Source: an uncultured Chloroflexia bacterium
Lineage (GTDB): Bacteria > Chloroflexota > Limnocylindria > Limnocylindrales > CSP1-4
Reading direction: 5' to 3'
NCBI GenBank assembly: GCA_963748625.1
Contig: CAVVJT010000010.1
Span: 1,341,631-1,405,630 of the forward strand
Length of the DNA: 64,000 nucleotides
Part shown: piece after piece, positions 1 to 64,000 of the stretch
Layout: each line of letters opens with the position of its first letter
How positions within the stretch are numbered: the stretch's first letter is position 1
Notes under the pieces: generated by a model
The model's input: only the letters and a program-made list of their open reading frames with translations
Told to the model about the DNA's origin: nothing
Database searches by the model: none
Program-made: the position numbers and the translations under genes

Positions 1-702
1 GCAGCACCGCGGATCCTCATCGTCGATGACGACCCGAACCTGCTCGTCCTCCTGGCCGAGCAGCTGCGAGCGGATGGCTTCGAGGTGCAGACCGCGCGCG
101 ACGGCGACGAGGCCCTCCGGCGACTTGGCCAGGCATGGCCGGACCTGCTGATCATCGACATGCTCATGCCCCGCATGGACGGGCTCACGCTGGCACGCGA
201 GGTCAAGGCCCGGGCAGACCTGCCGATCATCGTCCTCTCGGCCATCGACACCGCGGACTCGAAGGCGGAGATCCTCGAGGAGGTCGCCGAGGACTACGTC
301 ACCAAGCCCTATCACTACGGTGAGCTGCGGGCGCGGATCCAGCGCGTCCTGCGCCGCCTCGGTGACCGGGTGCCGCGCCAGCGCCTGGAGCTGGGGCCGG
401 ACCTTGCCCTTGAGCTCCACCGGCGCGAGGCGGACGTTGCAGGGCAGACCGTGACGCTCACCCCCACCGAGTCCCGCCTCCTCTACGCGCTGGCGGCCAA
501 CCTCGGCCAGACGGTGACCACCGAGACCCTCCTTGCCCGCGGCTGGGCCGACACAGAGGACGCCGATCCCTCCTACGTCTGGGTCACGATGCGCCGCCTC
601 CGACAGAAGGTGGAGGTGGACCCCAACAAGCCCGTCCACCTGCTCACCGTGCGCGGCATCGGCTACCGGCTCGTCAGCGCCGGCGCCACCCCTCAATCGT
701 GA
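1..702 (+). CDS. OmpR/PhoB-family response regulator (5' end outside window)
   Basis: Frame 1 is open from base 1: RILIVDDD...DMLMP (phospho-Asp)...KPY, then winged-helix C-terminus LRQKVE...TVRGIGY. Confidence 0.95.
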   Translation, partial: AAPRILIVDDDPNLLVLLAEQLRADGFEVQTARDGDEALRRLGQAWPDLLIIDMLMPRMDGLTLAREVKARADLPIIVLSAIDTADSKAEILEEVAEDYVTKPYHYGELRARIQRVLRRLGDRVPRQRLELGPDLALELHRREADVAGQTVTLTPTESRLLYALAANLGQTVTTETLLARGWADTEDADPSYVWVTMRRLRQKVEVDPNKPVHLLTVRGIGYRLVSAGATPQS

Positions 703-712
703 CCCCAGCCGC

Positions 713-2155
713 ATGACCGACCCCGCCCGGACCGACCCGCTCGAGCCCGCCGTCTACCGGGCGAAGGGCCTCGGCTTCCGAACACGCCTGACGCTCTGGC
801 TGGTCGCGGCGGCGGTGGTCCCGGTCGCCGTCTTCGGTGCGGTCGTCATGATCCTGGTGGCCGGCTCCCAAGGCTCCGACGGCACCGTGGGCCGCGTCCT
901 GCTCCTGGTCGTCACCCTTGCCGTCGTCTTCGCGATCCTGCTGGCCGCCGTGCTCGCCGCGGACCTCGGGGCGCCGCTGCGCCAGATCGCGAGCTCCGTG
1001 GAGCGCGTGTCCGCGGGCGATCTCGCCACGCGCCTGGAGCTACCCGGCGACGACGAGTTCAGCCGCCTCGCCGAGAGCCACAACCGGCTCGCCGCAGACC
1101 TGCAACGCCGGAACCGCGAGCTCCGCCGGCTCCTCGACGCGCTGGGCCGCATGACGCTCGAGGACCGACCCGACACGATCGCGGCGAAGGCGGCGACGGC
1201 GGCACGTGACGCCTTCGACATGCTCGACTGCGAGGTCCTGCTGGTGGACCCGCGCGAGATCCCCATCGAGGAAGCCGTCCCCGGCGAGCCGATCCCCGTC
1301 CGGTCGCTGATGATCGCCGCAGGGTCCACCACGGGCGTCGTGACCGGCCGCCTCGCGGCCACCCGACGCTGGGATCGCGCAGACCAGGATCTCCTCGACC
1401 TGTTCGCCATCGAGATCGGGGGCGCCATCCGCAACGCCCAGCTGTACGCGCGGGTCGAGGACCAGAACAGCCGCCTGGTCGACCTCGACCGCGCCAAGGA
1501 CGACTTCCTGCGCGGGGTGTCCCACAACCTGCAGACCCCGCTCGCGAGCATCCGCGGGTACGCAGGCCAACTGGACGCGGAGCGGCCCGACCACCGCCTC
1601 GAGATCATCACCGAGCAGACCGACCGGCTGAGCCGCATGGTCCGCCAGCTCCTGACCGTGTCCCGCATCGAATCGGGTGCCCTCCGCTCCCGCCAGGAGG
1701 TCTTCGCCCTTGCGCCGCGGGTGCGCCGCACCTGGGAGGCGCTGGGGGTTGCCGACGTCCCGTTCACCCTCGAGGACGGGGCCCGGGGCTGGCTCGCCGT
1801 GGGCGACCCGGACCAGCTCGAACAGGTGCTGTGGGCCCTGCTCGACAACGCGGTGGTGTACGGCGGCCGCACGGCGGTGGACGCGGCGGTCACGATCGAC
1901 GAGACGGCCTCGGTCCTGCGGATCGACATCGCGGACCATGGCCCGGGCGTCATGGACGAGGATCGCGACCGCCTGTTCGGGCGCTTCGAGCGCGGCTCCG
2001 AGCGCCCGAGCGGCGAGGGCTCGGGGCTCGGGCTCTACGTCTCCCGGGAGCTCTGCCGCACGATGGGCGGCGACCTAGAGATCGCCCCGGCGGTGCCCGG
2101 CTGGGGAGCGGTCTTCACGATCACGCTCCCCGCGGAGGTTCCGGAGGAGTCCTGA
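713..2155 (+). CDS. Sensor histidine kinase (2 TM, HAMP, GAF-like, HisKA, HATPase)
   Basis: ATG 713; H-box SHNLQTPL, N-box LLDNA, G-boxes DHGPG and GSGLGL; directly follows the response regulator. Confidence 0.95.
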   Translation: MTDPARTDPLEPAVYRAKGLGFRTRLTLWLVAAAVVPVAVFGAVVMILVAGSQGSDGTVGRVLLLVVTLAVVFAILLAAVLAADLGAPLRQIASSVERVSAGDLATRLELPGDDEFSRLAESHNRLAADLQRRNRELRRLLDALGRMTLEDRPDTIAAKAATAARDAFDMLDCEVLLVDPREIPIEEAVPGEPIPVRSLMIAAGSTTGVVTGRLAATRRWDRADQDLLDLFAIEIGGAIRNAQLYARVEDQNSRLVDLDRAKDDFLRGVSHNLQTPLASIRGYAGQLDAERPDHRLEIITEQTDRLSRMVRQLLTVSRIESGALRSRQEVFALAPRVRRTWEALGVADVPFTLEDGARGWLAVGDPDQLEQVLWALLDNAVVYGGRTAVDAAVTIDETASVLRIDIADHGPGVMDEDRDRLFGRFERGSERPSGEGSGLGLYVSRELCRTMGGDLEIAPAVPGWGAVFTITLPAEVPEES

Positions 2156-2200
2156 GGCGCGCGCAGCGCCCGATGCCCGGATCCGGACCGGGAGCCGTGT

Positions 2201-2236
2201 CTGTTAGGTGTGCTGCAAGGTGCTCGGACGATAGTT
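2201..2236 (+). promoter_or_regulatory. Tandem direct-repeat site (12-bp period) upstream of Tad cassette 1
   Basis: CTGTTAGG (2201), CTGCAAGG (2213), then CGATAGTT (2229); same spacing as upstream of cassette 2. Confidence 0.65.
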
Positions 2237-2301
2237 GCCCTCGCCACGGCCGGGGGGTCGACCCATGTCAGGGGCACCTTGTGCACAGTGGCGCACCGTT
2301 G

Positions 2302-3762
2302 ATGAGACCGCCTTCCCGGTCCACAGCATCTCCCCGCCGCCGCTTTCGCGGCCAGTCGCTGGTGGAGTTCGCGCTGGTCCTCCCGGTCATGCTCCTCATC
2401 CTGGTGATCGCGGCCGACTTTGGGCGACTCTTCTTCTCCTACGTCCAGGTGATGAACGCTGCGCGTGAAGGCGCCAGCTACGCGAGCCTGCACGCGGCCG
2501 ACAGCCCGTTTGACGGCACTGCGTACAGCAATGGCGTGACCGCCGCCGCGACCGGTGAGGCCAACGTACAGGGGCAGAGTGGCGAGGGTGGTCTGAACGT
2601 CGACCCGCCCGTCTGCTTCGACCCGCTGACGTTCGATCCGCTGACGCAAACACCGACGATCGACTGCAACGTTGCGTCCGACTTCGCCGGCAGGATCGGC
2701 AACCACGTGCGGGTGACGGTCCGGGAGGACTTCACCTTCCTGACACCGATCATCTCCGGGCTTGTCGGCGTTCTGCCGCTGACGGCGTCGGCCACGGCGC
2801 CGGTCCACAACCCGCCGGTTGCTCCACCGACTCCTGAGCCCACCCCAGTGCCGGGCAGTCTCGTCGTAAGGAAGGTTCTGGCCGGCGATCTCACTGACTT
2901 CAATGGCGGCGAGTTCACGTTCGAGGTCACGTGCAACGGCGTGGACCTCGGCGAGGTGACGATTGACCTTGCCAGCGGAGCGGAGTCATCAGATCCGGTC
3001 ACCGGCATCACGCCCGGATCCATCTGCACCGTGACCGAGATCGACCAGCCCAACGCGGGTCCGCACGCGTCCTGGGACAGCCCGGGACCCGAACAGGCGA
3101 CAATCACCTCGGACTCTCAGGAACAGGTCACGATCACGAATACCCGCACGTACTCGGCGCCGGTAGATGGCAGCCTTGTCGTGACGAAGGTCCTCGACGG
3201 CGACTACACGGACTTCGCGGGCGGCGACTTCACATTCGATGTGTCCTGCGATGGCACGAACTACGGGCCGGTGAGGATCCCCCTCTCCAGCGGCACCGGG
3301 TCGACAGATCCGATCACCGGCATCCCGGCTGACGCCAACTGCACGGTGACCGAGACCACCAGGCCCGAGGCAGGTCCCAATGCGTCCTGGGTGGGCAGCA
3401 TGGGCACAACCACGGTCACCATCGAGAAGAACAAGCAGGCGGACGCCGTCATCACGAATACGCGGACCTACACCGCCCCGTGTGAAAGCCCACTGGTCAC
3501 AATCACGCCGGCGACGACAAGCGACACGTCGAAGAAGATCACCGTGATCTTCACGGGAACCGCCGCGGGAAGTCCGAGCTCATGGACATGGGACTTTGGC
3601 GATGGGATCTCAGCGACGGGAGTCACCGTCACGCACGATTTCCTTTACACCAAAGGCAACAAGGGCAGCGGGGCGCAGGAGTGGAAGGTTACCCTCACGA
3701 CGGCCGGGGGAGCGTGCGGAACGACCAGCGCGCAGGCGACCGTCACGTTGGACTACAGATGA
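2302..3762 (+). CDS. TadE-like pseudopilin with two DUF5979-like repeats and a C-terminal PKD domain (cassette 1, gene A)
   Basis: RG|[11 protein letters not shown] prepilin motif; duplicated GSLVVxKVL..GDxTDFxGGxFTFxVxC..C.VTE units; SWTWDFGDG PKD motif. Confidence 0.85.
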   Translation: MRPPSRSTASPRRRFRGQSLVEFALVLPVMLLILVIAADFGRLFFSYVQVMNAAREGASYASLHAADSPFDGTAYSNGVTAAATGEANVQGQSGEGGLNVDPPVCFDPLTFDPLTQTPTIDCNVASDFAGRIGNHVRVTVREDFTFLTPIISGLVGVLPLTASATAPVHNPPVAPPTPEPTPVPGSLVVRKVLAGDLTDFNGGEFTFEVTCNGVDLGEVTIDLASGAESSDPVTGITPGSICTVTEIDQPNAGPHASWDSPGPEQATITSDSQEQVTITNTRTYSAPVDGSLVVTKVLDGDYTDFAGGDFTFDVSCDGTNYGPVRIPLSSGTGSTDPITGIPADANCTVTETTRPEAGPNASWVGSMGTTTVTIEKNKQADAVITNTRTYTAPCESPLVTITPATTSDTSKKITVIFTGTAAGSPSSWTWDFGDGISATGVTVTHDFLYTKGNKGSGAQEWKVTLTTAGGACGTTSAQATVTLDYR

Positions 3763-4298
3763 GCCTCGGACACGGCGATCGCGGCCAAGCCCTCGTCGAG
3801 TTTGCGCTCGTGTTCCCGTTCTTCATGCTGCTTCTCTTCGGCGTGATCGAGCTGGGACGATCCGTCTACACCGATACCGCGCTCTCCCAAGCGGCCCGTG
3901 AGGGCGCCCGATTGGCGGCGGTGGAGGCGCGCTGGATCGGAGACACCGGCTTGTCATGCGTTGCGGCGCCCAGCGACATCACGGCGGCCAATCCGGGCGC
4001 ACATGTGTGTCCGGCCAATCCTGCCGCCTTCAAGTCACACATCGTCGATGCCGTCAATCGCATGGTCGTCGGCCTGGGCGAGGTGTCGACTGTCTACGTG
4101 GCATGCACCGCGCAAGACGATCCTGAGCCGAGCGGCGAGTGGGACGGTTCGGTCCCATTCGCCGACTGCGGGGGCCTGGGAACTCCCAACCGGTCAGGGG
4201 ACCTTGTTTCTGTGCGAATCGTCTTCGAGTACAGCCCGATCCTCCCGCTCATCGGGCCCTCATCGAGATCCACGTCAGCCACCATGGCGATCAACTAG
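3759..4298 (+). CDS. TadE/TadF-like pseudopilin (cassette 1, gene B)
   Basis: ATGA overlap with gene A; RG|QALVEFALVFP...AAREGARLA. Confidence 0.9.
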   Translation: MSLGHGDRGQALVEFALVFPFFMLLLFGVIELGRSVYTDTALSQAAREGARLAAVEARWIGDTGLSCVAAPSDITAANPGAHVCPANPAAFKSHIVDAVNRMVVGLGEVSTVYVACTAQDDPEPSGEWDGSVPFADCGGLGTPNRSGDLVSVRIVFEYSPILPLIGPSSRSTSATMAIN

Positions 4299-4307
4299 GA
4301 GCACGCG

Positions 4308-5330
4308 ATGACCCGGAGAACCGTCGGATCGCAAGGGGGCCAGACCCTCGTCCTGTTCGCTGGGTCGCTGGTCGTCCTGCTGCTCATCGTGGGGCTCGTA
4401 ATCGACGCCGGCTATGCCTTCGCCCAGCGCCGATCGGCACAGAACGCAGCCGACTTCGCGGCCACTGCCGGCGCCCGCATCGTCGGCGAGAAGTTCACTG
4501 GGAAGCCGGCGGGCGCAGGCACCGGGTCGAATGTCCAGAGCGCGATCCAGCACGCGCTCGCAGCGAATGGAGCTCAGCTGACCGCAGCCCAGTACATCGA
4601 CACCGCGGGCCGGCTAGCAGGAACTGTGGGTGGCGGCGAGATCCCTGCGAACGCTGCGGGGGTCACGGTCAGTGCGACGACCCAATGGCGGCCATTTGTG
4701 CTCGGGATCATCGGGGTGAGCAGCTGGTCGGCGGGCGCGCAGGCGACCGCGATGACCAAGGGGACGGCATCCGGTGGCGTGCTGCCGCTTGGTATTGAGC
4801 GGATCGCATTCAACGGTCTGCCGCCATGCGACCTAGCCGGAGGATGCGACCCGGACCGGCTTACCTCGGGGCGCCTCAATGGACCGGGCCAGTTCGGATG
4901 GCTCTCGTTCGGGGCAGGGTCGAAGTTCTGCGAGGGATACGGGCTCGGGCAGTTGGCCACTGACAACTGTGAAGTCAGCCAGGGTTACCTCGAGAACGAG
5001 ATCGGGCCGCCTGGTGACAGCCACGGGTGCTGCACCACGGTCGTCGGTGATCCCAATCCGCTGATCGGAGGTCTCACCGGCAACGAGTGGGGCGACCTCA
5101 GCTACTACATCGACAACAAGATCCCGGTCTGGGTGCCGATCTGGGATTGGTCGGCTGACAACGGCCGAAATGCCTACTACCACATCGTCGGCTTTGGCGC
5201 TGTCATCCTCACCGGCGAGGGGGACCAGCACGCCAAGTGGATCGAGGGCATGCGCGTATCGGACATTGGCGATGTCCCCAATGCGTTCGGTCTCACGGGC
5301 GTCACCGGAGAGGTCTATCTCGTCCGCTGA
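4308..5330 (+). CDS. TadG-like pilus assembly/tip protein (cassette 1, gene C)
   Basis: AGGAG RBS; GG|QTLVLFA...VIDAG...AQNAADFAATAGA Tad N-terminal motif; Cys-rich C-terminal domain. Confidence 0.9.
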   Translation: MTRRTVGSQGGQTLVLFAGSLVVLLLIVGLVIDAGYAFAQRRSAQNAADFAATAGARIVGEKFTGKPAGAGTGSNVQSAIQHALAANGAQLTAAQYIDTAGRLAGTVGGGEIPANAAGVTVSATTQWRPFVLGIIGVSSWSAGAQATAMTKGTASGGVLPLGIERIAFNGLPPCDLAGGCDPDRLTSGRLNGPGQFGWLSFGAGSKFCEGYGLGQLATDNCEVSQGYLENEIGPPGDSHGCCTTVVGDPNPLIGGLTGNEWGDLSYYIDNKIPVWVPIWDWSADNGRNAYYHIVGFGAVILTGEGDQHAKWIEGMRVSDIGDVPNAFGLTGVTGEVYLVR

Positions 5331-5472
5331 GGCGTACGTCCTCGCCGATGCAGCGGGACGAGATAGGGCATCCGACAGGACCACGCGCGAGGCCGAAACG
5401 GTGCGCAGACACACCGGGTACGTCGTTTGTAGCACTTTGGGCTCATGCCTTTGCAGGACCCCGGGAGTCTGC

Positions 5473-5508
5473 CGGCAAGGTGGGCTGTAAGGTCGTGGCC
5501 CGATAGTT
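5473..5508 (+). promoter_or_regulatory. Tandem direct-repeat site upstream of Tad cassette 2
   Basis: CGGCAAGG (5473), CTGTAAGG (5485), then CGATAGTT (5501). Confidence 0.65.
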
Positions 5509-5554
5509 CGACCCGGTCGCCACCACGGGGGTCGGCGAATCCGGGGGCCTTGCA

Positions 5555-6673
5555 TTGAACAGCGTCTACTCGCACCGTCTCGCACGGGCACTTCGCGCCT
5601 TGTCAGCGCGCCGCATTCGCGGCCAGTCGCTCGTCGAGTTCGCGCTCCTCCTGCCGATCCTGCTCCTGCGTGGTCTGGCGCGATCGACCTCGGCCGTGTC
5701 TACCTGGGCACGATCAATGTCCAGAACGCCGCCAAGGAGGGGCCTTCTTCGGCAGCCGGCGACCCACCTGCGACGTCGAGTGGCGGCCAAGGCTGTGACG
5801 ATCCCCAGAACGTCGCGGCGCGCGTCAGCACCGAGCTCGACGGAATCACAGCAGACACCATCACGGCGCGCTGCTACCCCGCCGGCACAACCAACTTCGC
5901 CTCGGGCTGGCGCAACGACCTCGCCGACTGCGTTGATGGAGACCTGTACCGCGTCACCGTCACCACGACCTTCCGTTGGCGACCCCGTTCATCGGCGAGA
6001 TCATCGGCAGCACGTCCCGCTGTCAACGCCAACGCCACGTCGGTGGTCATCACCAACTTCATGGGTTCGGGGATCCGGTCGACCTCGACCCGATCCGACG
6101 AACCAGCCGACGCTGGCTCCCGGTGAGTGCGAGGTGCCGAACTTCACCAACGGCACCAAGATCTCCGGGGCCCAGAACGTGTGGCAGAACGTCGCGGGCT
6201 TCGGGACCACGGCGAACACGATTGGTCTCGAACGGTCACGCCATCGTCTGGCAGAGCCTGCCGGCGGGCACCCGTGGCCCGTGTGCATCCACCCTGATCA
6301 CGGTGGCGGACGCGCCCCAGGCGACGCCGACGCCGTCACCGACGCCGACGCCCACACCTGACGCCGACGCCGACGCCCGAGCCGACGCCGACGCCGGAGA
6401 TCACGCCCACGCCCACGCCGTCTCCGTCACCCACGCCGTCTCCATCACCCACACCACCGATGTGCACGGTGCCCCAGACTGGCGTTCCCCGACAAGAAGG
6501 ACCAAGCTCACCGTCACGCAAGCCGAGTCCCTGTGGCGCGGAGCCGGGTTCCGGCAGGAGAACTTCACGGCCGTGCGACCGCCCATGCAACGACTACGCG
6601 GTCGGGAGCCAGTCGTCGCAGCAAGGGTGCGAGCCGGCCGTGCCTGACGACCACGGTTCGGGTAGGTCCGTGA
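5555..6673 (+). CDS. TadE-like pseudopilin with Pro/Thr linker and PASTA-like domains, multiply frameshifted (cassette 2, gene A)
   Basis: RG|[11 protein letters not shown]; CEVPNF, WQSLPAG and CTVP PASTA-like segments lie in alternating frames; TGATG coupling at 6671-6675. Confidence 0.7.
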
Positions 6674-7120
6674 TGGGCATCGAACCTGTTCGATCAGGCG
6701 GCGCCGGCACGGCCAGGGTCAGGCGCTGGTCGAATTCAGCCTTGTGATCATCGTGTTTCTCACGCTGGTGTTCGGCGCTGATCGACCTCGGGCGAGTGGT
6801 CTATGCGAACAACGCCCTCGCCCAGGCCGTGCGCGAGGGCGCCCGCTACGGCTCGGTGCAGGCACGGTCGGCGAACAACATCGCCGGGATTGAGGACTAC
6901 ACCGTGGGCAGTGTCGCCGGTATCGGAGGCGTCACCGCCACGGCCACCTGCATCCGGCCCGGCGACATCGTCATGGAGTGCAGTCCCAATGACACCCTCG
7001 AGGTGGAGGCCCGGGTGGACGTGGAGATGATCACGCCGATCATCGCCCAGCTCATGGGCGCCGCCGGCCTCAACCCGTTCGAGCTCGTGGCCACCGCGCC
7101 ACGTGCTGGTCCAGAACTGA
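6673..7120 (+). CDS. TadE-like pseudopilin, frameshifted (cassette 2, gene B)
   Basis: GQG|QALVEFSL...IDLGRVVYANNALAQAVREGARYG; TGATG coupling at 7118-7122. Confidence 0.75.
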
Positions 7121-8178
7121 TGACCACGATGCAGGAAGCAGGTGCTGCCATGTCCCACCGCACCAGAGCGTCCACGCCGCCAGCGCGAGCGGGGCCAGGT
7201 CCTCCCGATGTTCGCGGGCGGCCTCATCGCGCTTCTCGTGATGGCTGGCCTCGTCATCGACACCGGCATCGCGTTCAAGGAGCGGCGCCAGGCGCAGAAC
7301 ACCGCCGATCTCGCAGCCATGGCGGGCACGCGTGCCGTGGCGATGAAGTACCTCGACCCCGGGACAGTGGTCACCGGGGCCACCGTCTACAACGCAATCG
7401 ATGCGGCGGTGAAGTCCAACGGCTGCTCCGATCCGTGCACCTGGACCGCGGAGTACGTGCGTCCGATCGGCAACCCGTCTGCCGGCACATGGGAGTCTCT
7501 CGGCGACGTCACGAGCGGCGGGGATGTCCCCGGTGCAGCGCAAGGCGTGTCCGTAGGCAGCGAGCGTCGCCCGTCCACGTTCTTCCTGCGCGTGATCGGG
7601 CGGGACGAGTGGGATGTGGGCGCGGTCGCCACGGGAATGACGTCCCAGCTGCCCAACACGCCGCCGCCCGGCATCCTGCTGCCGATCGGCATCTACGACG
7701 CCGATTACGAGACCGGCCGCGAGTACACGCTCACGGCGGGTGACGAAGGGCCCGGGAACTTCGGTTGGATCAGCTGGATCGACGGCGTGCAGGATGCGGT
7801 TCACCTCGCGGACTGGATCTGCAACCCGAACAACCCGGCCTTCACGTTCCCGGCCTGGTTCACCGGCACACCGGCGTCGTGAACTCCAATGACGTGCGCG
7901 ACTGCATCGAGGGGTATATCGACGCACAGACCGTCGTCTACGTCCCGATCTGGGAGCAGACGAACGGTCGACCGGGCAGCAACCTCCAGTACGAGATCAC
8001 CGGGGTCGCCGCCTTCGTGCTGACGGGTTACGACACCCACGCCGTCGAGGTCGCGGGCCGATTCGTGGAGTTCTACTCGTACCCGAGTGTGCCTGCCGGC
8101 TTCGGCGGTCCGCCCTGCAGCGCGACCGCGGACCCGGACTGCAACGAGCGCTTCAACTTCATCGGCCTGGTGCAGTAG
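7120..8178 (+). CDS. TadG-like protein, frameshifted (cassette 2, gene C)
   Basis: RERG|QVLPMFAGG...AQNTADLAAMAG; GPGNFGWISW; C-terminus continues in ORF 7765..8178. Confidence 0.8.
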
Positions 8179-8280
8179 TCGCCGTCCCCCAACACCTCTC
8201 CCGACGCCGGACGCGGTCTCCGCGCCCGGCGTCTGCATGTCCTGCGACGCCTCGGCGACCGCTGTAAGGCGTCTCTGACA

Positions 8281-8364
8281 TAGGAATATCTCCTCTCCGC
8301 TGCAAGGTCCACCGTAGGGTGGCCGCGGCAGCGTGCCCGCCATAGGCTGCGAGGACAGCCCACC
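8281..8364 (+). promoter_or_regulatory. Promoter region of Tad cassette 3: tandem direct repeat plus TAGGCT -10
   Basis: TAGGAATATC (8281), CTGCAAGG (8300), CCGTAGGG (8312), TAGGCT (8343); homologous to 10826-10911. Confidence 0.65.
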
Positions 8365-8397
8365 ACACGGGGCCGGCGAGAACCGGGGGCTCACGCG

Positions 8398-9302
8398 ATC
8401 GGCATCATCGAGCGCACGCCGCCTTCGCGTCCTCGCCGCCACGCTGGCCTGTCCAGCGAGGCCAGGCGCTGACCGAGCTCGTGCTGGTGGTGCCGGTGAT
8501 CGCCCTGCTGCTGCTCGGCGCGGTCGATCTCGGCCGGCTGTTCTATGCCCGCATCTCCATCATCGGCGCCGCCCGCGAGGGCGCGATGATGGCTGCCGAC
8601 TCCCCCGGCTCCTGGTCTGCCGGGGCTGCCTGCTCAGCGTCGAACAAGGTGATGTGCGCGACGCTGCGCGAGTCGGCGGGCTCGTGGGTGACCGTCGGCC
8701 CTGAGGACGTCAGCCTGACCTGCTCGCCCGAGTGCACCAGGACGTTCGGCAACACGGTCACGGTCACGGTGACCGGCCAGTTCCAGCTCCTGACACCGCT
8801 GATCGGCGCGTTCACGGGCGGACAGACGATGCACATCAGCGAGTCGTCGACGGCCCGCGTCGTTGTCACGCCGACCGTCGTCGGCGCGATACCCACTCCG
8901 ACGCCCTCGCCCAGCCCCAGCCCCAGCCCGACGCCGACGCCCAGCCCGACACCCACCGGTGTTGGCCCGACGCCCACGCCGTCACCCACGCCGTCGCCCA
9001 CCCCGTCGCCGACGCCGTCGCCGACGCCGACCTGCCCGCCGCCGCGCGTGGGCCTCACGACATCGCAGCAGAACAAGAACAAGCCGGTGGTGTTCACCAG
9101 CACCTCGACCCCCACGTCGGGGTCGTGCGCCATCAACTACTACCGCTGGGACTTCGGGGACAGCACGACCGCAGCCGGCGCCCTGCCGTCGACGAGCCAC
9201 TCGTACGCCGACCCCAAGGGCCGGACCTTCACCGTCACGCTCACGGTCACCACCCCGAGCGGGACGTTCTCCATCCAGCAGGCGGTCACCACGCAGTCAT
9301 GA
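8398..9302 (+). CDS. TadE-like pseudopilin with PT/PS linker and PKD domain (cassette 3, gene A; start uncertain)
   Basis: RG|[11 protein letters not shown] in frame upstream of 8481; AAREGA; YRWDFGD PKD motif. Confidence 0.8.
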
Positions 9303-9730
9303 GCCACCAACGCCGGCATGACCGCGGCACCGGGCGAGGGCAGGCCCTCACGGAGTTCGCCCTCGCGATCCCGGTCTTCCTCCTCCTCCTGGTCGGGGTG
9401 TTCGACCTCGGGCGGGCGGTGTACATGTACAACGGTGTCGCCGAGGCGGCGCGTGACATCGCCCGGATCACCGCAACCCACGTCGGCAACCCGGTCGGCA
9501 CCAGCAGCGCGACCGTGGCCCGCGTGGCCACGCAGCGCGGGCTGGTGCCCGGACTCGGCGACCCCGCCTTCTCCTGCGTGAGCCTGTACGGCACCGCGGT
9601 GGACGACGCCGACTGCACGTCGGGCGACTACGTCGTGGTGACCTCGACGGCCGCATTCGCCCCGGTCAGCGGGTTCGGCCTCCTCGGCTCGGTCACCCTC
9701 GCCTCCAGCAGCAGTGTCCAGGTCCCGTGA
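9299..9730 (+). CDS. TadE-like pseudopilin (cassette 3, gene B)
   Basis: ATGA overlap; RG|[11 protein letters not shown]...DLGRAVY. Confidence 0.88.
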
Positions 9731-10755
9731 TGCAGGTGTCCGCCATGCCCACACGACGTCTCCAGCCCCGGCGCAGCGAGCGCGGCCAGATCCTCGTCCT
9801 GTTCGCCCTGTCGGTGACGGCGCTCATCGCGATGGCGGGACTCGTCCTCGACGGCGGCGGGACCTTCGCCCAGCGCCGCGACCAGCAGGCGGCCGCCGAC
9901 ATGGCGGCCATGGCCGGCGCCAACGCCTACATGAACGTCTCGGGCAACCCTGCGGGCAAGCAGGCCGCGGCCGTCGTGGCTGCCCAGGCCGCGAGCGGCG
10001 ACAACGGCTTCGCGCACAGCGGCACCACGACGGTCCGCGTCGTCGTGTCCCTGGTGTCGTCGGGCGCCACCGTGCAGGTCGACATCACCAGCCCGCACGA
10101 GAACGGGTTCGCCCGCGTCGTCGGGTTGACGAGCTGGCCGGTCACCGTGACCGCGACCGCGGTCGCCGGGACCATCGACACCGGCATTGGGGCTGCGCCG
10201 TGGATCATGCACATCGGTGCCTTCAACGCGAACGGGACGCCGAAGTACGCGACTCCGACCGCCTTCGGTGAGGGGAACGGCGACTATCCGATCAGCGGGA
10301 CCGACATCGCCTGGACCGACTTCAATGGCCAGAACAACGTCAACACCAGCGAGGTCGAGAGCATCATCGAGGGTTCGAACATCGTCACCTCGACCATCGA
10401 CTACGACCAGTACCTCGGCCAGCACAACCAGGGCAACCACACCGCCCTGTACTCGTCGGTGAACAGCCATCTCGCAGGCAAGGACGTTCCGGTGCCCGTC
10501 GTGGGCCCCGGCTCGCCGAACTGCGCCGCGCCGATGCAGACGTACCAGAACGGCTGCTTCAAGGGATGGGCGGTGTTCCACGTGGTCTCGGCGGCCGGTG
10601 GCAGCAGCAAGACCATCACCGGCTACTTCCTCTCGGAGTTCGTCTCGCTGCCCCTGACGGTGGGCGATTGCACGCCCGCCCAGCAGGCGGCAGGCAGCTG
10701 CGGGGTGATCTCGGCAAGTCCGTTCGGGGCCTACCTGGTGCGCCTCACCAACTGA
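9727..10755 (+). CDS. TadG-like protein (cassette 3, gene C)
   Basis: SERG|QILVLFAL...LVLDGG...QQAAADMAAMAGA. Confidence 0.9.
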   Translation: MMQVSAMPTRRLQPRRSERGQILVLFALSVTALIAMAGLVLDGGGTFAQRRDQQAAADMAAMAGANAYMNVSGNPAGKQAAAVVAAQAASGDNGFAHSGTTTVRVVVSLVSSGATVQVDITSPHENGFARVVGLTSWPVTVTATAVAGTIDTGIGAAPWIMHIGAFNANGTPKYATPTAFGEGNGDYPISGTDIAWTDFNGQNNVNTSEVESIIEGSNIVTSTIDYDQYLGQHNQGNHTALYSSVNSHLAGKDVPVPVVGPGSPNCAAPMQTYQNGCFKGWAVFHVVSAAGGSSKTITGYFLSEFVSLPLTVGDCTPAQQAAGSCGVISASPFGAYLVRLTN

Positions 10756-10825
10756 GGGTGACCCCGACCCTGCTGATCACATAGGCCCCCGGCACCGCCG
10801 CGGGCCGACGGATGTCCGCGCCCGC

Positions 10826-10911
10826 TAGGACTATCGGCTCACCCGCTGTAAGTCCCAGCGTAAGGTGGCGGTGGGATCGTTGCCCGCCTAGGCTGCGGAG
10901 AGCAGCCCACC
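10826..10911 (+). promoter_or_regulatory. Promoter region of Tad cassette 4: tandem direct repeat plus TAGGCT -10
   Basis: TAGGACTATC, CTGTAAGT (10846), GCGTAAGG (10858), TAGGCT (10889); same spacing as cassette 3. Confidence 0.65.
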
Positions 10912-10935
10912 GCTTCGGGGGAACCGTCCACACCG

Positions 10936-11890
10936 ATGGCACACCAGCCGTCAGTCACCACGCGCCGCGCCAGCCTGCGCCCGGTGCCGCCGTCCCGCAA
11001 GGGGCGGCCGCGCTCCGGCCAGTCGCTGGTCGAGTTCGCGCTGGTCCTGCCGGTCGTGCTGCTCGTGGTCCTCGCCGGGCTCGACTTCGGCAGGGTCTTC
11101 CTGGGCTGGGTCGACCTGCACACCATGGCGCGCGTCGGGGCGAACTTCGCCGCTGAGAACCCCGAGGCGTGGAGCCAGAACTTCCCGGACGTGCTGGCCC
11201 AGGACGAGTATGAGCGCGAGCTCCAGCAGCAGGCCGAGGGCATCAACTGCACCCTTCCCGAGACCATCCCGCAGCCTTCGTTCCCGAACGGGCCCAGCGG
11301 CGTGAACAACATCGGCACCCCGGTCACGGTCGTGGTGACGTGCTCGTTCGAGATCCTCACGCCGCTGATCAGCGCGATCCTGCCGAACCCGCTCCCGGTG
11401 TCGGCGAGCGCGGCCTTCCCCATCCGCCACGGCGCGATCCTGGACATGCCGACGCCCACCCCGCTCCCGTGGTGGATCGATGACGACGACGCCAACGCCT
11501 TCTCCATCGCCGACGCCTTCCCCGTCGCCGACGCCGACACCGACGCCGACGCCAACACCGACGCCCGATCCCGGGATCACCCCGGCCCCGGGCGCGACGC
11601 CGACGCCGCTGCCCACGCCAACACCCACGCCATCGCCAACGCCGCCGCCGATGTGCCAGGTGCCCAACCTCGTGGGCTGGACCATCCAGAATGCCCCGTA
11701 CCGCTGGGGCCCCGGCAAGGTGACCGGCAAGGTCACGGTCATCGTCGGCAGCGGATTCACCACGACGCTGCTCTTCAACCCGCTCGTCGGCAAGAACGAC
11801 AAGGGCGACGTGTCGAGCCAGTCGGTGTTCCCCGGCCAGTCACTCCCGTGCAACTCGACAGCCATGACCGTGACGTGGGAGCCGAGGTGA
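10936..11890 (+). CDS. TadE-like pseudopilin with PT linker and PASTA-like domain, one frameshift near 11470 (cassette 4, gene A)
   Basis: SG|[11 protein letters not shown]; continues in ORF 11480..11890 (PTPTP...CQVPNLVG...VSSQSVFPG). Confidence 0.8.
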
Positions 11891-12393
11891 GCTCCGTCCG
11901 GCGTCCGCGCCGCGACCGGACCCGCGGCCAGGGGCTGGTGGAGTTCGCCCTGCTGGCGCCCGTGATGGTCTTCCTGATCATCGGGGCGGTGGACCTCGGC
12001 CGTGCGGTGGTCGCCCAGAACACCCTCGCGAACGCCGCCCGCCACGGATCCCGCGTCGCCGCGGTCAACCAGCTCAACCCGCCGGACGACGTGGACTCCT
12101 GCAACGAGGACATGCCGATCGAGCATCTCGACGAGCCGCACTGGTCAGCCCGTGCCTGCACCGCGTTCTGGGCGATCACGATGGACGTCGATCCGGCCGA
12201 CGTGAGCCTGACCTACGCTCCGCCGTCGGATGACACCATCACCTGCGCTGAGAGTCATCTGCACGTCGGCTGCATCGCGAGCATCTCCGTCTCAACGCGG
12301 TGGGAGGCAATCACGCCGGTCATCGCCTCCATCGTCGGTCCCATCGACCTGACGGCCACGTCCGAGCAGCCGGTGGAGCGGGTGTTCCCGTGA
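11887..12393 (+). CDS. TadE-like pseudopilin (cassette 4, gene B)
   Basis: GTGA overlap; RG|[11 protein letters not shown]...NAARHGSR. Confidence 0.85.
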
Positions 12394-13717
12394 GCGCGCG
12401 AGGCATCCCGATGCGTGCGGCGGCAGGACCCGGCCAGCGGGACCGGGCGCGCGGCCAGGCGCTGCCCATGATGGTCGTCGCCCTGATCGTCCTGATCGGG
12501 ATGACCGGCCTCATCGTGGACGGGGGCAACGCCTGGGCCAATGCCCGCGGCGTCCAGGCCGGCGCCGATGCGGCCGCCGAGGCCGGGGCGATCGCCCTGG
12601 CCCGCCGCCTCGCGGGTGCCAAGGTGCCGACGGGTGGATGGGACGCCAACGTGCGCACGGCGGTCAACGCAAGCGCCGCGGCCAACAACGTCGTCCTCCG
12701 CGAGGCGTACTACACCGATATCTGCGGCATCCCGCTCAAGGTCGACGGCAGCTCCAGCCTCAACGACGACGGCACGTACAAGTTCGACACTGCCCAGCCC
12801 GTGGGCTCCGGGCTGCCGGCGCCGACCAACACGACGCCCGACTGCCCGAGCCTTACGGTCGGCCCGGTCGCCGGCGTCATCGTCCTCGCGGGCAGGGACA
12901 TCGACACCTACTTCAGCGGTGTCCTTGGCCTGCGGACCATCGATGTCACCATGCAGGCAACGGCCGCCGCCGGCTTCCTCCAGGAGTCCTGCGCAGCGCC
13001 ACAGGGCGAGGCGTGCGGGATGCTGCCGATCGCGCTCCCGGTGACGCAGGTCACCTGTGACGGCTCGAACAACATCGAGGACACCGGGATCCCCTGGAGC
13101 GCGGATGCGGTCAGCGTGTACATCGTCCCGCTGTGCAAGAACGGGCCGGGCAACGTCGGCTGGGTCGACTGGACGCCCAAGGGAGGCGGCACCTCGGAGA
13201 CTGATCGCCAGCGTCGACAACCCGAGCAACCCGGCCGTCCCGCTGCCGTCGTGGCAGTTCATCGCGAGCGACCGGCAACCCCAATGCGAACGGCCTGGAG
13301 GAGGCGATCCGCCAGTACGACGGCCAGGTGGTGCTCGTGCCCCAGTTCGACCTGACCTGCAACCCGGGCCCCAACAACGATCCTGACAGCTCCGTCCCCG
13401 CGATCAACACCGCACCCAACTTCGGCTGCCCCGCAGGTGACCTGGGAGGCAACGGCTCGAACCAGTGGTACCGCATCCCGAGCTTCGCCCACTTCCGGCT
13501 CTGCGACGCGTCCAACGCACGCTGCCTGGCGATCGGCGCGGATCACGGCGCCTACATCAGTGGCAACTCCGGGCGTGACATCTGCGACACCGGCAACGGC
13601 GCGACCTCGTGCCTCATCGGCACCTTCGAGAGCGTGATCCGGACCGGGACGATCGGTGCCGGCTTCGGCGGCGGCACCGGCAACAGCAAGACGGTCGGGA
13701 TCCAGCTGATCAAGTAG
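12390..13717 (+). CDS. TadG-like protein, frameshifted near 13200-13280 (cassette 4, gene C)
   Basis: RG|QALPMMVV...IVDGG...QAGADAAAEAGA; GPGNVGWVDW; C-terminus in ORF 13328..13717. Confidence 0.82.
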
Positions 13718-14023
13718 CCCGACCGTCAACGGCCGCTGACCGGGCACGACGCTGTCACCTGTCGGCCGGTTCCGGCCTGGGCTGGGAAAGCAGCGGGCTC
13801 GCGGTCCGGCCAGGTCCCCCGGTTGGCCGGTGGATCCCCGCATCCGGTTCCGCGAAGGTTTGCCGGATCGGTTGTCGGCCGGTTGGGGGCTGGCGCTCGG
13901 TCTGCTCGTACCACGGACCGCGAGCCTCGCGTAGCCGTACCATCCGTCACAGCAGGAGGTCACGCGCAGAGTCCAACGTCCCGATTTTCCCGGGCATCCG
14001 GGAATGGGCAGCACGGGTGAGGG

Positions 14024-15727
14024 ATGACCGCACAGGCGAGGAAGCGGCGCGACACCGGCGTGGTGGCCGGCCTGGCGCAGTTGCGCGGCTACGACCGGTC
14101 CTGGTTCCGCGCCGACCTGCTCGCCGGTGTCACCGTGACGGCGTATCTCGTGCCGCAGTGCCTGGCCTACGCGGACCTCGCCGGCGTGCCGCCCGTGACC
14201 GGCTTGTGGGTGGCCGTGGTCGCCATGGTCACCTACTTCTTCCTGGGCACGTCCCGCCAGCTGTCGGTGGGGCCGGAGTCCGCGACGGCGATCATGGTGG
14301 CAGCCGCCGTGGCGCCACTCGCGGGCGGCGACGAGGCGCGCTGGATCGCGCTGGCGGCGGGCCTCGCCGTGATGGTGGGCATCATCTGCATCGGTGCCTG
14401 GGTCCTGCGCCTGGGGTTCGTGGCGGACCTGCTCTCCCAGCCGATCCTGCTGGGCTATATGGCCGGCGTCGCGGTGATCATGATCGCCTCGCAGCTCGGG
14501 ACGATCACCGGGATCACGCTCACGACCGGCCAGCCGATCTCGCGCGTGCTCGAGCTTGCCCCGCGCCTCGACGAGGTCAATTGGGCGTCCACCGCGCTGG
14601 GTTTCGCCGTCGTCGTGTTCCTGGTCGTCCTGCGCCGGATCAAGCCACTCGCGCCGGGGACGCTCATCGTGGTGGTGCTGGCGGGCGTCGCCGTCTGGGC
14701 GCTCGCCCTCGAGCAGCTGGGCGTGAAGATCGTGGGGCCGGTTCCGACCAGCCTGCCGGCGCCGTCGCTGCCCGCGATCTCACTTGCGGACATCTCCGCC
14801 CTGCTCGGTTCTGCGATGGCCATCACGTTCGTGGCGTACTCGGACGTGGCGCTCACCGGCCGGGCGTTCGCGGCCCGCACCGGCGAGACGATCGATCCCA
14901 ACCGCGAGTTCCTGGCCATGGGCGTGGGCAATGTCGTGGCCGGCCTGACCGGCGGCTTCGCGCTGTCGGCCTCCGGCTCACGCACGGCGATCATCGACGC
15001 GATGCGCGCGCGCAGCCAGGTCGTCGGCCTGGTGGCGTCTGCGGCGGTGATCTTCGTGGTGCTCGCCGTGCCGGGCCTGATCGCGTACATCCCGCGGGCG
15101 GCCCTGGGCGGCATCGTGATCTACGCCGCGCTCCGACTGATCGACGTCCATGGTCTCGTGAAGCTGGCGAAGTTCCGCACGTCCGAGTTCGCGCTGGCGG
15201 TGATCGCGTTCACGGGCGTGATCGTGTTCGACGTGCTGGCCGGAATCCTGGTGGCCGTCGGGCTGTCCGTGGTGGAGCTGTTCGCGCGGGTGGCCCGGCC
15301 GCCGGCCGCCGTGCTGGGGCGCGTGCCGGGCCTCGCGGGTCTGCACAACGTGGAGGACTACCCGGACGCCCAGACGATCCCTGGCCTGCTGGTCTTCCGC
15401 TACGACGCGCCACTGTGCTTCGCCAACGGGCAGGACTTCCGGACCAAGGCGCTCGCGGCCGTGGATGACCAGCCGGAGCCCGTGCAGTGGTTCCTGCTCA
15501 ATGCCGAGGCAATCGTTGAGCTGGACATGACCGCCGCCGAGGCGTTCCAGCAGCTGGTGAACGACCTGCGCAAACGCCAGATCGTGTTCTCGATGGCCCG
15601 GGTGAAGCAGGACCTGCGGGTGCAGCTGCTGCGGGGCGGGCTGCTCGACGTGATCGACGAGGAGCACATCTACCCGACCCTGCCCGTCGCGGTCGAGGGT
15701 TTCGAGCGCTGGAGCGAGCGCCGGTAG
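14024..15727 (+). CDS. SulP/SLC26 anion permease with STAS domain
   Basis: DLLAGVTV..YLVPQCLAYA, SRQLSVGP, SGSRT; STAS FRYDAPLCFAN. Confidence 0.95.
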   Translation: MTAQARKRRDTGVVAGLAQLRGYDRSWFRADLLAGVTVTAYLVPQCLAYADLAGVPPVTGLWVAVVAMVTYFFLGTSRQLSVGPESATAIMVAAAVAPLAGGDEARWIALAAGLAVMVGIICIGAWVLRLGFVADLLSQPILLGYMAGVAVIMIASQLGTITGITLTTGQPISRVLELAPRLDEVNWASTALGFAVVVFLVVLRRIKPLAPGTLIVVVLAGVAVWALALEQLGVKIVGPVPTSLPAPSLPAISLADISALLGSAMAITFVAYSDVALTGRAFAARTGETIDPNREFLAMGVGNVVAGLTGGFALSASGSRTAIIDAMRARSQVVGLVASAAVIFVVLAVPGLIAYIPRAALGGIVIYAALRLIDVHGLVKLAKFRTSEFALAVIAFTGVIVFDVLAGILVAVGLSVVELFARVARPPAAVLGRVPGLAGLHNVEDYPDAQTIPGLLVFRYDAPLCFANGQDFRTKALAAVDDQPEPVQWFLLNAEAIVELDMTAAEAFQQLVNDLRKRQIVFSMARVKQDLRVQLLRGGLLDVIDEEHIYPTLPVAVEGFERWSERR

Positions 15728-15789
15728 GCGGCTGATCCGGGGGCTGACGCGGCGGCTGATCGGGCTGGGCGCGACCCCTGACACCACTG

Positions 15790-15894
15790 GGAGTCACCAG
15801 CGCCTCCTCTGTGCACGGCCCGTGCATCAAACCCGGACCTCCCTGCACGCGCCCTGCAGACGCCACCCGCTCCTGACTCCTGGCCGGGTCAACG
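15790..15894 (+). repeat. Left copy of a 105-bp imperfect inverted repeat
   Basis: Aligns without gaps to the reverse complement of 16869-16973, with identical blocks GGAGTCACCAGCGCC and CCACCCGCTCCTGACTCC. Confidence 0.92.
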
Positions 15895-15948
15895 TGTCGG
15901 CATCGGTGGATCCGGGATAAGCCGCACATAAGGGGCACGGCCTACAAC

Positions 15949-16767
15949 GTGTCGATGGCAACCCTCCGCATCTCGCTCCTGTCGGTGTCGTTCGGTGCCG
16001 GCCTCGCGCCGCTGATCAAGGAGGCGCGGACTCTAACCGGCTGGACGCAGCGCGAGCTCGCGGACAACGCGAAAGTCTCGCAGGCACAGGTCTGGCGCCT
16101 GGAGTCGGCGCAGCCGGGCGCCCTCGACCTGGCCCGGGTCGAGCGCGTGCTCAGGGCCCTGGGCATCCGCGCGACCCTGGAGCTCGATAGCCGCCACCTC
16201 GTCGACCGCGAGCGGCAGCGCGATGCCCTGCACGTCCGGATCACCGGCTTCCTCGCCCGTCGGTTCCGGCGCCACGGCTGGCTGACCGCGACCGAGCTGC
16301 TGATCCCGGGCGAGCACGGCCCGCGCGGCTGGATCGACCTCGTCGCCTTCCGGGAGATCGACGAGACGCTGATCGTGGAGGAGACGAAGACGGAGCTGCC
16401 CGACATCGGCGCCCTGCAGCGGAGCCTCGCGTTCTACGAGCGGATGGCCTGGCGAGCGGTCGAGGTGCTCGGGTGGCGGCCGCGGCGGATCGTCGTGCTG
16501 TGTGTCGTGCTCGACTCGGACGCGGTCGCCGACCGGATCGTCGGTGCTCGCAGCCTCCTGCTCGATGCGTTCCCGGCCGACGTCGGCGCCACCCTGCGCT
16601 GGATCGAGGATCCCGCGGCGCCCGTTCCGACCGACTGGTGCCTGGCCGGGGTGGATCCGATGTCGAGGAGCCGGGCCTGGATCCGCGGGACCGACCTCCG
16701 CCGCCGCCGGCGCCGGCCGGTGTACCGGGACTACGCCGATGCGATGGCACGGATCGGGCGGCGCTGA
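15949..16767 (+). CDS. XRE-family HTH fused to a PD-(D/E)XK restriction-endonuclease-like domain
   Basis: WTQRELADNAKVSQAQVWRLES HTH; RGWIDLVAF...LIVEETKTE (D...ExK). Confidence 0.85.
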   Translation: MSMATLRISLLSVSFGAGLAPLIKEARTLTGWTQRELADNAKVSQAQVWRLESAQPGALDLARVERVLRALGIRATLELDSRHLVDRERQRDALHVRITGFLARRFRRHGWLTATELLIPGEHGPRGWIDLVAFREIDETLIVEETKTELPDIGALQRSLAFYERMAWRAVEVLGWRPRRIVVLCVVLDSDAVADRIVGARSLLLDAFPADVGATLRWIEDPAAPVPTDWCLAGVDPMSRSRAWIRGTDLRRRRRRPVYRDYADAMARIGRR

Positions 16768-16768
16768 T

Positions 16769-16839
16769 CCGCTGGCCGGGCCGCGAGCCGGCTGGCCCGC
16801 CGCGAGCCCGCTGGCCGGGCCGCGAGCCGGCTGGCCCGC
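16769..16839 (+). repeat. 32-bp direct repeat x2 (39-bp period)
   Basis: CCGCTGGCCGGGCCGCGAGCCGGCTGGCCCGC at 16769 and 16808. Confidence 0.9.
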
Positions 16840-16868
16840 TCCTGCCCCCTGACCCGCTCCCGACCCCC

Positions 16869-16973
16869 CGCTGACTCGGCCCGGAGTCAGGAGCGGGTGG
16901 TCCGTGCGGGCTGCGTGCAGCAAAGTCGGAGTTGGCGGTACGGACCGTGCGGGCATGGGGCGCTGGTGACTCC
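16869..16973 (-). repeat. Right copy of the 105-bp imperfect inverted repeat
   Basis: Reverse complement matches 15790-15894. Confidence 0.92.
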
Positions 16974-17061
16974 AGGCGGAGTCGGGGCGCCTGAGCGCCT
17001 GGGCCGGGACCGGGGACCGTCGCCTGGGCCAGGGCGCCTGGGCGAGGGCACCCGACAGCGC

Positions 17062-18588
17062 CTACTCCGGGCCCAGGTCGTACCCCATCCAGCGCGGCAG
17101 GCGAACCAGCCAGCGCAGCGGCGGCGGCACGTAGCCGGCCTCGTCGTCGCGCTGCTCCTTCGCCACGATCGACTCCCGGATCACGCGCGCGCCCAAGAAG
17201 CGGAACGGCTCGGGCGGGAAGCGCCGCGCGCGGTGCCCGACCAGCGGCAGGCGGGCGGCGGGATCGTCGAGCCTCACCTGCGCCAGCGCCGCCAGCACCT
17301 GGCCGCCCAGCCAGGACGGCCCGACACCCGTCCCGCTATAGCCGTGCCCGTAGTGGATCCGTCCGCCCTCGAGCGTCCCGAACGAGGGCAGGTGGTTGGG
17401 CGCGATGTCGATGGGACCACCCCAGGCATCCACCAGCCGCACGTCGTCGAGCATCGGGAAGTACCGCCGGAATCCGCGCGCGGCCAGCATCGCGGACCCA
17501 GGATCGTGCTCCACCCAGCGCCCCAGCCGCCCGCCGTAGCCCGCGCGGCCGCCACCGCCGCCGAACGCGATCCGCCCGTCATGCGTGGTCCGGAAGTAGT
17601 GGTTCGTGAAGCGGCAGTCCGTGATCCCCTGGCCGCCCGTCCAGCCGATCTCCGCGAGGCGCTCCGGGATCGGCTCGGTGATGACCATGTACGACGACCA
17701 CGTGATCATCCGCGACCCGAAGCCCGCCCCCGGCCAGCCGGCGGCCCAGGCGTTGACGGCCAGCACAGCATGCCCGGCCCGGATGGCCGGCCCCAGGGAG
17801 GTCGTCGCCCGCACGCCGTCGCCGTCGAGCCGCAGGTCGGCAACCCGCGTGTGCTCGTGGATGACGACGCCCCGGTCCAGCAGCACCTGGCGCAGGCCAC
17901 GGGCGAGCCGGGCCGGCTGAACCATCGCATCACGGGGGATGAGCATGCCGCCGCGCAGGACCGGGGAGGCGCAGATCCGCTGGACCTCCTCGCGCGAGAG
18001 GGCGCGGTACCTGTCCGCCACGCCCAGGTCCGCGGCGAGCTCCAGGATCGATGCCCATGCGTCGTCCTGGACCGGTGACCCGCTCGCGACGACCATCCCG
18101 CCTGCCTGCCACTTCGCATCCACCCCGTGACGCCCGGCCCACTCCCCGATCCAGCCGGCCACGCCGTCGAGCGCCATGGCCGCCTCGAGGCCCCGCTCCG
18201 GCCCGAAGTTCGCGACCAGCGCCGGGAGGTAGTCCCACCACGAGGTGAGGAACCCGCCGTTGCGGCCGCTTGCACCGCCGCCCACGATGTCGGCCTCGAG
18301 GATGACGACCCGCAGGTCCGGTGCCTGCTCGGTCAGCCACCACGCGGTCCACAGGCCGGTGAAGCCGCCGCCCACGATGACCACATCGGCCACGCCATCC
18401 CCGCCAGGCGGCGGACAGACGACGCCCGGATCGTCCGCGAGGGCGTCCCGCAGCCACCAGCCACGTTGCTCGCCCGGCCGGAGCACGGCCATGTCACGGG
18501 CCACCACGCGCCGGATGCGGGCCCGATCCCCGGGCCGCCGGTTCGGGTCCGGCGCAGGCGCGTGACGCGGCTTGGTGGCGGCCGGCAT
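17062..18588 (-). CDS. FAD-dependent oxidoreductase (DAO/PuuB-like)
   Basis: DVVIVGGGFTGL, GASGRNGG, GYSGTGVG. Confidence 0.9.
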   Translation of the reverse strand: MPAATKPRHAPAPDPNRRPGDRARIRRVVARDMAVLRPGEQRGWWLRDALADDPGVVCPPPGGDGVADVVIVGGGFTGLWTAWWLTEQAPDLRVVILEADIVGGGASGRNGGFLTSWWDYLPALVANFGPERGLEAAMALDGVAGWIGEWAGRHGVDAKWQAGGMVVASGSPVQDDAWASILELAADLGVADRYRALSREEVQRICASPVLRGGMLIPRDAMVQPARLARGLRQVLLDRGVVIHEHTRVADLRLDGDGVRATTSLGPAIRAGHAVLAVNAWAAGWPGAGFGSRMITWSSYMVITEPIPERLAEIGWTGGQGITDCRFTNHYFRTTHDGRIAFGGGGGRAGYGGRLGRWVEHDPGSAMLAARGFRRYFPMLDDVRLVDAWGGPIDIAPNHLPSFGTLEGGRIHYGHGYSGTGVGPSWLGGQVLAALAQVRLDDPAARLPLVGHRARRFPPEPFRFLGARVIRESIVAKEQRDDEAGYVPPPLRWLVRLPRWMGYDLGPE

Positions 18589-18606
18589 GGGCAACCCCTC
18601 GTGCGC

Positions 18607-19485
18607 TCAGGAGCCGGAGGAGTCGGGCCGCCCGCCGGCAGCCGGCCCTTCCCCTGCCCGCCGCACGTCGATGACGCTGCGCTCGAGATCCCCCAGCTTC
18701 GAGAGGAGCGCTTCGGTCTGCGCCTGCTGGGCGGTGATCATCGCCCGCAGCTCCGCGACCTGGGCCTCGGGCGCGGGCAGGGCCCGCTGGCGGCGGCGAA
18801 GGGGGCGCGAGGGGGCCAGGAAGGCGTTTGCGATGAAACCGGTCAGCACCGAGAACAGCGCGATCCCCGAGAAGAGGAGCACGGAACCCACGATCCGCCC
18901 GGCCTGGGTGACCGGGTACTGGTCGCCGTAGCCCACCGTGGTGACGGTCACGAGCCCCCACCAGACAGCATCCGACCCATTGGTGATGTTCGCGAGCGGG
19001 TCACCATCCTCCGCGTAGAAGACCGCGATCCCGGCAACCTCAACCACCACGATCACCAGGAACACCGTCAGCAGGAACGTCGCCTGGGCACGACTCGCGA
19101 GGATCTCCCGGACGACGTCCGGTCGGCCGATCTTGCGCATGATGCGGAGGACGCGGGCCACCCGCAGCAGCCGGAACACGCCGAGCATGGGCACGGCGCC
19201 GATGAGGTCCGCCCAGCCGAAGCCTCGCAGCAGGTACATGTGCCGGGGCCGGGTGGTGAGCACCCGGTAGGTGAAGTCGAACAGGAACAGCGGCAGCAGG
19301 AAGATGTCGACCGCCAGGGTCACCTGGGACACGATCCCGTCGAGCGGCATGAGGTACAGGATCGTGTTGGTGACGGACACGATCGACACCGCGACCATGA
19401 ACAACTCGTAGCCGGCGGTCTTGAAGTCGGCCGGGGGCAGGTAGACGGCCGACCGGGCTCCCTGGGCTCCTTGGGGTTCCTGCAT
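18607..19485 (-). CDS. Voltage-gated-type potassium channel
   Basis: S4-like FRLLRVARVLR; pore WWGLVTVTTVGYGD. Confidence 0.93.
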   Translation of the reverse strand: MQEPQGAQGARSAVYLPPADFKTAGYELFMVAVSIVSVTNTILYLMPLDGIVSQVTLAVDIFLLPLFLFDFTYRVLTTRPRHMYLLRGFGWADLIGAVPMLGVFRLLRVARVLRIMRKIGRPDVVREILASRAQATFLLTVFLVIVVVEVAGIAVFYAEDGDPLANITNGSDAVWWGLVTVTTVGYGDQYPVTQAGRIVGSVLLFSGIALFSVLTGFIANAFLAPSRPLRRRQRALPAPEAQVAELRAMITAQQAQTEALLSKLGDLERSVIDVRRAGEGPAAGGRPDSSGS

Positions 19486-19509
19486 GCGCTCCCTCAGGTG
19501 GCGGTCCCG

Positions 19510-21798
19510 CTACGGGGCCGCGTAGGCCTCGTGGATCAGGTTGGCGATGGTCGCCGTCCAGCCCGTCTGCGCATCCGCACCCAGGCCGACGCCGGTGTTG
19601 CCGTCGAAATACTCCCAGATGCGCCCGGTCGCCTGCCAGTTCGATTCGACCGTGGCGATCGTACGCTCGCGCAGGTCCGCGGCGAGGGCCGGATCCACGT
19701 CGTCGAGCGCCTCGATGACGAGGTAGCTGTAGGGCAGCCAGATGGGCCCGCGCCAGTTGGAGTTGACGCCACGCCCGGCGAGGCCGGGGGTGTAGATGTA
19801 CTCCGCGGCCGACATGCTGCGCAGCCCGTGATCGGAGAGGAGCTTGTTGGGGTCGCGGATCGCGTCGAGCACCCGGGGCAGCCGGTCGGGCGGGACGATG
19901 CCCGCGATCAGCGGCACGAGACCGCTGTACGTCACCGTGGTCCGCAGCCCGTTCACGTCGGCGTCGAAGTAGAAGCCCTCCTCCTCGCTCCAGAGGTTCG
20001 CGTTGACCGCTGCCGCGATCCGCTCACGCTCGCCGCGCCAGGCGGCGGCCTCGTCGTCCTTGCCCAGCCGCTCCGCGATCGTCGCGAGATGGCCAGCGAA
20101 CGCCGCCATCCACGCGGAACCGTCGGCCTGGGCGGCAGGCGAGCCGTCCTTGTTGCGCCCGCGCGGGAGGTTGTCCATGCCCAGGAAGCCGCCCGCGTAG
20201 AGATCGCCCCCGACCGAGTTGACCTCCTGCCAGTACTCGAACTGGCGGGCAAGGCCCGGATAGAGCCCTGCCAGGAAGGCATCGGCATCGGTGGTGCGTC
20301 CGGCTGCGTCATAGGCCTCGGCCACCCGCAGCGCGGACCAGCCGAACAGCGGCGGGCACTCGACGTCCATCACCCACTCCGCGCAGGGGATGTGCCCGTC
20401 GGGCTGCTGCCAGCGATCCGAGAACAGGAACTCCAGCTGGTCTGCGCCGAGATCCGGATCCACCAGCGTGGCCGCGACGGCGTGGAACCCGGTGTCCCAG
20501 GATGCGAGCCAGGGGTACTCCCACTTGTCCGGCATGATCAGGACGTCGTGGGCGTCAACCTTGCCCTTCCAGGCATCGTCGAGCCCGGCCCCGTCCCAGG
20601 CGTAGTAGGACTTCGCCCACAGCAGCGACGAGAGCGCCGCGGCGTACATGTCCTGGTGGACGGTGACATCGTCGTGGAAGAGCGCTTCGGCCTCGTCGGC
20701 GCGCCGCTCGAGCACCGCGCCGGTCGCAGGCTGGACCGCGTCCGCGCGGGCCATGGCCGCAGCGGCTGCAGCACCTGGGTCATCGGTCGCCTCGGCCGCC
20801 GTTGCCGTGGCCACCTCGGTCATCCCGAACTCGAGGGTCCGGGTCTCCCCCGGCGCCAGGGTCACCTCGTACGCGAGCGCCCCGATTCGTCCGCTCGGGT
20901 TGCCTGACAGGGCACCCGCCTTCAGGTTGGTGTTGATCGCCTTCTTGGCGTCCTCGGCCTGGAACGAGTCGGCGGCCGGCGCGGACACCGCCACGACCGA
21001 ATCGCGCCCGTCGAGCAGCAGCGAGTCGGCTGCGGCCGTCACCGTGCCCGGCAGGTTCGTCCCGAACCAGCCCTTGAGCACGACCTGGAGCGTGTCAGCA
21101 GCCGTGCCCGTGTTCGTCACCGTCGAGCGCAGCACCCACGAGTCGGAATCCACCTTGGCGTTCTCCAGGCGGACGTCCCAGGTGGGCGCCGGGTCGGGCG
21201 TGGCCCCGGGCTGCTGGATGTCGAGCGAGGGCTTCGGCAGCTGGAGCCGGTAGTCGGCGTAGCTGTGGGTGGGCGTGTTGGCGCCGAAGGTGCGCCGGTC
21301 GATGATGGTCTCGCCGTTGTCGCCCAGGCTGTTGGACAGGCCGAACAGGCGCTCGGTCACCAGGACGTTCTTGCCGTCCCAGAACGCCCAGCCGACGTGG
21401 AACTCGCCCTCGTCATCGGAGATGGCGGCGATCCCGTCCTCGGCATAGGTGTAGTCAACGCGGGTCGCCTCGAGCGGCGACATGCCCCAGCCGTTGCCGC
21501 CCTGGCTCTGGCGCGGGTTGCCCCACTCGCGCTCGGACACGTAGGTGCCCCAGCGATCGTCGAGCGCGTCGGCGGCGGGCATCCCCTCGACGATGGCCGG
21601 ATCGAACGACGGCGCCGGGGTGGGCGCGACGGTGGGAGCTGGCGTCGGCGTCGTCGTGGACGGGGTTGGCCCGTTGGTCCCACAGGCTGCAAGCGCCACC
21701 ACGAGCAGCAGCGCGGCGGACGGCAGGAGACGGGCGCCGGGGACGCCCTCGCGCAGGATGGTTCGGATCACGTGATGCCTCGAGGTCGCACCGGGCAT
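19510..21798 (-). CDS. GH63/MGH1-like glycoside hydrolase, predicted lipoprotein
   Basis: LAAC lipobox; WGTYVSEREWG, MPDKWEYPWLASWD, GFLGMDN, NSNWRGPIW, QTGWT. Confidence 0.85.
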   Translation of the reverse strand: MPGATSRHHVIRTILREGVPGARLLPSAALLLVVALAACGTNGPTPSTTTPTPAPTVAPTPAPSFDPAIVEGMPAADALDDRWGTYVSEREWGNPRQSQGGNGWGMSPLEATRVDYTYAEDGIAAISDDEGEFHVGWAFWDGKNVLVTERLFGLSNSLGDNGETIIDRRTFGANTPTHSYADYRLQLPKPSLDIQQPGATPDPAPTWDVRLENAKVDSDSWVLRSTVTNTGTAADTLQVVLKGWFGTNLPGTVTAAADSLLLDGRDSVVAVSAPAADSFQAEDAKKAINTNLKAGALSGNPSGRIGALAYEVTLAPGETRTLEFGMTEVATATAAEATDDPGAAAAAAMARADAVQPATGAVLERRADEAEALFHDDVTVHQDMYAAALSSLLWAKSYYAWDGAGLDDAWKGKVDAHDVLIMPDKWEYPWLASWDTGFHAVAATLVDPDLGADQLEFLFSDRWQQPDGHIPCAEWVMDVECPPLFGWSALRVAEAYDAAGRTTDADAFLAGLYPGLARQFEYWQEVNSVGGDLYAGGFLGMDNLPRGRNKDGSPAAQADGSAWMAAFAGHLATIAERLGKDDEAAAWRGERERIAAAVNANLWSEEEGFYFDADVNGLRTTVTYSGLVPLIAGIVPPDRLPRVLDAIRDPNKLLSDHGLRSMSAAEYIYTPGLAGRGVNSNWRGPIWLPYSYLVIEALDDVDPALAADLRERTIATVESNWQATGRIWEYFDGNTGVGLGADAQTGWTATIANLIHEAYAAP

Positions 21799-21927
21799 GG
21801 CGCACGTCCGGGACGGACGCGCGGCGATGCGACGATCCGGATTGTACGAGCGCCCGCGGAACCGCCACCAGGTGGGCCGCTGCGGTGAGCGTCCTAGACC
21901 GGCGTTCCGGACGCGCTTAGACCGACA

Positions 21928-22902
21928 TCAGATGCGCTCGCGCACTGCCTGCGTCCCCGACCCGGACGACTTGCCGATCTGGTCGCCGTGGCGGATGTAG
22001 ATCAGCCAGTACACGGCGCCCACGAACACGCCGCCCCCGATGATGTTGCCGATGGTGACCGGCACCAGGTTCCCGATGAACGCGAGCCACGTGACGTCCG
22101 GGAAAGCCGCGGGCGTCTGCCCGATCGACGTCCAGAACGACTCCGGGGCGAACGTCTTGACGAGCACCGCGAACGGGATGAAGAACATGTTCGCGACCGA
22201 GTGCTCGAAGCCCGCCGCCACGAACGCGGCGATCGGCGGCACGAGCGCCAGGATCCGGTCGGTGGTGGTACGCGCGGAGTAGGTCAGCCAGACGGCAAGG
22301 CACACGAGCACGTTGCACAGGATCCCGAGCAGCAGGGCCTCCGTGAACCCGAGATGGCCCTTCGCCTGGGCGATGCTCAGGGCCGTGAGCCCGAACCCGC
22401 CGCCGGCGGCGCTCCACTCACCGGCGACGAACAGCGTGACCGCGATCCCGACCGCGCCCACGAGGTTGCCGGGGTAGACGATCGCCCAGTTGCGCATGAC
22501 CGACCAGATGCCGATCCGCCGGCTCGCCCAGCTCATGACGAGCAGCGTGTTGCCGGTGAACAGCTCGGCACCGCCGACGACCACCAGGATCAGACCCAGC
22601 GAGAACACGATGCCCATCAGGAGCTTCGTGACGCCCCACGGCAGGCCATCGGTGCCCGGGACGACGGTGGCCACGCCGATGGCCGAGATCGCTCCGAACG
22701 CGATGAAGGCCCCCGCGAGGACGGCCAGCACGAACGTCGGGACGATCCCGGTCTGCGCCTTCTTCGTGCCGATGAGCGAGCCCCGGTGGGCCATCTCGAG
22801 CGGCGTCAGCGCCTCGAACGGCGACTGGGAGGTGGGGGCGGGCCTCTGGCCCGTTGGCGCGGGGACCGCTGGCGCGGGGGTGACCGCCGTGTCCGGGCTC
22901 AT
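21928..22902 (-). CDS. focA: Formate/nitrite transporter (FocA-like)
   Basis: GAELFTGN, LCNVLVCLAVW, GFEHSVANMF, VTIGNIIGG. Confidence 0.9.
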   Translation of the reverse strand: MSPDTAVTPAPAVPAPTGQRPAPTSQSPFEALTPLEMAHRGSLIGTKKAQTGIVPTFVLAVLAGAFIAFGAISAIGVATVVPGTDGLPWGVTKLLMGIVFSLGLILVVVGGAELFTGNTLLVMSWASRRIGIWSVMRNWAIVYPGNLVGAVGIAVTLFVAGEWSAAGGGFGLTALSIAQAKGHLGFTEALLLGILCNVLVCLAVWLTYSARTTTDRILALVPPIAAFVAAGFEHSVANMFFIPFAVLVKTFAPESFWTSIGQTPAAFPDVTWLAFIGNLVPVTIGNIIGGGVFVGAVYWLIYIRHGDQIGKSSGSGTQAVRERI

Positions 22903-22926
22903 CGGGTCCTCCTGTGGAGGCGAGGA

Positions 22927-24000
22927 TCAGCCCTCGCCGAGCTCGCCTGCGCGATACGCCTCGAGGAAGTCCATGGCGAACATGTCCACGCCGTTGAGGA
23001 CGTCGGCCGCCATGCGGAACGGCTTGGCGTCGCGGTCCATCGTGCGCACCTTGTCAACGCTCAGGGTCACCGGGTCGATGATCCCGGAGTCCACACCGTT
23101 GTCGATCCCGAGGGCGACGAAGACGTCGTTGATGAGCTTGCGGTTCGGGAGGCCGAAGGACACGTTCGACAGGCCGCCGGTGAGCCGGACATCGGGGCCG
23201 TGCTCCTCGCGGAACAGCTTCGCCGCGCCGAGGAAGTTGGCCCCGTTCACCGAGTCCACGGCCGCCGGCAGGACGAGCAGGTCGACATGGCAGTCGGCCG
23301 GCGCGATGCCGCGCTCGAGCGCGGCCGCGTAGATCTCGTTGGCATTCTTGACCTTGCCCTCGATGTCGGCCGGGAGCGAGCCCTTGCCGGCGGCCGAGAG
23401 GACGACCGCGGCCTTGTTGGCGGCGGCCAGGTCCAGGGCCTCGGGGCGTTCGGCTGACGCCGAGTTCAGGAGGAGCGGACCGCACGGCGTGGTGCTGGCC
23501 CGGAAGCCCGCCTCGAGCGCCTGGAGCGACGACGAATCGAGCGAGATCGGCACGGCCAGCGTGGGCTCCAGGAGGCGGACCAGCCACTCCATGGCGATGA
23601 CGCGCACGCCCTCGTCGGCGTCGATCTCGTCGACGTTCACGTCGATGTAGTGCGCGCCGGCCCGCTGCTGGCGGATGGCGGCTGCGACGAGGTAGTCCTT
23701 GGCGTCCTGCGCCGCCTCGGGGGTCACGGCGCCGGTCTTGGCGACATCCAGCACGCCGTCGCCGCCCAGCCCGAGGAGCAGGGCGTTGCGGATGTGCTTG
23801 ACCTTGTTCTTCGCGAACTCGGCGGAGGCTGCAACCGGTTCGCTCATCGGGACCATGCGGGAGGCGCCCGTCACGTCCGTGAAGGCCACGAACTCGGCGC
23901 CCTCGACCGTGACGATGTTCTTGCCCTTGCGCTGGTAGCTGCGGGTGGCGTGGACGTTCTCGCCGATGACGATGAACGGGGCGCGCTCGGGGCTGGTCAC
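22927..24000 (-). CDS. Pterin-binding (DHPS-fold) methyltetrahydrofolate:corrinoid methyltransferase
   Basis: GTG after CCAGGAG; FIVIGENVH, GAHYIDVN, ISLDSS, LLNS, GGLSNVSFGLP. Confidence 0.88.
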   Translation of the reverse strand: MTSPERAPFIVIGENVHATRSYQRKGKNIVTVEGAEFVAFTDVTGASRMVPMSEPVAASAEFAKNKVKHIRNALLLGLGGDGVLDVAKTGAVTPEAAQDAKDYLVAAAIRQQRAGAHYIDVNVDEIDADEGVRVIAMEWLVRLLEPTLAVPISLDSSSLQALEAGFRASTTPCGPLLLNSASAERPEALDLAAANKAAVVLSAAGKGSLPADIEGKVKNANEIYAAALERGIAPADCHVDLLVLPAAVDSVNGANFLGAAKLFREEHGPDVRLTGGLSNVSFGLPNRKLINDVFVALGIDNGVDSGIIDPVTLSVDKVRTMDRDAKPFRMAADVLNGVDMFAMDFLEAYRAGELGEG

Positions 24001-24090
24001 GGGTCGCGGTCTCCTGGCGGGTTGGTTGGGGGCCTGGGCTGGGATGGTGAGGTGGATCCTGATGATCATGCGGCCCGGACAGGCCGGCGG

Positions 24091-24119
24091 TCTTGTATCG
24101 CGATCCCGTTCTTTGGTAC
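24091..24119 (-). promoter_or_regulatory. Putative AraC-family tandem binding site GTACCAAnGAA-N11-TACAAGA
   Basis: Minus strand GTACCAAAGAA-N11-TACAAGA; second copy at 31772-31800. Confidence 0.6.
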
Positions 24120-24156
24120 GTCCGTGCCGCGGCAGGCAGCTCTGACGCGGCGGTTC

Positions 24157-24957
24157 CTACCCGGCCTCCGCCTGGCCGACCGGCCGGAGCGGCTCCCAGC
24201 TCTGCTCGCGGAACCTCCGGGGCGTCACACCACGGCTGCGGCTGAACACCTTGGTGAGGTGGCTCTGGTCGTAGAAGCCGCAGGCCTGCGCGATGTCCGC
24301 GATCGAGCGGTCGGTGTTCAAGAGCATCTCGCAGGCGAGCTCCACGCGCGCCTGGCGCAGCAGGGCAGTGAACGTGAGCCCGGTGCGCTCGCGCAGGAGC
24401 CGGGAGAAATGGCTCGGCGAGACGCCCACCGCGCGCGCCGTCTCGTCGCGGGTCAGCTCCTGGTCCGCGCGCTCGCGAATGTGGGTCACCGCGGCGGCGA
24501 TCATCGTCGATGGCGATGACGGCCCGGTCCGCTCGATCGAGTCCACGACCCGGTCCAGCATGCGGTTCAGCCACGCGGCAAGGCCCTCGTCATCCTCGAG
24601 CGCGGCCAGCTCGTCCAGCGACCGCGCTGTCTGGCCGAGCACGTCGGTGGCCGAGGAGCCCGCGGCGATCGCAGCCCGCGACATCATCACCACCGGCTCC
24701 ACGAGGAGGCCCCGGAGCAGGTCGCTGCGTTCCGCGTCGGCCGCATAGATGTGCAGGAGGACGTGGTTCAGGAGCCGGACCGCATCGCGCCGGTCGCCGC
24801 GCGCGATCGCGGCCAGCAGCGACGGCTCGAGGTAGAGATAGAACTCCCGGATCCGGTCGTAGGGACGATCGACCGGGAGGTCGATGGCCGGATAGTCGTT
24901 GGCCATCGGCCGCGCCGTGGACGGCACGTCGGTCTGCGGCCGGGACCTGGACTGCAT
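24157..24957 (-). CDS. AraC-family transcriptional regulator
   Basis: GVSPSHFSRL...RVELACEML...SIADIAQACGFYDQSHLTKVF. Confidence 0.93.
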   Translation of the reverse strand: MQSRSRPQTDVPSTARPMANDYPAIDLPVDRPYDRIREFYLYLEPSLLAAIARGDRRDAVRLLNHVLLHIYAADAERSDLLRGLLVEPVVMMSRAAIAAGSSATDVLGQTARSLDELAALEDDEGLAAWLNRMLDRVVDSIERTGPSSPSTMIAAAVTHIRERADQELTRDETARAVGVSPSHFSRLLRERTGLTFTALLRQARVELACEMLLNTDRSIADIAQACGFYDQSHLTKVFSRSRGVTPRRFREQSWEPLRPVGQAEAG

Positions 24958-25026
24958 CCGCAGAGTGTGAGGCAGAACAGTCGCGGCGTGTTGCCCGTGG
25001 GCGGCGCCGCGTGGCCCAGGCGCCGG

Positions 25027-26316
25027 TCAGGCGCGGGTGAGCCGCTCCGCGATCTCGCACCACTCCCAGAGGCGCTTGGGGTCGTTACGGGCGGTCGAGA
25101 TGTCCTTGAGCGTGAACTCCACAGGGCACCCGTTGGCCTTCGTGACGGCCAGCACGTCCCGGATCTCCTTCTCGGCCAGGTCCGGCACCCACTCGTCCAT
25201 CGCCACCACGGACGGGTTCGGCTTGCGCGAGTAGACGAAGTCGGGGCCGATCGACTCTGCGGCCTTGTCGATCTTGGCCCAGGCGCTGATCGAGATCTTG
25301 CGCACGTTGGGGATCGTGCGGATCGCGTCGATCCGGTTGTGCAGCGGGTCGCAGCAGCCGAACTGGGCGATGCCGAAGCTGGCGTAGTACGGCTGGAAAT
25401 ACTGCGGAACGTATTCCTCGAAGATGCGGTCCGAGACCGACACCATCAGCTGCGACCGGCCGCAGATCCAGACGTCCTTCGCACGCACCTTGTCCACGTC
25501 GAAGCCGGGGGCCGGGATCGCCGACACGTGGGCGCCGGTGCAGTGGATGCGGTCCTGGTCGTAGCCCAGGAGGCCCTTCGCCTCGAGCTGGTCCAGCTCG
25601 GCCATGCGGACCTCCATGTACCGCTTCGCGATCGCGTGGAGATGCTCGGGCCGGTCCATGAAGTCCATGAGGATCGGCTCGGTGCCGCGGAACTGCTCGA
25701 TGTCGTCCCAGAGGCTGTAGGCGAGGAGATTGCCCTCGAAGCCGTGCCAGCCCTGCATCCGCACGCCCAGGATCCCATCGAGGAGCTCGTGGGCCTTGGC
25801 CTCGACCGCGGCGGTGGCTGCCACGTCGAGGGTCAGCTCCGGCTCGCGGAACTTCGCGATGTCCTCGGGCTCCGCCAGCTGGTCGGCATACGCGTGGCTC
25901 TGGACAACGTTGCCCTCGCCCTGGTCGAGGGTGTCGTCCTGGATGCTCAGTCCCCAGCCGGTGGAGCGGATGACCTTGCCGAAGTCCATGTACGGACGGA
26001 CGACCATGTCCACGCGGGCGTGGTTCCAGCGCCACAGCTCGCGGCGGATGCGGGTCTCGACCTCGCGGGCGAAGGGGTCCGTCGACACGACGGCAAGCTC
26101 GTCGGCGCCGGGCAGGCCGGGCACCGCCATCTCGTGCCATGGGATCTCGTCGATCATGGCCATGGGGCGCTCGGGGTGCAGGTCGTTGAGCGCGGTCCAC
26201 TCGCGGATGCGCTCGTCCTGGACGGGGAGTGCGGCGATCTCGGCGAGCCTCGATGCGAGCTCGCGGACGATGGCGACGTCGGCCTGCGGCAGGCCGGTGC
26301 TGGTCTCGGCGGTCAT
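25027..26316 (-). CDS. URO-D/methyltransferase-superfamily protein (paralog 1)
   Basis: ATG after GAAGGGA; FGCCDPLHNRID...NVRKISIS..., YSRKPNP, EFTLKDIST; directly downstream of the corrinoid protein. Confidence 0.75.
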   Translation of the reverse strand: MTAETSTGLPQADVAIVRELASRLAEIAALPVQDERIREWTALNDLHPERPMAMIDEIPWHEMAVPGLPGADELAVVSTDPFAREVETRIRRELWRWNHARVDMVVRPYMDFGKVIRSTGWGLSIQDDTLDQGEGNVVQSHAYADQLAEPEDIAKFREPELTLDVAATAAVEAKAHELLDGILGVRMQGWHGFEGNLLAYSLWDDIEQFRGTEPILMDFMDRPEHLHAIAKRYMEVRMAELDQLEAKGLLGYDQDRIHCTGAHVSAIPAPGFDVDKVRAKDVWICGRSQLMVSVSDRIFEEYVPQYFQPYYASFGIAQFGCCDPLHNRIDAIRTIPNVRKISISAWAKIDKAAESIGPDFVYSRKPNPSVVAMDEWVPDLAEKEIRDVLAVTKANGCPVEFTLKDISTARNDPKRLWEWCEIAERLTRA

Positions 26317-26344
26317 CGTGGGTGTCCCTTCTCTCGCTCGTGCG

Positions 26345-26971
26345 CTACCGGGCCAGCAGGCCGCGGGCCAGGTCCACCGCGGCACCGGCGTCGGGGGCGT
26401 AGCCGTCGGCGCCGATCTGCGCCGCGAACTCGGGGGTGACCGGCGCGCCGCCCACGACGACCCTGGCCGGCAGGCCGGCGGCCCGCACGGCCTCGACCAC
26501 GCCGCGCATGCCGGGCATGGTCGTGGTGAGCAGCGCGCTGATGCCGATGATGTGGACGTCGTGCTCGCGGGCCGCCTCGACGAAGCGGGCCGCCGGGACG
26601 TTGACACCGAGGTCGATGACCTCGATGCCGCCGCCCTTCCACATCATGCCCACGAGGTTCTTGCCGATGTCGTGGAGGTCCCCCTCCACCGTGCCCACGA
26701 TGGCCCGGAACTCGGGGGTCACGCCGGCCGCGAGCAGGGCGGGCTCGAGGATCTCCGTGCCGGCCTTCATGGCCCGGGCGGCGATCAGCATCTCGGGGAC
26801 GAACAGCTCGCCCTCCTGGAACTTGCGGCCCACCACGTCCATGGCCGCGGTCATCGCGTCGAGGACCGTCGTGGGGTCGAGCCCCTCGTCGAGGGCGGCC
26901 TGGGTGAGCTCCGCTGCGGCCTTGCGGTTGCCCGCCTCCACGGCGGCGGTGAGGGCGGCGAGGTCGGCCAT
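26345..26971 (-). CDS. Corrinoid (cobalamin-binding) methyltransferase protein
   Basis: Cap domain ELFVPEMLIAARAMK; B12 motif GDLHDIGKNLV, SALLTTT, VVVGGAP. Confidence 0.95.
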   Translation of the reverse strand: MADLAALTAAVEAGNRKAAAELTQAALDEGLDPTTVLDAMTAAMDVVGRKFQEGELFVPEMLIAARAMKAGTEILEPALLAAGVTPEFRAIVGTVEGDLHDIGKNLVGMMWKGGGIEVIDLGVNVPAARFVEAAREHDVHIIGISALLTTTMPGMRGVVEAVRAAGLPARVVVGGAPVTPEFAAQIGADGYAPDAGAAVDLARGLLAR

Positions 26972-27039
26972 GGTGTCGTTACTCCTGTCGTTCGGTGGTT
27001 GGAACAAGAGCCGCCAATCCGGCGGGAGGGTGTTGAGCT

Positions 27040-27990
27040 CTAGGCGCCGCCGGGCGTGAACCTGACCGGCAGGTTCCACCAGACGTACATGTTCGGGGAG
27101 GAGGGGTAGAACACCGGATCGCCGGCAAGCTCGTACTCGCCCAGCACCGGGAGGGCCTCCTCCATCACGATCCGGGCCTCAACACGGGCGAGCGGTGCGC
27201 CCAGGCAGCCGTGCACCCCTTCGCCGAAGCCCACGTGCTTGATGACCGGACCCCGGTCGAGCGTGAAGGCGTCGGGGTCGTCGAACTGGCGGTCGTCGCG
27301 GTTTGCGGCACCCACCACGGCGACCACGCGCGAGCGCGCTGGGATGGTCACGCCGTGCAGCGTCACGTCGCGCATCGCTGTGCGGGCGGTCAGTTGGAGA
27401 GGGGTCGCCCAGCGGACCGCCTCCTCTACTGCCACCGGGACCAGGGACGGGTCCGCCAGGAGGCGGCGGCGCTGCTCCGGGTGCTCGGCGAGCAGCTTGA
27501 ACAGCGTCCCGATCAGCCCCGCCGTGGACTCCACCCCGCCCAGGAACAGGATCATCATCAGCCCCATCACCTCGGCGGCCGGCGTGATGTGCTCGTCCGT
27601 GAAGGGCACCCCGTTGATCGAGGCATGGACGAGGGTGCTGACGACGTCCTCGCGCGGGTTCGTCCGGCGGTCCTGCAGCAGGTTGATGAAGTACTCGCGG
27701 ATGCCCTTGTCGGCCTCGATCGCCTCCGGCGTGAACTGCGGCGTGCCGGGCACCCGGCCCTTGAGCCCGTGGACCCAGCGCTCGAGCTGGTCGCGCTCCG
27801 CCTGGTCCTCCTTGGGCAGGCCCATGATCGAGAAGAAGACATCGAAGGGCGTGGGCCAGGCGATCTCCTGCGCGAGGTCCACGGTCCCCCGCTCCCGCCA
27901 GGCAGCCATGTGCCCGCGCACCACGTCACGGATCGCATCCGCCTGGGCGCCCACCCGACGGGGCAGGAACCAAGGCTCTTGCAAGTGCAC
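27040..27990 (-). pseudogene. Cytochrome P450, 5'-truncated (lacks about 90 N-terminal aa)
   Basis: GGVEST, EEAVR, FGEGVHGCLG; similarity to the paralog begins abruptly at PWFLPRR, next to the promoter/operator. Confidence 0.8.
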
Positions 27991-28006
27991 TAGAGCGCTC
28001 TAGTAT
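27979..28006 (+). promoter_or_regulatory. Sigma70-like promoter with a LacI-type operator in the spacer
   Basis: TTGCAA-16-TAGTAT; perfect palindrome ACTAGAGCGCTCTAGT at 27989-28004. Confidence 0.8.
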
Positions 28007-28143
28007 CGACGCGCGGACAGTAGGACGATGAAGGCGGGTCGTCAATACCCATCCTGCAGCCGAGGACCGGGCTGTTCCCCGGCCAGGGCACGCGGAGACC
28101 TGGCCCCACCGAGCACCAGCCGTCGCCATCGAGGGCTTGCCAA

Positions 28144-29392
28144 GTGGCCGTCACCGGTTACGACCCGTTCAGCCAGGAGTTCCAGGCCGACCCGTTCACC
28201 GTCTACCGGTGGATGCGCGACGAGGCCCCGGTCTACTACAGCGAGAAGTGGAACTGGTGGGCGCTGTCCCGCTGGGACGACGTCCGCGCCGCGGCGCTGG
28301 ACCCGGACACCTTCCAGTCCTACGAGGGCATCGACCTCGACGCGACCGCCACCGACCAGGGCGGCCCGGGCTTCATCCCCAACATCGACAACCCGCGCCA
28401 CGACGAGCTGCGCGGCGTGGTCCAGCCGCCGATGCTGCCGCGCCGGATCGCGAAGTACGAGGAGTCGATCCGCGCGGTCGTGCGCTCGCTGATCGACGCG
28501 TTCCGCGACCGGGGCGAGGTGGACATCGTCCAGGAGCTGGGCTGGCCGATGCCCAACGAGGTCTTCTTCGACCTCCTCGGGCTCTGCCGACGCACGGGAG
28601 GAGGGCCGCGAGGACCTCCAGCGCTGGATCCACGAGCTCAAGCACCGCGAGCCCGACAACCCCGACCTCACGCCCGTCTCCCGCGCGGCGACGGCCGGCA
28701 TCAACGCCTACTTCATCAAGCTGCTCAACGACCGGCGCGCCAATCCGCGCCAGGACTTCGTGACGCACCTGGTCACGTCGCAGATCAACGGCGTCCCCTT
28801 CGCCGACGAGGTCATCACGCCCGAGTCCGAGATCATGGGCATGATGCGCGTCCTCTTCCTGGGCGGCGTCGAGTCCACCGCGGGCCTCACGGGCTCCATC
28901 TTCAAGCTCCTCGCCGAGCACCCGGACCAGCGCGAGCTGCTCCTGGCGGACCCGTCCCTGATCCCCGCTGCCGTCGAAGAGGCGGTCCGCTGGTCCACGC
29001 CGCTCCAGCACGCGGGCCGCACCACCTCGCGGGAGGTCACCCTCCATGGCGTGACGATCCCCACGGGCGGACGCGTCGTCCTCGTCTACGGCTCCGCCAA
29101 CCGCGACGAGCGCCAGTTCGACGATCCGGACGACTTCATCATCAACCGCGGCACGTTGCGCCACCTGGGCTTCGGCGAGGGCGTCCACGGCTGCCTCGGT
29201 GCGCCGCTGGCCCGGCTCGAGGTCAGGATCGCGCTCGAGGAGGCGCTCCCGGTCCTCGGCGAGTACGAGATCGCGGGCGAGGCGAAGCGGTACATGACCA
29301 CGCCGAACATGTACGTGTGGAACAACCTGCCGCTGTCGTTCCGGCCGCAGGCGCACGGCGCGTCGCAGGCCCAGGCGGAGCCGGTCGCATGA
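28144..29392 (+). CDS. Cytochrome P450 (frameshift near 28585-28600)
   Basis: DPFTVYRWMRDEAPV, DNPRHDELR; LFLGGVESTAG, EEAVRW, FGEGVHGCLG. Confidence 0.9.
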
Positions 29393-30347
29393 GCACACCG
29401 GTCGAGGCCACCATCCGCGTCCGCGTCGAGCGCAAGACCGTCGAGGCCGACGGGGTCGTGTCGCTGACGTTGCGCCCGGTCTCCGGCGAGGCGCTGCCCC
29501 ACTGGCACCCGGGCGCTCACGTCGACCTGCTGTTCGACGGGCTGCCGGTGCGGCAGTACTCGCTGTCGGGCGTCGCCGGACGACGTGGCCACGTACCGCG
29601 TCGGCGTCCTGCGCGAGGCCGGCGGGCGGCGGCGTGTCGCTGTTCATCCACGACGCGCTGGCCGAAGGCGCGGAGATCGCGATCGCCGGGCCGCGCAACC
29701 ACTTCCGGTTCGTGCCCGCGCCGCGGTACCTCTTCATCGCGGGCGGCATCGGCATCACGCCGATCCTGCCGATGATCGCCGCGGCCGAGGCGGCCGGTGC
29801 CGACTGGCGGCTGGTCTACGGCGGCCGCACGCGCTCGTCGATGGCGTTCCTCGACGAGCTGGCCGCGTACGGCGACCGCGTGTCGCTGCGCCCGCAGGAC
29901 GAGTCCGGGCTGCTGGACCTGGACGCGCTCCTCGGGTCGCCCGAGGACGAGACCCTCGTCTACACCTGCGGGCCCGAGCCGCTGCTTGCGGCCGTCGAGG
30001 CGCGCATGGAGGCGTGGCCCCACGGGTCCCTGCACCTGGAGCGGTTCGCACCCAAGCCCCTGGCCGAGCCGGAGCGCGCCGGCTCCTTCGAGGTGGTGCT
30101 CGCCAAGAGCGGGCGCACGCTCGTGGTGCCGTCCGACCGGTCGATCCTCTCGATCGTGGAGGAGGCCGGGGTCCCCGTGTTGTCCTCGTGCGCGCACGGC
30201 ACGTGCGGGACCTGCGACACGCCCGTGCTCGAGGGCGTCCCCGAGCACCGCGACGCCGTCCTGACCGACGATGAGAAGGCGGTCAACGACTGCATGATGA
30301 TCTGCGTCTCGCGGTCCCTGTCCGACAGGCTGGTGCTCAACCTCTGA
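29389..30347 (+). CDS. PDR/VanB-family FMN/[2Fe-2S] reductase (frameshifted)
   Basis: ATGA overlap with the P450; PGAHVD, RQYSL, GPRNHF, AGGIGITP, YTCGP, CAHGTCGTC...ICVSR. Confidence 0.9.
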
Positions 30348-30620
30348 CGCCCGCAGCCACAATTCGCTCCGCACGGGTTTGACAACGCTGGTAGATCCGG
30401 CGCCGCGCTTGGCCATGCAGGTGTAGCAATAGATCCGCCCCCGGTTGTGCCTGCGGTGCTCCGCACGCACGAGCACGTCACCCTGCTGCCTGTTCTGGGC
30501 CCTCTGGAGTGCCCATCAGGTCGCGCGTGTGTTCCGCGGGCAGTTCCACGGCAGGCAGGCCGTCAGGTATTGCCGCGCGCACACGGCCACTGGCGGTCCA
30601 GGCCTGACCGCCGCCGTCGG

Positions 30621-31426
30621 TCAGTCGCCTTCGAGCGCAAGCGCCCGGCGGAACGCCTCGAGCTCGGCCGGGTCGGTCGCGACGATGTGCCTGGCCTCGG
30701 GGTACGCGCCGCCGTGCACGTCGCTCACGAACTCCTGAACGCCGCGATCCGCTCCTGCTGCAGCCGCTCGTACTCGGCCGCGAAGTTGCGGTACGTCTTC
30801 GCGTGGCGCGGCACGTGGCCGGTGTTGTAGCCCAGCATGTCCTCGGCGAAGAGGTACTGGCAGTCCCCGCCCGTGCCGGCGCCCATCGAGACCATGAACA
30901 ACGATGTGCGCTTCGAGATCTCCGTCGCCATGTCGGCCGGCACCACCTCGATCTCCGCCCCGAACGCGCCGGCGTCCTCGAGCGCCTTCGCGGCGCGGTA
31001 GACGGCCATCGCGGCATCGGCGGTCTTGCCCACGGCCTTGAAGCCGCCGGTCCAGGTCGCGCGCGACGGGATCAGGCCCACGTGGCTGATGACCGGCACG
31101 TTGTCGGCGGTCAGCTGCCGGATCGTGGGCAGGCCCGCGGACACGTAGACCGCGTCGGCCGACGCCTTGAGCATGCGGAACGCCCAGCGGGTGAAGTCGT
31201 CGGGGGTGCCCAGCTCGAAGAAGTTGACGCCCGGGACCGCGAAGACCGACGGCGCGACCTCGCGGAACTGCGGCTCGACCATCATCTCGGGCGGCACCGA
31301 CACCATCTCGACGCCGGCCTTCTCGGCCGCCGCCAGCTCGTCCCAGGTGGTCGTCCGGACCATCGTGAACTGGTGCTTGCCCTTCAGGGCCCGGATGTCG
31401 GCGACGGTCAGACGCTTGACGGCCAT
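30621..31426 (-). CDS. Divergent PanB-like hydroxymethyltransferase (frameshift near 30738)
   Basis: HVGLIPS..GGFKAVGK, GAGTGGDCQYL, PRHAKTY; C-terminal DVHGGAYP in another frame. Confidence 0.85.
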
Positions 31427-31527
31427 GGGCGTGGGTTCCTCTCGCTGGCGATGGGGATGACCGGGCCGGGCCGGGACGGGTCCGGTCGGCGCGGGCGTGC
31501 GTGCGCATTCTGCGGCACATGGCGACC

Positions 31528-31539
31528 TAGAGCGCTCTA
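31528..31539. promoter_or_regulatory. LacI-type operator TAGAGCGCTCTA upstream of the PanB-like gene
   Basis: Perfect 12-bp palindrome identical to the cores at 27991 and 36483. Confidence 0.8.
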
Positions 31540-31771
31540 TGTCGGAAGGTAGAGCGGCAGCGTGTCAAGGCCGCGCCTGCCGTCACCGCGCACCGACCCA
31601 CCCCGCTGCACGCTGACCGGGCCAACGCGCGGGTCGCGTGCGATTCCGGCTCGCCCACCGTGCCGAAGCCGGGGGCGTCGGGCTTGTGAGGCGCGATCTG
31701 GCTCGCTGGCTAGACGAATCGAGAGGGCAGCGACGGTAGGCTCGAGGCCGGCAGGGTCCGCCCGATCCACT

Positions 31772-31800
31772 GTACCAAGGAATCGCCCGTCCGTACAAGA
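31772..31800 (+). promoter_or_regulatory. Putative AraC-family tandem binding site upstream of metF
   Basis: GTACCAAGGAA-N11-TACAAGA, matching 24091-24119. Confidence 0.6.
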
Positions 31801-31889
31801 ATCGTGAGGGGGTCCCGCCACCATCGCACCAGACGAGGGCTGCGAGTCGCCGGTGGACGGCAACAGCGGATCGGAGCGAGGTCGGCGTC

Positions 31890-33586
31890 GTGGGCACCCA
31901 GGAGACAGGAACGAACACCCTCAGCGGCACTGGCGCGCTGCGCCGGACGCTCGAGACGCCGGGTGGCTTCGCCACGGTTGTTGAGCTGGTGCCGTGGGCG
32001 GGCGCCCTCCAGGACCCCAAGGGCGTCAAGCCCCTCAAGATGGCCGCCGATCTCGCGGGCAACCAGCGGATCACCGCCCTCTCGATCACCGACAACGCGG
32101 GGGGCCTCGCCAAGCTCCCGCCGGAGGTCCTCGGTGCAGAGGCTGCGAACCACGGCCACGACGTCATCGTCCACGTCGCCTGCCGCGACCGGAACCGCAA
32201 CGGCATGCAGAGCCTCGGCTGGACCCTGCTGTCGCGCGGCCTGACCACCGTCCTCGCCCTCAGCGGCGACTACCCGGCCGGCGGCCACGAAGGCCTCCCG
32301 AGGCCGGTCTTCGACATCGACTCCGTCGGGCTGCTGGACCTCCTCCACCGACTCAGCGATGAGGCCGTCGCCAAGGCGCAGGCCGACGACGCCGCCAGGC
32401 CGACGGCGGACGGTACGACGCCGACCCCGAGGCCAACCGCTTCTACCTCGGCTGCGCGATCGACCCCTTCAAGCGCGTCGAGGCGGGCCTCGTCCCCCAG
32501 CTCCTCAAGCTCGCGCTCAAGGTCCGCGCCGGCGCCGACTACGCCATCACGCAGGTCGGCTTCGACGCCCGCCGCCAGGACACCCTCCTGCGCTGGATGC
32601 GGAACGAGGGCATCTCGATCCCCGTCGTCGGCAGCGCCTACATCCTCTCGGCCCCGGTCGCCCGCGCGTTCAACGCCGGCAAGGTTGCTGGGTGCGTGGT
32701 GTCGGACGATCTGCTCGCCGTCGCCGAGCAGCAGGCCAAGGCCGCCGACAAGGGCCGCGCGTTCTTCCTCGAGCTGGCCGCCAAGCAACTCGTGGTGGCG
32801 CGCGGCATCGGCATGGCCGGCGTCTACATCGCGGGCCAGCGGGACGCGGGCGAGATCGCGCGGATCCTCGAGATGGCCGACGCCCACCCGGCCGATGACT
32901 GGCGCTCGCTCCTCCCGGACGTCTCCTGGCCCGAACCCGACACCTTCTCCCCCTTCGCGTCGGACGGCGCCGGCCTCAACACCGACGAACTCGATGCGGC
33001 GTACGCAACGAGCCTGACCCCCGCCGGGCGCAAGCAGCTCCGCGGTCGGACGCCGTTCTTCTACAAGGTCAGCCGGGTCGTCCACGCCCGCGCCTTCGAG
33101 CCCGGCACCGGCGGGTTCAACGCCTGGAAGCGGGTCTACGGGAAGATCGACAGCGGTCGGCTCGACAAGCCCGTCCACGTCTTCGAGCAGGCGGTCAAGG
33201 CGCCCCTGTACGACTGCCGGGACTGCGGGGACTGCTCCCTGCCGGACATCGCCTACCTCTGCCCCGAGAGCCACTGCCAGAAGAACCAGCGCAACGGTCC
33301 CTGCGGCGGCGGGACGGACGGCCAGTGCGAGATCCCGGGCCACACCTGCATCTGGGCCGACGCGTACACCCGCCTCAAGGCCTACGGCGAGGAGCGCGCG
33401 ATGCTGGACCGGGCGCCCGTGTTCCAGGACAACGAGCTCCGGCGCACCTCGGCGTGGGGCAACGCGTTCCTGGGCCGCGACCATATCGCCAAGCGCCTGG
33501 CCGCCGAGGCCGCCGATGCCGCTGCCGGGACCATCGAAGCCGAAGTGGGCGCCACCGCCACCGCCGCCAAGGAGACGAAGGCATGA
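31890..33586 (+). CDS. metF: Methylenetetrahydrofolate reductase with fused C-terminal MetV-like Cys-rich domain (frameshift near 32420)
   Basis: SITDNAGG, HVACRDRN, LSGDYP, AGADYAITQ; CRDCGDC...CPESHCQKNQRNGPCGG...CIW. Confidence 0.88.
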
Positions 33587-34261
33587 CCGAGCCCTGGCTT
33601 GCGACCATGACCGTCGAGGGGTTCGTGGACCGCCTCTCGTCCGCCGACCCCACCCCTGGCGGGGGCGCCGCCGCAGCGATGATCGGCGCCACGGCCGCCG
33701 GCCTCGTGGCGATGGTGGCCGCGCTGTCGGCCAGCCCCAAGCTCGACGCCTACCGGCCCACGATCGACCGCGCCCGAACCACCGTGCGCGAGGCGGGCAA
33801 CGAGCTCCTCCGGCTGGCGGACGAGGACGCCCGGGCTTTCGAGGCCTTCATGGTGGCCTGGAGATCGACGAAGGGCATGGAGCCTGCCGAGAGGCGTGCG
33901 GTCCTCTCGGACGCCGGACGCGCCTCGCTCGAGCCGCCGCGGGAGATCCTGCGCCAGTGCCTCGCCATCGCCGAGGCCGGGCGAACACCTGGCGGGACGC
34001 AGCAACGTCAACCTCGTGTCGGACCTGCTGTGCGCATCACGCGCAATCGAGGCCGCGGCCCACTGCGCCGCCGAGAACGTGCTCGTGAACGTGGCCAACC
34101 TCGCCGACCGTTCGGAAGCGGACGAGTTGCGCGCAGAGGTGAAGCAGGTGGTGGGCGAGGTCGAACGGCTCGCGCGGGCCACCCGGCGGATCGCCTCCAC
34201 GGGCTCGCTCCGCGGCCCGCAGCGCCGCCGGACCGTGCGCGATACCTCCGCCAGCGCGTAG
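33583..34261 (+). CDS. Formimino-THF cyclodeaminase / methenyl-THF cyclohydrolase (FTCD_C, FchA-like; frameshift near 33980)
   Basis: SSADPTPGGGAAAA, LADEDARAF, NVNLVSD, AAENVLVN. Confidence 0.85.
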
Positions 34262-34312
34262 ACGGGCCCGAGCCGCGCGGCGGCTTGCCCCGGCGACCGG
34301 CGCCGGCCGGGC

Positions 34313-35221
34313 TCACGGGACCTTCGTCACCTCGTCGATGTTCGGGTTGATCGTCGTCCCCTCCTTGCGGCCGTGGTCGTTGGCCGTGTCGTAGGTGTCG
34401 TTGTCGGTGTTCGCCTGGTTCGTGACCTTGTCGAACTCGGCGTCGCCGTCGGCGGGTGACTTGCCCTTGATCTTGGTATGCGCGTTCGTGTATGCCGCCA
34501 CGTCCTTGGCGACATGTCCCGCCTCGTGCCTGGAGATCGCGGCGTGGAAGCGGCTCCACTCGGCCTCCTGGTTCGCCGTCGGCTTCCCCTCGTTCGACTC
34601 CGGCCCTTCGCGGCCCGACCACACGGGGAGCTCCATCACCTGCTTGGCGGTCACGCGGGCGGCCGGCACGGTTTGCGTGCCGTTCTTGCCCTCGACCGGC
34701 GCATCCGTGTCCAGCGAGGGCGTCGTCGTCACGGAGCCCGCCTCCGTGCGGGCTGCAACCGCATCGGACGCCTTGCGCAAGGTGCCGCTGACCGTGTAGG
34801 TGGAGTTCGACGGCGGCCCGACCTTCGTCCAGCTCTGCCCGGTGCCGGCGGCGGGCGTGCCGCTCCCGCCATCGAGCTCGGTTGCTCCATCGCCGCCCGC
34901 GAGCTCGTTGATGCCCTCCGCCTGGGCGAGTGACGAAGTCTCCGATGCCATCTGCTCGTCGTCGTCGGACAGGTCGCGCTGGACGGCTGTCGCGGAGGCG
35001 GGCGTCCGATCTGCCATCAGCTGGACCACGGCCGCGTTGCCGGCGCTGTGCTGGAGGGCGCCGATCGTCCGCTCGGCTGACCCGGCGTCGGCCTGGGAGG
35101 GCGCGGCGATCCGGGCGTTGCCGCCTGGGTGCGCGGACGCCGGTTCCGTGGTGCGGGTGGGCCGGGCTGCCTGGGTCCGGAGCCGGCGATCATCCGTGAT
35201 GTCGACGTGCGAGCGCTGCAT
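34313..35221 (-). CDS. Protein with an eCIS-cargo-like LQxxAGNxAV/VQR N-terminus and an HExxH (DUF922-like) domain
   Basis: LQHSAGNAAVVQL...AVQR; RHEAGH; own TTGTGG-17-CACACT promoter 6 nt before the ATG. Confidence 0.65.
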   Translation of the reverse strand: MQRSHVDITDDRRLRTQAARPTRTTEPASAHPGGNARIAAPSQADAGSAERTIGALQHSAGNAAVVQLMADRTPASATAVQRDLSDDDEQMASETSSLAQAEGINELAGGDGATELDGGSGTPAAGTGQSWTKVGPPSNSTYTVSGTLRKASDAVAARTEAGSVTTTPSLDTDAPVEGKNGTQTVPAARVTAKQVMELPVWSGREGPESNEGKPTANQEAEWSRFHAAISRHEAGHVAKDVAAYTNAHTKIKGKSPADGDAEFDKVTNQANTDNDTYDTANDHGRKEGTTINPNIDEVTKVP

Positions 35222-35339
35222 CGGCGGAGTGTGGTGGATGCGCGCCTCGCCCACAAGCCCCCGGCAGGGCTGGTGCAGCCGGCAGTCGAGTCGCGCCCGC
35301 GCGGTGCCGGACGCAGCCGGGGGCTGGTGTGGTCGCCGG

Positions 35340-36394
35340 GGGCGGACGGGCCCAGGGACCAGCGGCCGCGACGCGGTCCCGTCGGCGCGCGGCGGGCCCG
35401 CCGTCTCCCCCACCACCAGCGACGGCGCCGTCACCTCGTCGGTGACCGGCGGGACGTCGCCCTCGAGGCGCTCGATCGCCCGTCGCACGGCCCGTCGCCC
35501 GAGCAGATCGGCGTCCTGGTGGATGGTGGTCAGCTCGCGCGGCGCCATGCGCGCCAGGGGTGAGCCGTCGTAGCCGACGAGCGACATCGCATCAGGGACG
35601 CGGATCCGGTTGGCCGAAAGGGTGCGCATCACGCCCCAAGCCGCCTCGTCGTTGTAGGTGATGACCGCGGTGGGGAGCGGGTCCATGACGACCAGGGCTT
35701 CGGCGGCCGTGCGACCACCTTCGATCGAGCCGTCGCCCGTGATGACGTGCACCTGGTACTTCAGGCCCGCTCTGGCCATCGCCGCCCGATAGCCGCGGCG
35801 GCGGTCCGAGGCCATCGTGCCGGGGCCGCCGTCCACGTGGACGATCCGCTGATGGCCGAGGCGCACGAGATGCTCGACGGCCAGCGCCAGCCCAGCCTCC
35901 TCGTCCGTGCGGACGATGTCCATCGGCCCTGAGGGATGCACCATCCGCCGCCCGACGATCACCACGGGGAGCGACTCGGTCAGCCGGTTCAGGTCTGGCT
36001 CCGGCAGGTCCGGACCCAGCATCAGGAGCGCGTCCACCCGGTAGCCGAGCAGGGTGCTCACGGCCCGCTTCTCGTCATGCCGGCGGGTGCGGGCGGAGAG
36101 AATCAGCTCGTACCCCGACCGTTCCGCCGCGTGGTAGACGGGCTCCAGAAGGTCCGCATGGTGGAGCGCGTCCACCCGGTAGACGACGCCCAGGAGCCGG
36201 GTCGCCGAGCGGGCGAGCAGCCGGGCGCGCACGTCGGGGCTGTACCCGAGCTGGTCGGCCACCTCGCGGACCCTGGCCCGCGTCTGCTCACTGGCGCCCG
36301 GCGCCCCCCGCATGACGATCGACACGAGGGCGCGCGAGACCCCCGCGGCGCGGGCGACGTCCTCGAGGGTGGGCTTGCGGGGCTGGTCCGTCAT
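35340..36394 (-). CDS. LacI-family repressor (stop codon absent; reads into the downstream gene; 3' end approximate)
   Basis: PTLEDVARAAGVSRALVS, GYSPD..AR, VPDAMSLVGYD, LTTI, LVVGET. Confidence 0.9.
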
Positions 36395-36446
36395 GCGGCT
36401 CCGGGAGCGCCAGGCGTCGGCTGCAGGCGCTCATGCAAATACCATA

Positions 36447-36551
36447 TTGACACGACGCAATCGTTATCGTACGGTGCGCGCCTAGAGCGCTCTAGGTCAC
36501 CAGCCGGCCACGCATCCGGTTCCCTGGCGCAACGAAACTAGAGCGCTCCAG
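36447..36551 (+). promoter_or_regulatory. Sigma70 promoter with two LacI operators for the ABC operon
   Basis: TTGACA-17-TACGGT (36447-36475); CCTAGAGCGCTCTAGG at 36481-36496; CTAGAGCGCTCCAG at 36538-36551. Confidence 0.85.
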
Positions 36552-36648
36552 ACGCGAGCACCCACGGCGGCGACTGACGCCGACGGGGTCAGGAGGAGAG
36601 GGTCGGTCGTCCCCTGGCCGGTCCTGAACAGCGGAAAGGGAGCGAGCA

Positions 36649-37764
36649 GTGTCTCTCACCTCCATCACGGGCACCCGCAAGGCGCTCGTCGGCCTGGCCT
36701 TGGGGGCCATGATCGTCGTGGGGGCCTGCAACAGCGGGGCCCCGAACCAGTCCACGGCTGCCACCGATGCGCCGGGCGCGGCAACTGCAGCACCGGCTGC
36801 CACCGATGCTCCGGGCGCCGCCACCGCAGCCCCGGCCGAGACTGCGGCCCCTGCGGCTGCGGGCGAGCTCAAGATCTTCGTCGTCGGCGGCAAGCCAGAC
36901 GATCCGTTCTGGAGCAAGGTCAAGAAGGGCGTCGACGACGAGGCCAAGGTCGTCGAGGCGTACGGCGGCTCCGTCACCTGGCTGGCCCCCCAGAACTACG
37001 ACAACCTCGGCCCGGATGCGGCCAAGCTGATCCAGAACGCCATCGCCCAGGGCGCCACCGGCGTCATCGGCCCCGACTGGGTCCCCGAGGCCGAGGATCC
37101 GGCATTCAAGGCCGTCGTGGACGCGGGCATCCCGCTCATCATCTACAACGCGGGCGGCATGGAAGCCGCTGAGCGCCTCGGCGCCCTCAACTTCGTCGGC
37201 AACGACGAGTACGCGGCCGGCCTCGGCGGCGGCGAGTACCTCGGCGCCAACGGCGTCAAGCACATCCTGTGCGTCAACACCCTCCCCGGCACCACCAACA
37301 TCGAGGCGCGCTGCAAGGGCCTCGCCGATGGCATCGCCAAGACCGGCGGCACGTCCACCGACCTCGCGCTGCCCTCCTCCCAGTTCGGCGACCAGACCGC
37401 GATCGCCCAGGCCGTCAAGGCCGCGCTCGCCAAGGACGCCACCATCGACGCCGCCGTGACCGTCTCGGCCGCCGACGCCACCGCGGCCGCCTCCGCCATC
37501 CAGCAGGCCGGCGTCACCGACAAGGTCAAGCTCGGCTCGTTCGACTTCGACCCGACTGGCCTCGACCGCATCAAGGCGGGCACCCAGATGATGGCCATCG
37601 ACCAGCAGCCGTACCTCCAGGGTGCGCTCTCCGTGGCCCTCCTGCGCTCGTACATCCAGTTCGGCAACGACCTCCCGACCCGCCCGGTCGGCACCGGCCC
37701 CGGCATCATCGACGCCTCCAACGTGGATGTCGTCATCGCCGGCGCCGCGGCCGGCGCCCGCTAG
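36649..37764 (+). CDS. Sugar (inositol-type) ABC transporter substrate-binding lipoprotein
   Basis: VGAC lipobox; DDPFWSKVKKG, IDQQPYLQG, TGPGII. Confidence 0.92.
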   Translation: MSLTSITGTRKALVGLALGAMIVVGACNSGAPNQSTAATDAPGAATAAPAATDAPGAATAAPAETAAPAAAGELKIFVVGGKPDDPFWSKVKKGVDDEAKVVEAYGGSVTWLAPQNYDNLGPDAAKLIQNAIAQGATGVIGPDWVPEAEDPAFKAVVDAGIPLIIYNAGGMEAAERLGALNFVGNDEYAAGLGGGEYLGANGVKHILCVNTLPGTTNIEARCKGLADGIAKTGGTSTDLALPSSQFGDQTAIAQAVKAALAKDATIDAAVTVSAADATAAASAIQQAGVTDKVKLGSFDFDPTGLDRIKAGTQMMAIDQQPYLQGALSVALLRSYIQFGNDLPTRPVGTGPGIIDASNVDVVIAGAAAGAR

Positions 37765-37778
37765 CCCGTCGCTGTAGT

Positions 37779-37810
37779 GTCGAGGCCCTGGCACACGCCG
37801 GGGCCTCGAC
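37779..37810 (+). terminator. Stem-loop after the SBP gene (mRNA stabiliser or attenuator)
   Basis: GTCGAGGCCCTGGC-ACAC-GCCGGGGCCTCGAC. Confidence 0.6.
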
Positions 37811-37865
37811 GCTTCGCCCCCGCGCACGGCGTCCCAAGCGCGGATCCTGAGGATCGGACCAGCCC

Positions 37866-38933
37866 ATGACGACCGCGGCCGCAACCCCCGCGCCCAATTC
37901 CACGGACGCCCCCGTGCCCCAGGCCGGCATATCGATCGGCAGCCTCGTCCGGCGGCCCGAGACCGGCGCCCTGATCGGCACCGTCGGCGTCTTCATCTTC
38001 TTCGCCGCATTCGGCGGCGTCCAGTTCGTCTCCCCCGGTGGCTTCGCCGCGTGGCTGAACGTGGCAGCGGAGCTTGGCATCATCGCCATCCCGGTCGGCC
38101 TGCTGATGATCTCAGGCGAGCTCGACCTGTCGGTCGGCTCCGTGATCGCGGCGTCGTCGATGACGTTCGCGATCATCGGCGGACACTTCGGCATGCCAGT
38201 CGGCCTGGCGATGATCATCGCCCTGCTGCTGGGCGCCCTCGTCGGCTTCATCAACGGCCAGCTGGTGACCCGCACCCGCGTGCCGAGCTTCATCGTCACC
38301 CTGGCCACCAACTTCGCCCTCGCCGGCATGACGCTCGGCTTCAGCCGCCTCCTGACCAACAACGTGAGCGTGCCGATCGATGCCGGTGAGCCGATGCGCT
38401 CGCTGTTCGGCCAGTTCATCGCGAACCAGTTCGAGGTCATCATCTTCTGGTGGATCGCCGTGATCCTCGTGGTCGGCTGGATCCTCCACGTCACGAAGTT
38501 CGGCAACTGGATCTTCGCCATCGGCGGCGACCTCGAGTCCGCGCGCACCAGTGGGATCCCGACCAACCGCGTGAAGATCGCGCTCTACATGTCGAGCGCC
38601 ACCGCGGCCGCGTTCGTGGGCATCTCCCAGACGATCCTCTACAACAGCGCCCAGGTGGCCAAGGGCCAGAGCTTCGTCTTCAACTCGATCATCGCCGTGG
38701 TCATCGGCGGTGTGCTGCTGACCGGCGGCTACGGCTCGGTCTTCGGCATCGTCCTGGGGACGCTCACCTTCTCGATCGTCAACCAGGGCATCTACTTCAC
38801 CGGCTGGAACGCGGACTGGGCGAGCCTGATCCTGGGCATCCTGCTGCTGGCCGCGGTCCTCATGAACAACACCTTCCGCAAGATGGCGCTGTCCTACAAC
38901 CCGGGCGCGAAGAGCAAGAAGGCGAAGGGCTGA
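37866..38933 (+). CDS. Sugar ABC transporter permease (CUT2)
   Basis: GELDLSVGS, VPSFIVTL, AVVIGGVLLTGGYGS. Confidence 0.93.
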   Translation: MTTAAATPAPNSTDAPVPQAGISIGSLVRRPETGALIGTVGVFIFFAAFGGVQFVSPGGFAAWLNVAAELGIIAIPVGLLMISGELDLSVGSVIAASSMTFAIIGGHFGMPVGLAMIIALLLGALVGFINGQLVTRTRVPSFIVTLATNFALAGMTLGFSRLLTNNVSVPIDAGEPMRSLFGQFIANQFEVIIFWWIAVILVVGWILHVTKFGNWIFAIGGDLESARTSGIPTNRVKIALYMSSATAAAFVGISQTILYNSAQVAKGQSFVFNSIIAVVIGGVLLTGGYGSVFGIVLGTLTFSIVNQGIYFTGWNADWASLILGILLLAAVLMNNTFRKMALSYNPGAKSKKAKG

Positions 38934-38936
38934 GCG

Positions 38937-39809
38937 ATGACCACCGAGAACCCGGCAGTCACCCCCGCCACGCCCGCACCGGCCGCGCGCACCGACACCC
39001 CGCTACTGCGACTGTCGAACATCAACATGTCGTTCGGCGCCACCCAGGTGCTCAACGACATCAACATCGAGGTCCGCTCGGGCGAGGTCCTGTGCCTCCT
39101 GGGCGACAACGGCGCCGGCAAGTCCACCCTGATCAAGATCATGTCCGGGGTCTACCAGCCCAAGGGCGGCACGATCGAGGTGAACGGGCAGCCCGTGGTC
39201 TTCAAGAGCCCGCGTGACACGGCGAAGCACGGCATCGCGACGGTCCACCAGTTCGGCGGCACGTTCCCGCTGATGACGATCGGCCGCTCGTTCTTCGTGG
39301 GCGCGGAGCCCGAGAAGGGCTGGGGTCCGTTCAAGCGCTTCGACCGCAAGTACGCCAATGAGACCGCCGTGCGCGAGATGCGCCAGTTCGGCATCACGCG
39401 CGTCACCGACGGCAACCGCCTGGTGGGCGGCCTGTCGGGCGGCGAGCGGCAGGCGCTTGCGATCGGCCGCGCGGTCTACTTCGGCGCCAACGTCCTGATC
39501 CTCGACGAGCCCACCGCGGCGCTCGGCGTGAAGGAGGCGGCCCACGTCCTGCGCATGGTCATCTCCGCGCGCAAGAAGGGGATCGCGGTCGTGTTCATCA
39601 CCCACCAGGTGACGCATGCGATGACCGTGGGCGACCACTTCGCTGTGCTCATCCGCGGCTCCAAGGCGGCCGACTTCCGCAAGGGTGAGAAGACCCGCGA
39701 GGAGATCACCGACTTGATGGCCGGCGGCGAGGCGATGGCCGAGCTCGAGGCGGAGCTGGAGGCGCACCTGGTCAGCCACGACGGGAACGTCCCGCAGGTC
39801 CCGGGCTGA
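38937..39809 (+). CDS. Sugar ABC transporter ATP-binding protein (single NBD)
   Basis: GDNGAGKST, LSGGERQ, ILDEPT. Confidence 0.95.
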   Translation: MTTENPAVTPATPAPAARTDTPLLRLSNINMSFGATQVLNDINIEVRSGEVLCLLGDNGAGKSTLIKIMSGVYQPKGGTIEVNGQPVVFKSPRDTAKHGIATVHQFGGTFPLMTIGRSFFVGAEPEKGWGPFKRFDRKYANETAVREMRQFGITRVTDGNRLVGGLSGGERQALAIGRAVYFGANVLILDEPTAALGVKEAAHVLRMVISARKKGIAVVFITHQVTHAMTVGDHFAVLIRGSKAADFRKGEKTREEITDLMAGGEAMAELEAELEAHLVSHDGNVPQVPG

Positions 39810-39902
39810 GGCCGGGGCATCGGGATGGACGAATCCTCGGTGCCCGGCCGGTGCGGCGTTCCCGGCCGCTCCGGGGTTCCTGGTGCAGGCGGCCTCCCCG
39901 GC

Positions 39903-41045
39903 ATGTACGGGCGCGCGACCATGGCCGATGTCGCACGACGTGCGGGTGTCTCGATCTCGACGGTGAGCCGTGTGCTCGCCGGCGAGGCGAAGGTCCGGCC
40001 GGCGACATCGGCCGCGATCGACCGGGCCGTGAGCGATCTGGGCTACCGCCGCAATGAGGTCGGGCGCTCGCTGCGCACCGGCTCCACCGGGGTCATCGGC
40101 CTGCTGGTGGACGACCTGGGGGACGGCGGCTCGGCAGCGCTGCTGCGCGGGATCGACGCGGAGGCAACCGCCGCCGGCTACTCCGTGCTGCTCGCCACCG
40201 TGGACCGAACGGCACCCGGGGCCGCCCAGCGCTTGGGCGCGATGGCCGCCTACCGGGTAGATGGCATGGTCATCGCCTGCGGGCTGCCGGGCAAGGAGCT
40301 CGCCGGGCTGCTGCGCCACGTGCGCGTGCCGTGCGTCGTCATCGACGGCGGGCCCCTGCCAGCCGATGCGCTGGGCGTCGGCACGGACGATGTCGGCGGA
40401 GCGGCAGCCGCCGCGCGCCACTTGTACGACCTTGGTCACCGCGACGTGGCCTACCTCCGTGGTCCGGCTGCATCACCCAGGGCGCAGGCCCGCACGCGCG
40501 GGTTCGCTGCCGGATGGCTGGCCGCGGCCGGCGTATCCACCGCTGCGGAGGTCAGCAGCGATGGGACGCACGACGGGGGCATGCACGCGGTCGAGCGCCT
40601 GCTCGCCAGCGGCTGGCGGGGCACCGCGATCGCATGCATCAACGACACCGCTGCCATCGGGGCCATGGCGGCACTCGCGGCCGCTGGCCTGCACGTGCCC
40701 GATGATGTCAGCGTGGTGGGCTACGACGACCTGCCGGCTGGCACCTGGGTCGACCCAACGCTGACGACCGTCCGGCCGCCGACGGCCGAGATCGCTTCCG
40801 TGGCGGTCACCGCGCTGGTCTCGCGCCTCAACGGGCTCCAGGCGCCGTCCTTGCTCGATGCAGCCGCGATGCCGCCGACCCTGGTGGTACGCGAGTCGAG
40901 CGCACCGGTCTCCGTGCGCCCGCCTGCACTGGGTGTCGAACCAGCCGTGCCGACCGAACCCCGAAGTGTCCGCGACCGGACCCGGACCGCCGTGCCGGGC
41001 CCGCGCCGCCACCACGCCACGGCGCCCACTGCAGCGTCCCGCTGA
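39903..41045 (+). CDS. LacI-family transcriptional regulator (second copy)
   Basis: ATMADVARRAGVSISTVSR, VPDDVSVVGYDD, PTLTTV, LVVRES. Confidence 0.9.
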   Translation: MYGRATMADVARRAGVSISTVSRVLAGEAKVRPATSAAIDRAVSDLGYRRNEVGRSLRTGSTGVIGLLVDDLGDGGSAALLRGIDAEATAAGYSVLLATVDRTAPGAAQRLGAMAAYRVDGMVIACGLPGKELAGLLRHVRVPCVVIDGGPLPADALGVGTDDVGGAAAAARHLYDLGHRDVAYLRGPAASPRAQARTRGFAAGWLAAAGVSTAAEVSSDGTHDGGMHAVERLLASGWRGTAIACINDTAAIGAMAALAAAGLHVPDDVSVVGYDDLPAGTWVDPTLTTVRPPTAEIASVAVTALVSRLNGLQAPSLLDAAAMPPTLVVRESSAPVSVRPPALGVEPAVPTEPRSVRDRTRTAVPGPRRHHATAPTAASR

Positions 41046-41057
41046 GAGGAGTCACCC

Positions 41058-41849
41058 ATGGCCACCCCGATGTTCCCGCTCGCCGTCACCACCGAGATGT
41101 TCTGGCAGGAGGTCCCGTACCTGGAGCGCGTCCGGCGCATCAGCGACCTGGGCTTCCAGGTGGAGATGTGGGACTGGACCACCAAGGACCTCGACGCCGT
41201 CGCGGCCCTGGGCGCCACCTGGTCCACGATGACCGGCTACATCCACGGCGACCTCTACGACGCCGACGGCGGCCGCGAGATGGTCCGCACCGCGAGGCTC
41301 TCGATCGAGGCCGCGAAGAGGATCGGGTGCCCGCGCCTGGTCGTCCACGGCGCCGAGCTCGACGGGTCGCGCAACGGCCTGCCCTTCCGGCCCCAGGACG
41401 TCGTCACCGGGCAGATGTGGCTCAACGCCTACCGGACCCTGTCGGAGCTCGCGGACCTGGGCGAGGCCAACGGCGTCGTGTTCTGCCTCGAGAACCTCAA
41501 CCTGTACGTGGACCACATGGGCACCCCCTTCGGCAAGGCGGAGGACACGCTGACCCTGGTGTCCACCCTCGACCGCCCCGGCGTGCGGATGATGCTCGAC
41601 CTGTACCACGCCCAGATCGGCGAGGGGAACCTCATCGAGCTGTGCGCGAAGGCGGGCGCGAACATCGGCGAGATCCAGGTGGCCGACGTCCCCGGGCGCA
41701 TGGAGCCCGGGACGGGCGAGGTGAACTGACACGCCGTGGCGGTCGCGCTCAAGGCGCAGGGCTACACGGGCGTCGTGGGCCTCGAGGCCACCGCGTCGGG
41801 CGATCCCGTCGTCGCGATGGAGGCCTTCCGGGCCGCATTCAGCGAGTAG
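41058..41849 (+). pseudogene. Hydroxypyruvate-isomerase-family TIM barrel with an in-frame TGA at 41727
   Basis: LENLN, DLYHAQIGEGN, QVADVPGRMEPGTGEVN*HAVAVALKAQGYTGVVGLEA continues in frame to TAG at 41849. Confidence 0.8.
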
Positions 41850-41927
41850 GCGCCGCGGGGGCAGCGCGGGGGAGCACGTCGGCCGGCTCCTCCGGTTCCG
41901 GCACCGGTCACCGGTCACCGGTCGATC

Positions 41928-42096
41928 CCTGCCAGTCAGTACAAGGACGACTATTCGTCAGCGGGCTCCTGACAGGATCCCCTCTGACTGCGGAACTGGC
42001 AGTAGGAATTGCCCGATTCGGCCTCCGCAACGCCCGTTTCTGGGTCCTTTGAGGGTTCGGGCTTGACGAACAGTCGTCCTTTGACTATCTGACAGG
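41928..42096. mobile_element. 169-bp MITE-like element with 33-bp terminal inverted repeats
   Basis: 41928-41960 versus reverse complement of 42064-42096: 27/33 identical; ends CCTG...CAGG. Confidence 0.55.
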
Positions 42097-42100
42097 AACG

Positions 42101-43339
42101 ATGACGATCGCGACCGACACCCACGTGCTGCGCGAGCTCGCGCACAAGCTCACCGAGATCGCGGCGCTGCCCGTGCAGCACGAGCGCATCCGCCAGTGGA
42201 CGGCGCTCAACGCGCTGCGGCCCGAGCGGCCGATGGTCTCGATCGACCAGATCCCGTGGCACGAGATGAACGTCGACGACGAGCTCACCCTGCGCTGCGA
42301 GGACCCGTTCCACCGGGAGCTCGAGACCACGCTGCGCCGCCAGCTCTACCAGTGGCGGCACATGCCCGCGGACCTGGTGCTCCTGCCGCGGATCGAGGTC
42401 CCCAAGGTCATCCGCAACGACGGCTGGGGCGTGCAGATCACCGAGGACACGCTCGCCACCGATGCCGGCAACGACATCGTGAGCCATGCGTTCATCGACC
42501 AGGTCCAGACACCCGAGGACGCGGCCAGGATCAGGACCCCGAACGTCTGGCTCGAGGAGGCCGCCACGGCGGAACGCGAGGCCCGGGCGCACGAGATCTT
42601 CGACGGCATCCTCGAGGTGCTCATGCAGGGCCTGCTGCCCTCGTACGAGCTGTGGGACGAGATCGTCCAGCTGCGCAACCCCGAGGTCACCCTGTTCGAC
42701 CTCGCGGACCGGCCCGAGTTCATGATGGAGGTCGCGCAGCGCTGGTCCACGGCACACCTGGAGTGGCTCGACCGGCTCGAGGCGCAGGGGCTCCTGGGCC
42801 GGCACCAGATGTGGATCCACTGCACGGGCGCCTTCACCGACGAGCTGCCGGCCGAGGGGTACGACCCCGCGAAACCCCGGGCGAAGGACCTGTGGACCTA
42901 CGGCATGGCCCAGATCTTCGGCTCGGTGTCGGCGGCGATGCACGCGGAGTTCGAGCTGCCGTTCGCGCAGGCCTGGTACGGGCGCTTCGGCCTCGGCTAC
43001 TACGGCTGCTGCGATCCGCTCCACAACAAGATCGACATCATCCGCCAGATCCCCAACGTGCGGAAGATCTCCATCAGCCCCTGGGCGAAGCTCGATCTTG
43101 CCGCGGAGCGCATCGGCGGCGACTTCGTCATGTCGCGCAAGCCCAGTCCCACCCCGCTTGCGATGGACTCGCTCGACCTCGACGCCTCGGAGGCCGACGT
43201 TCGACGCACGATCGAGGTCTGCCGGGAGAGCGGGACGCCCGTCGAGCTGATCCTCAAGGACATCAGCACCCTCCGCTACGAGCCCCAGCGCCTCTGGGCG
43301 TGGGAGGAGCTCGTCATGCGCATCGTCAACGAGCAGTAG
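42101..43339 (+). CDS. URO-D/methyltransferase-superfamily protein (paralog 2)
   Basis: Colinear with 25027..26316: WTALN..PERPM, IPWHEM, IHCTGA, YGCCDPLHNKID, ELILKDIST. Confidence 0.8.
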   Translation: MTIATDTHVLRELAHKLTEIAALPVQHERIRQWTALNALRPERPMVSIDQIPWHEMNVDDELTLRCEDPFHRELETTLRRQLYQWRHMPADLVLLPRIEVPKVIRNDGWGVQITEDTLATDAGNDIVSHAFIDQVQTPEDAARIRTPNVWLEEAATAEREARAHEIFDGILEVLMQGLLPSYELWDEIVQLRNPEVTLFDLADRPEFMMEVAQRWSTAHLEWLDRLEAQGLLGRHQMWIHCTGAFTDELPAEGYDPAKPRAKDLWTYGMAQIFGSVSAAMHAEFELPFAQAWYGRFGLGYYGCCDPLHNKIDIIRQIPNVRKISISPWAKLDLAAERIGGDFVMSRKPSPTPLAMDSLDLDASEADVRRTIEVCRESGTPVELILKDISTLRYEPQRLWAWEELVMRIVNEQ

Positions 43340-43439
43340 CCACCGACCAGGCGTCCAGTCCTCGATCCGAGGTTCGGGGATCGTCTCGTCCTATCCGCAA
43401 GCGTACGTGGCCGATCCGCCTGTGCGCGTCGGGCCATCT

Positions 43440-44453
43440 TCAGTTGCCGTCGCTAACGCCCCAAACCAGCCCCATCGCCTCGATACGCGCAATCGACTCG
43501 GCCACACCCGCCGCGGCAGCAAGATCTTCTGCCAGCGCCTGCGCACGTTCGACGCTCGTCCGCCCGCTGGGGTCCCCAACGTGGAACACGAGTCGAGCGA
43601 CGCCCGCCACTTCAGCCGCAAGGATCTGGACCAGCGTCATCATGACCCGGTTGCCGCCGAACGCCCCGCATCCCCAGAAACCGGAGTGGATGGCGACCAT
43701 GGCATCGGGGCCGGCCGTCCGCCTCGACTCGAGAACGGCGGCCCGGAAACCAGAGTGGGCCGTGCTGATGGCAAGGCCGATCTGCTCCCGCTGGTATCGG
43801 CCGCGACCCCCGTACGGAGCCACGATCGCGATGATGTTGGAGGCCGTGGGCGGATCGATCCGTGTCGTCGCCTCGCGAACGGCGTCGGCCGTTGCCCTCG
43901 CGAACGCCATGCCATACAGCCAGCTCGGGCCGCCGACCCCTGACCCCGGTGCGGTACGGATACGGATGCGCCGCTCGGCCCCCATGACGAGCACCGGCGT
44001 CGGACGACCGTTCTCGATCGTCGTGGTCGGACGGCCTTCCGCGACGAGCGCCTCGCGGAGCGACCCCAGGACCGGATGCTCGGCGACTTGGATCTCGTCC
44101 TGGGCGAAGAGGGCCGAGCCATAGGCGTAGAAGAGATTGGGATCGGCGAAGTTGACGTGCCACTCGACGCCGACGCCCGGATCAAGGATCGGGCGGTAGT
44201 CGTAGTAGCCATCCCGAACCACGACCAGTCGGGCGGCGCTGGCATGGTCTACCTCTCGGGCAAACGGAAGCTCCGGCCAGCGGCTGTACTCGAGCTGACC
44301 AGCGTGGGCGGCGCCGGCCGGACACGCGATCTCGAAGGCAACCTGCTTGTTCTCGTTGCGACGCACCCCCGGGTGCTGCCGCACCAGCTGCGCCGCTGGG
44401 TAGGTGCGCCGCTGGAGCGGCTCGGGGACCGACGGATCTCGCGGTTCGGTCAA
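43440..44453 (-). CDS. Poly(ADP-ribose) glycohydrolase (PARG)-like macrodomain protein
   Basis: TTG after GGAGGGGG; VNFAD...AQDEIQ..EHP; HSGFWGCGAFGGN. Confidence 0.75.
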   Translation of the reverse strand: MTEPRDPSVPEPLQRRTYPAAQLVRQHPGVRRNENKQVAFEIACPAGAAHAGQLEYSRWPELPFAREVDHASAARLVVVRDGYYDYRPILDPGVGVEWHVNFADPNLFYAYGSALFAQDEIQVAEHPVLGSLREALVAEGRPTTTIENGRPTPVLVMGAERRIRIRTAPGSGVGGPSWLYGMAFARATADAVREATTRIDPPTASNIIAIVAPYGGRGRYQREQIGLAISTAHSGFRAAVLESRRTAGPDAMVAIHSGFWGCGAFGGNRVMMTLVQILAAEVAGVARLVFHVGDPSGRTSVERAQALAEDLAAAAGVAESIARIEAMGLVWGVSDGN

Positions 44454-44760
44454 TTCCCCCTCCACTATCGGGCCGTGCTTTCGTCTACCGCCGTGAAGTC
44501 GCACCTGCGACAGCCAGTTGGGCGTGGCCTGGGCGGGGGGTCGCTCGTCAGGACGTCGTGGCCTCGGTCGGCCAAGTCCAGGTCTTGGAATTCACGCAGA
44601 ACGGCCCCTGAGCCGGCAGGACGCCCACGGCGACTCTACGCCGTTCTCCAGCTGTTTCGCCTGCATCTCTCAGTCTGCCGTCCGGTTGGATCGCGCTGAG
44701 CGGCCGGACACGTTCGTCCGACCGGCATGGATCTGCGTCGACTGAGGCGGCGCCTTCTGC

Positions 44761-45618
44761 TCAGCCGGACGCGTCCGGCGCCCAGCCCTCGAGCGTGAGG
44801 GCCGACGCGACTGCACGGGCCAGCTTCGTCCCAACCTCGCCGAACCGGGGCAGGGGCTGGCCGGTCGCCTCGTTGCAGTAGAGGCCGCGGCGCACCTCGA
44901 TCATCACCGAGGCCACGCGCCGGTCGAGCTGGTACGCGGACAGCGGCACGATCGTTCCGGCGAAGGGTCTGTCCACCGTGACCGCGAAGCCCTCGGCAGC
45001 AAGTCCGGCCACGAGGGCGTCGGCGAGGGCCGACGGCGTGTGGAAGGCGTCCGTCCCGATGCAGACGTCGGGGCGGTCGGGGGCCTGGTCCGGCTCGGAC
45101 GCCAGCGGCTGCGTCGCGAACGAGTGGCAGTCGAGCAGCAGGCACCTGCCGTCGGTGGCCAGCCGCTCGCCAACCAGCCCCGCCAGGTCCGCGTGGTAGG
45201 GGGAGAAGTAGGTGCCCAGCAGCGCGTCGCGCTCTCCATCGAGGAGCTCGCGCAGCGCTGAGCCATCGGACGTGCGCGTGTAGACGGCGCCCTGCCCGAC
45301 GGCGGCCATCGGCTCCTGCGCGTCGTCGGTGAACCGCTCCGGGTCCACGACCAGCCGCGAGACGCCGTTCACAAGCCGCGTCGCGCCGAGCCGGCCCGTG
45401 AACGCGAAGAGCGTGTCCGTGTGCCAATCGGTCATGTGGACGAGTTCGCGTGCGAGGGCCTCGTCGCTGACGAGCAGGCGGGCGCGCACCTCCGAGGGGA
45501 TCACCGTGGAGGCGTGCGGGATGTGCGCGACGATCGGCGACGCCATCCCGGGCGGGCCGATGATCGAGCGCGGCAGCAGCCTGTCCACGTCCCCCTCTCG
45601 GCTGGGTTGAGTAGCCAT
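44761..45618 (-). CDS. N-formylglutamate amidohydrolase family protein
   Basis: HIPHAS, TDWHTD, SRLVVDPERF, PYH, LDCHSF, SVMIEVRR. Confidence 0.9.
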   Translation of the reverse strand: MATQPSREGDVDRLLPRSIIGPPGMASPIVAHIPHASTVIPSEVRARLLVSDEALARELVHMTDWHTDTLFAFTGRLGATRLVNGVSRLVVDPERFTDDAQEPMAAVGQGAVYTRTSDGSALRELLDGERDALLGTYFSPYHADLAGLVGERLATDGRCLLLDCHSFATQPLASEPDQAPDRPDVCIGTDAFHTPSALADALVAGLAAEGFAVTVDRPFAGTIVPLSAYQLDRRVASVMIEVRRGLYCNEATGQPLPRFGEVGTKLARAVASALTLEGWAPDASG

Positions 45619-45643
45619 CGTCGAGGCGACCGCCGTGCCGACG

Positions 45644-45830
45644 TCAGATCGTGGCGAGGCGACGGCTGAACGCCATGAGCGCGTCGCCGCGGAGGACGAA
45701 CGTCACGCGTTCGATGCCCGTCTCCCCGAGCAGGTGGTCTCGAACGGCGCGTAACGCGACGTCGGCCACCGTGTCGATCGGGAACCCGAAGGTGCCGCCG
45801 CTGACGGCCGGGGCGATCACAGAGCGGCCG
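45644..45830 (-). pseudogene. C-terminal remnant of a MacroD-type macrodomain protein
   Basis: Minus-strand translation RSVIAPAVSGGTFGFPIDTVADVALRAVRDHL..IERVTFVL; no N-terminus. Confidence 0.7.
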
Positions 45831-45853
45831 ACGGAGCGGAAAGGCGCGGACGC

Positions 45854-45980
45854 CTAGCGCAGGTACGTCCAGCCCGCGGTGCGCTTCTGGATCTCGGCCA
45901 GGTTGTGCAGGCTCGACTCGCGGGCCCGCTCCTCCCAGGCGAACACGCAGACGGTCATGATCCCGTCGAACTGCAGTTCC
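45854..45980 (-). pseudogene. C-terminal remnant of an IolH-like sugar-phosphate isomerase/epimerase
   Basis: FDGIMTVCVFAWEERARESS...* with no upstream part. Confidence 0.65.
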
Positions 45981-45985
45981 TCGAC

Positions 45986-46972
45986 ATGCACCTCGGCGTC
46001 TACAACGCCTGCCTGGCCAACAAGCCGCTGGGTGAAGCTCTCGACATCATTGCCGGCCTCGGGCTCAACAGCGTCGAGATCAACTCCGGAGGCTTCCTCC
46101 CGCCCATCCACCTTCCCGTTGCCGAACTCCTCGCGAGCGAGGATGCCCGCAAGGCGTACCTCGGCGAGTTCGCCTCGCGCGGCCTGAAGCTGACGGCGCT
46201 CAACTGCAACGGCAACCCGCTCTACCCCGAGCCAGACTTCCCGCACTCCCGCGACCTCCACGAGTCGATCGAGCTGGCCGCGCTCCTGGGCGTGCAGCGC
46301 GTGGTGACGATGTCCGGCGCGCCGGGTTCCGAGCCCGGGACGCGGGTGCCCGTGTGGAACCCGCTGCCCTGGTGGAGTCCCTTCCTCGACATCCAGGACT
46401 ACCAGTGGGAGGTGGCCATCCCCTACTGGAAGGACATCCAGGCTCGCGCGGCCGATGCGGACGTGAAGATCGCGATCGAGATGCACCCGGGCAACATCGT
46501 CTTCAACCCGCGGACGATGCACCGCCTCGCCGAGGAGATCAATGCGACCCACGTCGGCGCCGAGATGGACCCGAGCCACCTGTTCTGGCAGGGAATCGAC
46601 CCGGTGCTCGCTGTGGCCGACCTCGGCGGGCTCGTCTACAACGCTGCCGCCAAGGACACGCGCATCAACGAGATGGCGAAGATCAACGGCGTCATCGACG
46701 ATGCGTTCTCGCGCGTCGCACCCGGCGAGCCCGGCTACCTGCCGCTGGGGCCGGGGACCGCGTTGAGCGGCTGGCCGAAGCGCCCGTCGTGGGACTTCGT
46801 CGCCGTGGGACGCGGGCACGACACGGCCTACTGGGCCGACCTGATGCGCGCCTTGACGAAGGTCGACCCGGACATGGCGATCAACATCGAGCACGAGGAC
46901 CAGGAGCTGGACCCGATGGAGGGCCTCCGGTTCGCGGCCAACACGCTCCTGGAGGCCGAGAAGCTGCTCTGA
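45986..46972 (+). CDS. Sugar phosphate isomerase/epimerase (xylose-isomerase-like TIM barrel, inositol-locus type)
   Basis: MHLGVYNACL, LNCNGNPL, IEMHP, EMDPSHLFWQ, AKD, NIEHED. Confidence 0.88.
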   Translation: MHLGVYNACLANKPLGEALDIIAGLGLNSVEINSGGFLPPIHLPVAELLASEDARKAYLGEFASRGLKLTALNCNGNPLYPEPDFPHSRDLHESIELAALLGVQRVVTMSGAPGSEPGTRVPVWNPLPWWSPFLDIQDYQWEVAIPYWKDIQARAADADVKIAIEMHPGNIVFNPRTMHRLAEEINATHVGAEMDPSHLFWQGIDPVLAVADLGGLVYNAAAKDTRINEMAKINGVIDDAFSRVAPGEPGYLPLGPGTALSGWPKRPSWDFVAVGRGHDTAYWADLMRALTKVDPDMAINIEHEDQELDPMEGLRFAANTLLEAEKLL

Positions 46973-47098
46973 CCGGTCCCGGTCCCGTACGCAGCGGTCG
47001 TGGCCAACGGCCCTTGTTCCAGACGGGGCACGGACGACGATGCAGCCTGTGAGGTCACGGTCGTGGGATCCCCGACCCGCCCACAAGGAGGCCTGGCC

Positions 47099-48655
47099 GT
47101 GAAGACCGACGCCGCTCCGCCCACCGCAACCGCCAGCCCATCCGCGGGCGCCGCCCCATCCACGCGCCGCACCCTCCTCGCCTCGGCTGCCGGTGGCGTT
47201 GCCGCCCTGGTGCTCGGCGCGCTCGGCAAACCTTCGGAGGTGGACGCCGCCGCGGGCTCGGCCCTGATCATGGGCCGCACGACCAACAGCGCAGGCAGGT
47301 CGAACACGAAGCTCACCACGTCGAGCACCGGGACTGCCCTCGCCGTGGCTCAGAACGGCACGGGATCAGCCCTCTCGGGAACCACCAAGGGCAGCGGCAC
47401 CTACGGCGTCAACGCGGTGAACGCGGGTGCGGCCGGCAGCGGCGCCGCAGCCCGGGCGTCGGGCGGCAACAACCACGGGCTCATCGCGAGCACCGCCAAC
47501 AAGGCCAAGCACGCCGTGTCCGCCTCCAACTCGGCTGCGACGAATGGCGGCGGCGCAGCCGTCCGGGCGAGCGGCGGCCACAACTACGGCGTGGATGCGA
47601 CCAGCATCGATGGCAGCGCGGTTCGAGGCACGCTCAGCGGGAGCCCCGGGACATACGGCTTCCTCGGGACCAAGAGTCCCGGCGGACCGGTCGGAGTGGC
47701 CGGGCTGACGAGCGACGGCACGGGCGTCCAGGGCGGCGCCGACACCGGCATCGCGGTGTACGCGGGCTCAGACTCGGGCTCCGGGGTCTATGCCCTGTCG
47801 AACACCGGCGTTGCCGTCTACGCCACCTCGTCATCGGCCGCGATCCGCGGCGACTACAAGGACGGCACCTCCACCTTCGGCCTGATCGGCTGCCATGGCA
47901 TGGGCGATGCGGTCTTCGGCGTGGTTGGCCATTCGGTCGATGGCACCGGCGTGAGCGGCGACACCGAGACCGGCACCGGCGTGTACGGCCAGACGAATGA
48001 CGGCACGGCGCTGTACGGGTGGGCCGATACGGGCAACGCGGTCTATGGCATCTCCGGCTCGGGCTACGCCCTCTACGGCGACGGCGATGCGGTCATCACC
48101 GGCAACCTCGAGGTCGCCGGGGACCTGACCAAGGCGGGCGGCACGTTCAAGATCGACCACCCGGCCGATCCGTCGCACCGGTACCTCGTGCACAGCTTCA
48201 TCGAGAGCCCGGACCGCAAGAACGTCTACGACGGCGTGGCCGTGCTCGACGCCTCCGGCGAGGTCGTCGTCGGGCTGCCCGGGTACTTCGACGCGCTCAA
48301 CCGCGATGCGCGCATCCAGCTGACGCCGATCGGGTTGTTCAGTCCGCTCTTCGTGAAGCACGAGGTGAAGGCGGGACGCTTCACCATCGGCGGCGGCGTG
48401 GTCGGCCAGCGCGTCCACTGGCAGGTCACCGGCATCCGCAAGGATCCGTGGGCGGAGGCGCACCCGCTCGTGGTTGAGCCGAAGAAGGCGGGCGCCGAGC
48501 GCGGCACGTACCTCCACCCAGAGCTTTACGGCCAGCCCGAGACCAAGGGCCGGGCGTGGAAGGCCAGGGCCAAGGCAACGCGCGTGGCCAAGGGTGCCGC
48601 GCCATCCACGCTCGCGAACGTGGGCGTCCCCGCGGCCCCGGGTCGGACGCAGTAG
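47099..48655 (+). CDS. Tat-signal Gly-rich repeat protein with a phage-tail-fibre-like C-terminal domain
   Basis: AAGGAG-GTG; STRRTLL twin-arginine; GxGVYG repeats; KAGGTFKIDHP..YLVHSFIESP..NVYDG. Confidence 0.7.
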   Translation: MKTDAAPPTATASPSAGAAPSTRRTLLASAAGGVAALVLGALGKPSEVDAAAGSALIMGRTTNSAGRSNTKLTTSSTGTALAVAQNGTGSALSGTTKGSGTYGVNAVNAGAAGSGAAARASGGNNHGLIASTANKAKHAVSASNSAATNGGGAAVRASGGHNYGVDATSIDGSAVRGTLSGSPGTYGFLGTKSPGGPVGVAGLTSDGTGVQGGADTGIAVYAGSDSGSGVYALSNTGVAVYATSSSAAIRGDYKDGTSTFGLIGCHGMGDAVFGVVGHSVDGTGVSGDTETGTGVYGQTNDGTALYGWADTGNAVYGISGSGYALYGDGDAVITGNLEVAGDLTKAGGTFKIDHPADPSHRYLVHSFIESPDRKNVYDGVAVLDASGEVVVGLPGYFDALNRDARIQLTPIGLFSPLFVKHEVKAGRFTIGGGVVGQRVHWQVTGIRKDPWAEAHPLVVEPKKAGAERGTYLHPELYGQPETKGRAWKARAKATRVAKGAAPSTLANVGVPAAPGRTQ

Positions 48656-48952
48656 AACTCTTGGCGCCCGATCGGCAACGCGATCGAGGACAGCTCGGAG
48701 TCCTCGCGTGCGCCTGGCGATGACCCGCCCCTTCCGGGGCGCGAGGGCCGGGGCCAACATCGGCGCCTGTTGCACGATCACCGTCATGAACCCCTTCCGC
48801 GGGGCGGCCTGACGGCGTTCAGACCGCCCGTCCGCGACGGTATCGAGCACCCTCCCGCAGCGAGCGACGTCGCGACGCCTGAAGATGTGGTTTCCTGTCG
48901 CCGTACATCTGTAGACCCACCTGCAAGCGAACCGTCACCCCTTGGAGGACCC

Positions 48953-50050
48953 GTGAAGAGAGCAATCCTGCTGGCCTTGATGCTCGCCGCGACCGGCCTG
49001 CTGGCCGCATGCGGCAGCAGCGACACCTCAAGCCTCACCGGCAAGACCTGGTACCTGGTCTCCGGCTCCGAGAAGAACCCGGCGTGGCAGTGGGTCGTCC
49101 CTGCGGGCCGGCAGGTGGACTTCACGATCGCCTTCAACGAGGACAAGACCTTCAGTGCCAAGGCCGACTGCAACCAGCTGGTCGGCACCTGGTCCAACAA
49201 TCGCAACGACAACCTGGAGATCGTGCCCGGGCCCATGACCATGGCGTACTGCGGTGAGGGCGGCTACGACGCCCTGTACGCGGGGCTGCTGGGCCAGGCA
49301 TCGACGTTTGCCACGGCCGGCACCAGCCTGGACATCACCCTCCGGGACGGGGGCAAGCTGAACTACACCTCGGTCACCCCGACCGCCACGCCGGAGCCGA
49401 CCGACGAGGCCACCGCGGCCCCGACCGCGGCCCCGACAGCCGCCCCGACGCCGAAGCCGACCCCCAAGCCCACGCCGAAGCCGACCGCGAAGCCGACGCC
49501 CACACCCACGCCCGCGCCCACGGCCACGCCTGCGCCGACCAAGACGCCCAAGCCCACCGCCGGGCCGACGGCGAAGCCCACCGCCAAGCCGACCGCGACA
49601 CCCGCGCCGACGCCGAAGCCCACGCCCAAGCCGACCCCGAAGCCGACCCCTGCGCCGACGCCTGCGCCGACGCCTGCGCCCACGCCCACCCCGGGCCCGG
49701 GGCTCACGAGCACCCCGTGGCAGGTGACCTCTGTCCGGCTGGTGGAGCCGCCGTTCGAGGGCACCGTGCCGCCGGCGAACCAGGGCCTCTACACGATCGC
49801 CTTCGCGACCGACGGGACCTTCTCGGCCCGGGCTGACTGCAACACCGTCAACGGTGCGTACACGACGAGCGGATCGAACCTGACCCTGACCCCGGGGCCC
49901 GGCACGCTCGTGATGTGCGCCGAGGGCTCCTACTCCGACCTGTACATCGCGGCGATCTCGCGGACGAGGACCTTCGCCATCGCCAACAACACCCTGACGC
50001 TGACGCTCAGCGACGGCGGGACGATCACCTACACAGGGATCGCCCGCTAG
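48953..50050 (+). CDS. Lipoprotein with two META domains and a Pro/Thr/Lys linker
   Basis: LAAC lipobox; two copies of FxxDxTFSAxADCN...PGPxTxxxC. Confidence 0.85.
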
Positions 50051-50104
50051 GCACCCGCCAGCGTGCCGGACCCGGGTCGGCCGGCACGGAACCACGCAGT
50101 CACG

Positions 50105-50140
50105 GAAACCGGGAGCGCGCACCGCGCTCCCGGTTTCTTG
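50105..50140 (+). terminator. Intrinsic terminator
   Basis: GAAACCGGGAGCGCG-CAC-CGCGCTCCCGGTTTC 15-bp stem between convergent genes. Confidence 0.75.
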
Positions 50141-50421
50141 TGGCCCGTCGGGCCGGTCAGGGCCGACGGGCCGGGATACGCACCGGACGCTCACACGGTG
50201 CGGCCGGAGCGCTCGATGCGCGGCTGGTGCGCAGGTCATGCCGTCGGGACCCTGCCGGACCGCACGGGTGGCGCACCGGGCGCACATTCGGCGACGTCAC
50301 CGCTCCGTGTGCGCGCCGGGTGCGCACGGCAGCGGCCGCCGTGGGAGACGCCGGGTTCGCTCGCCCCGGTCGCCGTGGGAGACGCCGGGTGATGCCGCTT
50401 CCGATCAGCGGCCCGGGGCCA

Positions 50422-53400
50422 CTAGCCGATCACCACCCGGTCGGTGGCGCCACGCCCGAACGTCTCGGGCGTGTACATCTCCTCGGCGCGGGGCGGGGGC
50501 GCGGTGAAGGACCCGGGTGTCGTGGCGCGGGCAAGGTACGTGTACTCGTACTCGCCCTCCCACAGCAGCCGGGAGAAGGCCTCGACGCGGTCGTCGCGCA
50601 GGTTCTGGTGGTCATGCCAGGGACGCACCCGCCACCACCAGTGCCCGGCGCCGCGACCCGGACCACCCAGGCCCGGTGCCCCGACCACGCCGACCTTGCT
50701 GCCCCCGGTGCCGGCGTCGGCGGCGGTGGTCGCGAGCGACGGGTCGAGCGCCTCGAAGCCTGCGGGCAGCGGGTCCACCAGCGCGACGTGGTACCGGCGC
50801 GAGCGCGCCGTCATCCGCACGCGGATGCGGACGCGGGCCCCGGCGTGGACGTGCCAGGTGCCGTCGTCGTCACGTCGGACGTCGGCGGGGTCGTCGACGG
50901 CCTCGTAGGTTCGGGAGACCTCGAAGCCACGATCGAGCGGGTCGAGCACGAGGTCCGCGGGCGCGTACCGAAGGCCGAACCGGTAGTAGCAGCGTCCGGG
51001 GCCGTCCTTGGCGAGAAGGAGCTCCTGGTCGCCGCCGTCGTCGCCTTCGCCGGAACGGAGATCGGTCATGGGGATGAGGAGCGAGCGTTGGTCCGTGGAG
51101 CGGCCGCGGAACGCCTGCTCGCCGGCATAGCGCTCACCCAGCCAGAGCCGGGCGACGAAGTCCGGCGTGACGCCCTCGTACGCCTCGAAGTAGCGCCCGA
51201 GCGCGAGCAGGACGAACGCGTTCTCCTGGGTGTTGCCCCAGCGGCCCGCCGTCCGATGCGCGAGCAGCCCCGCGGCGAGCTTGGGAACCAGGTCGCTGCC
51301 GGGCTGGTCCGCGATCAGCGCCTGCAGCACCACCGCGTCTGCGCGCCGGTCCGACGCGAGCAGCAGGTGGGCGCCGTCCTCGTACCGCGCAACCACGCTG
51401 GCGGCGCCCGGCGTCTCCGTCACCCGGTTGGCCAGCTGGCGCCGGATGTCGGCGGCCTCGTCCCGTGATCCGTCGTCTGCTCCCAGGACCGGCAGCAGCC
51501 ACGCCATGGCCTCGACGGGGAGCGCGGCGGCGCCCGTGCCGGTGCGCGCGGGGCCCCCGGCCGACGCGCCCGTTCGCGCAACCAGCGCCCGTGCCGCCCC
51601 CGGATCGGGATCGTCGAGGAGGCTCCGGACGTGGATCGCGTACGCCTCGATCGCCATGCGTGCGCCGGCCGGGTACTCGCGCCCGAACCGCCGCCCGATC
51701 GTGCGCAGGTAGCGCAGCGAGGACGTGATCGTCGCGTCGGGCACCGCGTACCCCTTCGCCCGCGCTCGGGCGAATGCGTGCGCCACGTGCACGCCCAGAT
51801 ACGGCCAGGAGTCCTCGCCCCGTCGCCAGAAGCCGAAGCCGCCGTCGGCGTTCTGCATCGAGCGCAACGTCGCGAGGTCCCGGCCCATGGCCGCCTCCAG
51901 CTCCGCAGGCGCCGGCAGGCCGTCGGCCTTGAAGGCGTCGAGCACGTCCCGCAGGGCAGCGATCGCCAGGATCCGCGACGCCAGCTGCTCGGCGCACTCG
52001 AACGGGTAGGCGACCAGGTACAGCACCGCGTCCGTGAGCGCGGCCACGGCCGTGGAGGAGGTGGCGACCTCCAGGCCGCCGAAGGAGGGCACGGCCCCCG
52101 CGGGCGCGCGGACCGGCTGGGCGATCGCGCCATCGTCGAGCGTGCCGTGGACGGCGAACGCCTCGGTGGTGGCAGGCGTGCGAACGGGCAGCGTGACCGT
52201 GGCGGCGTCGGCGTCGGAGCCCGCGGCCGCGGCGACCTCGAAGCGGGCCTCCCCTACCGCATCGGCAGCGGCGGGGAACCGCACCTCCACCCGGTCTCCA
52301 GCCGGCACGATGAGGCGGCGGCCCGCCCCATCGGTGAGCAGGGCGTTCGACGGGCGCACGGCGACGTCCACGGTGGCGGGTTCGGCGCCCTGGTTCTGGA
52401 CGACGACCGGCAGCTCGAACCGGTCGCCCCAGTTGAGGAACCGCGGGGCGGACGGGCGGACCATCAGCGGCAGGCGCGCGGTGATCGCGGCCTCGCCCCG
52501 GCCGAAGCGGCGGGCGCCGTCGGTGGCGACGACCATGACCCGGTAGCGGGTGAGGTTGTCGGGAACGGTGACCGGGACCGAGGCCCGGCCGTCATCGCCG
52601 ACGGGCACGGCGGCGGCGAACAGGGCCAGCGCGGCGAAGTCGGTGCGGGCGCGGATGGGCTCCGGGGCGGGCCCGGCGGGGGCGGCGCCCGGGGCCATCG
52701 CCATGGACATCCGCATCATCTTGGGCGAGGGCGCCATCATCGGGGCAGGCATGGCCGCGTCGTAGGAGCCCACGGACATGTCAGACACGCTCCGACTGAC
52801 CTCGAGCAGCATGTCGCCGTCGTCCGCGTTCGCACGGGCCGCCAGCTCGAGCTCGTCGGGCGCGGCCAGCAGCATGTGCCGGCGTGACCGCGTCTCGTCC
52901 ACGCCCGCGTCGCGCTCCGGGTAGAAGAGCGCCATCGGGTCCGGCGCCTGGTACCCGGCCACCGCGAGGACTGCCTCGTCCACCACGATCACGGCGGCGC
53001 CACCGGCGACAGGCAAGCCGTCAGCGGCCGTCACGGCAAGGTCGAGCACCGTGGACTCGCCGGGCCGCAACCCGGCATCCCGCGGCGTCACCGAGACGCC
53101 CAGCGTGCGGGCGGCCGGCGGCACCTCGAGCTTGACCGAGCCCGCGGCGAACGCGGGCCGCATTGGCGCCCCAGGCGCATCGGGCCCACCCTCAGCCCCG
53201 TCCCGCGGCGCCGACCCGACCAGCGCGACTGCCACGTGGACATTTGGCGTGAACCCGTCCTCGATCGGGATCCGGAGCGTGTGGAACGCCTCGGTCACGG
53301 TGAAGTGCTCCTCGCGCACGAGGCCTTCCCGGCGGAGCGTGAGCAGACCCTGCGCCGGGGTGAATGGCGCCAGCACCAGGACCTCGGCGGTCTCGCCGGG

Positions 53401-56400
53401 CGCGTGGGACCGGCGGTCCGGGACCAGGACCAGCTCGTCCTCCTCCAGACCGCGGCGCTGCGGCCGGGCGCCGCCCGCCACCCAGACCTGGAGCTCGCTC
53501 TCGTGCGCGCGACCCACCTCGTCGGTCACCCGCGCGGTGACGCGCCATCGGCCACCGGCCAGGCCGCCAAGCGCGGCAGCCACCGGCGCGGCCGCTGAAC
53601 TCGAGCGTCCGCTCGACGGTCTCGACGGTCAGCTCGCGCCAGTCGCCATGGACCTGGCGCTGCTCGCGACGTTCCGCGCGCAGGCGGATCGGCCGGCCGG
53701 GGAGCGCGCTGCCGTCGATGTCCACCACGACCGCGTCCAGCTCGAACGGGTCGCCCGCGGCCACGAAGGCGCGGTCCGCCCGCAGGCCGACATACGCCGA
53801 TGCAGGATGGACCAGCAGGCTCGCCGATGCCGTCCAGGCCTGGCGGTTGACGTCCTCCACCGTCGCCTCGGCCGTGAGCGACCACGGGCGGGGCGCGCTG
53901 CCGGCAGTGGTGTCGATGCGCAGGTGGTGGGTTCCGTCCGGCCCGGTCCGGGTCGTCAGGCTCGCGTGCGCGCTCGAGGCGTCGTCGTCCGACCATGGAC
54001 GCCACCAGGGCACGAACGCGCCGAAGCCGAAGCGGTCCCAGCCGGGCGGCGAGTAGCTACCCGGGCTGGCGGTCACGCTCCAGGTGAGGGCGGCATCGGG
54101 GAGCGGTCCGCCCGCGTAGTAGGCGGCACGGACGGCCACCGAGGCGGCCTCGCCCGCGATCACCGGAGCAGGATCGGCGGTGGCGGTGACCTCGAACTCC
54201 GGGACGGCGGAACTCCGCGATCCTGAAGGCGTGCTCGCGGCGCGGGTCCCACCAGTCGTCGGGGCCCACGCGGAGCGCCGCGTCGCCCAGGTTCACGGTG
54301 GGCGGCAGGTCGAGCGCGATGTCGAACCCGCCGAGCGCATCCACGACGGCTTCGCCCTTGGCGATCTCGTTGCCGACGCTGTCCGATGCCCGCCAGGCCA
54401 GCGTCCTCACGCCCGCTGGCGCGGCTAGCACGTCACCGTGGGGCCCGCCGCCGATCACCCGGATCCAGCCCTTCACGCGGACGGTCTCGCCGGGGCGGTA
54501 GAGCCCGCGATCGTCGAAGAGGAGATAGGTGGCGGTGGCAGCCCGGTCGGACCGCCGCCAGGGGCTGGCCCACGAGGTGGAGTTGGGCAGGATGGCCACG
54601 TCGTCGCCCGATCGGGCCACGAGCACGCCCGCCTCCCCGTCCAGGCGCAGCCGCGCGGTGCCATCCTCGCCGGTCGTCGCCTGGTCCTTGCCCAGCTCCA
54701 GGTGCACACCGTCGAGCGGCGCGCCCGTCGCGAGGTCAGTCGCCCACGCGAGCATCGAGCCTCCGGTGAACGCGTCCAAGCCGATGCGCGTCGCCTGCAC
54801 CCAGGCCGATGACTCCATGCGCCGGCGCGTATCGGTCATCCGCCCGTCCGGCCGGACCACCACCACCAGCTGGCCCCGGCCACCCGGCAGCGCGTCCGCC
54901 AGGTCCACGTCCAGCGTCGTCCAGCCGAGCCGGTCGCCCGGCACCTCGAGCTTCCGGTCCAGCACCTTGCGCCCCGGTGGCTTCCGGCCATCGTTCCGCC
55001 AGCGCGACTGCTCGTACTCCAGGTACGCGGGCCAGTCCGCGGGTGCAACGGCATGCACGCGGACCCGCACCCGCTCCATGCCGATCGTCATCACGGACAG
55101 ACGCGAGCCGCCCGCCGGGTCCAGGATCACGTGGCCGCCACCGGCGAGCACCAGGCTGGGCGCGGGCTCGCCGACCTTGAACTCCAGCGTGTCCTTGTCA
55201 TCGAGCGCCTGGCCGAACTCGTCGAGCAGGGCGGCGCCGAGTGTCACGCGGTACGTGGTGTTGCCCCGGGCCGCGTGGCTGATCCTGAGCTCGGTCCCAT
55301 AGCCGTGCACCCGGTAGGCCACTGGTGGATCGATCTCCACGATCGCGTCGTCCACGGTCGCCGGGTCCAGCGGGTTCGTGAACTCGATCGTCCAAGGCTC
55401 CTCCGGGCCGTGGCGGGACCCGCGCCAGCCGACACGGTGCTCGCGGACGCGGAAGGGCCCGGGCGTGCGGAAGGTCCAGTCCTGCGCGACGGGCGTCGCG
55501 CGCGGGCCTTCGGCCGACGGGCGTCCCGGCGGGCACGGTCACCGTCACCCGCGCGTCGGACGGCAGCGGCTCGGCTGGCACCACCACGACGGTGCGATCG
55601 GACGGGTGGGCGTCTGTGATCCGCTTCGAGGCGGGGTCTGCGGCGATCTCGTCGGGCGTGGCGAGGCGCAGGGCGACGCGGTTGCGGCCGCGGTCCGTCG
55701 TGACCTCCAGGCGCTCGAGGATCGCGGTGGCGTCCACGGCCTGGTCGAAGGCGAGGGCGATCGGCGTGGTCGGGCGGACCGGGCCGCCCTCGGGGTGATT
55801 CACGATCAGGGTGGGAGCGGGCGTCGCGAACGTCCAGGCCGCCGGTGTCGCGAGGGTGGAGCCGTCCGCGGCACGCGCGGTTGCGGGCACCTCCACCGTG
55901 TAGGCCGTCGCGGCGGGCATGCGCTCGCCATCGGGCACGAAGACCAGCGTGCGGGTGTCCGCCCAGCGCCACTCGCCCGCGGGCTGCGGGTCCAGGCGGG
56001 CGGGCGGTGTCGCGGAGACGGCGGCGGCCACCGAATCCAGGGCGACCATCGGCTTCGAGAAGGTGATCGACACGCCCGGGGCGATGACGACCTCGCCGTC
56101 CGGCGTGAAGCGCGCGACCTGGAGCGGGGATGGGGCGGCCCCGTTGGTGGTGGCGGTTCCGGCGGCCGGGCGGGCGGGGGCGCCGTCTTCGGGGCTCGGC
56201 GGGAACGGTTCCGTGATCGTGCGTCCCGTGCGCGGCGGGGGCAGGGACGCGTCGCGGAGCGCGAACCCTTCGGGCGCGAGCGGGGCAGGGGTCACCTCGG
56301 CGGGGAGCCGGGCCAGCAGGCGGGCCGTCTCGTCGGCGGTGAGCGGCGTGGCCTCGGGGCGCGCCAGCTCCTCGCGGGCCGGGTCCACGGGCTGGGCGAC

Positions 56401-56481
56401 CGCATCCGAGAGCTCCAGGCCCAGCGGCCGGTCAGGTACGGGTTCCGCGTCGGCAGTGGCCTTCTCGTGGTCCATGGTCAT
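50422..56481 (-). CDS. Bacterial alpha-2-macroglobulin with Ig-like domains (three or more frameshifts)
   Basis: DDRGLYRPGE, FRIAEFRRP, PDNLTRYR, YPFECAEQ thioester motif, WGNTQEN, DPLPAG, RAEEMY. Confidence 0.85.
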
Positions 56482-56543
56482 CTCCCCGCAGGTGGCCACG
56501 CCGGCCGTCCGCCCATGATGCACCCGACCCGGCGGCATGGCGA

Positions 56544-57386
56544 TCAGCGTGAAGGAAGGTCGTCCCAGAGCGGCTCCGGCTCCGGCTGGTCGAACTCGTA
56601 CCGGCAGAAGCGGCAGATCCGGGCAGCAGCCTTGACCTCCTCGGCACAGTCCGGGCAGGTCTTGGTGGCTTTTGGCAGGAGCAGGCGCCCGCCCCAGGCG
56701 TCGAGCGGCGCCGGAATCCGGCCCGAGGCCGTGTGGGCCACGATCGCGAACGGCTTCAAGGCAAGGACCAGGCTGCGCGCCGACGCCCCCTTGCCGATGG
56801 TGACGTCAAGCCGGCGGCCGGGTTCGATCTCGGGGAGGCCCGATCCCAGCACGCCCCGCATGGCCTGGACAGCCTCCCAGCTCGCGTCCTCGATCGTGGG
56901 GATGACGAGGACGTCGTTCTCCTCGAGGCTCGTGACGGTGACGGCCACGTCCGCCTCGCGGAGGCCGCCCAAGCGCAGGCCCACGATCCGTCCGCCCAGG
57001 AGGCCCGCGACCGCCTGCGCCACCGCCCACGCAGCATCCTCGTCGCCACCGCCGATGACCAGGTTGAGGGGCTGGACCTCGGCACGCAGCGCATCGACGC
57101 CTGCGGGGAGGGCTGATGCGCTGAGGTCCCGCAGGCCGACACCCGCGACGTCGATCCGTGGTCCAAGGTACGCGGCCGCCGGCTGCTTCGCGGGCTCCGG
57201 GGCGGTCGGGGCGGTCGCCCACATCGTCTCGATCAGCTCCTGGTGGCGCTCGTCGGCGGCGAGCTCGTCCTGGTACCGGCGGTCCTCCGCGGCGATCTCG
57301 GCGTCGAGCTCGCGCCAGTCGGCGTCCCGCTCCGCCTCCTGCTGCTTCAGCGCGTAGTACATGAACCAGCCGCCGAGGTTCGTCAT
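56544..57386 (-). CDS. Protein with a degenerate RuvB-like AAA fragment and a C-terminal zinc ribbon
   Basis: TSLEENDVLVI...LDVTIGKGASARSLVLALKPF; KTCPDCAEEVKAAARICRFCRYEF. Confidence 0.7.
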   Translation of the reverse strand: MTNLGGWFMYYALKQQEAERDADWRELDAEIAAEDRRYQDELAADERHQELIETMWATAPTAPEPAKQPAAAYLGPRIDVAGVGLRDLSASALPAGVDALRAEVQPLNLVIGGGDEDAAWAVAQAVAGLLGGRIVGLRLGGLREADVAVTVTSLEENDVLVIPTIEDASWEAVQAMRGVLGSGLPEIEPGRRLDVTIGKGASARSLVLALKPFAIVAHTASGRIPAPLDAWGGRLLLPKATKTCPDCAEEVKAAARICRFCRYEFDQPEPEPLWDDLPSR

Positions 57387-57710
57387 GGCGTCCCCTTTGT
57401 GGCTCCGGTCTCCTGTCCCGCGCAGTTCAGCCGGCCGGGGACCCCGGCGGGCCGGTCCGGCGGGTCAAGCGGCGCCCGCCCCGCGTCCTCGAGATTGTCG
57501 CCGCGCTCCAGGTCGCCCGGACGGTCCACGGCTCGTCGATCTGCATCTCGCGGTGGAGGTTGCGACCCGCGATCCCCGCCCGTTCGCGAGCCAGAGACAT
57601 CGTCGGCTGCGGCTGTGACAACAGTCTGTCACGCAGCGAGACGTCAATCAGGGTGCGGGGTCAGCACCCATGGATCACCGCACCGTTCCTCGTCCCGATG
57701 TCCGGACGTG

Positions 57711-57742
57711 CCGGAGCCCCGGCCAAGCGACCGGGGCTCCGG
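57711..57742 (-). terminator. Hairpin downstream of the ExeM-like gene
   Basis: CCGGAGCCCCGG-N8-CCGGGGCTCCGG. Confidence 0.6.
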
Positions 57743-57772
57743 TGGTGCGGGCTGCCGGCTGGCAGCCCTCCC

Positions 57773-60700
57773 CTACTTCGTGAACTTGAACAGGGCGATG
57801 TGATCGGTGCCGTCGCTCAGCCTGACCGTCAACTGGCGGCAGGTTCGCGTCCAAGACTTCTCCGTCTTCCAGATGTAGGTGTACTGGCCGGTCAGCGCGT
57901 CGTACGCGAGGCTCGAGCTCCCCGCGGTGCTCGTCGACTCCACGGGATCCGTGGGGGCGCCGGTGTCACAGGCGATGGGCTTCGACGTCGGGTACCCGGA
58001 GGCGAGGATCGCAAGGCCCTGGTCGCCCGTGAGCGAGAACTTCACCGGCACGGCAGCCCCCGCCTTCATCTGGTTGAAGCCGGGCGGGTTGTCGACCGGG
58101 CTGAAGAAGCCCGAGAAGGCCCAGATCACGTTGACCGTCGCCGTATCGGTCGCGCTGTTGCCGTGGGCATCGGTCGCCTGAACCGACACCGTGAACGTCG
58201 CTGGCGCCTGGACGCCGGCCGCCGAGAACGTCACGGACTGCCCTGGCGTCTCGTATGAGCCGTTGTTGTCGAGGTCCCAGGCGAACGTGACATCGGGATC
58301 CGCGGGATCCGTCCCGGTCGCCGACAACGTGACCGTGCCGCCCTCGACCACCTGGTACGGGCCACCCGCGTCAACGGTGGGCGCTGTGAAGCCGAGGCCC
58401 ACCATCACCGGGTCGTGGTCCGAGATGCGGAACTGGTCAGGTGCGTACAGCGTGTTGATCAGGTTCGCGGTCTTGAAGTCCGTGTTGTAGTCGAGGACCG
58501 ACGGCTCGTCGGCATCGATGTGGTAGTCCGCCACACCGGTGACCTGCGAGTTGAGGGTCGCTGAGCCCAGCGCGTGGTCGAGGTAGCCCCACTGGCCGTC
58601 GAAGACGTACGAGTAGGCGTCCTCGCCCCCGAACGTGGAGACGAGGTTCGTGAAGCCCCCGGCCTCGAGCGTCGTGATCGGGTCTTCCTTCGCGTACGAG
58701 TTGTAGTCGCCGAGCATCAGGATGTCCGCGTCGCCGGTGCCGGTGGGATCCGTCGCGAACCAGTTGAGCAGCTCGTTGACCGCGTTCACCCGGACCTGGT
58801 TGCAGTTGCCCTGGCCGTCGAGCATGTCGGGTGCGTCGCAGGCGCTGCCCTTGCTCTTCAGATGGTTCCCGTCGACCAGGAAGCGAGCGCCAGTGGCATT
58901 CACCCCGAACGCCTGGAGGAGCGACGGTCGGCTCCTGGGTGCGGAATCTCCGCCGTTGACGAAGGCGACGGTGTTCAGCACGGCCGTCTGGCCGACGGGC
59001 GTCACCTTCGCCGGCTTGTAGATCATCCCAACCTTGATCGCGTCGTTGCCGAGCGCGTTCACCTGGCCCGTGCCCGCATCGGCGTCGATGAAGGCGTAGG
59101 TGCCGGGCGCGGTCGCCTCGTTGAGCTTGTCCACGAGGAACGCGATGGCGCTGTCGGGGCCGTACCCGTCATTCTCGATCTCGTTGAACTCGACGACGTC
59201 CGGGTTCATCGACACGATCGCCGCGACCGTCTTGGGCCACTGGCGGTCGAACTCGACCTGGCTGGTCGCGCCGCGGCAATCGGAAGCGGTGCCGCTGGGG
59301 AAGCAACTCGCCCACGAGTTGAAGAAGTTGAGCACGTTCATCCCGACCACCTTCACCGTGCCGCCGACGTCGGGCGGGGAGGTCGGGCGGGGGTTCACCG
59401 GCTCGAAGTTGATGTAGCCGCCCAGCGCGTTGATCGGGCGGACGCGGTAGGCGTTCGGGCTGGCGCTGTTGCCACCCCAGGTGTAGGTCATGACGCCGAC
59501 GATGTCCGTGGCCGTGTCGCCGCCGCGGAGCGTGTTGCTCGCGGAGAGCGGGTTGCCGTTCCGCCCGAACACGATCGGGTCGGGGTTCTGCGCCTGCGAA
59601 GCGTCATCGACCAGGATCTGGTTGAGGTCGTTCTGCGCCTGCAGTGCGAGCGCCGGGGCGCCCGGCAGGACCACGTTGGTCGGCTGCTGGAGCCGGCCGC
59701 CGGAGGAGAGGAGGACCTCGCCGAACCGCCCGAGCAGGTAGTGCTCGGTGACGTAGAGGGTCTGCGGCAGTTGGACGAGCATGCCCTCGTACTGCTCGGC
59801 GGCGTTGGCCGAAGCGAACGGGAGCGTGACGTCGGTCGGTTCGACCGAGCCCGTTCCGCAGTCGGTGATGCTGGTGACGGACGAGATCTGCGTCTGGCCC
59901 TGGTACTCCTCGGCCTTGCCACTCACGCGGACCACGTCGCCGAGACTGACGGTGTTGTTGTTGCCGTTGAAGACGAAGATGCCGTCCGAAGTGGTGGCGT
60001 CGTCGTCACCGCTGAGATCCTGGACGAAGAACCCGCGAAGAGCGGGGGACGGGCCCTCGTTGTCGCCCACGACGACGGCCTGCGTCGTGACGGTCCCCGT
60101 GGTCGCCGCGGTCAGGCCGCTGCCCTGGATGTCGTAGACCGGCGTATAGGGCAGGGTGCACGCATTGACGGTCGAGAAACCGACCGTGAAGTTGGCGGCC
60201 ATGTTGTCGGGCGGATCGTTGCTGTCCTGGTCGGTCACCTGGTTGGCCAGGACGACGAACGTGCAGCTGTCGCCGCTGATGAAGTCCGTGTCGGGGTTGA
60301 GGGTGAACGTCGTCGGGCCACCGGTGACGACGGCGGTGTGCGAGCCGCTGAGCGAGCAGGTGACCGTGTACCAGGCGGCGGTGACGTTCACGGCCTCGGT
60401 GAAGGTGACCGTGACGTTCGTGTCGTAGGGCACGCTCGAGGCTCCGTCGGCGGGGACGGTGCTCGCGACGGCGGGCGCCGCGTCGGGTGGCGGCGTGTTG
60501 CGCGGGTTCGGCGCGCCGATGGTGAAGTCGGCCAGGTTGTTGTCGGTGTCGGTCGCGCCGTTCGCGTTTCGTAGCGCGGCGGTCGTGTTTGACAGGTTCG
60601 CCGTGGGCGTTGTCTCGGAACAGTTCGTCAGGGAGCCGAAGCCCACGAAGTCGACGAGTCCGGTTGGGCAGGAGCCGGTCAGTGTGGTCGCGTTGTTGAC

Positions 60701-61102
60701 CAGCGCGACCTTGCCAGCGCTGGCGCTCATCGCGATCGTCCCGGTCGCATTCGGGGCCGGCAGGTCGACCGTGCCGCCGGCGCCCTGCGCCTCCTGGACC
60801 AGGAAGTACATGCCGGGACCGACTGTCCCAGCAAGGGCCGTCTTCTGCCATGTCGTGCCGGCAGACGACGCGTACTGGACCGTCCAGCCCGTCACGTCGA
60901 CAGCCACGGATCCGCGGTTGTAGAGCTCGATGAAGTCGTTCCTGTAGGTCGCGCCGGAGTTGCCACCTCCGCCGTAGACCTGGCTGATGACCACGTCAGG
61001 CGACACGGCGTTGACCGTCGGAGCGACCACGGACGCACCCGCCACGAGGGCGAGCGACATGCACAAGGACAGCCCTCGGGCTGTCCATCGGGTACGGGAC
61101 AT
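57773..61102 (-). CDS. ExeM/NucH-family extracellular endonuclease (LTD, Ig-like, OB, EEP, PKD, PxKF domains)
   Basis: Signal peptide; VVISQVYGGGGNSGA..NDFIEL; NVLNFF, EIEND, NHLKSK, GDYNSY, LDH, SDHDP; VPVKF. Confidence 0.92.
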   Translation of the reverse strand: MSRTRWTARGLSLCMSLALVAGASVVAPTVNAVSPDVVISQVYGGGGNSGATYRNDFIELYNRGSVAVDVTGWTVQYASSAGTTWQKTALAGTVGPGMYFLVQEAQGAGGTVDLPAPNATGTIAMSASAGKVALVNNATTLTGSCPTGLVDFVGFGSLTNCSETTPTANLSNTTAALRNANGATDTDNNLADFTIGAPNPRNTPPPDAAPAVASTVPADGASSVPYDTNVTVTFTEAVNVTAAWYTVTCSLSGSHTAVVTGGPTTFTLNPDTDFISGDSCTFVVLANQVTDQDSNDPPDNMAANFTVGFSTVNACTLPYTPVYDIQGSGLTAATTGTVTTQAVVVGDNEGPSPALRGFFVQDLSGDDDATTSDGIFVFNGNNNTVSLGDVVRVSGKAEEYQGQTQISSVTSITDCGTGSVEPTDVTLPFASANAAEQYEGMLVQLPQTLYVTEHYLLGRFGEVLLSSGGRLQQPTNVVLPGAPALALQAQNDLNQILVDDASQAQNPDPIVFGRNGNPLSASNTLRGGDTATDIVGVMTYTWGGNSASPNAYRVRPINALGGYINFEPVNPRPTSPPDVGGTVKVVGMNVLNFFNSWASCFPSGTASDCRGATSQVEFDRQWPKTVAAIVSMNPDVVEFNEIENDGYGPDSAIAFLVDKLNEATAPGTYAFIDADAGTGQVNALGNDAIKVGMIYKPAKVTPVGQTAVLNTVAFVNGGDSAPRSRPSLLQAFGVNATGARFLVDGNHLKSKGSACDAPDMLDGQGNCNQVRVNAVNELLNWFATDPTGTGDADILMLGDYNSYAKEDPITTLEAGGFTNLVSTFGGEDAYSYVFDGQWGYLDHALGSATLNSQVTGVADYHIDADEPSVLDYNTDFKTANLINTLYAPDQFRISDHDPVMVGLGFTAPTVDAGGPYQVVEGGTVTLSATGTDPADPDVTFAWDLDNNGSYETPGQSVTFSAAGVQAPATFTVSVQATDAHGNSATDTATVNVIWAFSGFFSPVDNPPGFNQMKAGAAVPVKFSLTGDQGLAILASGYPTSKPIACDTGAPTDPVESTSTAGSSSLAYDALTGQYTYIWKTEKSWTRTCRQLTVRLSDGTDHIALFKFTK

Positions 61103-61580
61103 CCTCTCCTCCAGAGATGCGGACGCCGGCCGGGGCACAACGGAGAGCGGCGGCACGCTGTCGCGGTGGCAGCCCGACGGGGGTCAGTGCAGCCTACTCG
61201 CACCTGTGGCCGAGCGTCCGATCAAGGCAACGCGGGATCGGTCCCGCCAGTGGCTCCGCGTGGTCCCGGCGGCCGTGTTTGGGCCACGCGTCAGCGCCTC
61301 CCGTGATCGCTCGAGGTTGCCCCCTGCGACATGGCAGAGGCCAGAGCGCAATGGCTGCCCAATGGCAGCCGTCCGGACCTCCACGTGGGTGGTCCTACCG
61401 TTGCCCGGGTTGCTGGCGGCGGCCCCGATGTGACGGGCATCGATCCGGTCCGTTCGCCTCTATCGATGGCCACGTGACCGACGCAGGCTCGCCGTGTCGT
61501 GGGGCCCGGCCACTTCGGCCGGTGCCGCACGCATGGGGAGGGGCGCGTGCGCGCTTCATCCCAACGGGAGGCGGATCGCC

Positions 61581-62843
61581 ATGTACCGGACACTCCGGAC
61601 ACTCCTGGCACTCGCGGGCGCGGCGCTGCTCGCCATCGGATCGCCGACCGCCGCCGCAGCGGCCTCACCGCCCGGAGGCACCCACGATGGCTCCTCGGGG
61701 CCGGGATCCCAATACGCCTGCTACGCCAACGGCTGGGCGGTGGATCCCGACGACACCAACGCCGTGGTCACCGTGCGGGTCCTGGTCGATGACGTCGAGG
61801 TCGACCGGCTCCCGGCAGACCAGTTCCGCCAGGACCTCCTGGACGCGAAGGTCAGCCCCACCGGCAACGCCGGCTTCTGGCTCAACCTCTGGGGCATCGT
61901 CACCCCCGACGTCGACCACGTCGTGCGCGTGGAGGCGCTGGACGTCGGGACGATCGATGCCTGGACCCCGCTCAACGAGACCCCCCGGACGATCCGCTGC
62001 CACGAGTACGGCTGGTTCGACTTCGACCTGTTCTGGGTCGATCCGGCCACCGGCGCCGTGAAGCAGCTGACCAACACGCCCGGGATCAGCGAATGGAACC
62101 CGGAGGCCGCCCCTACGGGCTCGCGAATCGTCTACGAACGCACCCGCCCGAGCGGAGTGGCGCTCGCGATCATGAATACCGCCACGGGCACGACCCGCGT
62201 GGTCAAGGGCACCAGCGGCGGCAACAACGGCACCTGGACGCCGGACGGCAAGCGGATCGTGTTCGACCGGGGCCCCTCGGGCGACCCGTCGCTGTACATC
62301 GTCTCCGCTGCAGGCGGCACGCGCCGCCTGATCTCGCACAACGCCGTTGAGGCCGACGTGTCCGCGGCGAACGGGCGCGTCGTCTTCCTGAACCCATCGA
62401 CCAGCCGCATCATCGCCAGCAATCAGCGCGGCGCCAGCCGGCAGGTCGTCGTGACCCTGCGGCACAAGGTGAGCCCGAATGCCACGTGGTTCGACGTGAG
62501 CCCCGAGTGGTCGCCCAATGGCCGCTGGATCGTGTACGCGGACGGCGCCGACATCTGGAAGGTGCGCGTGTCGCCGATTGGTGCGCGGCTGGCGCGCCCA
62601 GTCAAGGTCATCGGTCGAGCGTCGGCGACGGAGAACCTGCCGACCTGGTCGCGTGACGGGACCCGCATCATCTACCAGGCGAACTACCTCGGCGACATGG
62701 ACCTCTGGTCGGTCCCGGCGTCCGGCGGCACACCGACGCTGCTCACGCCCACGACCGGGATCAGCGGGTTCGGCGACTACAACGGCTCGCAGCGCGCCGG
62801 AGGACGCGTGATCTACTCGTCGCAGGCGCCAGCGGGCAACTGA
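61581..62843 (+). CDS. Secreted TolB-like/PD40 beta-propeller protein
   Basis: GGGAGG RBS; signal peptide; WTPDGKRIVF, WSPNGRWIVY, WSRDGTRIIY. Confidence 0.85.
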   Translation: MYRTLRTLLALAGAALLAIGSPTAAAAASPPGGTHDGSSGPGSQYACYANGWAVDPDDTNAVVTVRVLVDDVEVDRLPADQFRQDLLDAKVSPTGNAGFWLNLWGIVTPDVDHVVRVEALDVGTIDAWTPLNETPRTIRCHEYGWFDFDLFWVDPATGAVKQLTNTPGISEWNPEAAPTGSRIVYERTRPSGVALAIMNTATGTTRVVKGTSGGNNGTWTPDGKRIVFDRGPSGDPSLYIVSAAGGTRRLISHNAVEADVSAANGRVVFLNPSTSRIIASNQRGASRQVVVTLRHKVSPNATWFDVSPEWSPNGRWIVYADGADIWKVRVSPIGARLARPVKVIGRASATENLPTWSRDGTRIIYQANYLGDMDLWSVPASGGTPTLLTPTTGISGFGDYNGSQRAGGRVIYSSQAPAGN

Positions 62844-62854
62844 TCGAGCGACTG

Positions 62855-62891
62855 GGGGTGGCCGGGCACATGCATGCCGCCCGGCCACCCC
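62855..62891 (+). terminator. Hairpin after the TolB-like gene
   Basis: GGGGTGGCCGGGC-N11-GCCCGGCCACCCC. Confidence 0.6.
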
Positions 62892-63175
62892 GGGAACGCC
62901 CCGGTAGAGCAGCGGGTTCGCCGTCAGCTCGTAGTTGCCCGACGATCCCAGGCCGCTGGCGAGGTAGACGAGCGGATCGGGCTCGGGCGACGCGGCCGAT
63001 GGCGGCGGAGCAGAGCGAGGCATGCCGGTCTGAACGTGAGTGGCGCCTTCCGGCTTCTGGGCCATTGCGCATGCTCGTGCATGGCGAACGACCGCAGCGC
63101 GCGACTGCGGATCGGCCCAAGGTACTGCTGGGTCCAGCGTCCCCGCGACACCCGTCACCGCTGGAGGATGCACCG

Positions 63176-63658
63176 ATGCGCACCCGTCACCGTTCCCTGT
63201 CCGTCCTCGTCCTGGCCGCCGTCCTCGCTGGATGTGGCGGCTCCGGGGCGACAGCGGCACCCGCGGCATCCGACATGCCCGCCGCCACTGAGGCCGTCGA
63301 GGCGACGTCCGCCCCCGAGGCAACCGAAGCGGCCGAGGAGGGCGCGACCCCCGCACCCGCAGGCGACTTGGGCACGGCCACCGTCACCGTCGACGGCAAG
63401 GCGACCGACATGACGATCCACGAGTGCGGCGCTCCGTCCGCAGGCTGGCTGCGCGTCGTGGCAGGCGAGGGCGACACCTTCGTCAAGATCGTCCTGAAGT
63501 CCGATGGCGGCCGCCCCGAGATCGAGGGCAGCATCGCGGGCACCGCGTTCCTCACGAAGGACGAGACCGTCGACTGGGACGGCGGCACGACGGGCACGAT
63601 CACGAGCAGCGACTACAACAGCCCCTCGACGATCGCCATCACCTTCGCCTGCACGTAG
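63176..63658 (+). CDS. Hypothetical lipoprotein
   Basis: GGAGG RBS; LAGC lipobox; Ala/Glu linker and a two-Cys beta domain. Confidence 0.8.
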   Translation: MRTRHRSLSVLVLAAVLAGCGGSGATAAPAASDMPAATEAVEATSAPEATEAAEEGATPAPAGDLGTATVTVDGKATDMTIHECGAPSAGWLRVVAGEGDTFVKIVLKSDGGRPEIEGSIAGTAFLTKDETVDWDGGTTGTITSSDYNSPSTIAITFACT

Positions 63659-63699
63659 ACGCCGCGAGCACCTGTAAGGGGGCGAGGGCGTCCGGGCCT

Positions 63700-63903
63700 G
63701 CAAGGGAGTCCCTGGACGCGGTGATCGCCCACGGCAAGGACGAGTCCGACGTGCCCCAGCAGGTGCTCCTGCGCCAGTCTGCGATCCCGCGCCTGATGGA
63801 GCCGGACGAGGTTGCCGGGGTCGTCGTCTTCCTGTGCCCGACGCGGCCGCGAACATCAACGGCACGTCCATCCATGTCGACGAAGGCTGGACGACGCGTT
63901 GAA
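63700..63903 (+). pseudogene. C-terminal remnant of an SDR (3-hydroxybutyrate-dehydrogenase-like)
   Basis: QVLLRQSAIPRLMEPDEVAGVVVFLC...NINGTSI.VDEGWT; no N-terminus. Confidence 0.65.
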
Positions 63904-63969
63904 CCTGCTCGACGGCACCACGACCGGGGAGTCGCCGTGCACGGCAAGGGTTGCTAGAATGCGGTCCGC

Positions 63970-64000
63970 GCCGACATAGCTCAGCGGTAGAGCAGCTGTT
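63970..64000 (+). tRNA. tRNA 5' half, probably tRNA-Thr (anticodon beyond the window)
   Basis: GCCGACA-TA-GCTCAGCGGTAGAGC-A-GCTGTT acceptor and D-arm; extended -10 TGcTAGAAT at 63952-63960. Confidence 0.8.

Follow-up and report, generated by a model that had tools for sequence, protein, structure and literature searches.

Positions 21928–43339 of the analysed stretch of DNA (64,000 nucleotides, hereafter the window) form what we judge, with somewhat better than even confidence, to be an accessory island for catabolism in an aerobic member of the Chloroflexota; as its gene content suggests, a methylated sugar or inositol is probably taken up and then demethylated by means of a B12 protein and a putative methyltransferase of an undescribed family. 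We term this family MTX; the two proteins that the earlier note had called URO-D-like belong to it. In the mechanism that we favour to the same degree, a LacI-controlled CUT2 ABC transporter would import a methylated carbohydrate or cyclitol, MTX would move the methyl group to a Co(I) corrinoid protein, and a pterin-binding MeTr would pass it from there to tetrahydrofolate (THF). The C1 unit would then be oxidised by MetF(V) and Fch, with a FolD from elsewhere in the genome, and FocA may export formate, while RACo-type activases, likewise encoded elsewhere, would re-reduce inactive Co(II). A conserved trio of P450, PDR-type reductase and PanB-like protein would provide a second, O2-dependent route for the same or a related substrate, releasing formaldehyde or a hydroxymethyl unit into the folate pool as methylene-THF.

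Searches of the window with Pfam and NCBIfam recovered all elements named in the earlier note, and the follow-up added P450a, the AraC regulator, several frame breaks and a stop codon in TIM1 (Table 1). The CUT2 transporter genes together span 36649–39809 (+). Neither a GFO/IDH/MocA dehydrogenase nor an iol gene was found within the window. The genes to the right of 43339 (a PARG-like ORF, FGase and TIM2) are not kept with the island in relatives; among 79 MTX loci, FGase was present in none and TIM2 in one.

Table 1 Features of the island and its right flank (positions in the window)
Feature	Position	Strand	Evidence or remark
FocA-like formate/nitrite channel	21928..22902	-	PF01226 E 6.7e-72
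MeTr-like pterin-binding methyltransferase (proposed methylcorrinoid:THF methyltransferase, MT-II)	22927..24069	-	PF00809 E 2.2e-19
AraC-family regulator	24157..24957	-	HTH_18 E 4.9e-25
MTX1, URO-D-fold family, proposed substrate:corrinoid methyltransferase (MT-I)	25027..26340	-	model + hhalign
Corrinoid (B12-binding) protein	26345..27079	-	PF02310 E 1.8e-27, PF02607 E 2.3e-19
P450a, 5'-truncated inverted paralogue of P450b	27040..28038	-	alignment to L020 P450
P450b	28120..29392	+	frame break at 28581-28605
PDR/VanB-type reductase, NAD-binding + C-terminal 2Fe-2S	29389..30347	+	PF00175, PF00111; two frame breaks at 29571-29629
PanB-like (ketopantoate hydroxymethyltransferase family)	30639..31426	-	PF02548 E 1e-35; frame break near 30737
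MTHFR (MetF) with MetV-like C-terminal domain	31902..33586	+	PF02219, PF12225; frame break 32411-32426
FchA-like methenyl-THF cyclohydrolase	33574..34261	+	PF04961 E 5.1e-27; frame break near 33980-34014
LacI-family regulator (36391-35393), then DUF922 region without stop between	34313..36394	-	Pfam
CUT2 substrate-binding protein (SBP)	36649..37764	+	PF13407 E 1.2e-35
ABC permease	37866..38933	+	PF02653 E 1.1e-45
ABC ATPase, single domain, 290 aa	38937..39809	+	PF00005 E 4.1e-30
Second LacI-family regulator	39825..41045	+	Pfam LacI, Peripla_BP_3
TIM1, xylose-isomerase-like TIM barrel	41058..41849	+	PF01261; in-frame TGA 41727-41729
MTX2, MTX1 paralogue	42101..43339	+	51% identity to MTX1
TIM2, TIM barrel	45905..46972	+	Pfam/NCBIfam search

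Neither MTX1 nor MTX2 matched anything in Pfam or NCBIfam, even at E 10, or among PDB sequences; none of the at least 2,813 homologues of the family carries a name. Foldseek searches with an AlphaFold2 model of MTX1 (pLDDT 87.8) returned uroporphyrinogen decarboxylase (URO-D) first (E 1e-6, TM 0.4-0.5), followed by 4ay7, a methyltransferase of M. mazei, and MetE. Profile alignment of MTX with 12 PF01208 neighbours (hhalign probability 95.2%, E 2.7e-8) paired C330 of MTX with the Cys in the HxCG motif of these neighbours. H149, C329 and C330 are invariant and H266, C267, H334 and C405 nearly so, and in the ESM Atlas the closest clusters (scores 0.97-0.98) carry the automatic name of URO-D-domain proteins. 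Given the confident model and the 95% profile probability, MTX is predicted to fold like URO-D/MtaA and to group with corrinoid methyltransferases, and the URO-D-like assignment holds at fold and profile level.

MeTr, MTX1 and a corrinoid protein, whose D108-x-H110-x-x-G113 motif is invariant in 17 sequences, lie on one strand as a complete three-part set. In 25 of the 79 loci, no more than 600 nt separate MTX from a corrinoid-protein gene, and 55 of the 79 have at least 1 kb on either flank; tblastn found no corrinoid-protein homologue in 52 of the 79, many of these being short or distant loci. The predicted complex of MTX1 with the corrinoid protein scored 0.76, whereas the best of three controls scored 0.00; of 157 solved complexes 116 attained this mark, as did 2 of 215 mismatched pairs. 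At least 80% of contacts were common between runs, with a partner pLDDT of at least 82. The prediction supports binding of MTX1 to the corrinoid protein, and similarity to corrinoid complexes of known structure may account for part of the score. In four loci (L056, L059, L063, L074) the order MTX, corrinoid protein, PF01208 protein was observed, as read from the sequences two different methyltransferases flanking one carrier.

The direction of methyl flow could also be the reverse, from methyl-THF through the corrinoid protein to an MTX that O-methylates a sugar or cyclitol, or MTX could methylate thiols in the manner of MtaA or MetE, as a component, for instance, of a split methionine synthase. 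Methyltransferases of the URO-D fold such as MtaA, and likewise MetE, methylate thiols via a Zn site, MTX keeps conserved His and Cys residues, and a hub elsewhere in the genome brings together URO-D, DUF1638, MeTr, MetF, RACo and a corrinoid protein. This hub resembles the parts of a split methionine synthase that one earlier study reportedly discusses. We nevertheless regard both readings as improbable: MTX genes sit among genes for import, LacI repression, dehydrogenases and the iol functions, a catabolic context, the four MTX copies of this genome fit substrate-specific catabolic paralogues, and the four loci with two different methyltransferases around one carrier likewise speak against them.

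Demethylation, the direction that we prefer, has parallels in described systems. Three-component corrinoid O-demethylases of anaerobes transfer methyl groups from ethers to THF (PMC3727330, PMC8630106). Such sets, found in Acetobacterium, Desulfitobacterium and the Mto system of Methermicoccus, consist of MT-I, corrinoid protein, MT-II and activating enzyme. The island shares with them a DxHxxG corrinoid protein adjoining a TIM-barrel methyltransferase, a THF-side methyltransferase and RACo in the genome, but differs in that none of the Pfam families, PF01208 among them, matches MTX, the host has an oxidase, the activase lies outside the locus, and the surrounding genes serve sugar or inositol import and catabolism instead of methoxy-aromatics. 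The earlier note had split the pathway into an aerobic and an anaerobic branch. This split found no support: the genome encodes a haem-copper oxidase, and PMC12478193 describes cobalamin-dependent demethylation by the glycine-betaine methyltransferase MtgBCD in aerobic marine bacteria. MtgBCD resembles the island in its aerobic host, stand-alone cobalamin-binding protein, separate methyltransferase and tie to folate/methionine C1 metabolism, whereas its substrate-side enzyme belongs to the MttB family and acts on a quaternary amine, as opposed to MTX in a carbohydrate context (PMC12478193). MttB genes are also present in this genome, at another locus, and the genome holds three RACo genes, two DUF1638 genes and a FolD.

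On the folate side, the FocA-like channel scored 289.2 bits against TIGR04060 focA (cut-off 290.1) and 240.9 against TIGR00790 fnt (cut-off 232.3). MeTr reached 160 bits with NF005719, under its cut-off of 259, and is single-frame against the orthologue in a related genome (G004; 83% identity), while Fch reached 62 bits with NF045657, under a cut-off of 275. FocA adjoins MeTr in this genome only among those inspected, and the link to formate export that the earlier note had drawn is weak. MeTr-MetF-Fch(-FolD) forms a separate unit, in G004 in an unrelated context, and a paralogue of the AraC regulator is located in a cluster of corrinoid and sugar genes (C4).

The class of substrate is suggested by the transporter and by the company that MTX keeps. 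Sugars of many kinds are bound by proteins of the CUT2 class. The best NCBIfam match of the SBP was the rhizopine SBP (NF052284, 174.9 bits), but this score lies far under the cut-off of 420, so that the protein is no equivalog of MocB; its best PDB sequence match was 4ru1 (E 3.8e-32). Together with the iol genes of the genome, this match recalls moc catabolism of rhizopine (3-O-methyl-scyllo-inosamine), in which case demethylation of a methyl-cyclitol would come before inositol catabolism. The moc demethylase is a Rieske-type oxygenase, and no gene for such an enzyme was found among the Pfam matches of the island. At another locus of the genome, a further MTX paralogue (copy 2) is grouped with GFO/IDH/MocA, LacI, a TIM barrel and a CUT2 transporter, and two iol sets directly adjoin this cluster (iolG 365 bits, cut-off 355; iolB 295 and 297, cut-off 205; iolD 850 and 890, cut-off 715). 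Locus L023 carries, in order, ABC transporter, SDR, TIM, GFO/IDH, TIM, corrinoid protein and MTX, and MTX neighbours in 25 distant loci included PF01208 (8), GFO/IDH (4), rhaM (2) and glycoside hydrolases (3) as well as fucose isomerase, sulfatase and LacI. The carbohydrate or cyclitol context is therefore recurrent in the MTX family.

Relatives of the host, a Chloroflexota bacterium of soil or freshwater, carry much of the same set. An SBP orthologue was detected in 6 of 70 genomes of the genus, and a sample of 150 further genomes of the family contained none. It is adjoined by LacI and the PanB-like gene in all six genomes, P450/reductase and the corrinoid protein were each found in five, both misses falling at contig ends, and five of the six genus genomes with a P450 orthologue are SBP genomes, although these co-occurrence counts overstate independence because the relatives are kin. 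SBP, LacI, PanB-like, P450/reductase and corrinoid protein hence co-occur outside this genome, a pattern whose absence the earlier note had named as speaking against its reading. Adjacency by chance or through mosaicism of the island, without a common pathway, would fit the variable gene order between genomes, the separate MeTr-MetF-Fch unit in G004 and the lack of conservation to the right of 43339. We consider it very improbable, given that L020, L022 and L096 each have SBP, permease, ATPase, corrinoid protein and MTX arranged head to tail on a single strand, and that SBP and P450 orthologues, each confined to 6 of 70 genomes, coincide in five.

The earlier dual-pathway claim is partly supported: gene content, co-occurrence, the URO-D call and the sugar context hold, the aerobic/anaerobic division finds no support and the link to formate export is weak. 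Demethylation by the P450 branch is a putative role. The nearest solved relatives of the P450 (CYP125, YjiB, CYP130, CYP199A4 and CYP116B-like fusions) are generic bacterial P450s that, by sequence comparison, do not point to a sugar-specific enzyme. Its presumed partner is one PDR-type reductase, an arrangement shared with the fused CYP116B class; the reductase of the island has the Cys motif CxxxxCxxC...C. A CYP236A-type P450 is reported to demethylate 6-O-methyl-D-galactose (PMC6292453); here, too, P450 and redox partner lie among sugar-utilisation genes and oxidative O-demethylation would yield formaldehyde, but the likeness is one of gene context. Alternatively, the corrinoid and P450 systems may act on different compounds, the trio serving a C-demethylating or side-chain route or an aromatic or lipid unrelated to the imported sugar. 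The P450 would then hydroxylate a C-methyl or alkyl group, and after oxidation the PanB-like protein would take off the hydroxymethyl as methylene-THF. PanB chemistry is a reversible hydroxymethyl transfer between 2-oxo acid and methylene-THF, which suits this alternative, as do the constancy with which the PanB-like gene, more than any other neighbour, accompanies the P450 genes and the known substrates of the nearest solved P450s (sterols, fatty acids, methoxybenzoate). We know of no established role of PanB-like proteins in demethylation. Separate compounds seem unlikely nonetheless, with the trio adjoining the same LacI and SBP genes in five of the six SBP-orthologue genomes and no aromatic-ring or lipid catabolic genes found in the island.

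Several genes of this copy are interrupted. In alignment with the P450 of L020, an intact protein of 417 aa, P450a covers residues 84-410 and so lacks about 83 N-terminal residues, with in-frame stops upstream and the haem motif FGEGVHGCLG retained; a metagenome contig has ~337 extra bases between 27977 and 27985. In P450b, residues 2-163 of the L020 P450 lie in frame 1 and 159-415 in frame 2 (79% identity). The reductase spans three frames against its L020 counterpart, residues 1-230 and 231-263 of the L020 PanB-like orthologue fall in different frames, MetF, one ORF in G003 and G004, occupies two frames, and so does Fch against the G004 orthologue. Where TIM1 has the stop, its L023 orthologue (85% identity over 260 residues) carries Trp. 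The LacI-DUF922 ORF comprises 693 aa (LacI, Peripla_BP_3, DUF922), compared with 358 aa for the LacI orthologue in L022.

A real but decaying island, with P450a, P450b, reductase, PanB-like, MetF, Fch and TIM1 as pseudogenes and a functional corrinoid branch and transporter, is a serious contender, if clearly short of even probability. The truncation, all six frame breaks (within 5.4 kb) and the TGG-to-TGA change fall within 27.0-34.3 kb and TIM1, whereas FocA, MeTr, AraC, MTX1, the corrinoid protein, the ABC genes and MTX2 (single-frame against relatives) are intact, and substitution to a stop codon is atypical of long-read indel error. Decay stays a candidate because the six frame breaks, the nonsense codon and the truncated P450 together exceed 10x the genome-wide density of a heuristic count of frame switches, and because rpoB and rpoC are intact; by that heuristic the local density is ~74 per 100 kb, against 8.7 for the genome. 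We nevertheless hold consensus errors of the assembly to be the likelier source of the frame breaks. The same heuristic gave 401 candidate switches genome-wide, both MetF paralogues are frame-changed, at different places, frame shifts also affect a second MttB and a further MTX copy elsewhere in the genome, and the two reductase shifts within 60 nt resemble a noisy consensus. For one break at least, an assembly error seems to be the cause: the three closely spaced indels in P450b are absent from contigs of three runs from two studies, in which a net change of -1 base restores the frame, and one of these contigs is otherwise identical over 170 nt.

Because the G+C content of the window is about 70%, genes were called by third-position G+C, and the resulting reading frames were scanned with Pfam and NCBIfam models. 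These scans recovered the gene inventory of the earlier note, which had read the region as a dual aerobic and anaerobic O-demethylation locus. All genes listed there are present; the note had overlooked another P450, an AraC gene and the gene damage treated below. The LacI-DUF922 frame is a single 693-aa ORF that holds a complete LacI repressor and a C-terminal DUF922 domain, and the LacI orthologue at locus L022 has 358 aa; the ORF could be a genuine fusion or the product of a lost stop. To the right of the island (21928-43339), a 1.4-kb stretch with a weak third-position G+C signal (43336-44763) contains an ORF that weakly matches a PARG-like macro domain (E 2e-9). To its left, minus-strand genes at 17062-21798 encode an aminophosphonate-oxidoreductase-like flavoprotein that falls short of the TIGR03329 cut-off (343 against 633 bits), a K+ channel-like protein and a protein of 762 aa whose C-terminus weakly resembles glucosylglycerate hydrolase or trehalase.

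Genes called in and beside the putative import and demethylation island, with domain matches
Feature	Position	Strand	Match
FocA-like channel	21928-22902	-	TIGR04060 289.2 bits vs cut-off 290.1; fnt TIGR00790 240.9 vs 232.3 (passed)
Pterin-binding MeTr-like methyltransferase (MeTr)	22927-24069	-	PF00809 E 2.2e-19; NCBIfam MeTr domain model 160 bits, under cut-off 259
AraC regulator	24157-24957	-	
MTX1, 437 aa	25027-26340	-	no family match
Corrinoid protein	26345-27079	-	PF02310 + PF02607
P450a (5'-truncated inverted copy)	27040-28038	-	PF00067
P450b (second copy)	28120-29392	+	PF00067
Reductase, NAD-binding and C-terminal 2Fe-2S domains	29389-30347	+	
PanB-like protein	30639-31426	-	
MTHFR with MetV-like C-terminal domain (MetF)	31902-33586	+	PF02219 + PF12225
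FchA-like cyclohydrolase (Fch)	33574-34261	+	
LacI regulator, ORF continuing into DUF922 region	34313-36394	-	
CUT2 binding protein (SBP), permease, single-domain ATPase	36649-39809	+	SBP: PF13407
Second LacI	39825-41045	+	
Xylose-isomerase-like TIM barrel (TIM1)	41058-41849	+	
MTX2, MTX1 paralogue at 51% identity	42101-43339	+	
N-formylglutamate-amidohydrolase-family gene	44761-45618	-	
Second TIM barrel	45905-46972	+	

MTX1 and MTX2, previously described only as URO-D-like, gave no Pfam match even at an E value of 10, PF01208 included, and none in NCBIfam; searches against PDB sequences returned nothing meaningful, the four matches at E 0.31-1.6 being chance. At least 2,813 homologues were found at E ≤ 0.001 (5.8 billion proteins searched, 8,000 candidates scored), and the best 120 of these 2,813 are all devoid of a Pfam domain and either unnamed or labelled 'hypothetical'. 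Scanning of species-representative genomes yielded 353 MTX-encoding stretches, and 79 loci were retained, with record titles naming Chloroflexota (including Candidatus Limnocylindrales), Armatimonadota, Poribacteria, Planctomycetota, Latescibacterota, Spirochaetota and others.

An AlphaFold2 model of MTX based on a 25-sequence alignment (mean pLDDT 87.8) has the URO-D-type (beta/alpha)8 fold according to Foldseek and hhalign. Comparison of this model with the PDB using Foldseek gave 26 matches at E ≤ 0.001, the best being uroporphyrinogen decarboxylases (E 1e-6, TM 0.4-0.5); among the 23 matches listed at this threshold, 21 were URO-D and two were chains of a M. mazei methyltransferase (4ay7/4ay8), with TM values of 0.4-0.6, followed by cobalamin-independent methionine synthase at E 1.4e-3. 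Profile alignment by hhalign of MTX with 12 PF01208 proteins encoded beside MTX genes reached 95.2% probability (E 2.7e-8, 254 columns). The motif HxCG...C binds zinc in the methyltransferase branch of the URO-D/MtaA family; C330 of MTX aligns on the Cys of the neighbours' HxCG, and the His position is occupied by G328. Within the MTX alignment, H149, C329 and C330 are invariant and H266, C267, H334 and C405 nearly so. ESM Atlas look-alikes of MTX fall into clusters automatically named URO-D-domain protein (scores 0.97-0.98), in one of which 30% of members carry PF01208. Because model fold, Foldseek, hhalign, the conserved His and Cys residues and ESM Atlas agree, MTX is, as judged from sequence and model, a distant relative of the URO-D/MtaA methyltransferase group and is predicted to work like it. 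The URO-D-like designation is hence supported by fold and profile comparison, with no match to the PF01208 HMM, and MTX is best described as a predicted new family of the URO-D fold that fails the family HMM test.

At 25 of the 79 loci, a homologue of the corrinoid-protein gene is found no more than 600 nt from MTX, and at 27 no more than 5 kb away; flanks of 1 kb or longer on either side are available at 55 of the 79. Four loci (L056, L059, L063, L074) share the order MTX, corrinoid protein, PF01208 protein. The DxHxxG motif of the corrinoid protein is retained, with D108, H110 and G113 invariant in all 17 sequences. The predicted complex of MTX1 with the corrinoid protein scored 0.76, a value that 116 of 157 solved complexes and 2 of 215 mismatched pairs attain, and the best of three controls scored 0.00. 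Complex runs agreed in at least 80% of contacts, with a partner pLDDT of at least 82, and formed the interface from conserved residues of both partners, 220-229 and 300-306 in MTX and 67-76 in the helical cap domain of the corrinoid protein. This modelling supports binding of the corrinoid protein by MTX1, and its outcome may be helped by resemblance to corrinoid complexes already solved.

Of the parts of a corrinoid-dependent three-component methyltransferase system, this genome encodes a stand-alone corrinoid protein, a pterin-barrel MeTr and a RACo-type activase, with MTX as the candidate substrate-side methyltransferase. The activase (PF14574 and PF17651) is encoded at 985836-987380 of contig C10 and has two further paralogues, none of them within the window. 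The predicted mode of working is like that of the MT-I, corrinoid protein and MT-II O-demethylases of anaerobes, and likewise like that of the aerobic MtgBCD system. Unlike in both of these systems, the substrate-side enzyme belongs to another family (MTX), the gene context is one of carbohydrates, and a trio of P450, PDR-type reductase and PanB-like protein is a conserved companion.

Gene neighbourhoods point to carbohydrates or cyclitols as the substrate context. The best NCBIfam model for the SBP is the rhizopine-binding protein NF052284, at 174.9 bits and thus under its cut-off of 420, and its best solved relative is 4ru1, which we take to contain myo-inositol. No GFO/IDH or iol gene was found in the window. 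A further MTX gene of the same genome (MTX copy 2, 74% identical to MTX1) is flanked by GFO/IDH/MocA, LacI, TIM-barrel and CUT2 transporter genes, and two inositol gene sets directly adjoin this cluster (C10:432000-477000; loci L091, L099 and L100). These sets comprise iolG (365 bits, cut-off 355), iolB (295 and 297 bits, cut-off 205), iolD (850 and 890 bits, cut-off 715), a methylmalonate-semialdehyde dehydrogenase gene, a split transketolase gene and genes resembling iolE. A CO-dehydrogenase-like molybdenum hydroxylase is encoded beside the same MTX gene. At locus L023 of a relative, the order is ABC transporter, SDR, TIM1 (86%), GFO/IDH/MocA, TIM, corrinoid protein and MTX. In a paralogous cluster on contig C4 of the window's genome (205000-224900; L092), a single strand encodes AraC, a corrinoid protein, a 470-aa PF01208 protein, permease, SBP, double ATPase, a second corrinoid protein, MeTr and L-rhamnose mutarotase. 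The second corrinoid gene of this C4 cluster is 98% identical at the DNA level to that of the window over 632 nt, the flanking genes being far more diverged.

Neighbours of distant MTX genes were scanned for 145 of 173 ORFs at 25 of 29 loci, five long ORFs and loci L081, L083, L086 and L089 being left out. PF01208 proteins occurred at eight of these 25 loci, GFO/IDH/MocA at four and rhaM at two, glycoside hydrolases at three (apiosidase-like; melibiase with GH127; GH94 with GH9), and fucose isomerase, sulfatase, LacI and aldo/keto reductases were among the other neighbours.

The earlier note had named a lack of co-occurrence of the modules elsewhere as one of the findings that would refute its reading; in related genomes, the modules were seen together. 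An SBP orthologue (E ≤ 1e-60) is present in 6 of 70 genus genomes, the window's included, and in none of the 150 further genomes drawn from the family, just six of that sample being from the genus. A P450 orthologue (E ≤ 1e-80) is likewise present in 6 of 70, five of them common to the SBP set; G184 has the SBP and no P450 match (72% complete, contig stopping at PanB), and G197 has the P450 and no SBP match (780 contigs). LacI and PanB-like genes adjoin the transporter in all six SBP-bearing genomes, and P450/reductase and corrinoid-protein genes each accompany it in five, both misses being contig ends; these counts are not independent, because the genomes are kin.

Gene orders vary among these relatives. 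L020 (G224, contig C4) has P450-reductase, then PanB and LacI on the minus strand, then SBP-permease-ATPase-corrinoid protein-MTX-MeTr, and L022 (G217, contig C10) has PanB, P450, reductase, P450 and LacI on one strand and SBP-permease-ATPase-corrinoid protein-MTX-MTX on the other. In G016, MTX-corrinoid protein, TIM1 (85%), GFO/IDH/MocA and PanB are followed by P450-reductase-P450, LacI and SBP-permease-ATPase. G184 reads MTX-corrinoid protein-ATPase-permease-SBP and, after a strand change, LacI-PanB up to the contig end; G180 reads from the contig start ATPase-permease-SBP and, after a strand change, LacI, LacI, PanB, a P450 fragment, reductase and P450.

Both P450 copies of the window carry the haem motif FGEGVHGCLG and EAVR. 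Their closest solved relatives are generic, and the top 60 PDB matches bear names other than CYP236A, the sugar demethylase invoked in the earlier note. For pinitol, PMC9788770 describes P450-type demethylation in a fungus and an Erwinia that needs no demethylation.

With regard to the fate of the methyl group, MeTr-MetF-Fch-FolD form one same-strand unit behind 2-oxoacid dehydrogenase genes in the relative G004, and in the window's genome the block AraC-MTX1-corrinoid protein-P450-reductase-PanB lies between MeTr and MetF, with FolD on contig C2. A hub at C10:975000-994000 (L090) encodes a PF01208 protein, DUF1638, MeTr, MetF(V), the RACo activase, a corrinoid protein and two MttB-family proteins, the second MttB-family gene lying in two frames; in several of the searched genus genomes, the DNA matches to the hub's genes for MetF, MeTr and the corrinoid protein are clustered. 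FocA homologues of relatives lie on other contigs, and the proposed formate export is therefore a link confined to this one genome. Nor did the proposed split into aerobic and anaerobic routes find support: the corrinoid branch need not be an 'anaerobic' one, because subunit I of a haem-copper oxidase (474 bits) is encoded in this genome and a cobalamin-dependent glycine-betaine demethylase is documented in aerobic bacteria (PMC12478193). The two branches may serve different oxygen levels, methyl positions or substrates.

Taken together, we tentatively propose, at somewhat less than even likelihood, that MTX is a large unannotated family of corrinoid-dependent, non-oxidative O-demethylases that act on methylated sugars or cyclitols. 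Aerobic Chloroflexota would use it, as would polysaccharide degraders from other phyla (Armatimonadota, Planctomycetota, Poribacteria, Latescibacterota), and some genomes would combine it with a P450 route towards the same substrate. Many sugars and cyclitols of plants, algae and microbes are protected from breakdown by methyl ethers. In the literature searched, which was mostly outside subscription journals and without supplements, only oxidative (P450) removal of these ethers was found, with no description of a corrinoid-dependent one. If true, the proposal would mean non-oxidative cleavage of carbohydrate methyl ethers, give at least 2,813 unnamed proteins a function, add carbohydrates to the aromatics, amines, methanol and thiols on which corrinoid methyltransferases act, link carbohydrate turnover in soils and waters to B12 availability and offer O2-independent demethylases for biocatalysis.

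Comparison with intact orthologues in relatives located the damage in this copy of the island. Intact reading frames were found for FocA, MeTr, AraC, MTX1, the corrinoid protein, the ABC genes and MTX2. Reading P450b takes two frames (break at 28581-28605) and reading the reductase takes three (breaks between 29571 and 29629), a shift near 30737 costs the PanB-like protein its last 35 residues, and MetF, which is one undivided ORF in G003 and G004, and Fch shift frame at 32411-32426 and near 33980-34014, respectively. P450a can be aligned only from residue 84 of its 417-aa orthologue, about 83 N-terminal residues being absent, with in-frame stops upstream. In TIM1, a TGA stands at the position of a Trp in the L023 orthologue; reading TGA as Trp was rejected, as other genes stop at TGA and nothing else hints at an altered code.

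Most of these breaks are probably consensus errors. Contigs from three runs in two studies differ from the window at the P450b break: a base is missing at 28581 and another at 28583, and a G is inserted after 28590, a net change of -1 that restores the frame. One such contig of 170 nt is otherwise identical to the window. Another contig has about 337 extra bases between 27977 and 27985, where the 5' part of P450a is missing. Of the frame breaks, this contig evidence on indels covers the one in P450b and not those at 29571-29629, near 30737, at 32411-32426 and near 33980, and the share of sampled words found in sequencing runs was at most 0.12. Real decay of this copy, to which we assign a distinctly lower though appreciable likelihood, would fit the intact rpoB and rpoC, a local break density about ten times the genome mean and the one defect that is a substitution rather than an indel. 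However, the frame-restoring contigs and the additional bases at P450a argue against decay, as do frame changes in other genes of this genome (the other MetF copy, the second MttB gene and another MTX) and 401 candidate same-strand frame switches in its 4.63 Mb (8.7 per 100 kb), counted by a home-made GC3-Viterbi heuristic uncalibrated on a finished genome. Frame switches and a stated contamination of 7.74% therefore call for care in gene-level conclusions from this assembly. A bacterial alpha-2-macroglobulin-like gene on the minus strand of the window (50422-55500) is likewise split among several frames, and the same heuristic places switches at 53584, 54205 and 55492.
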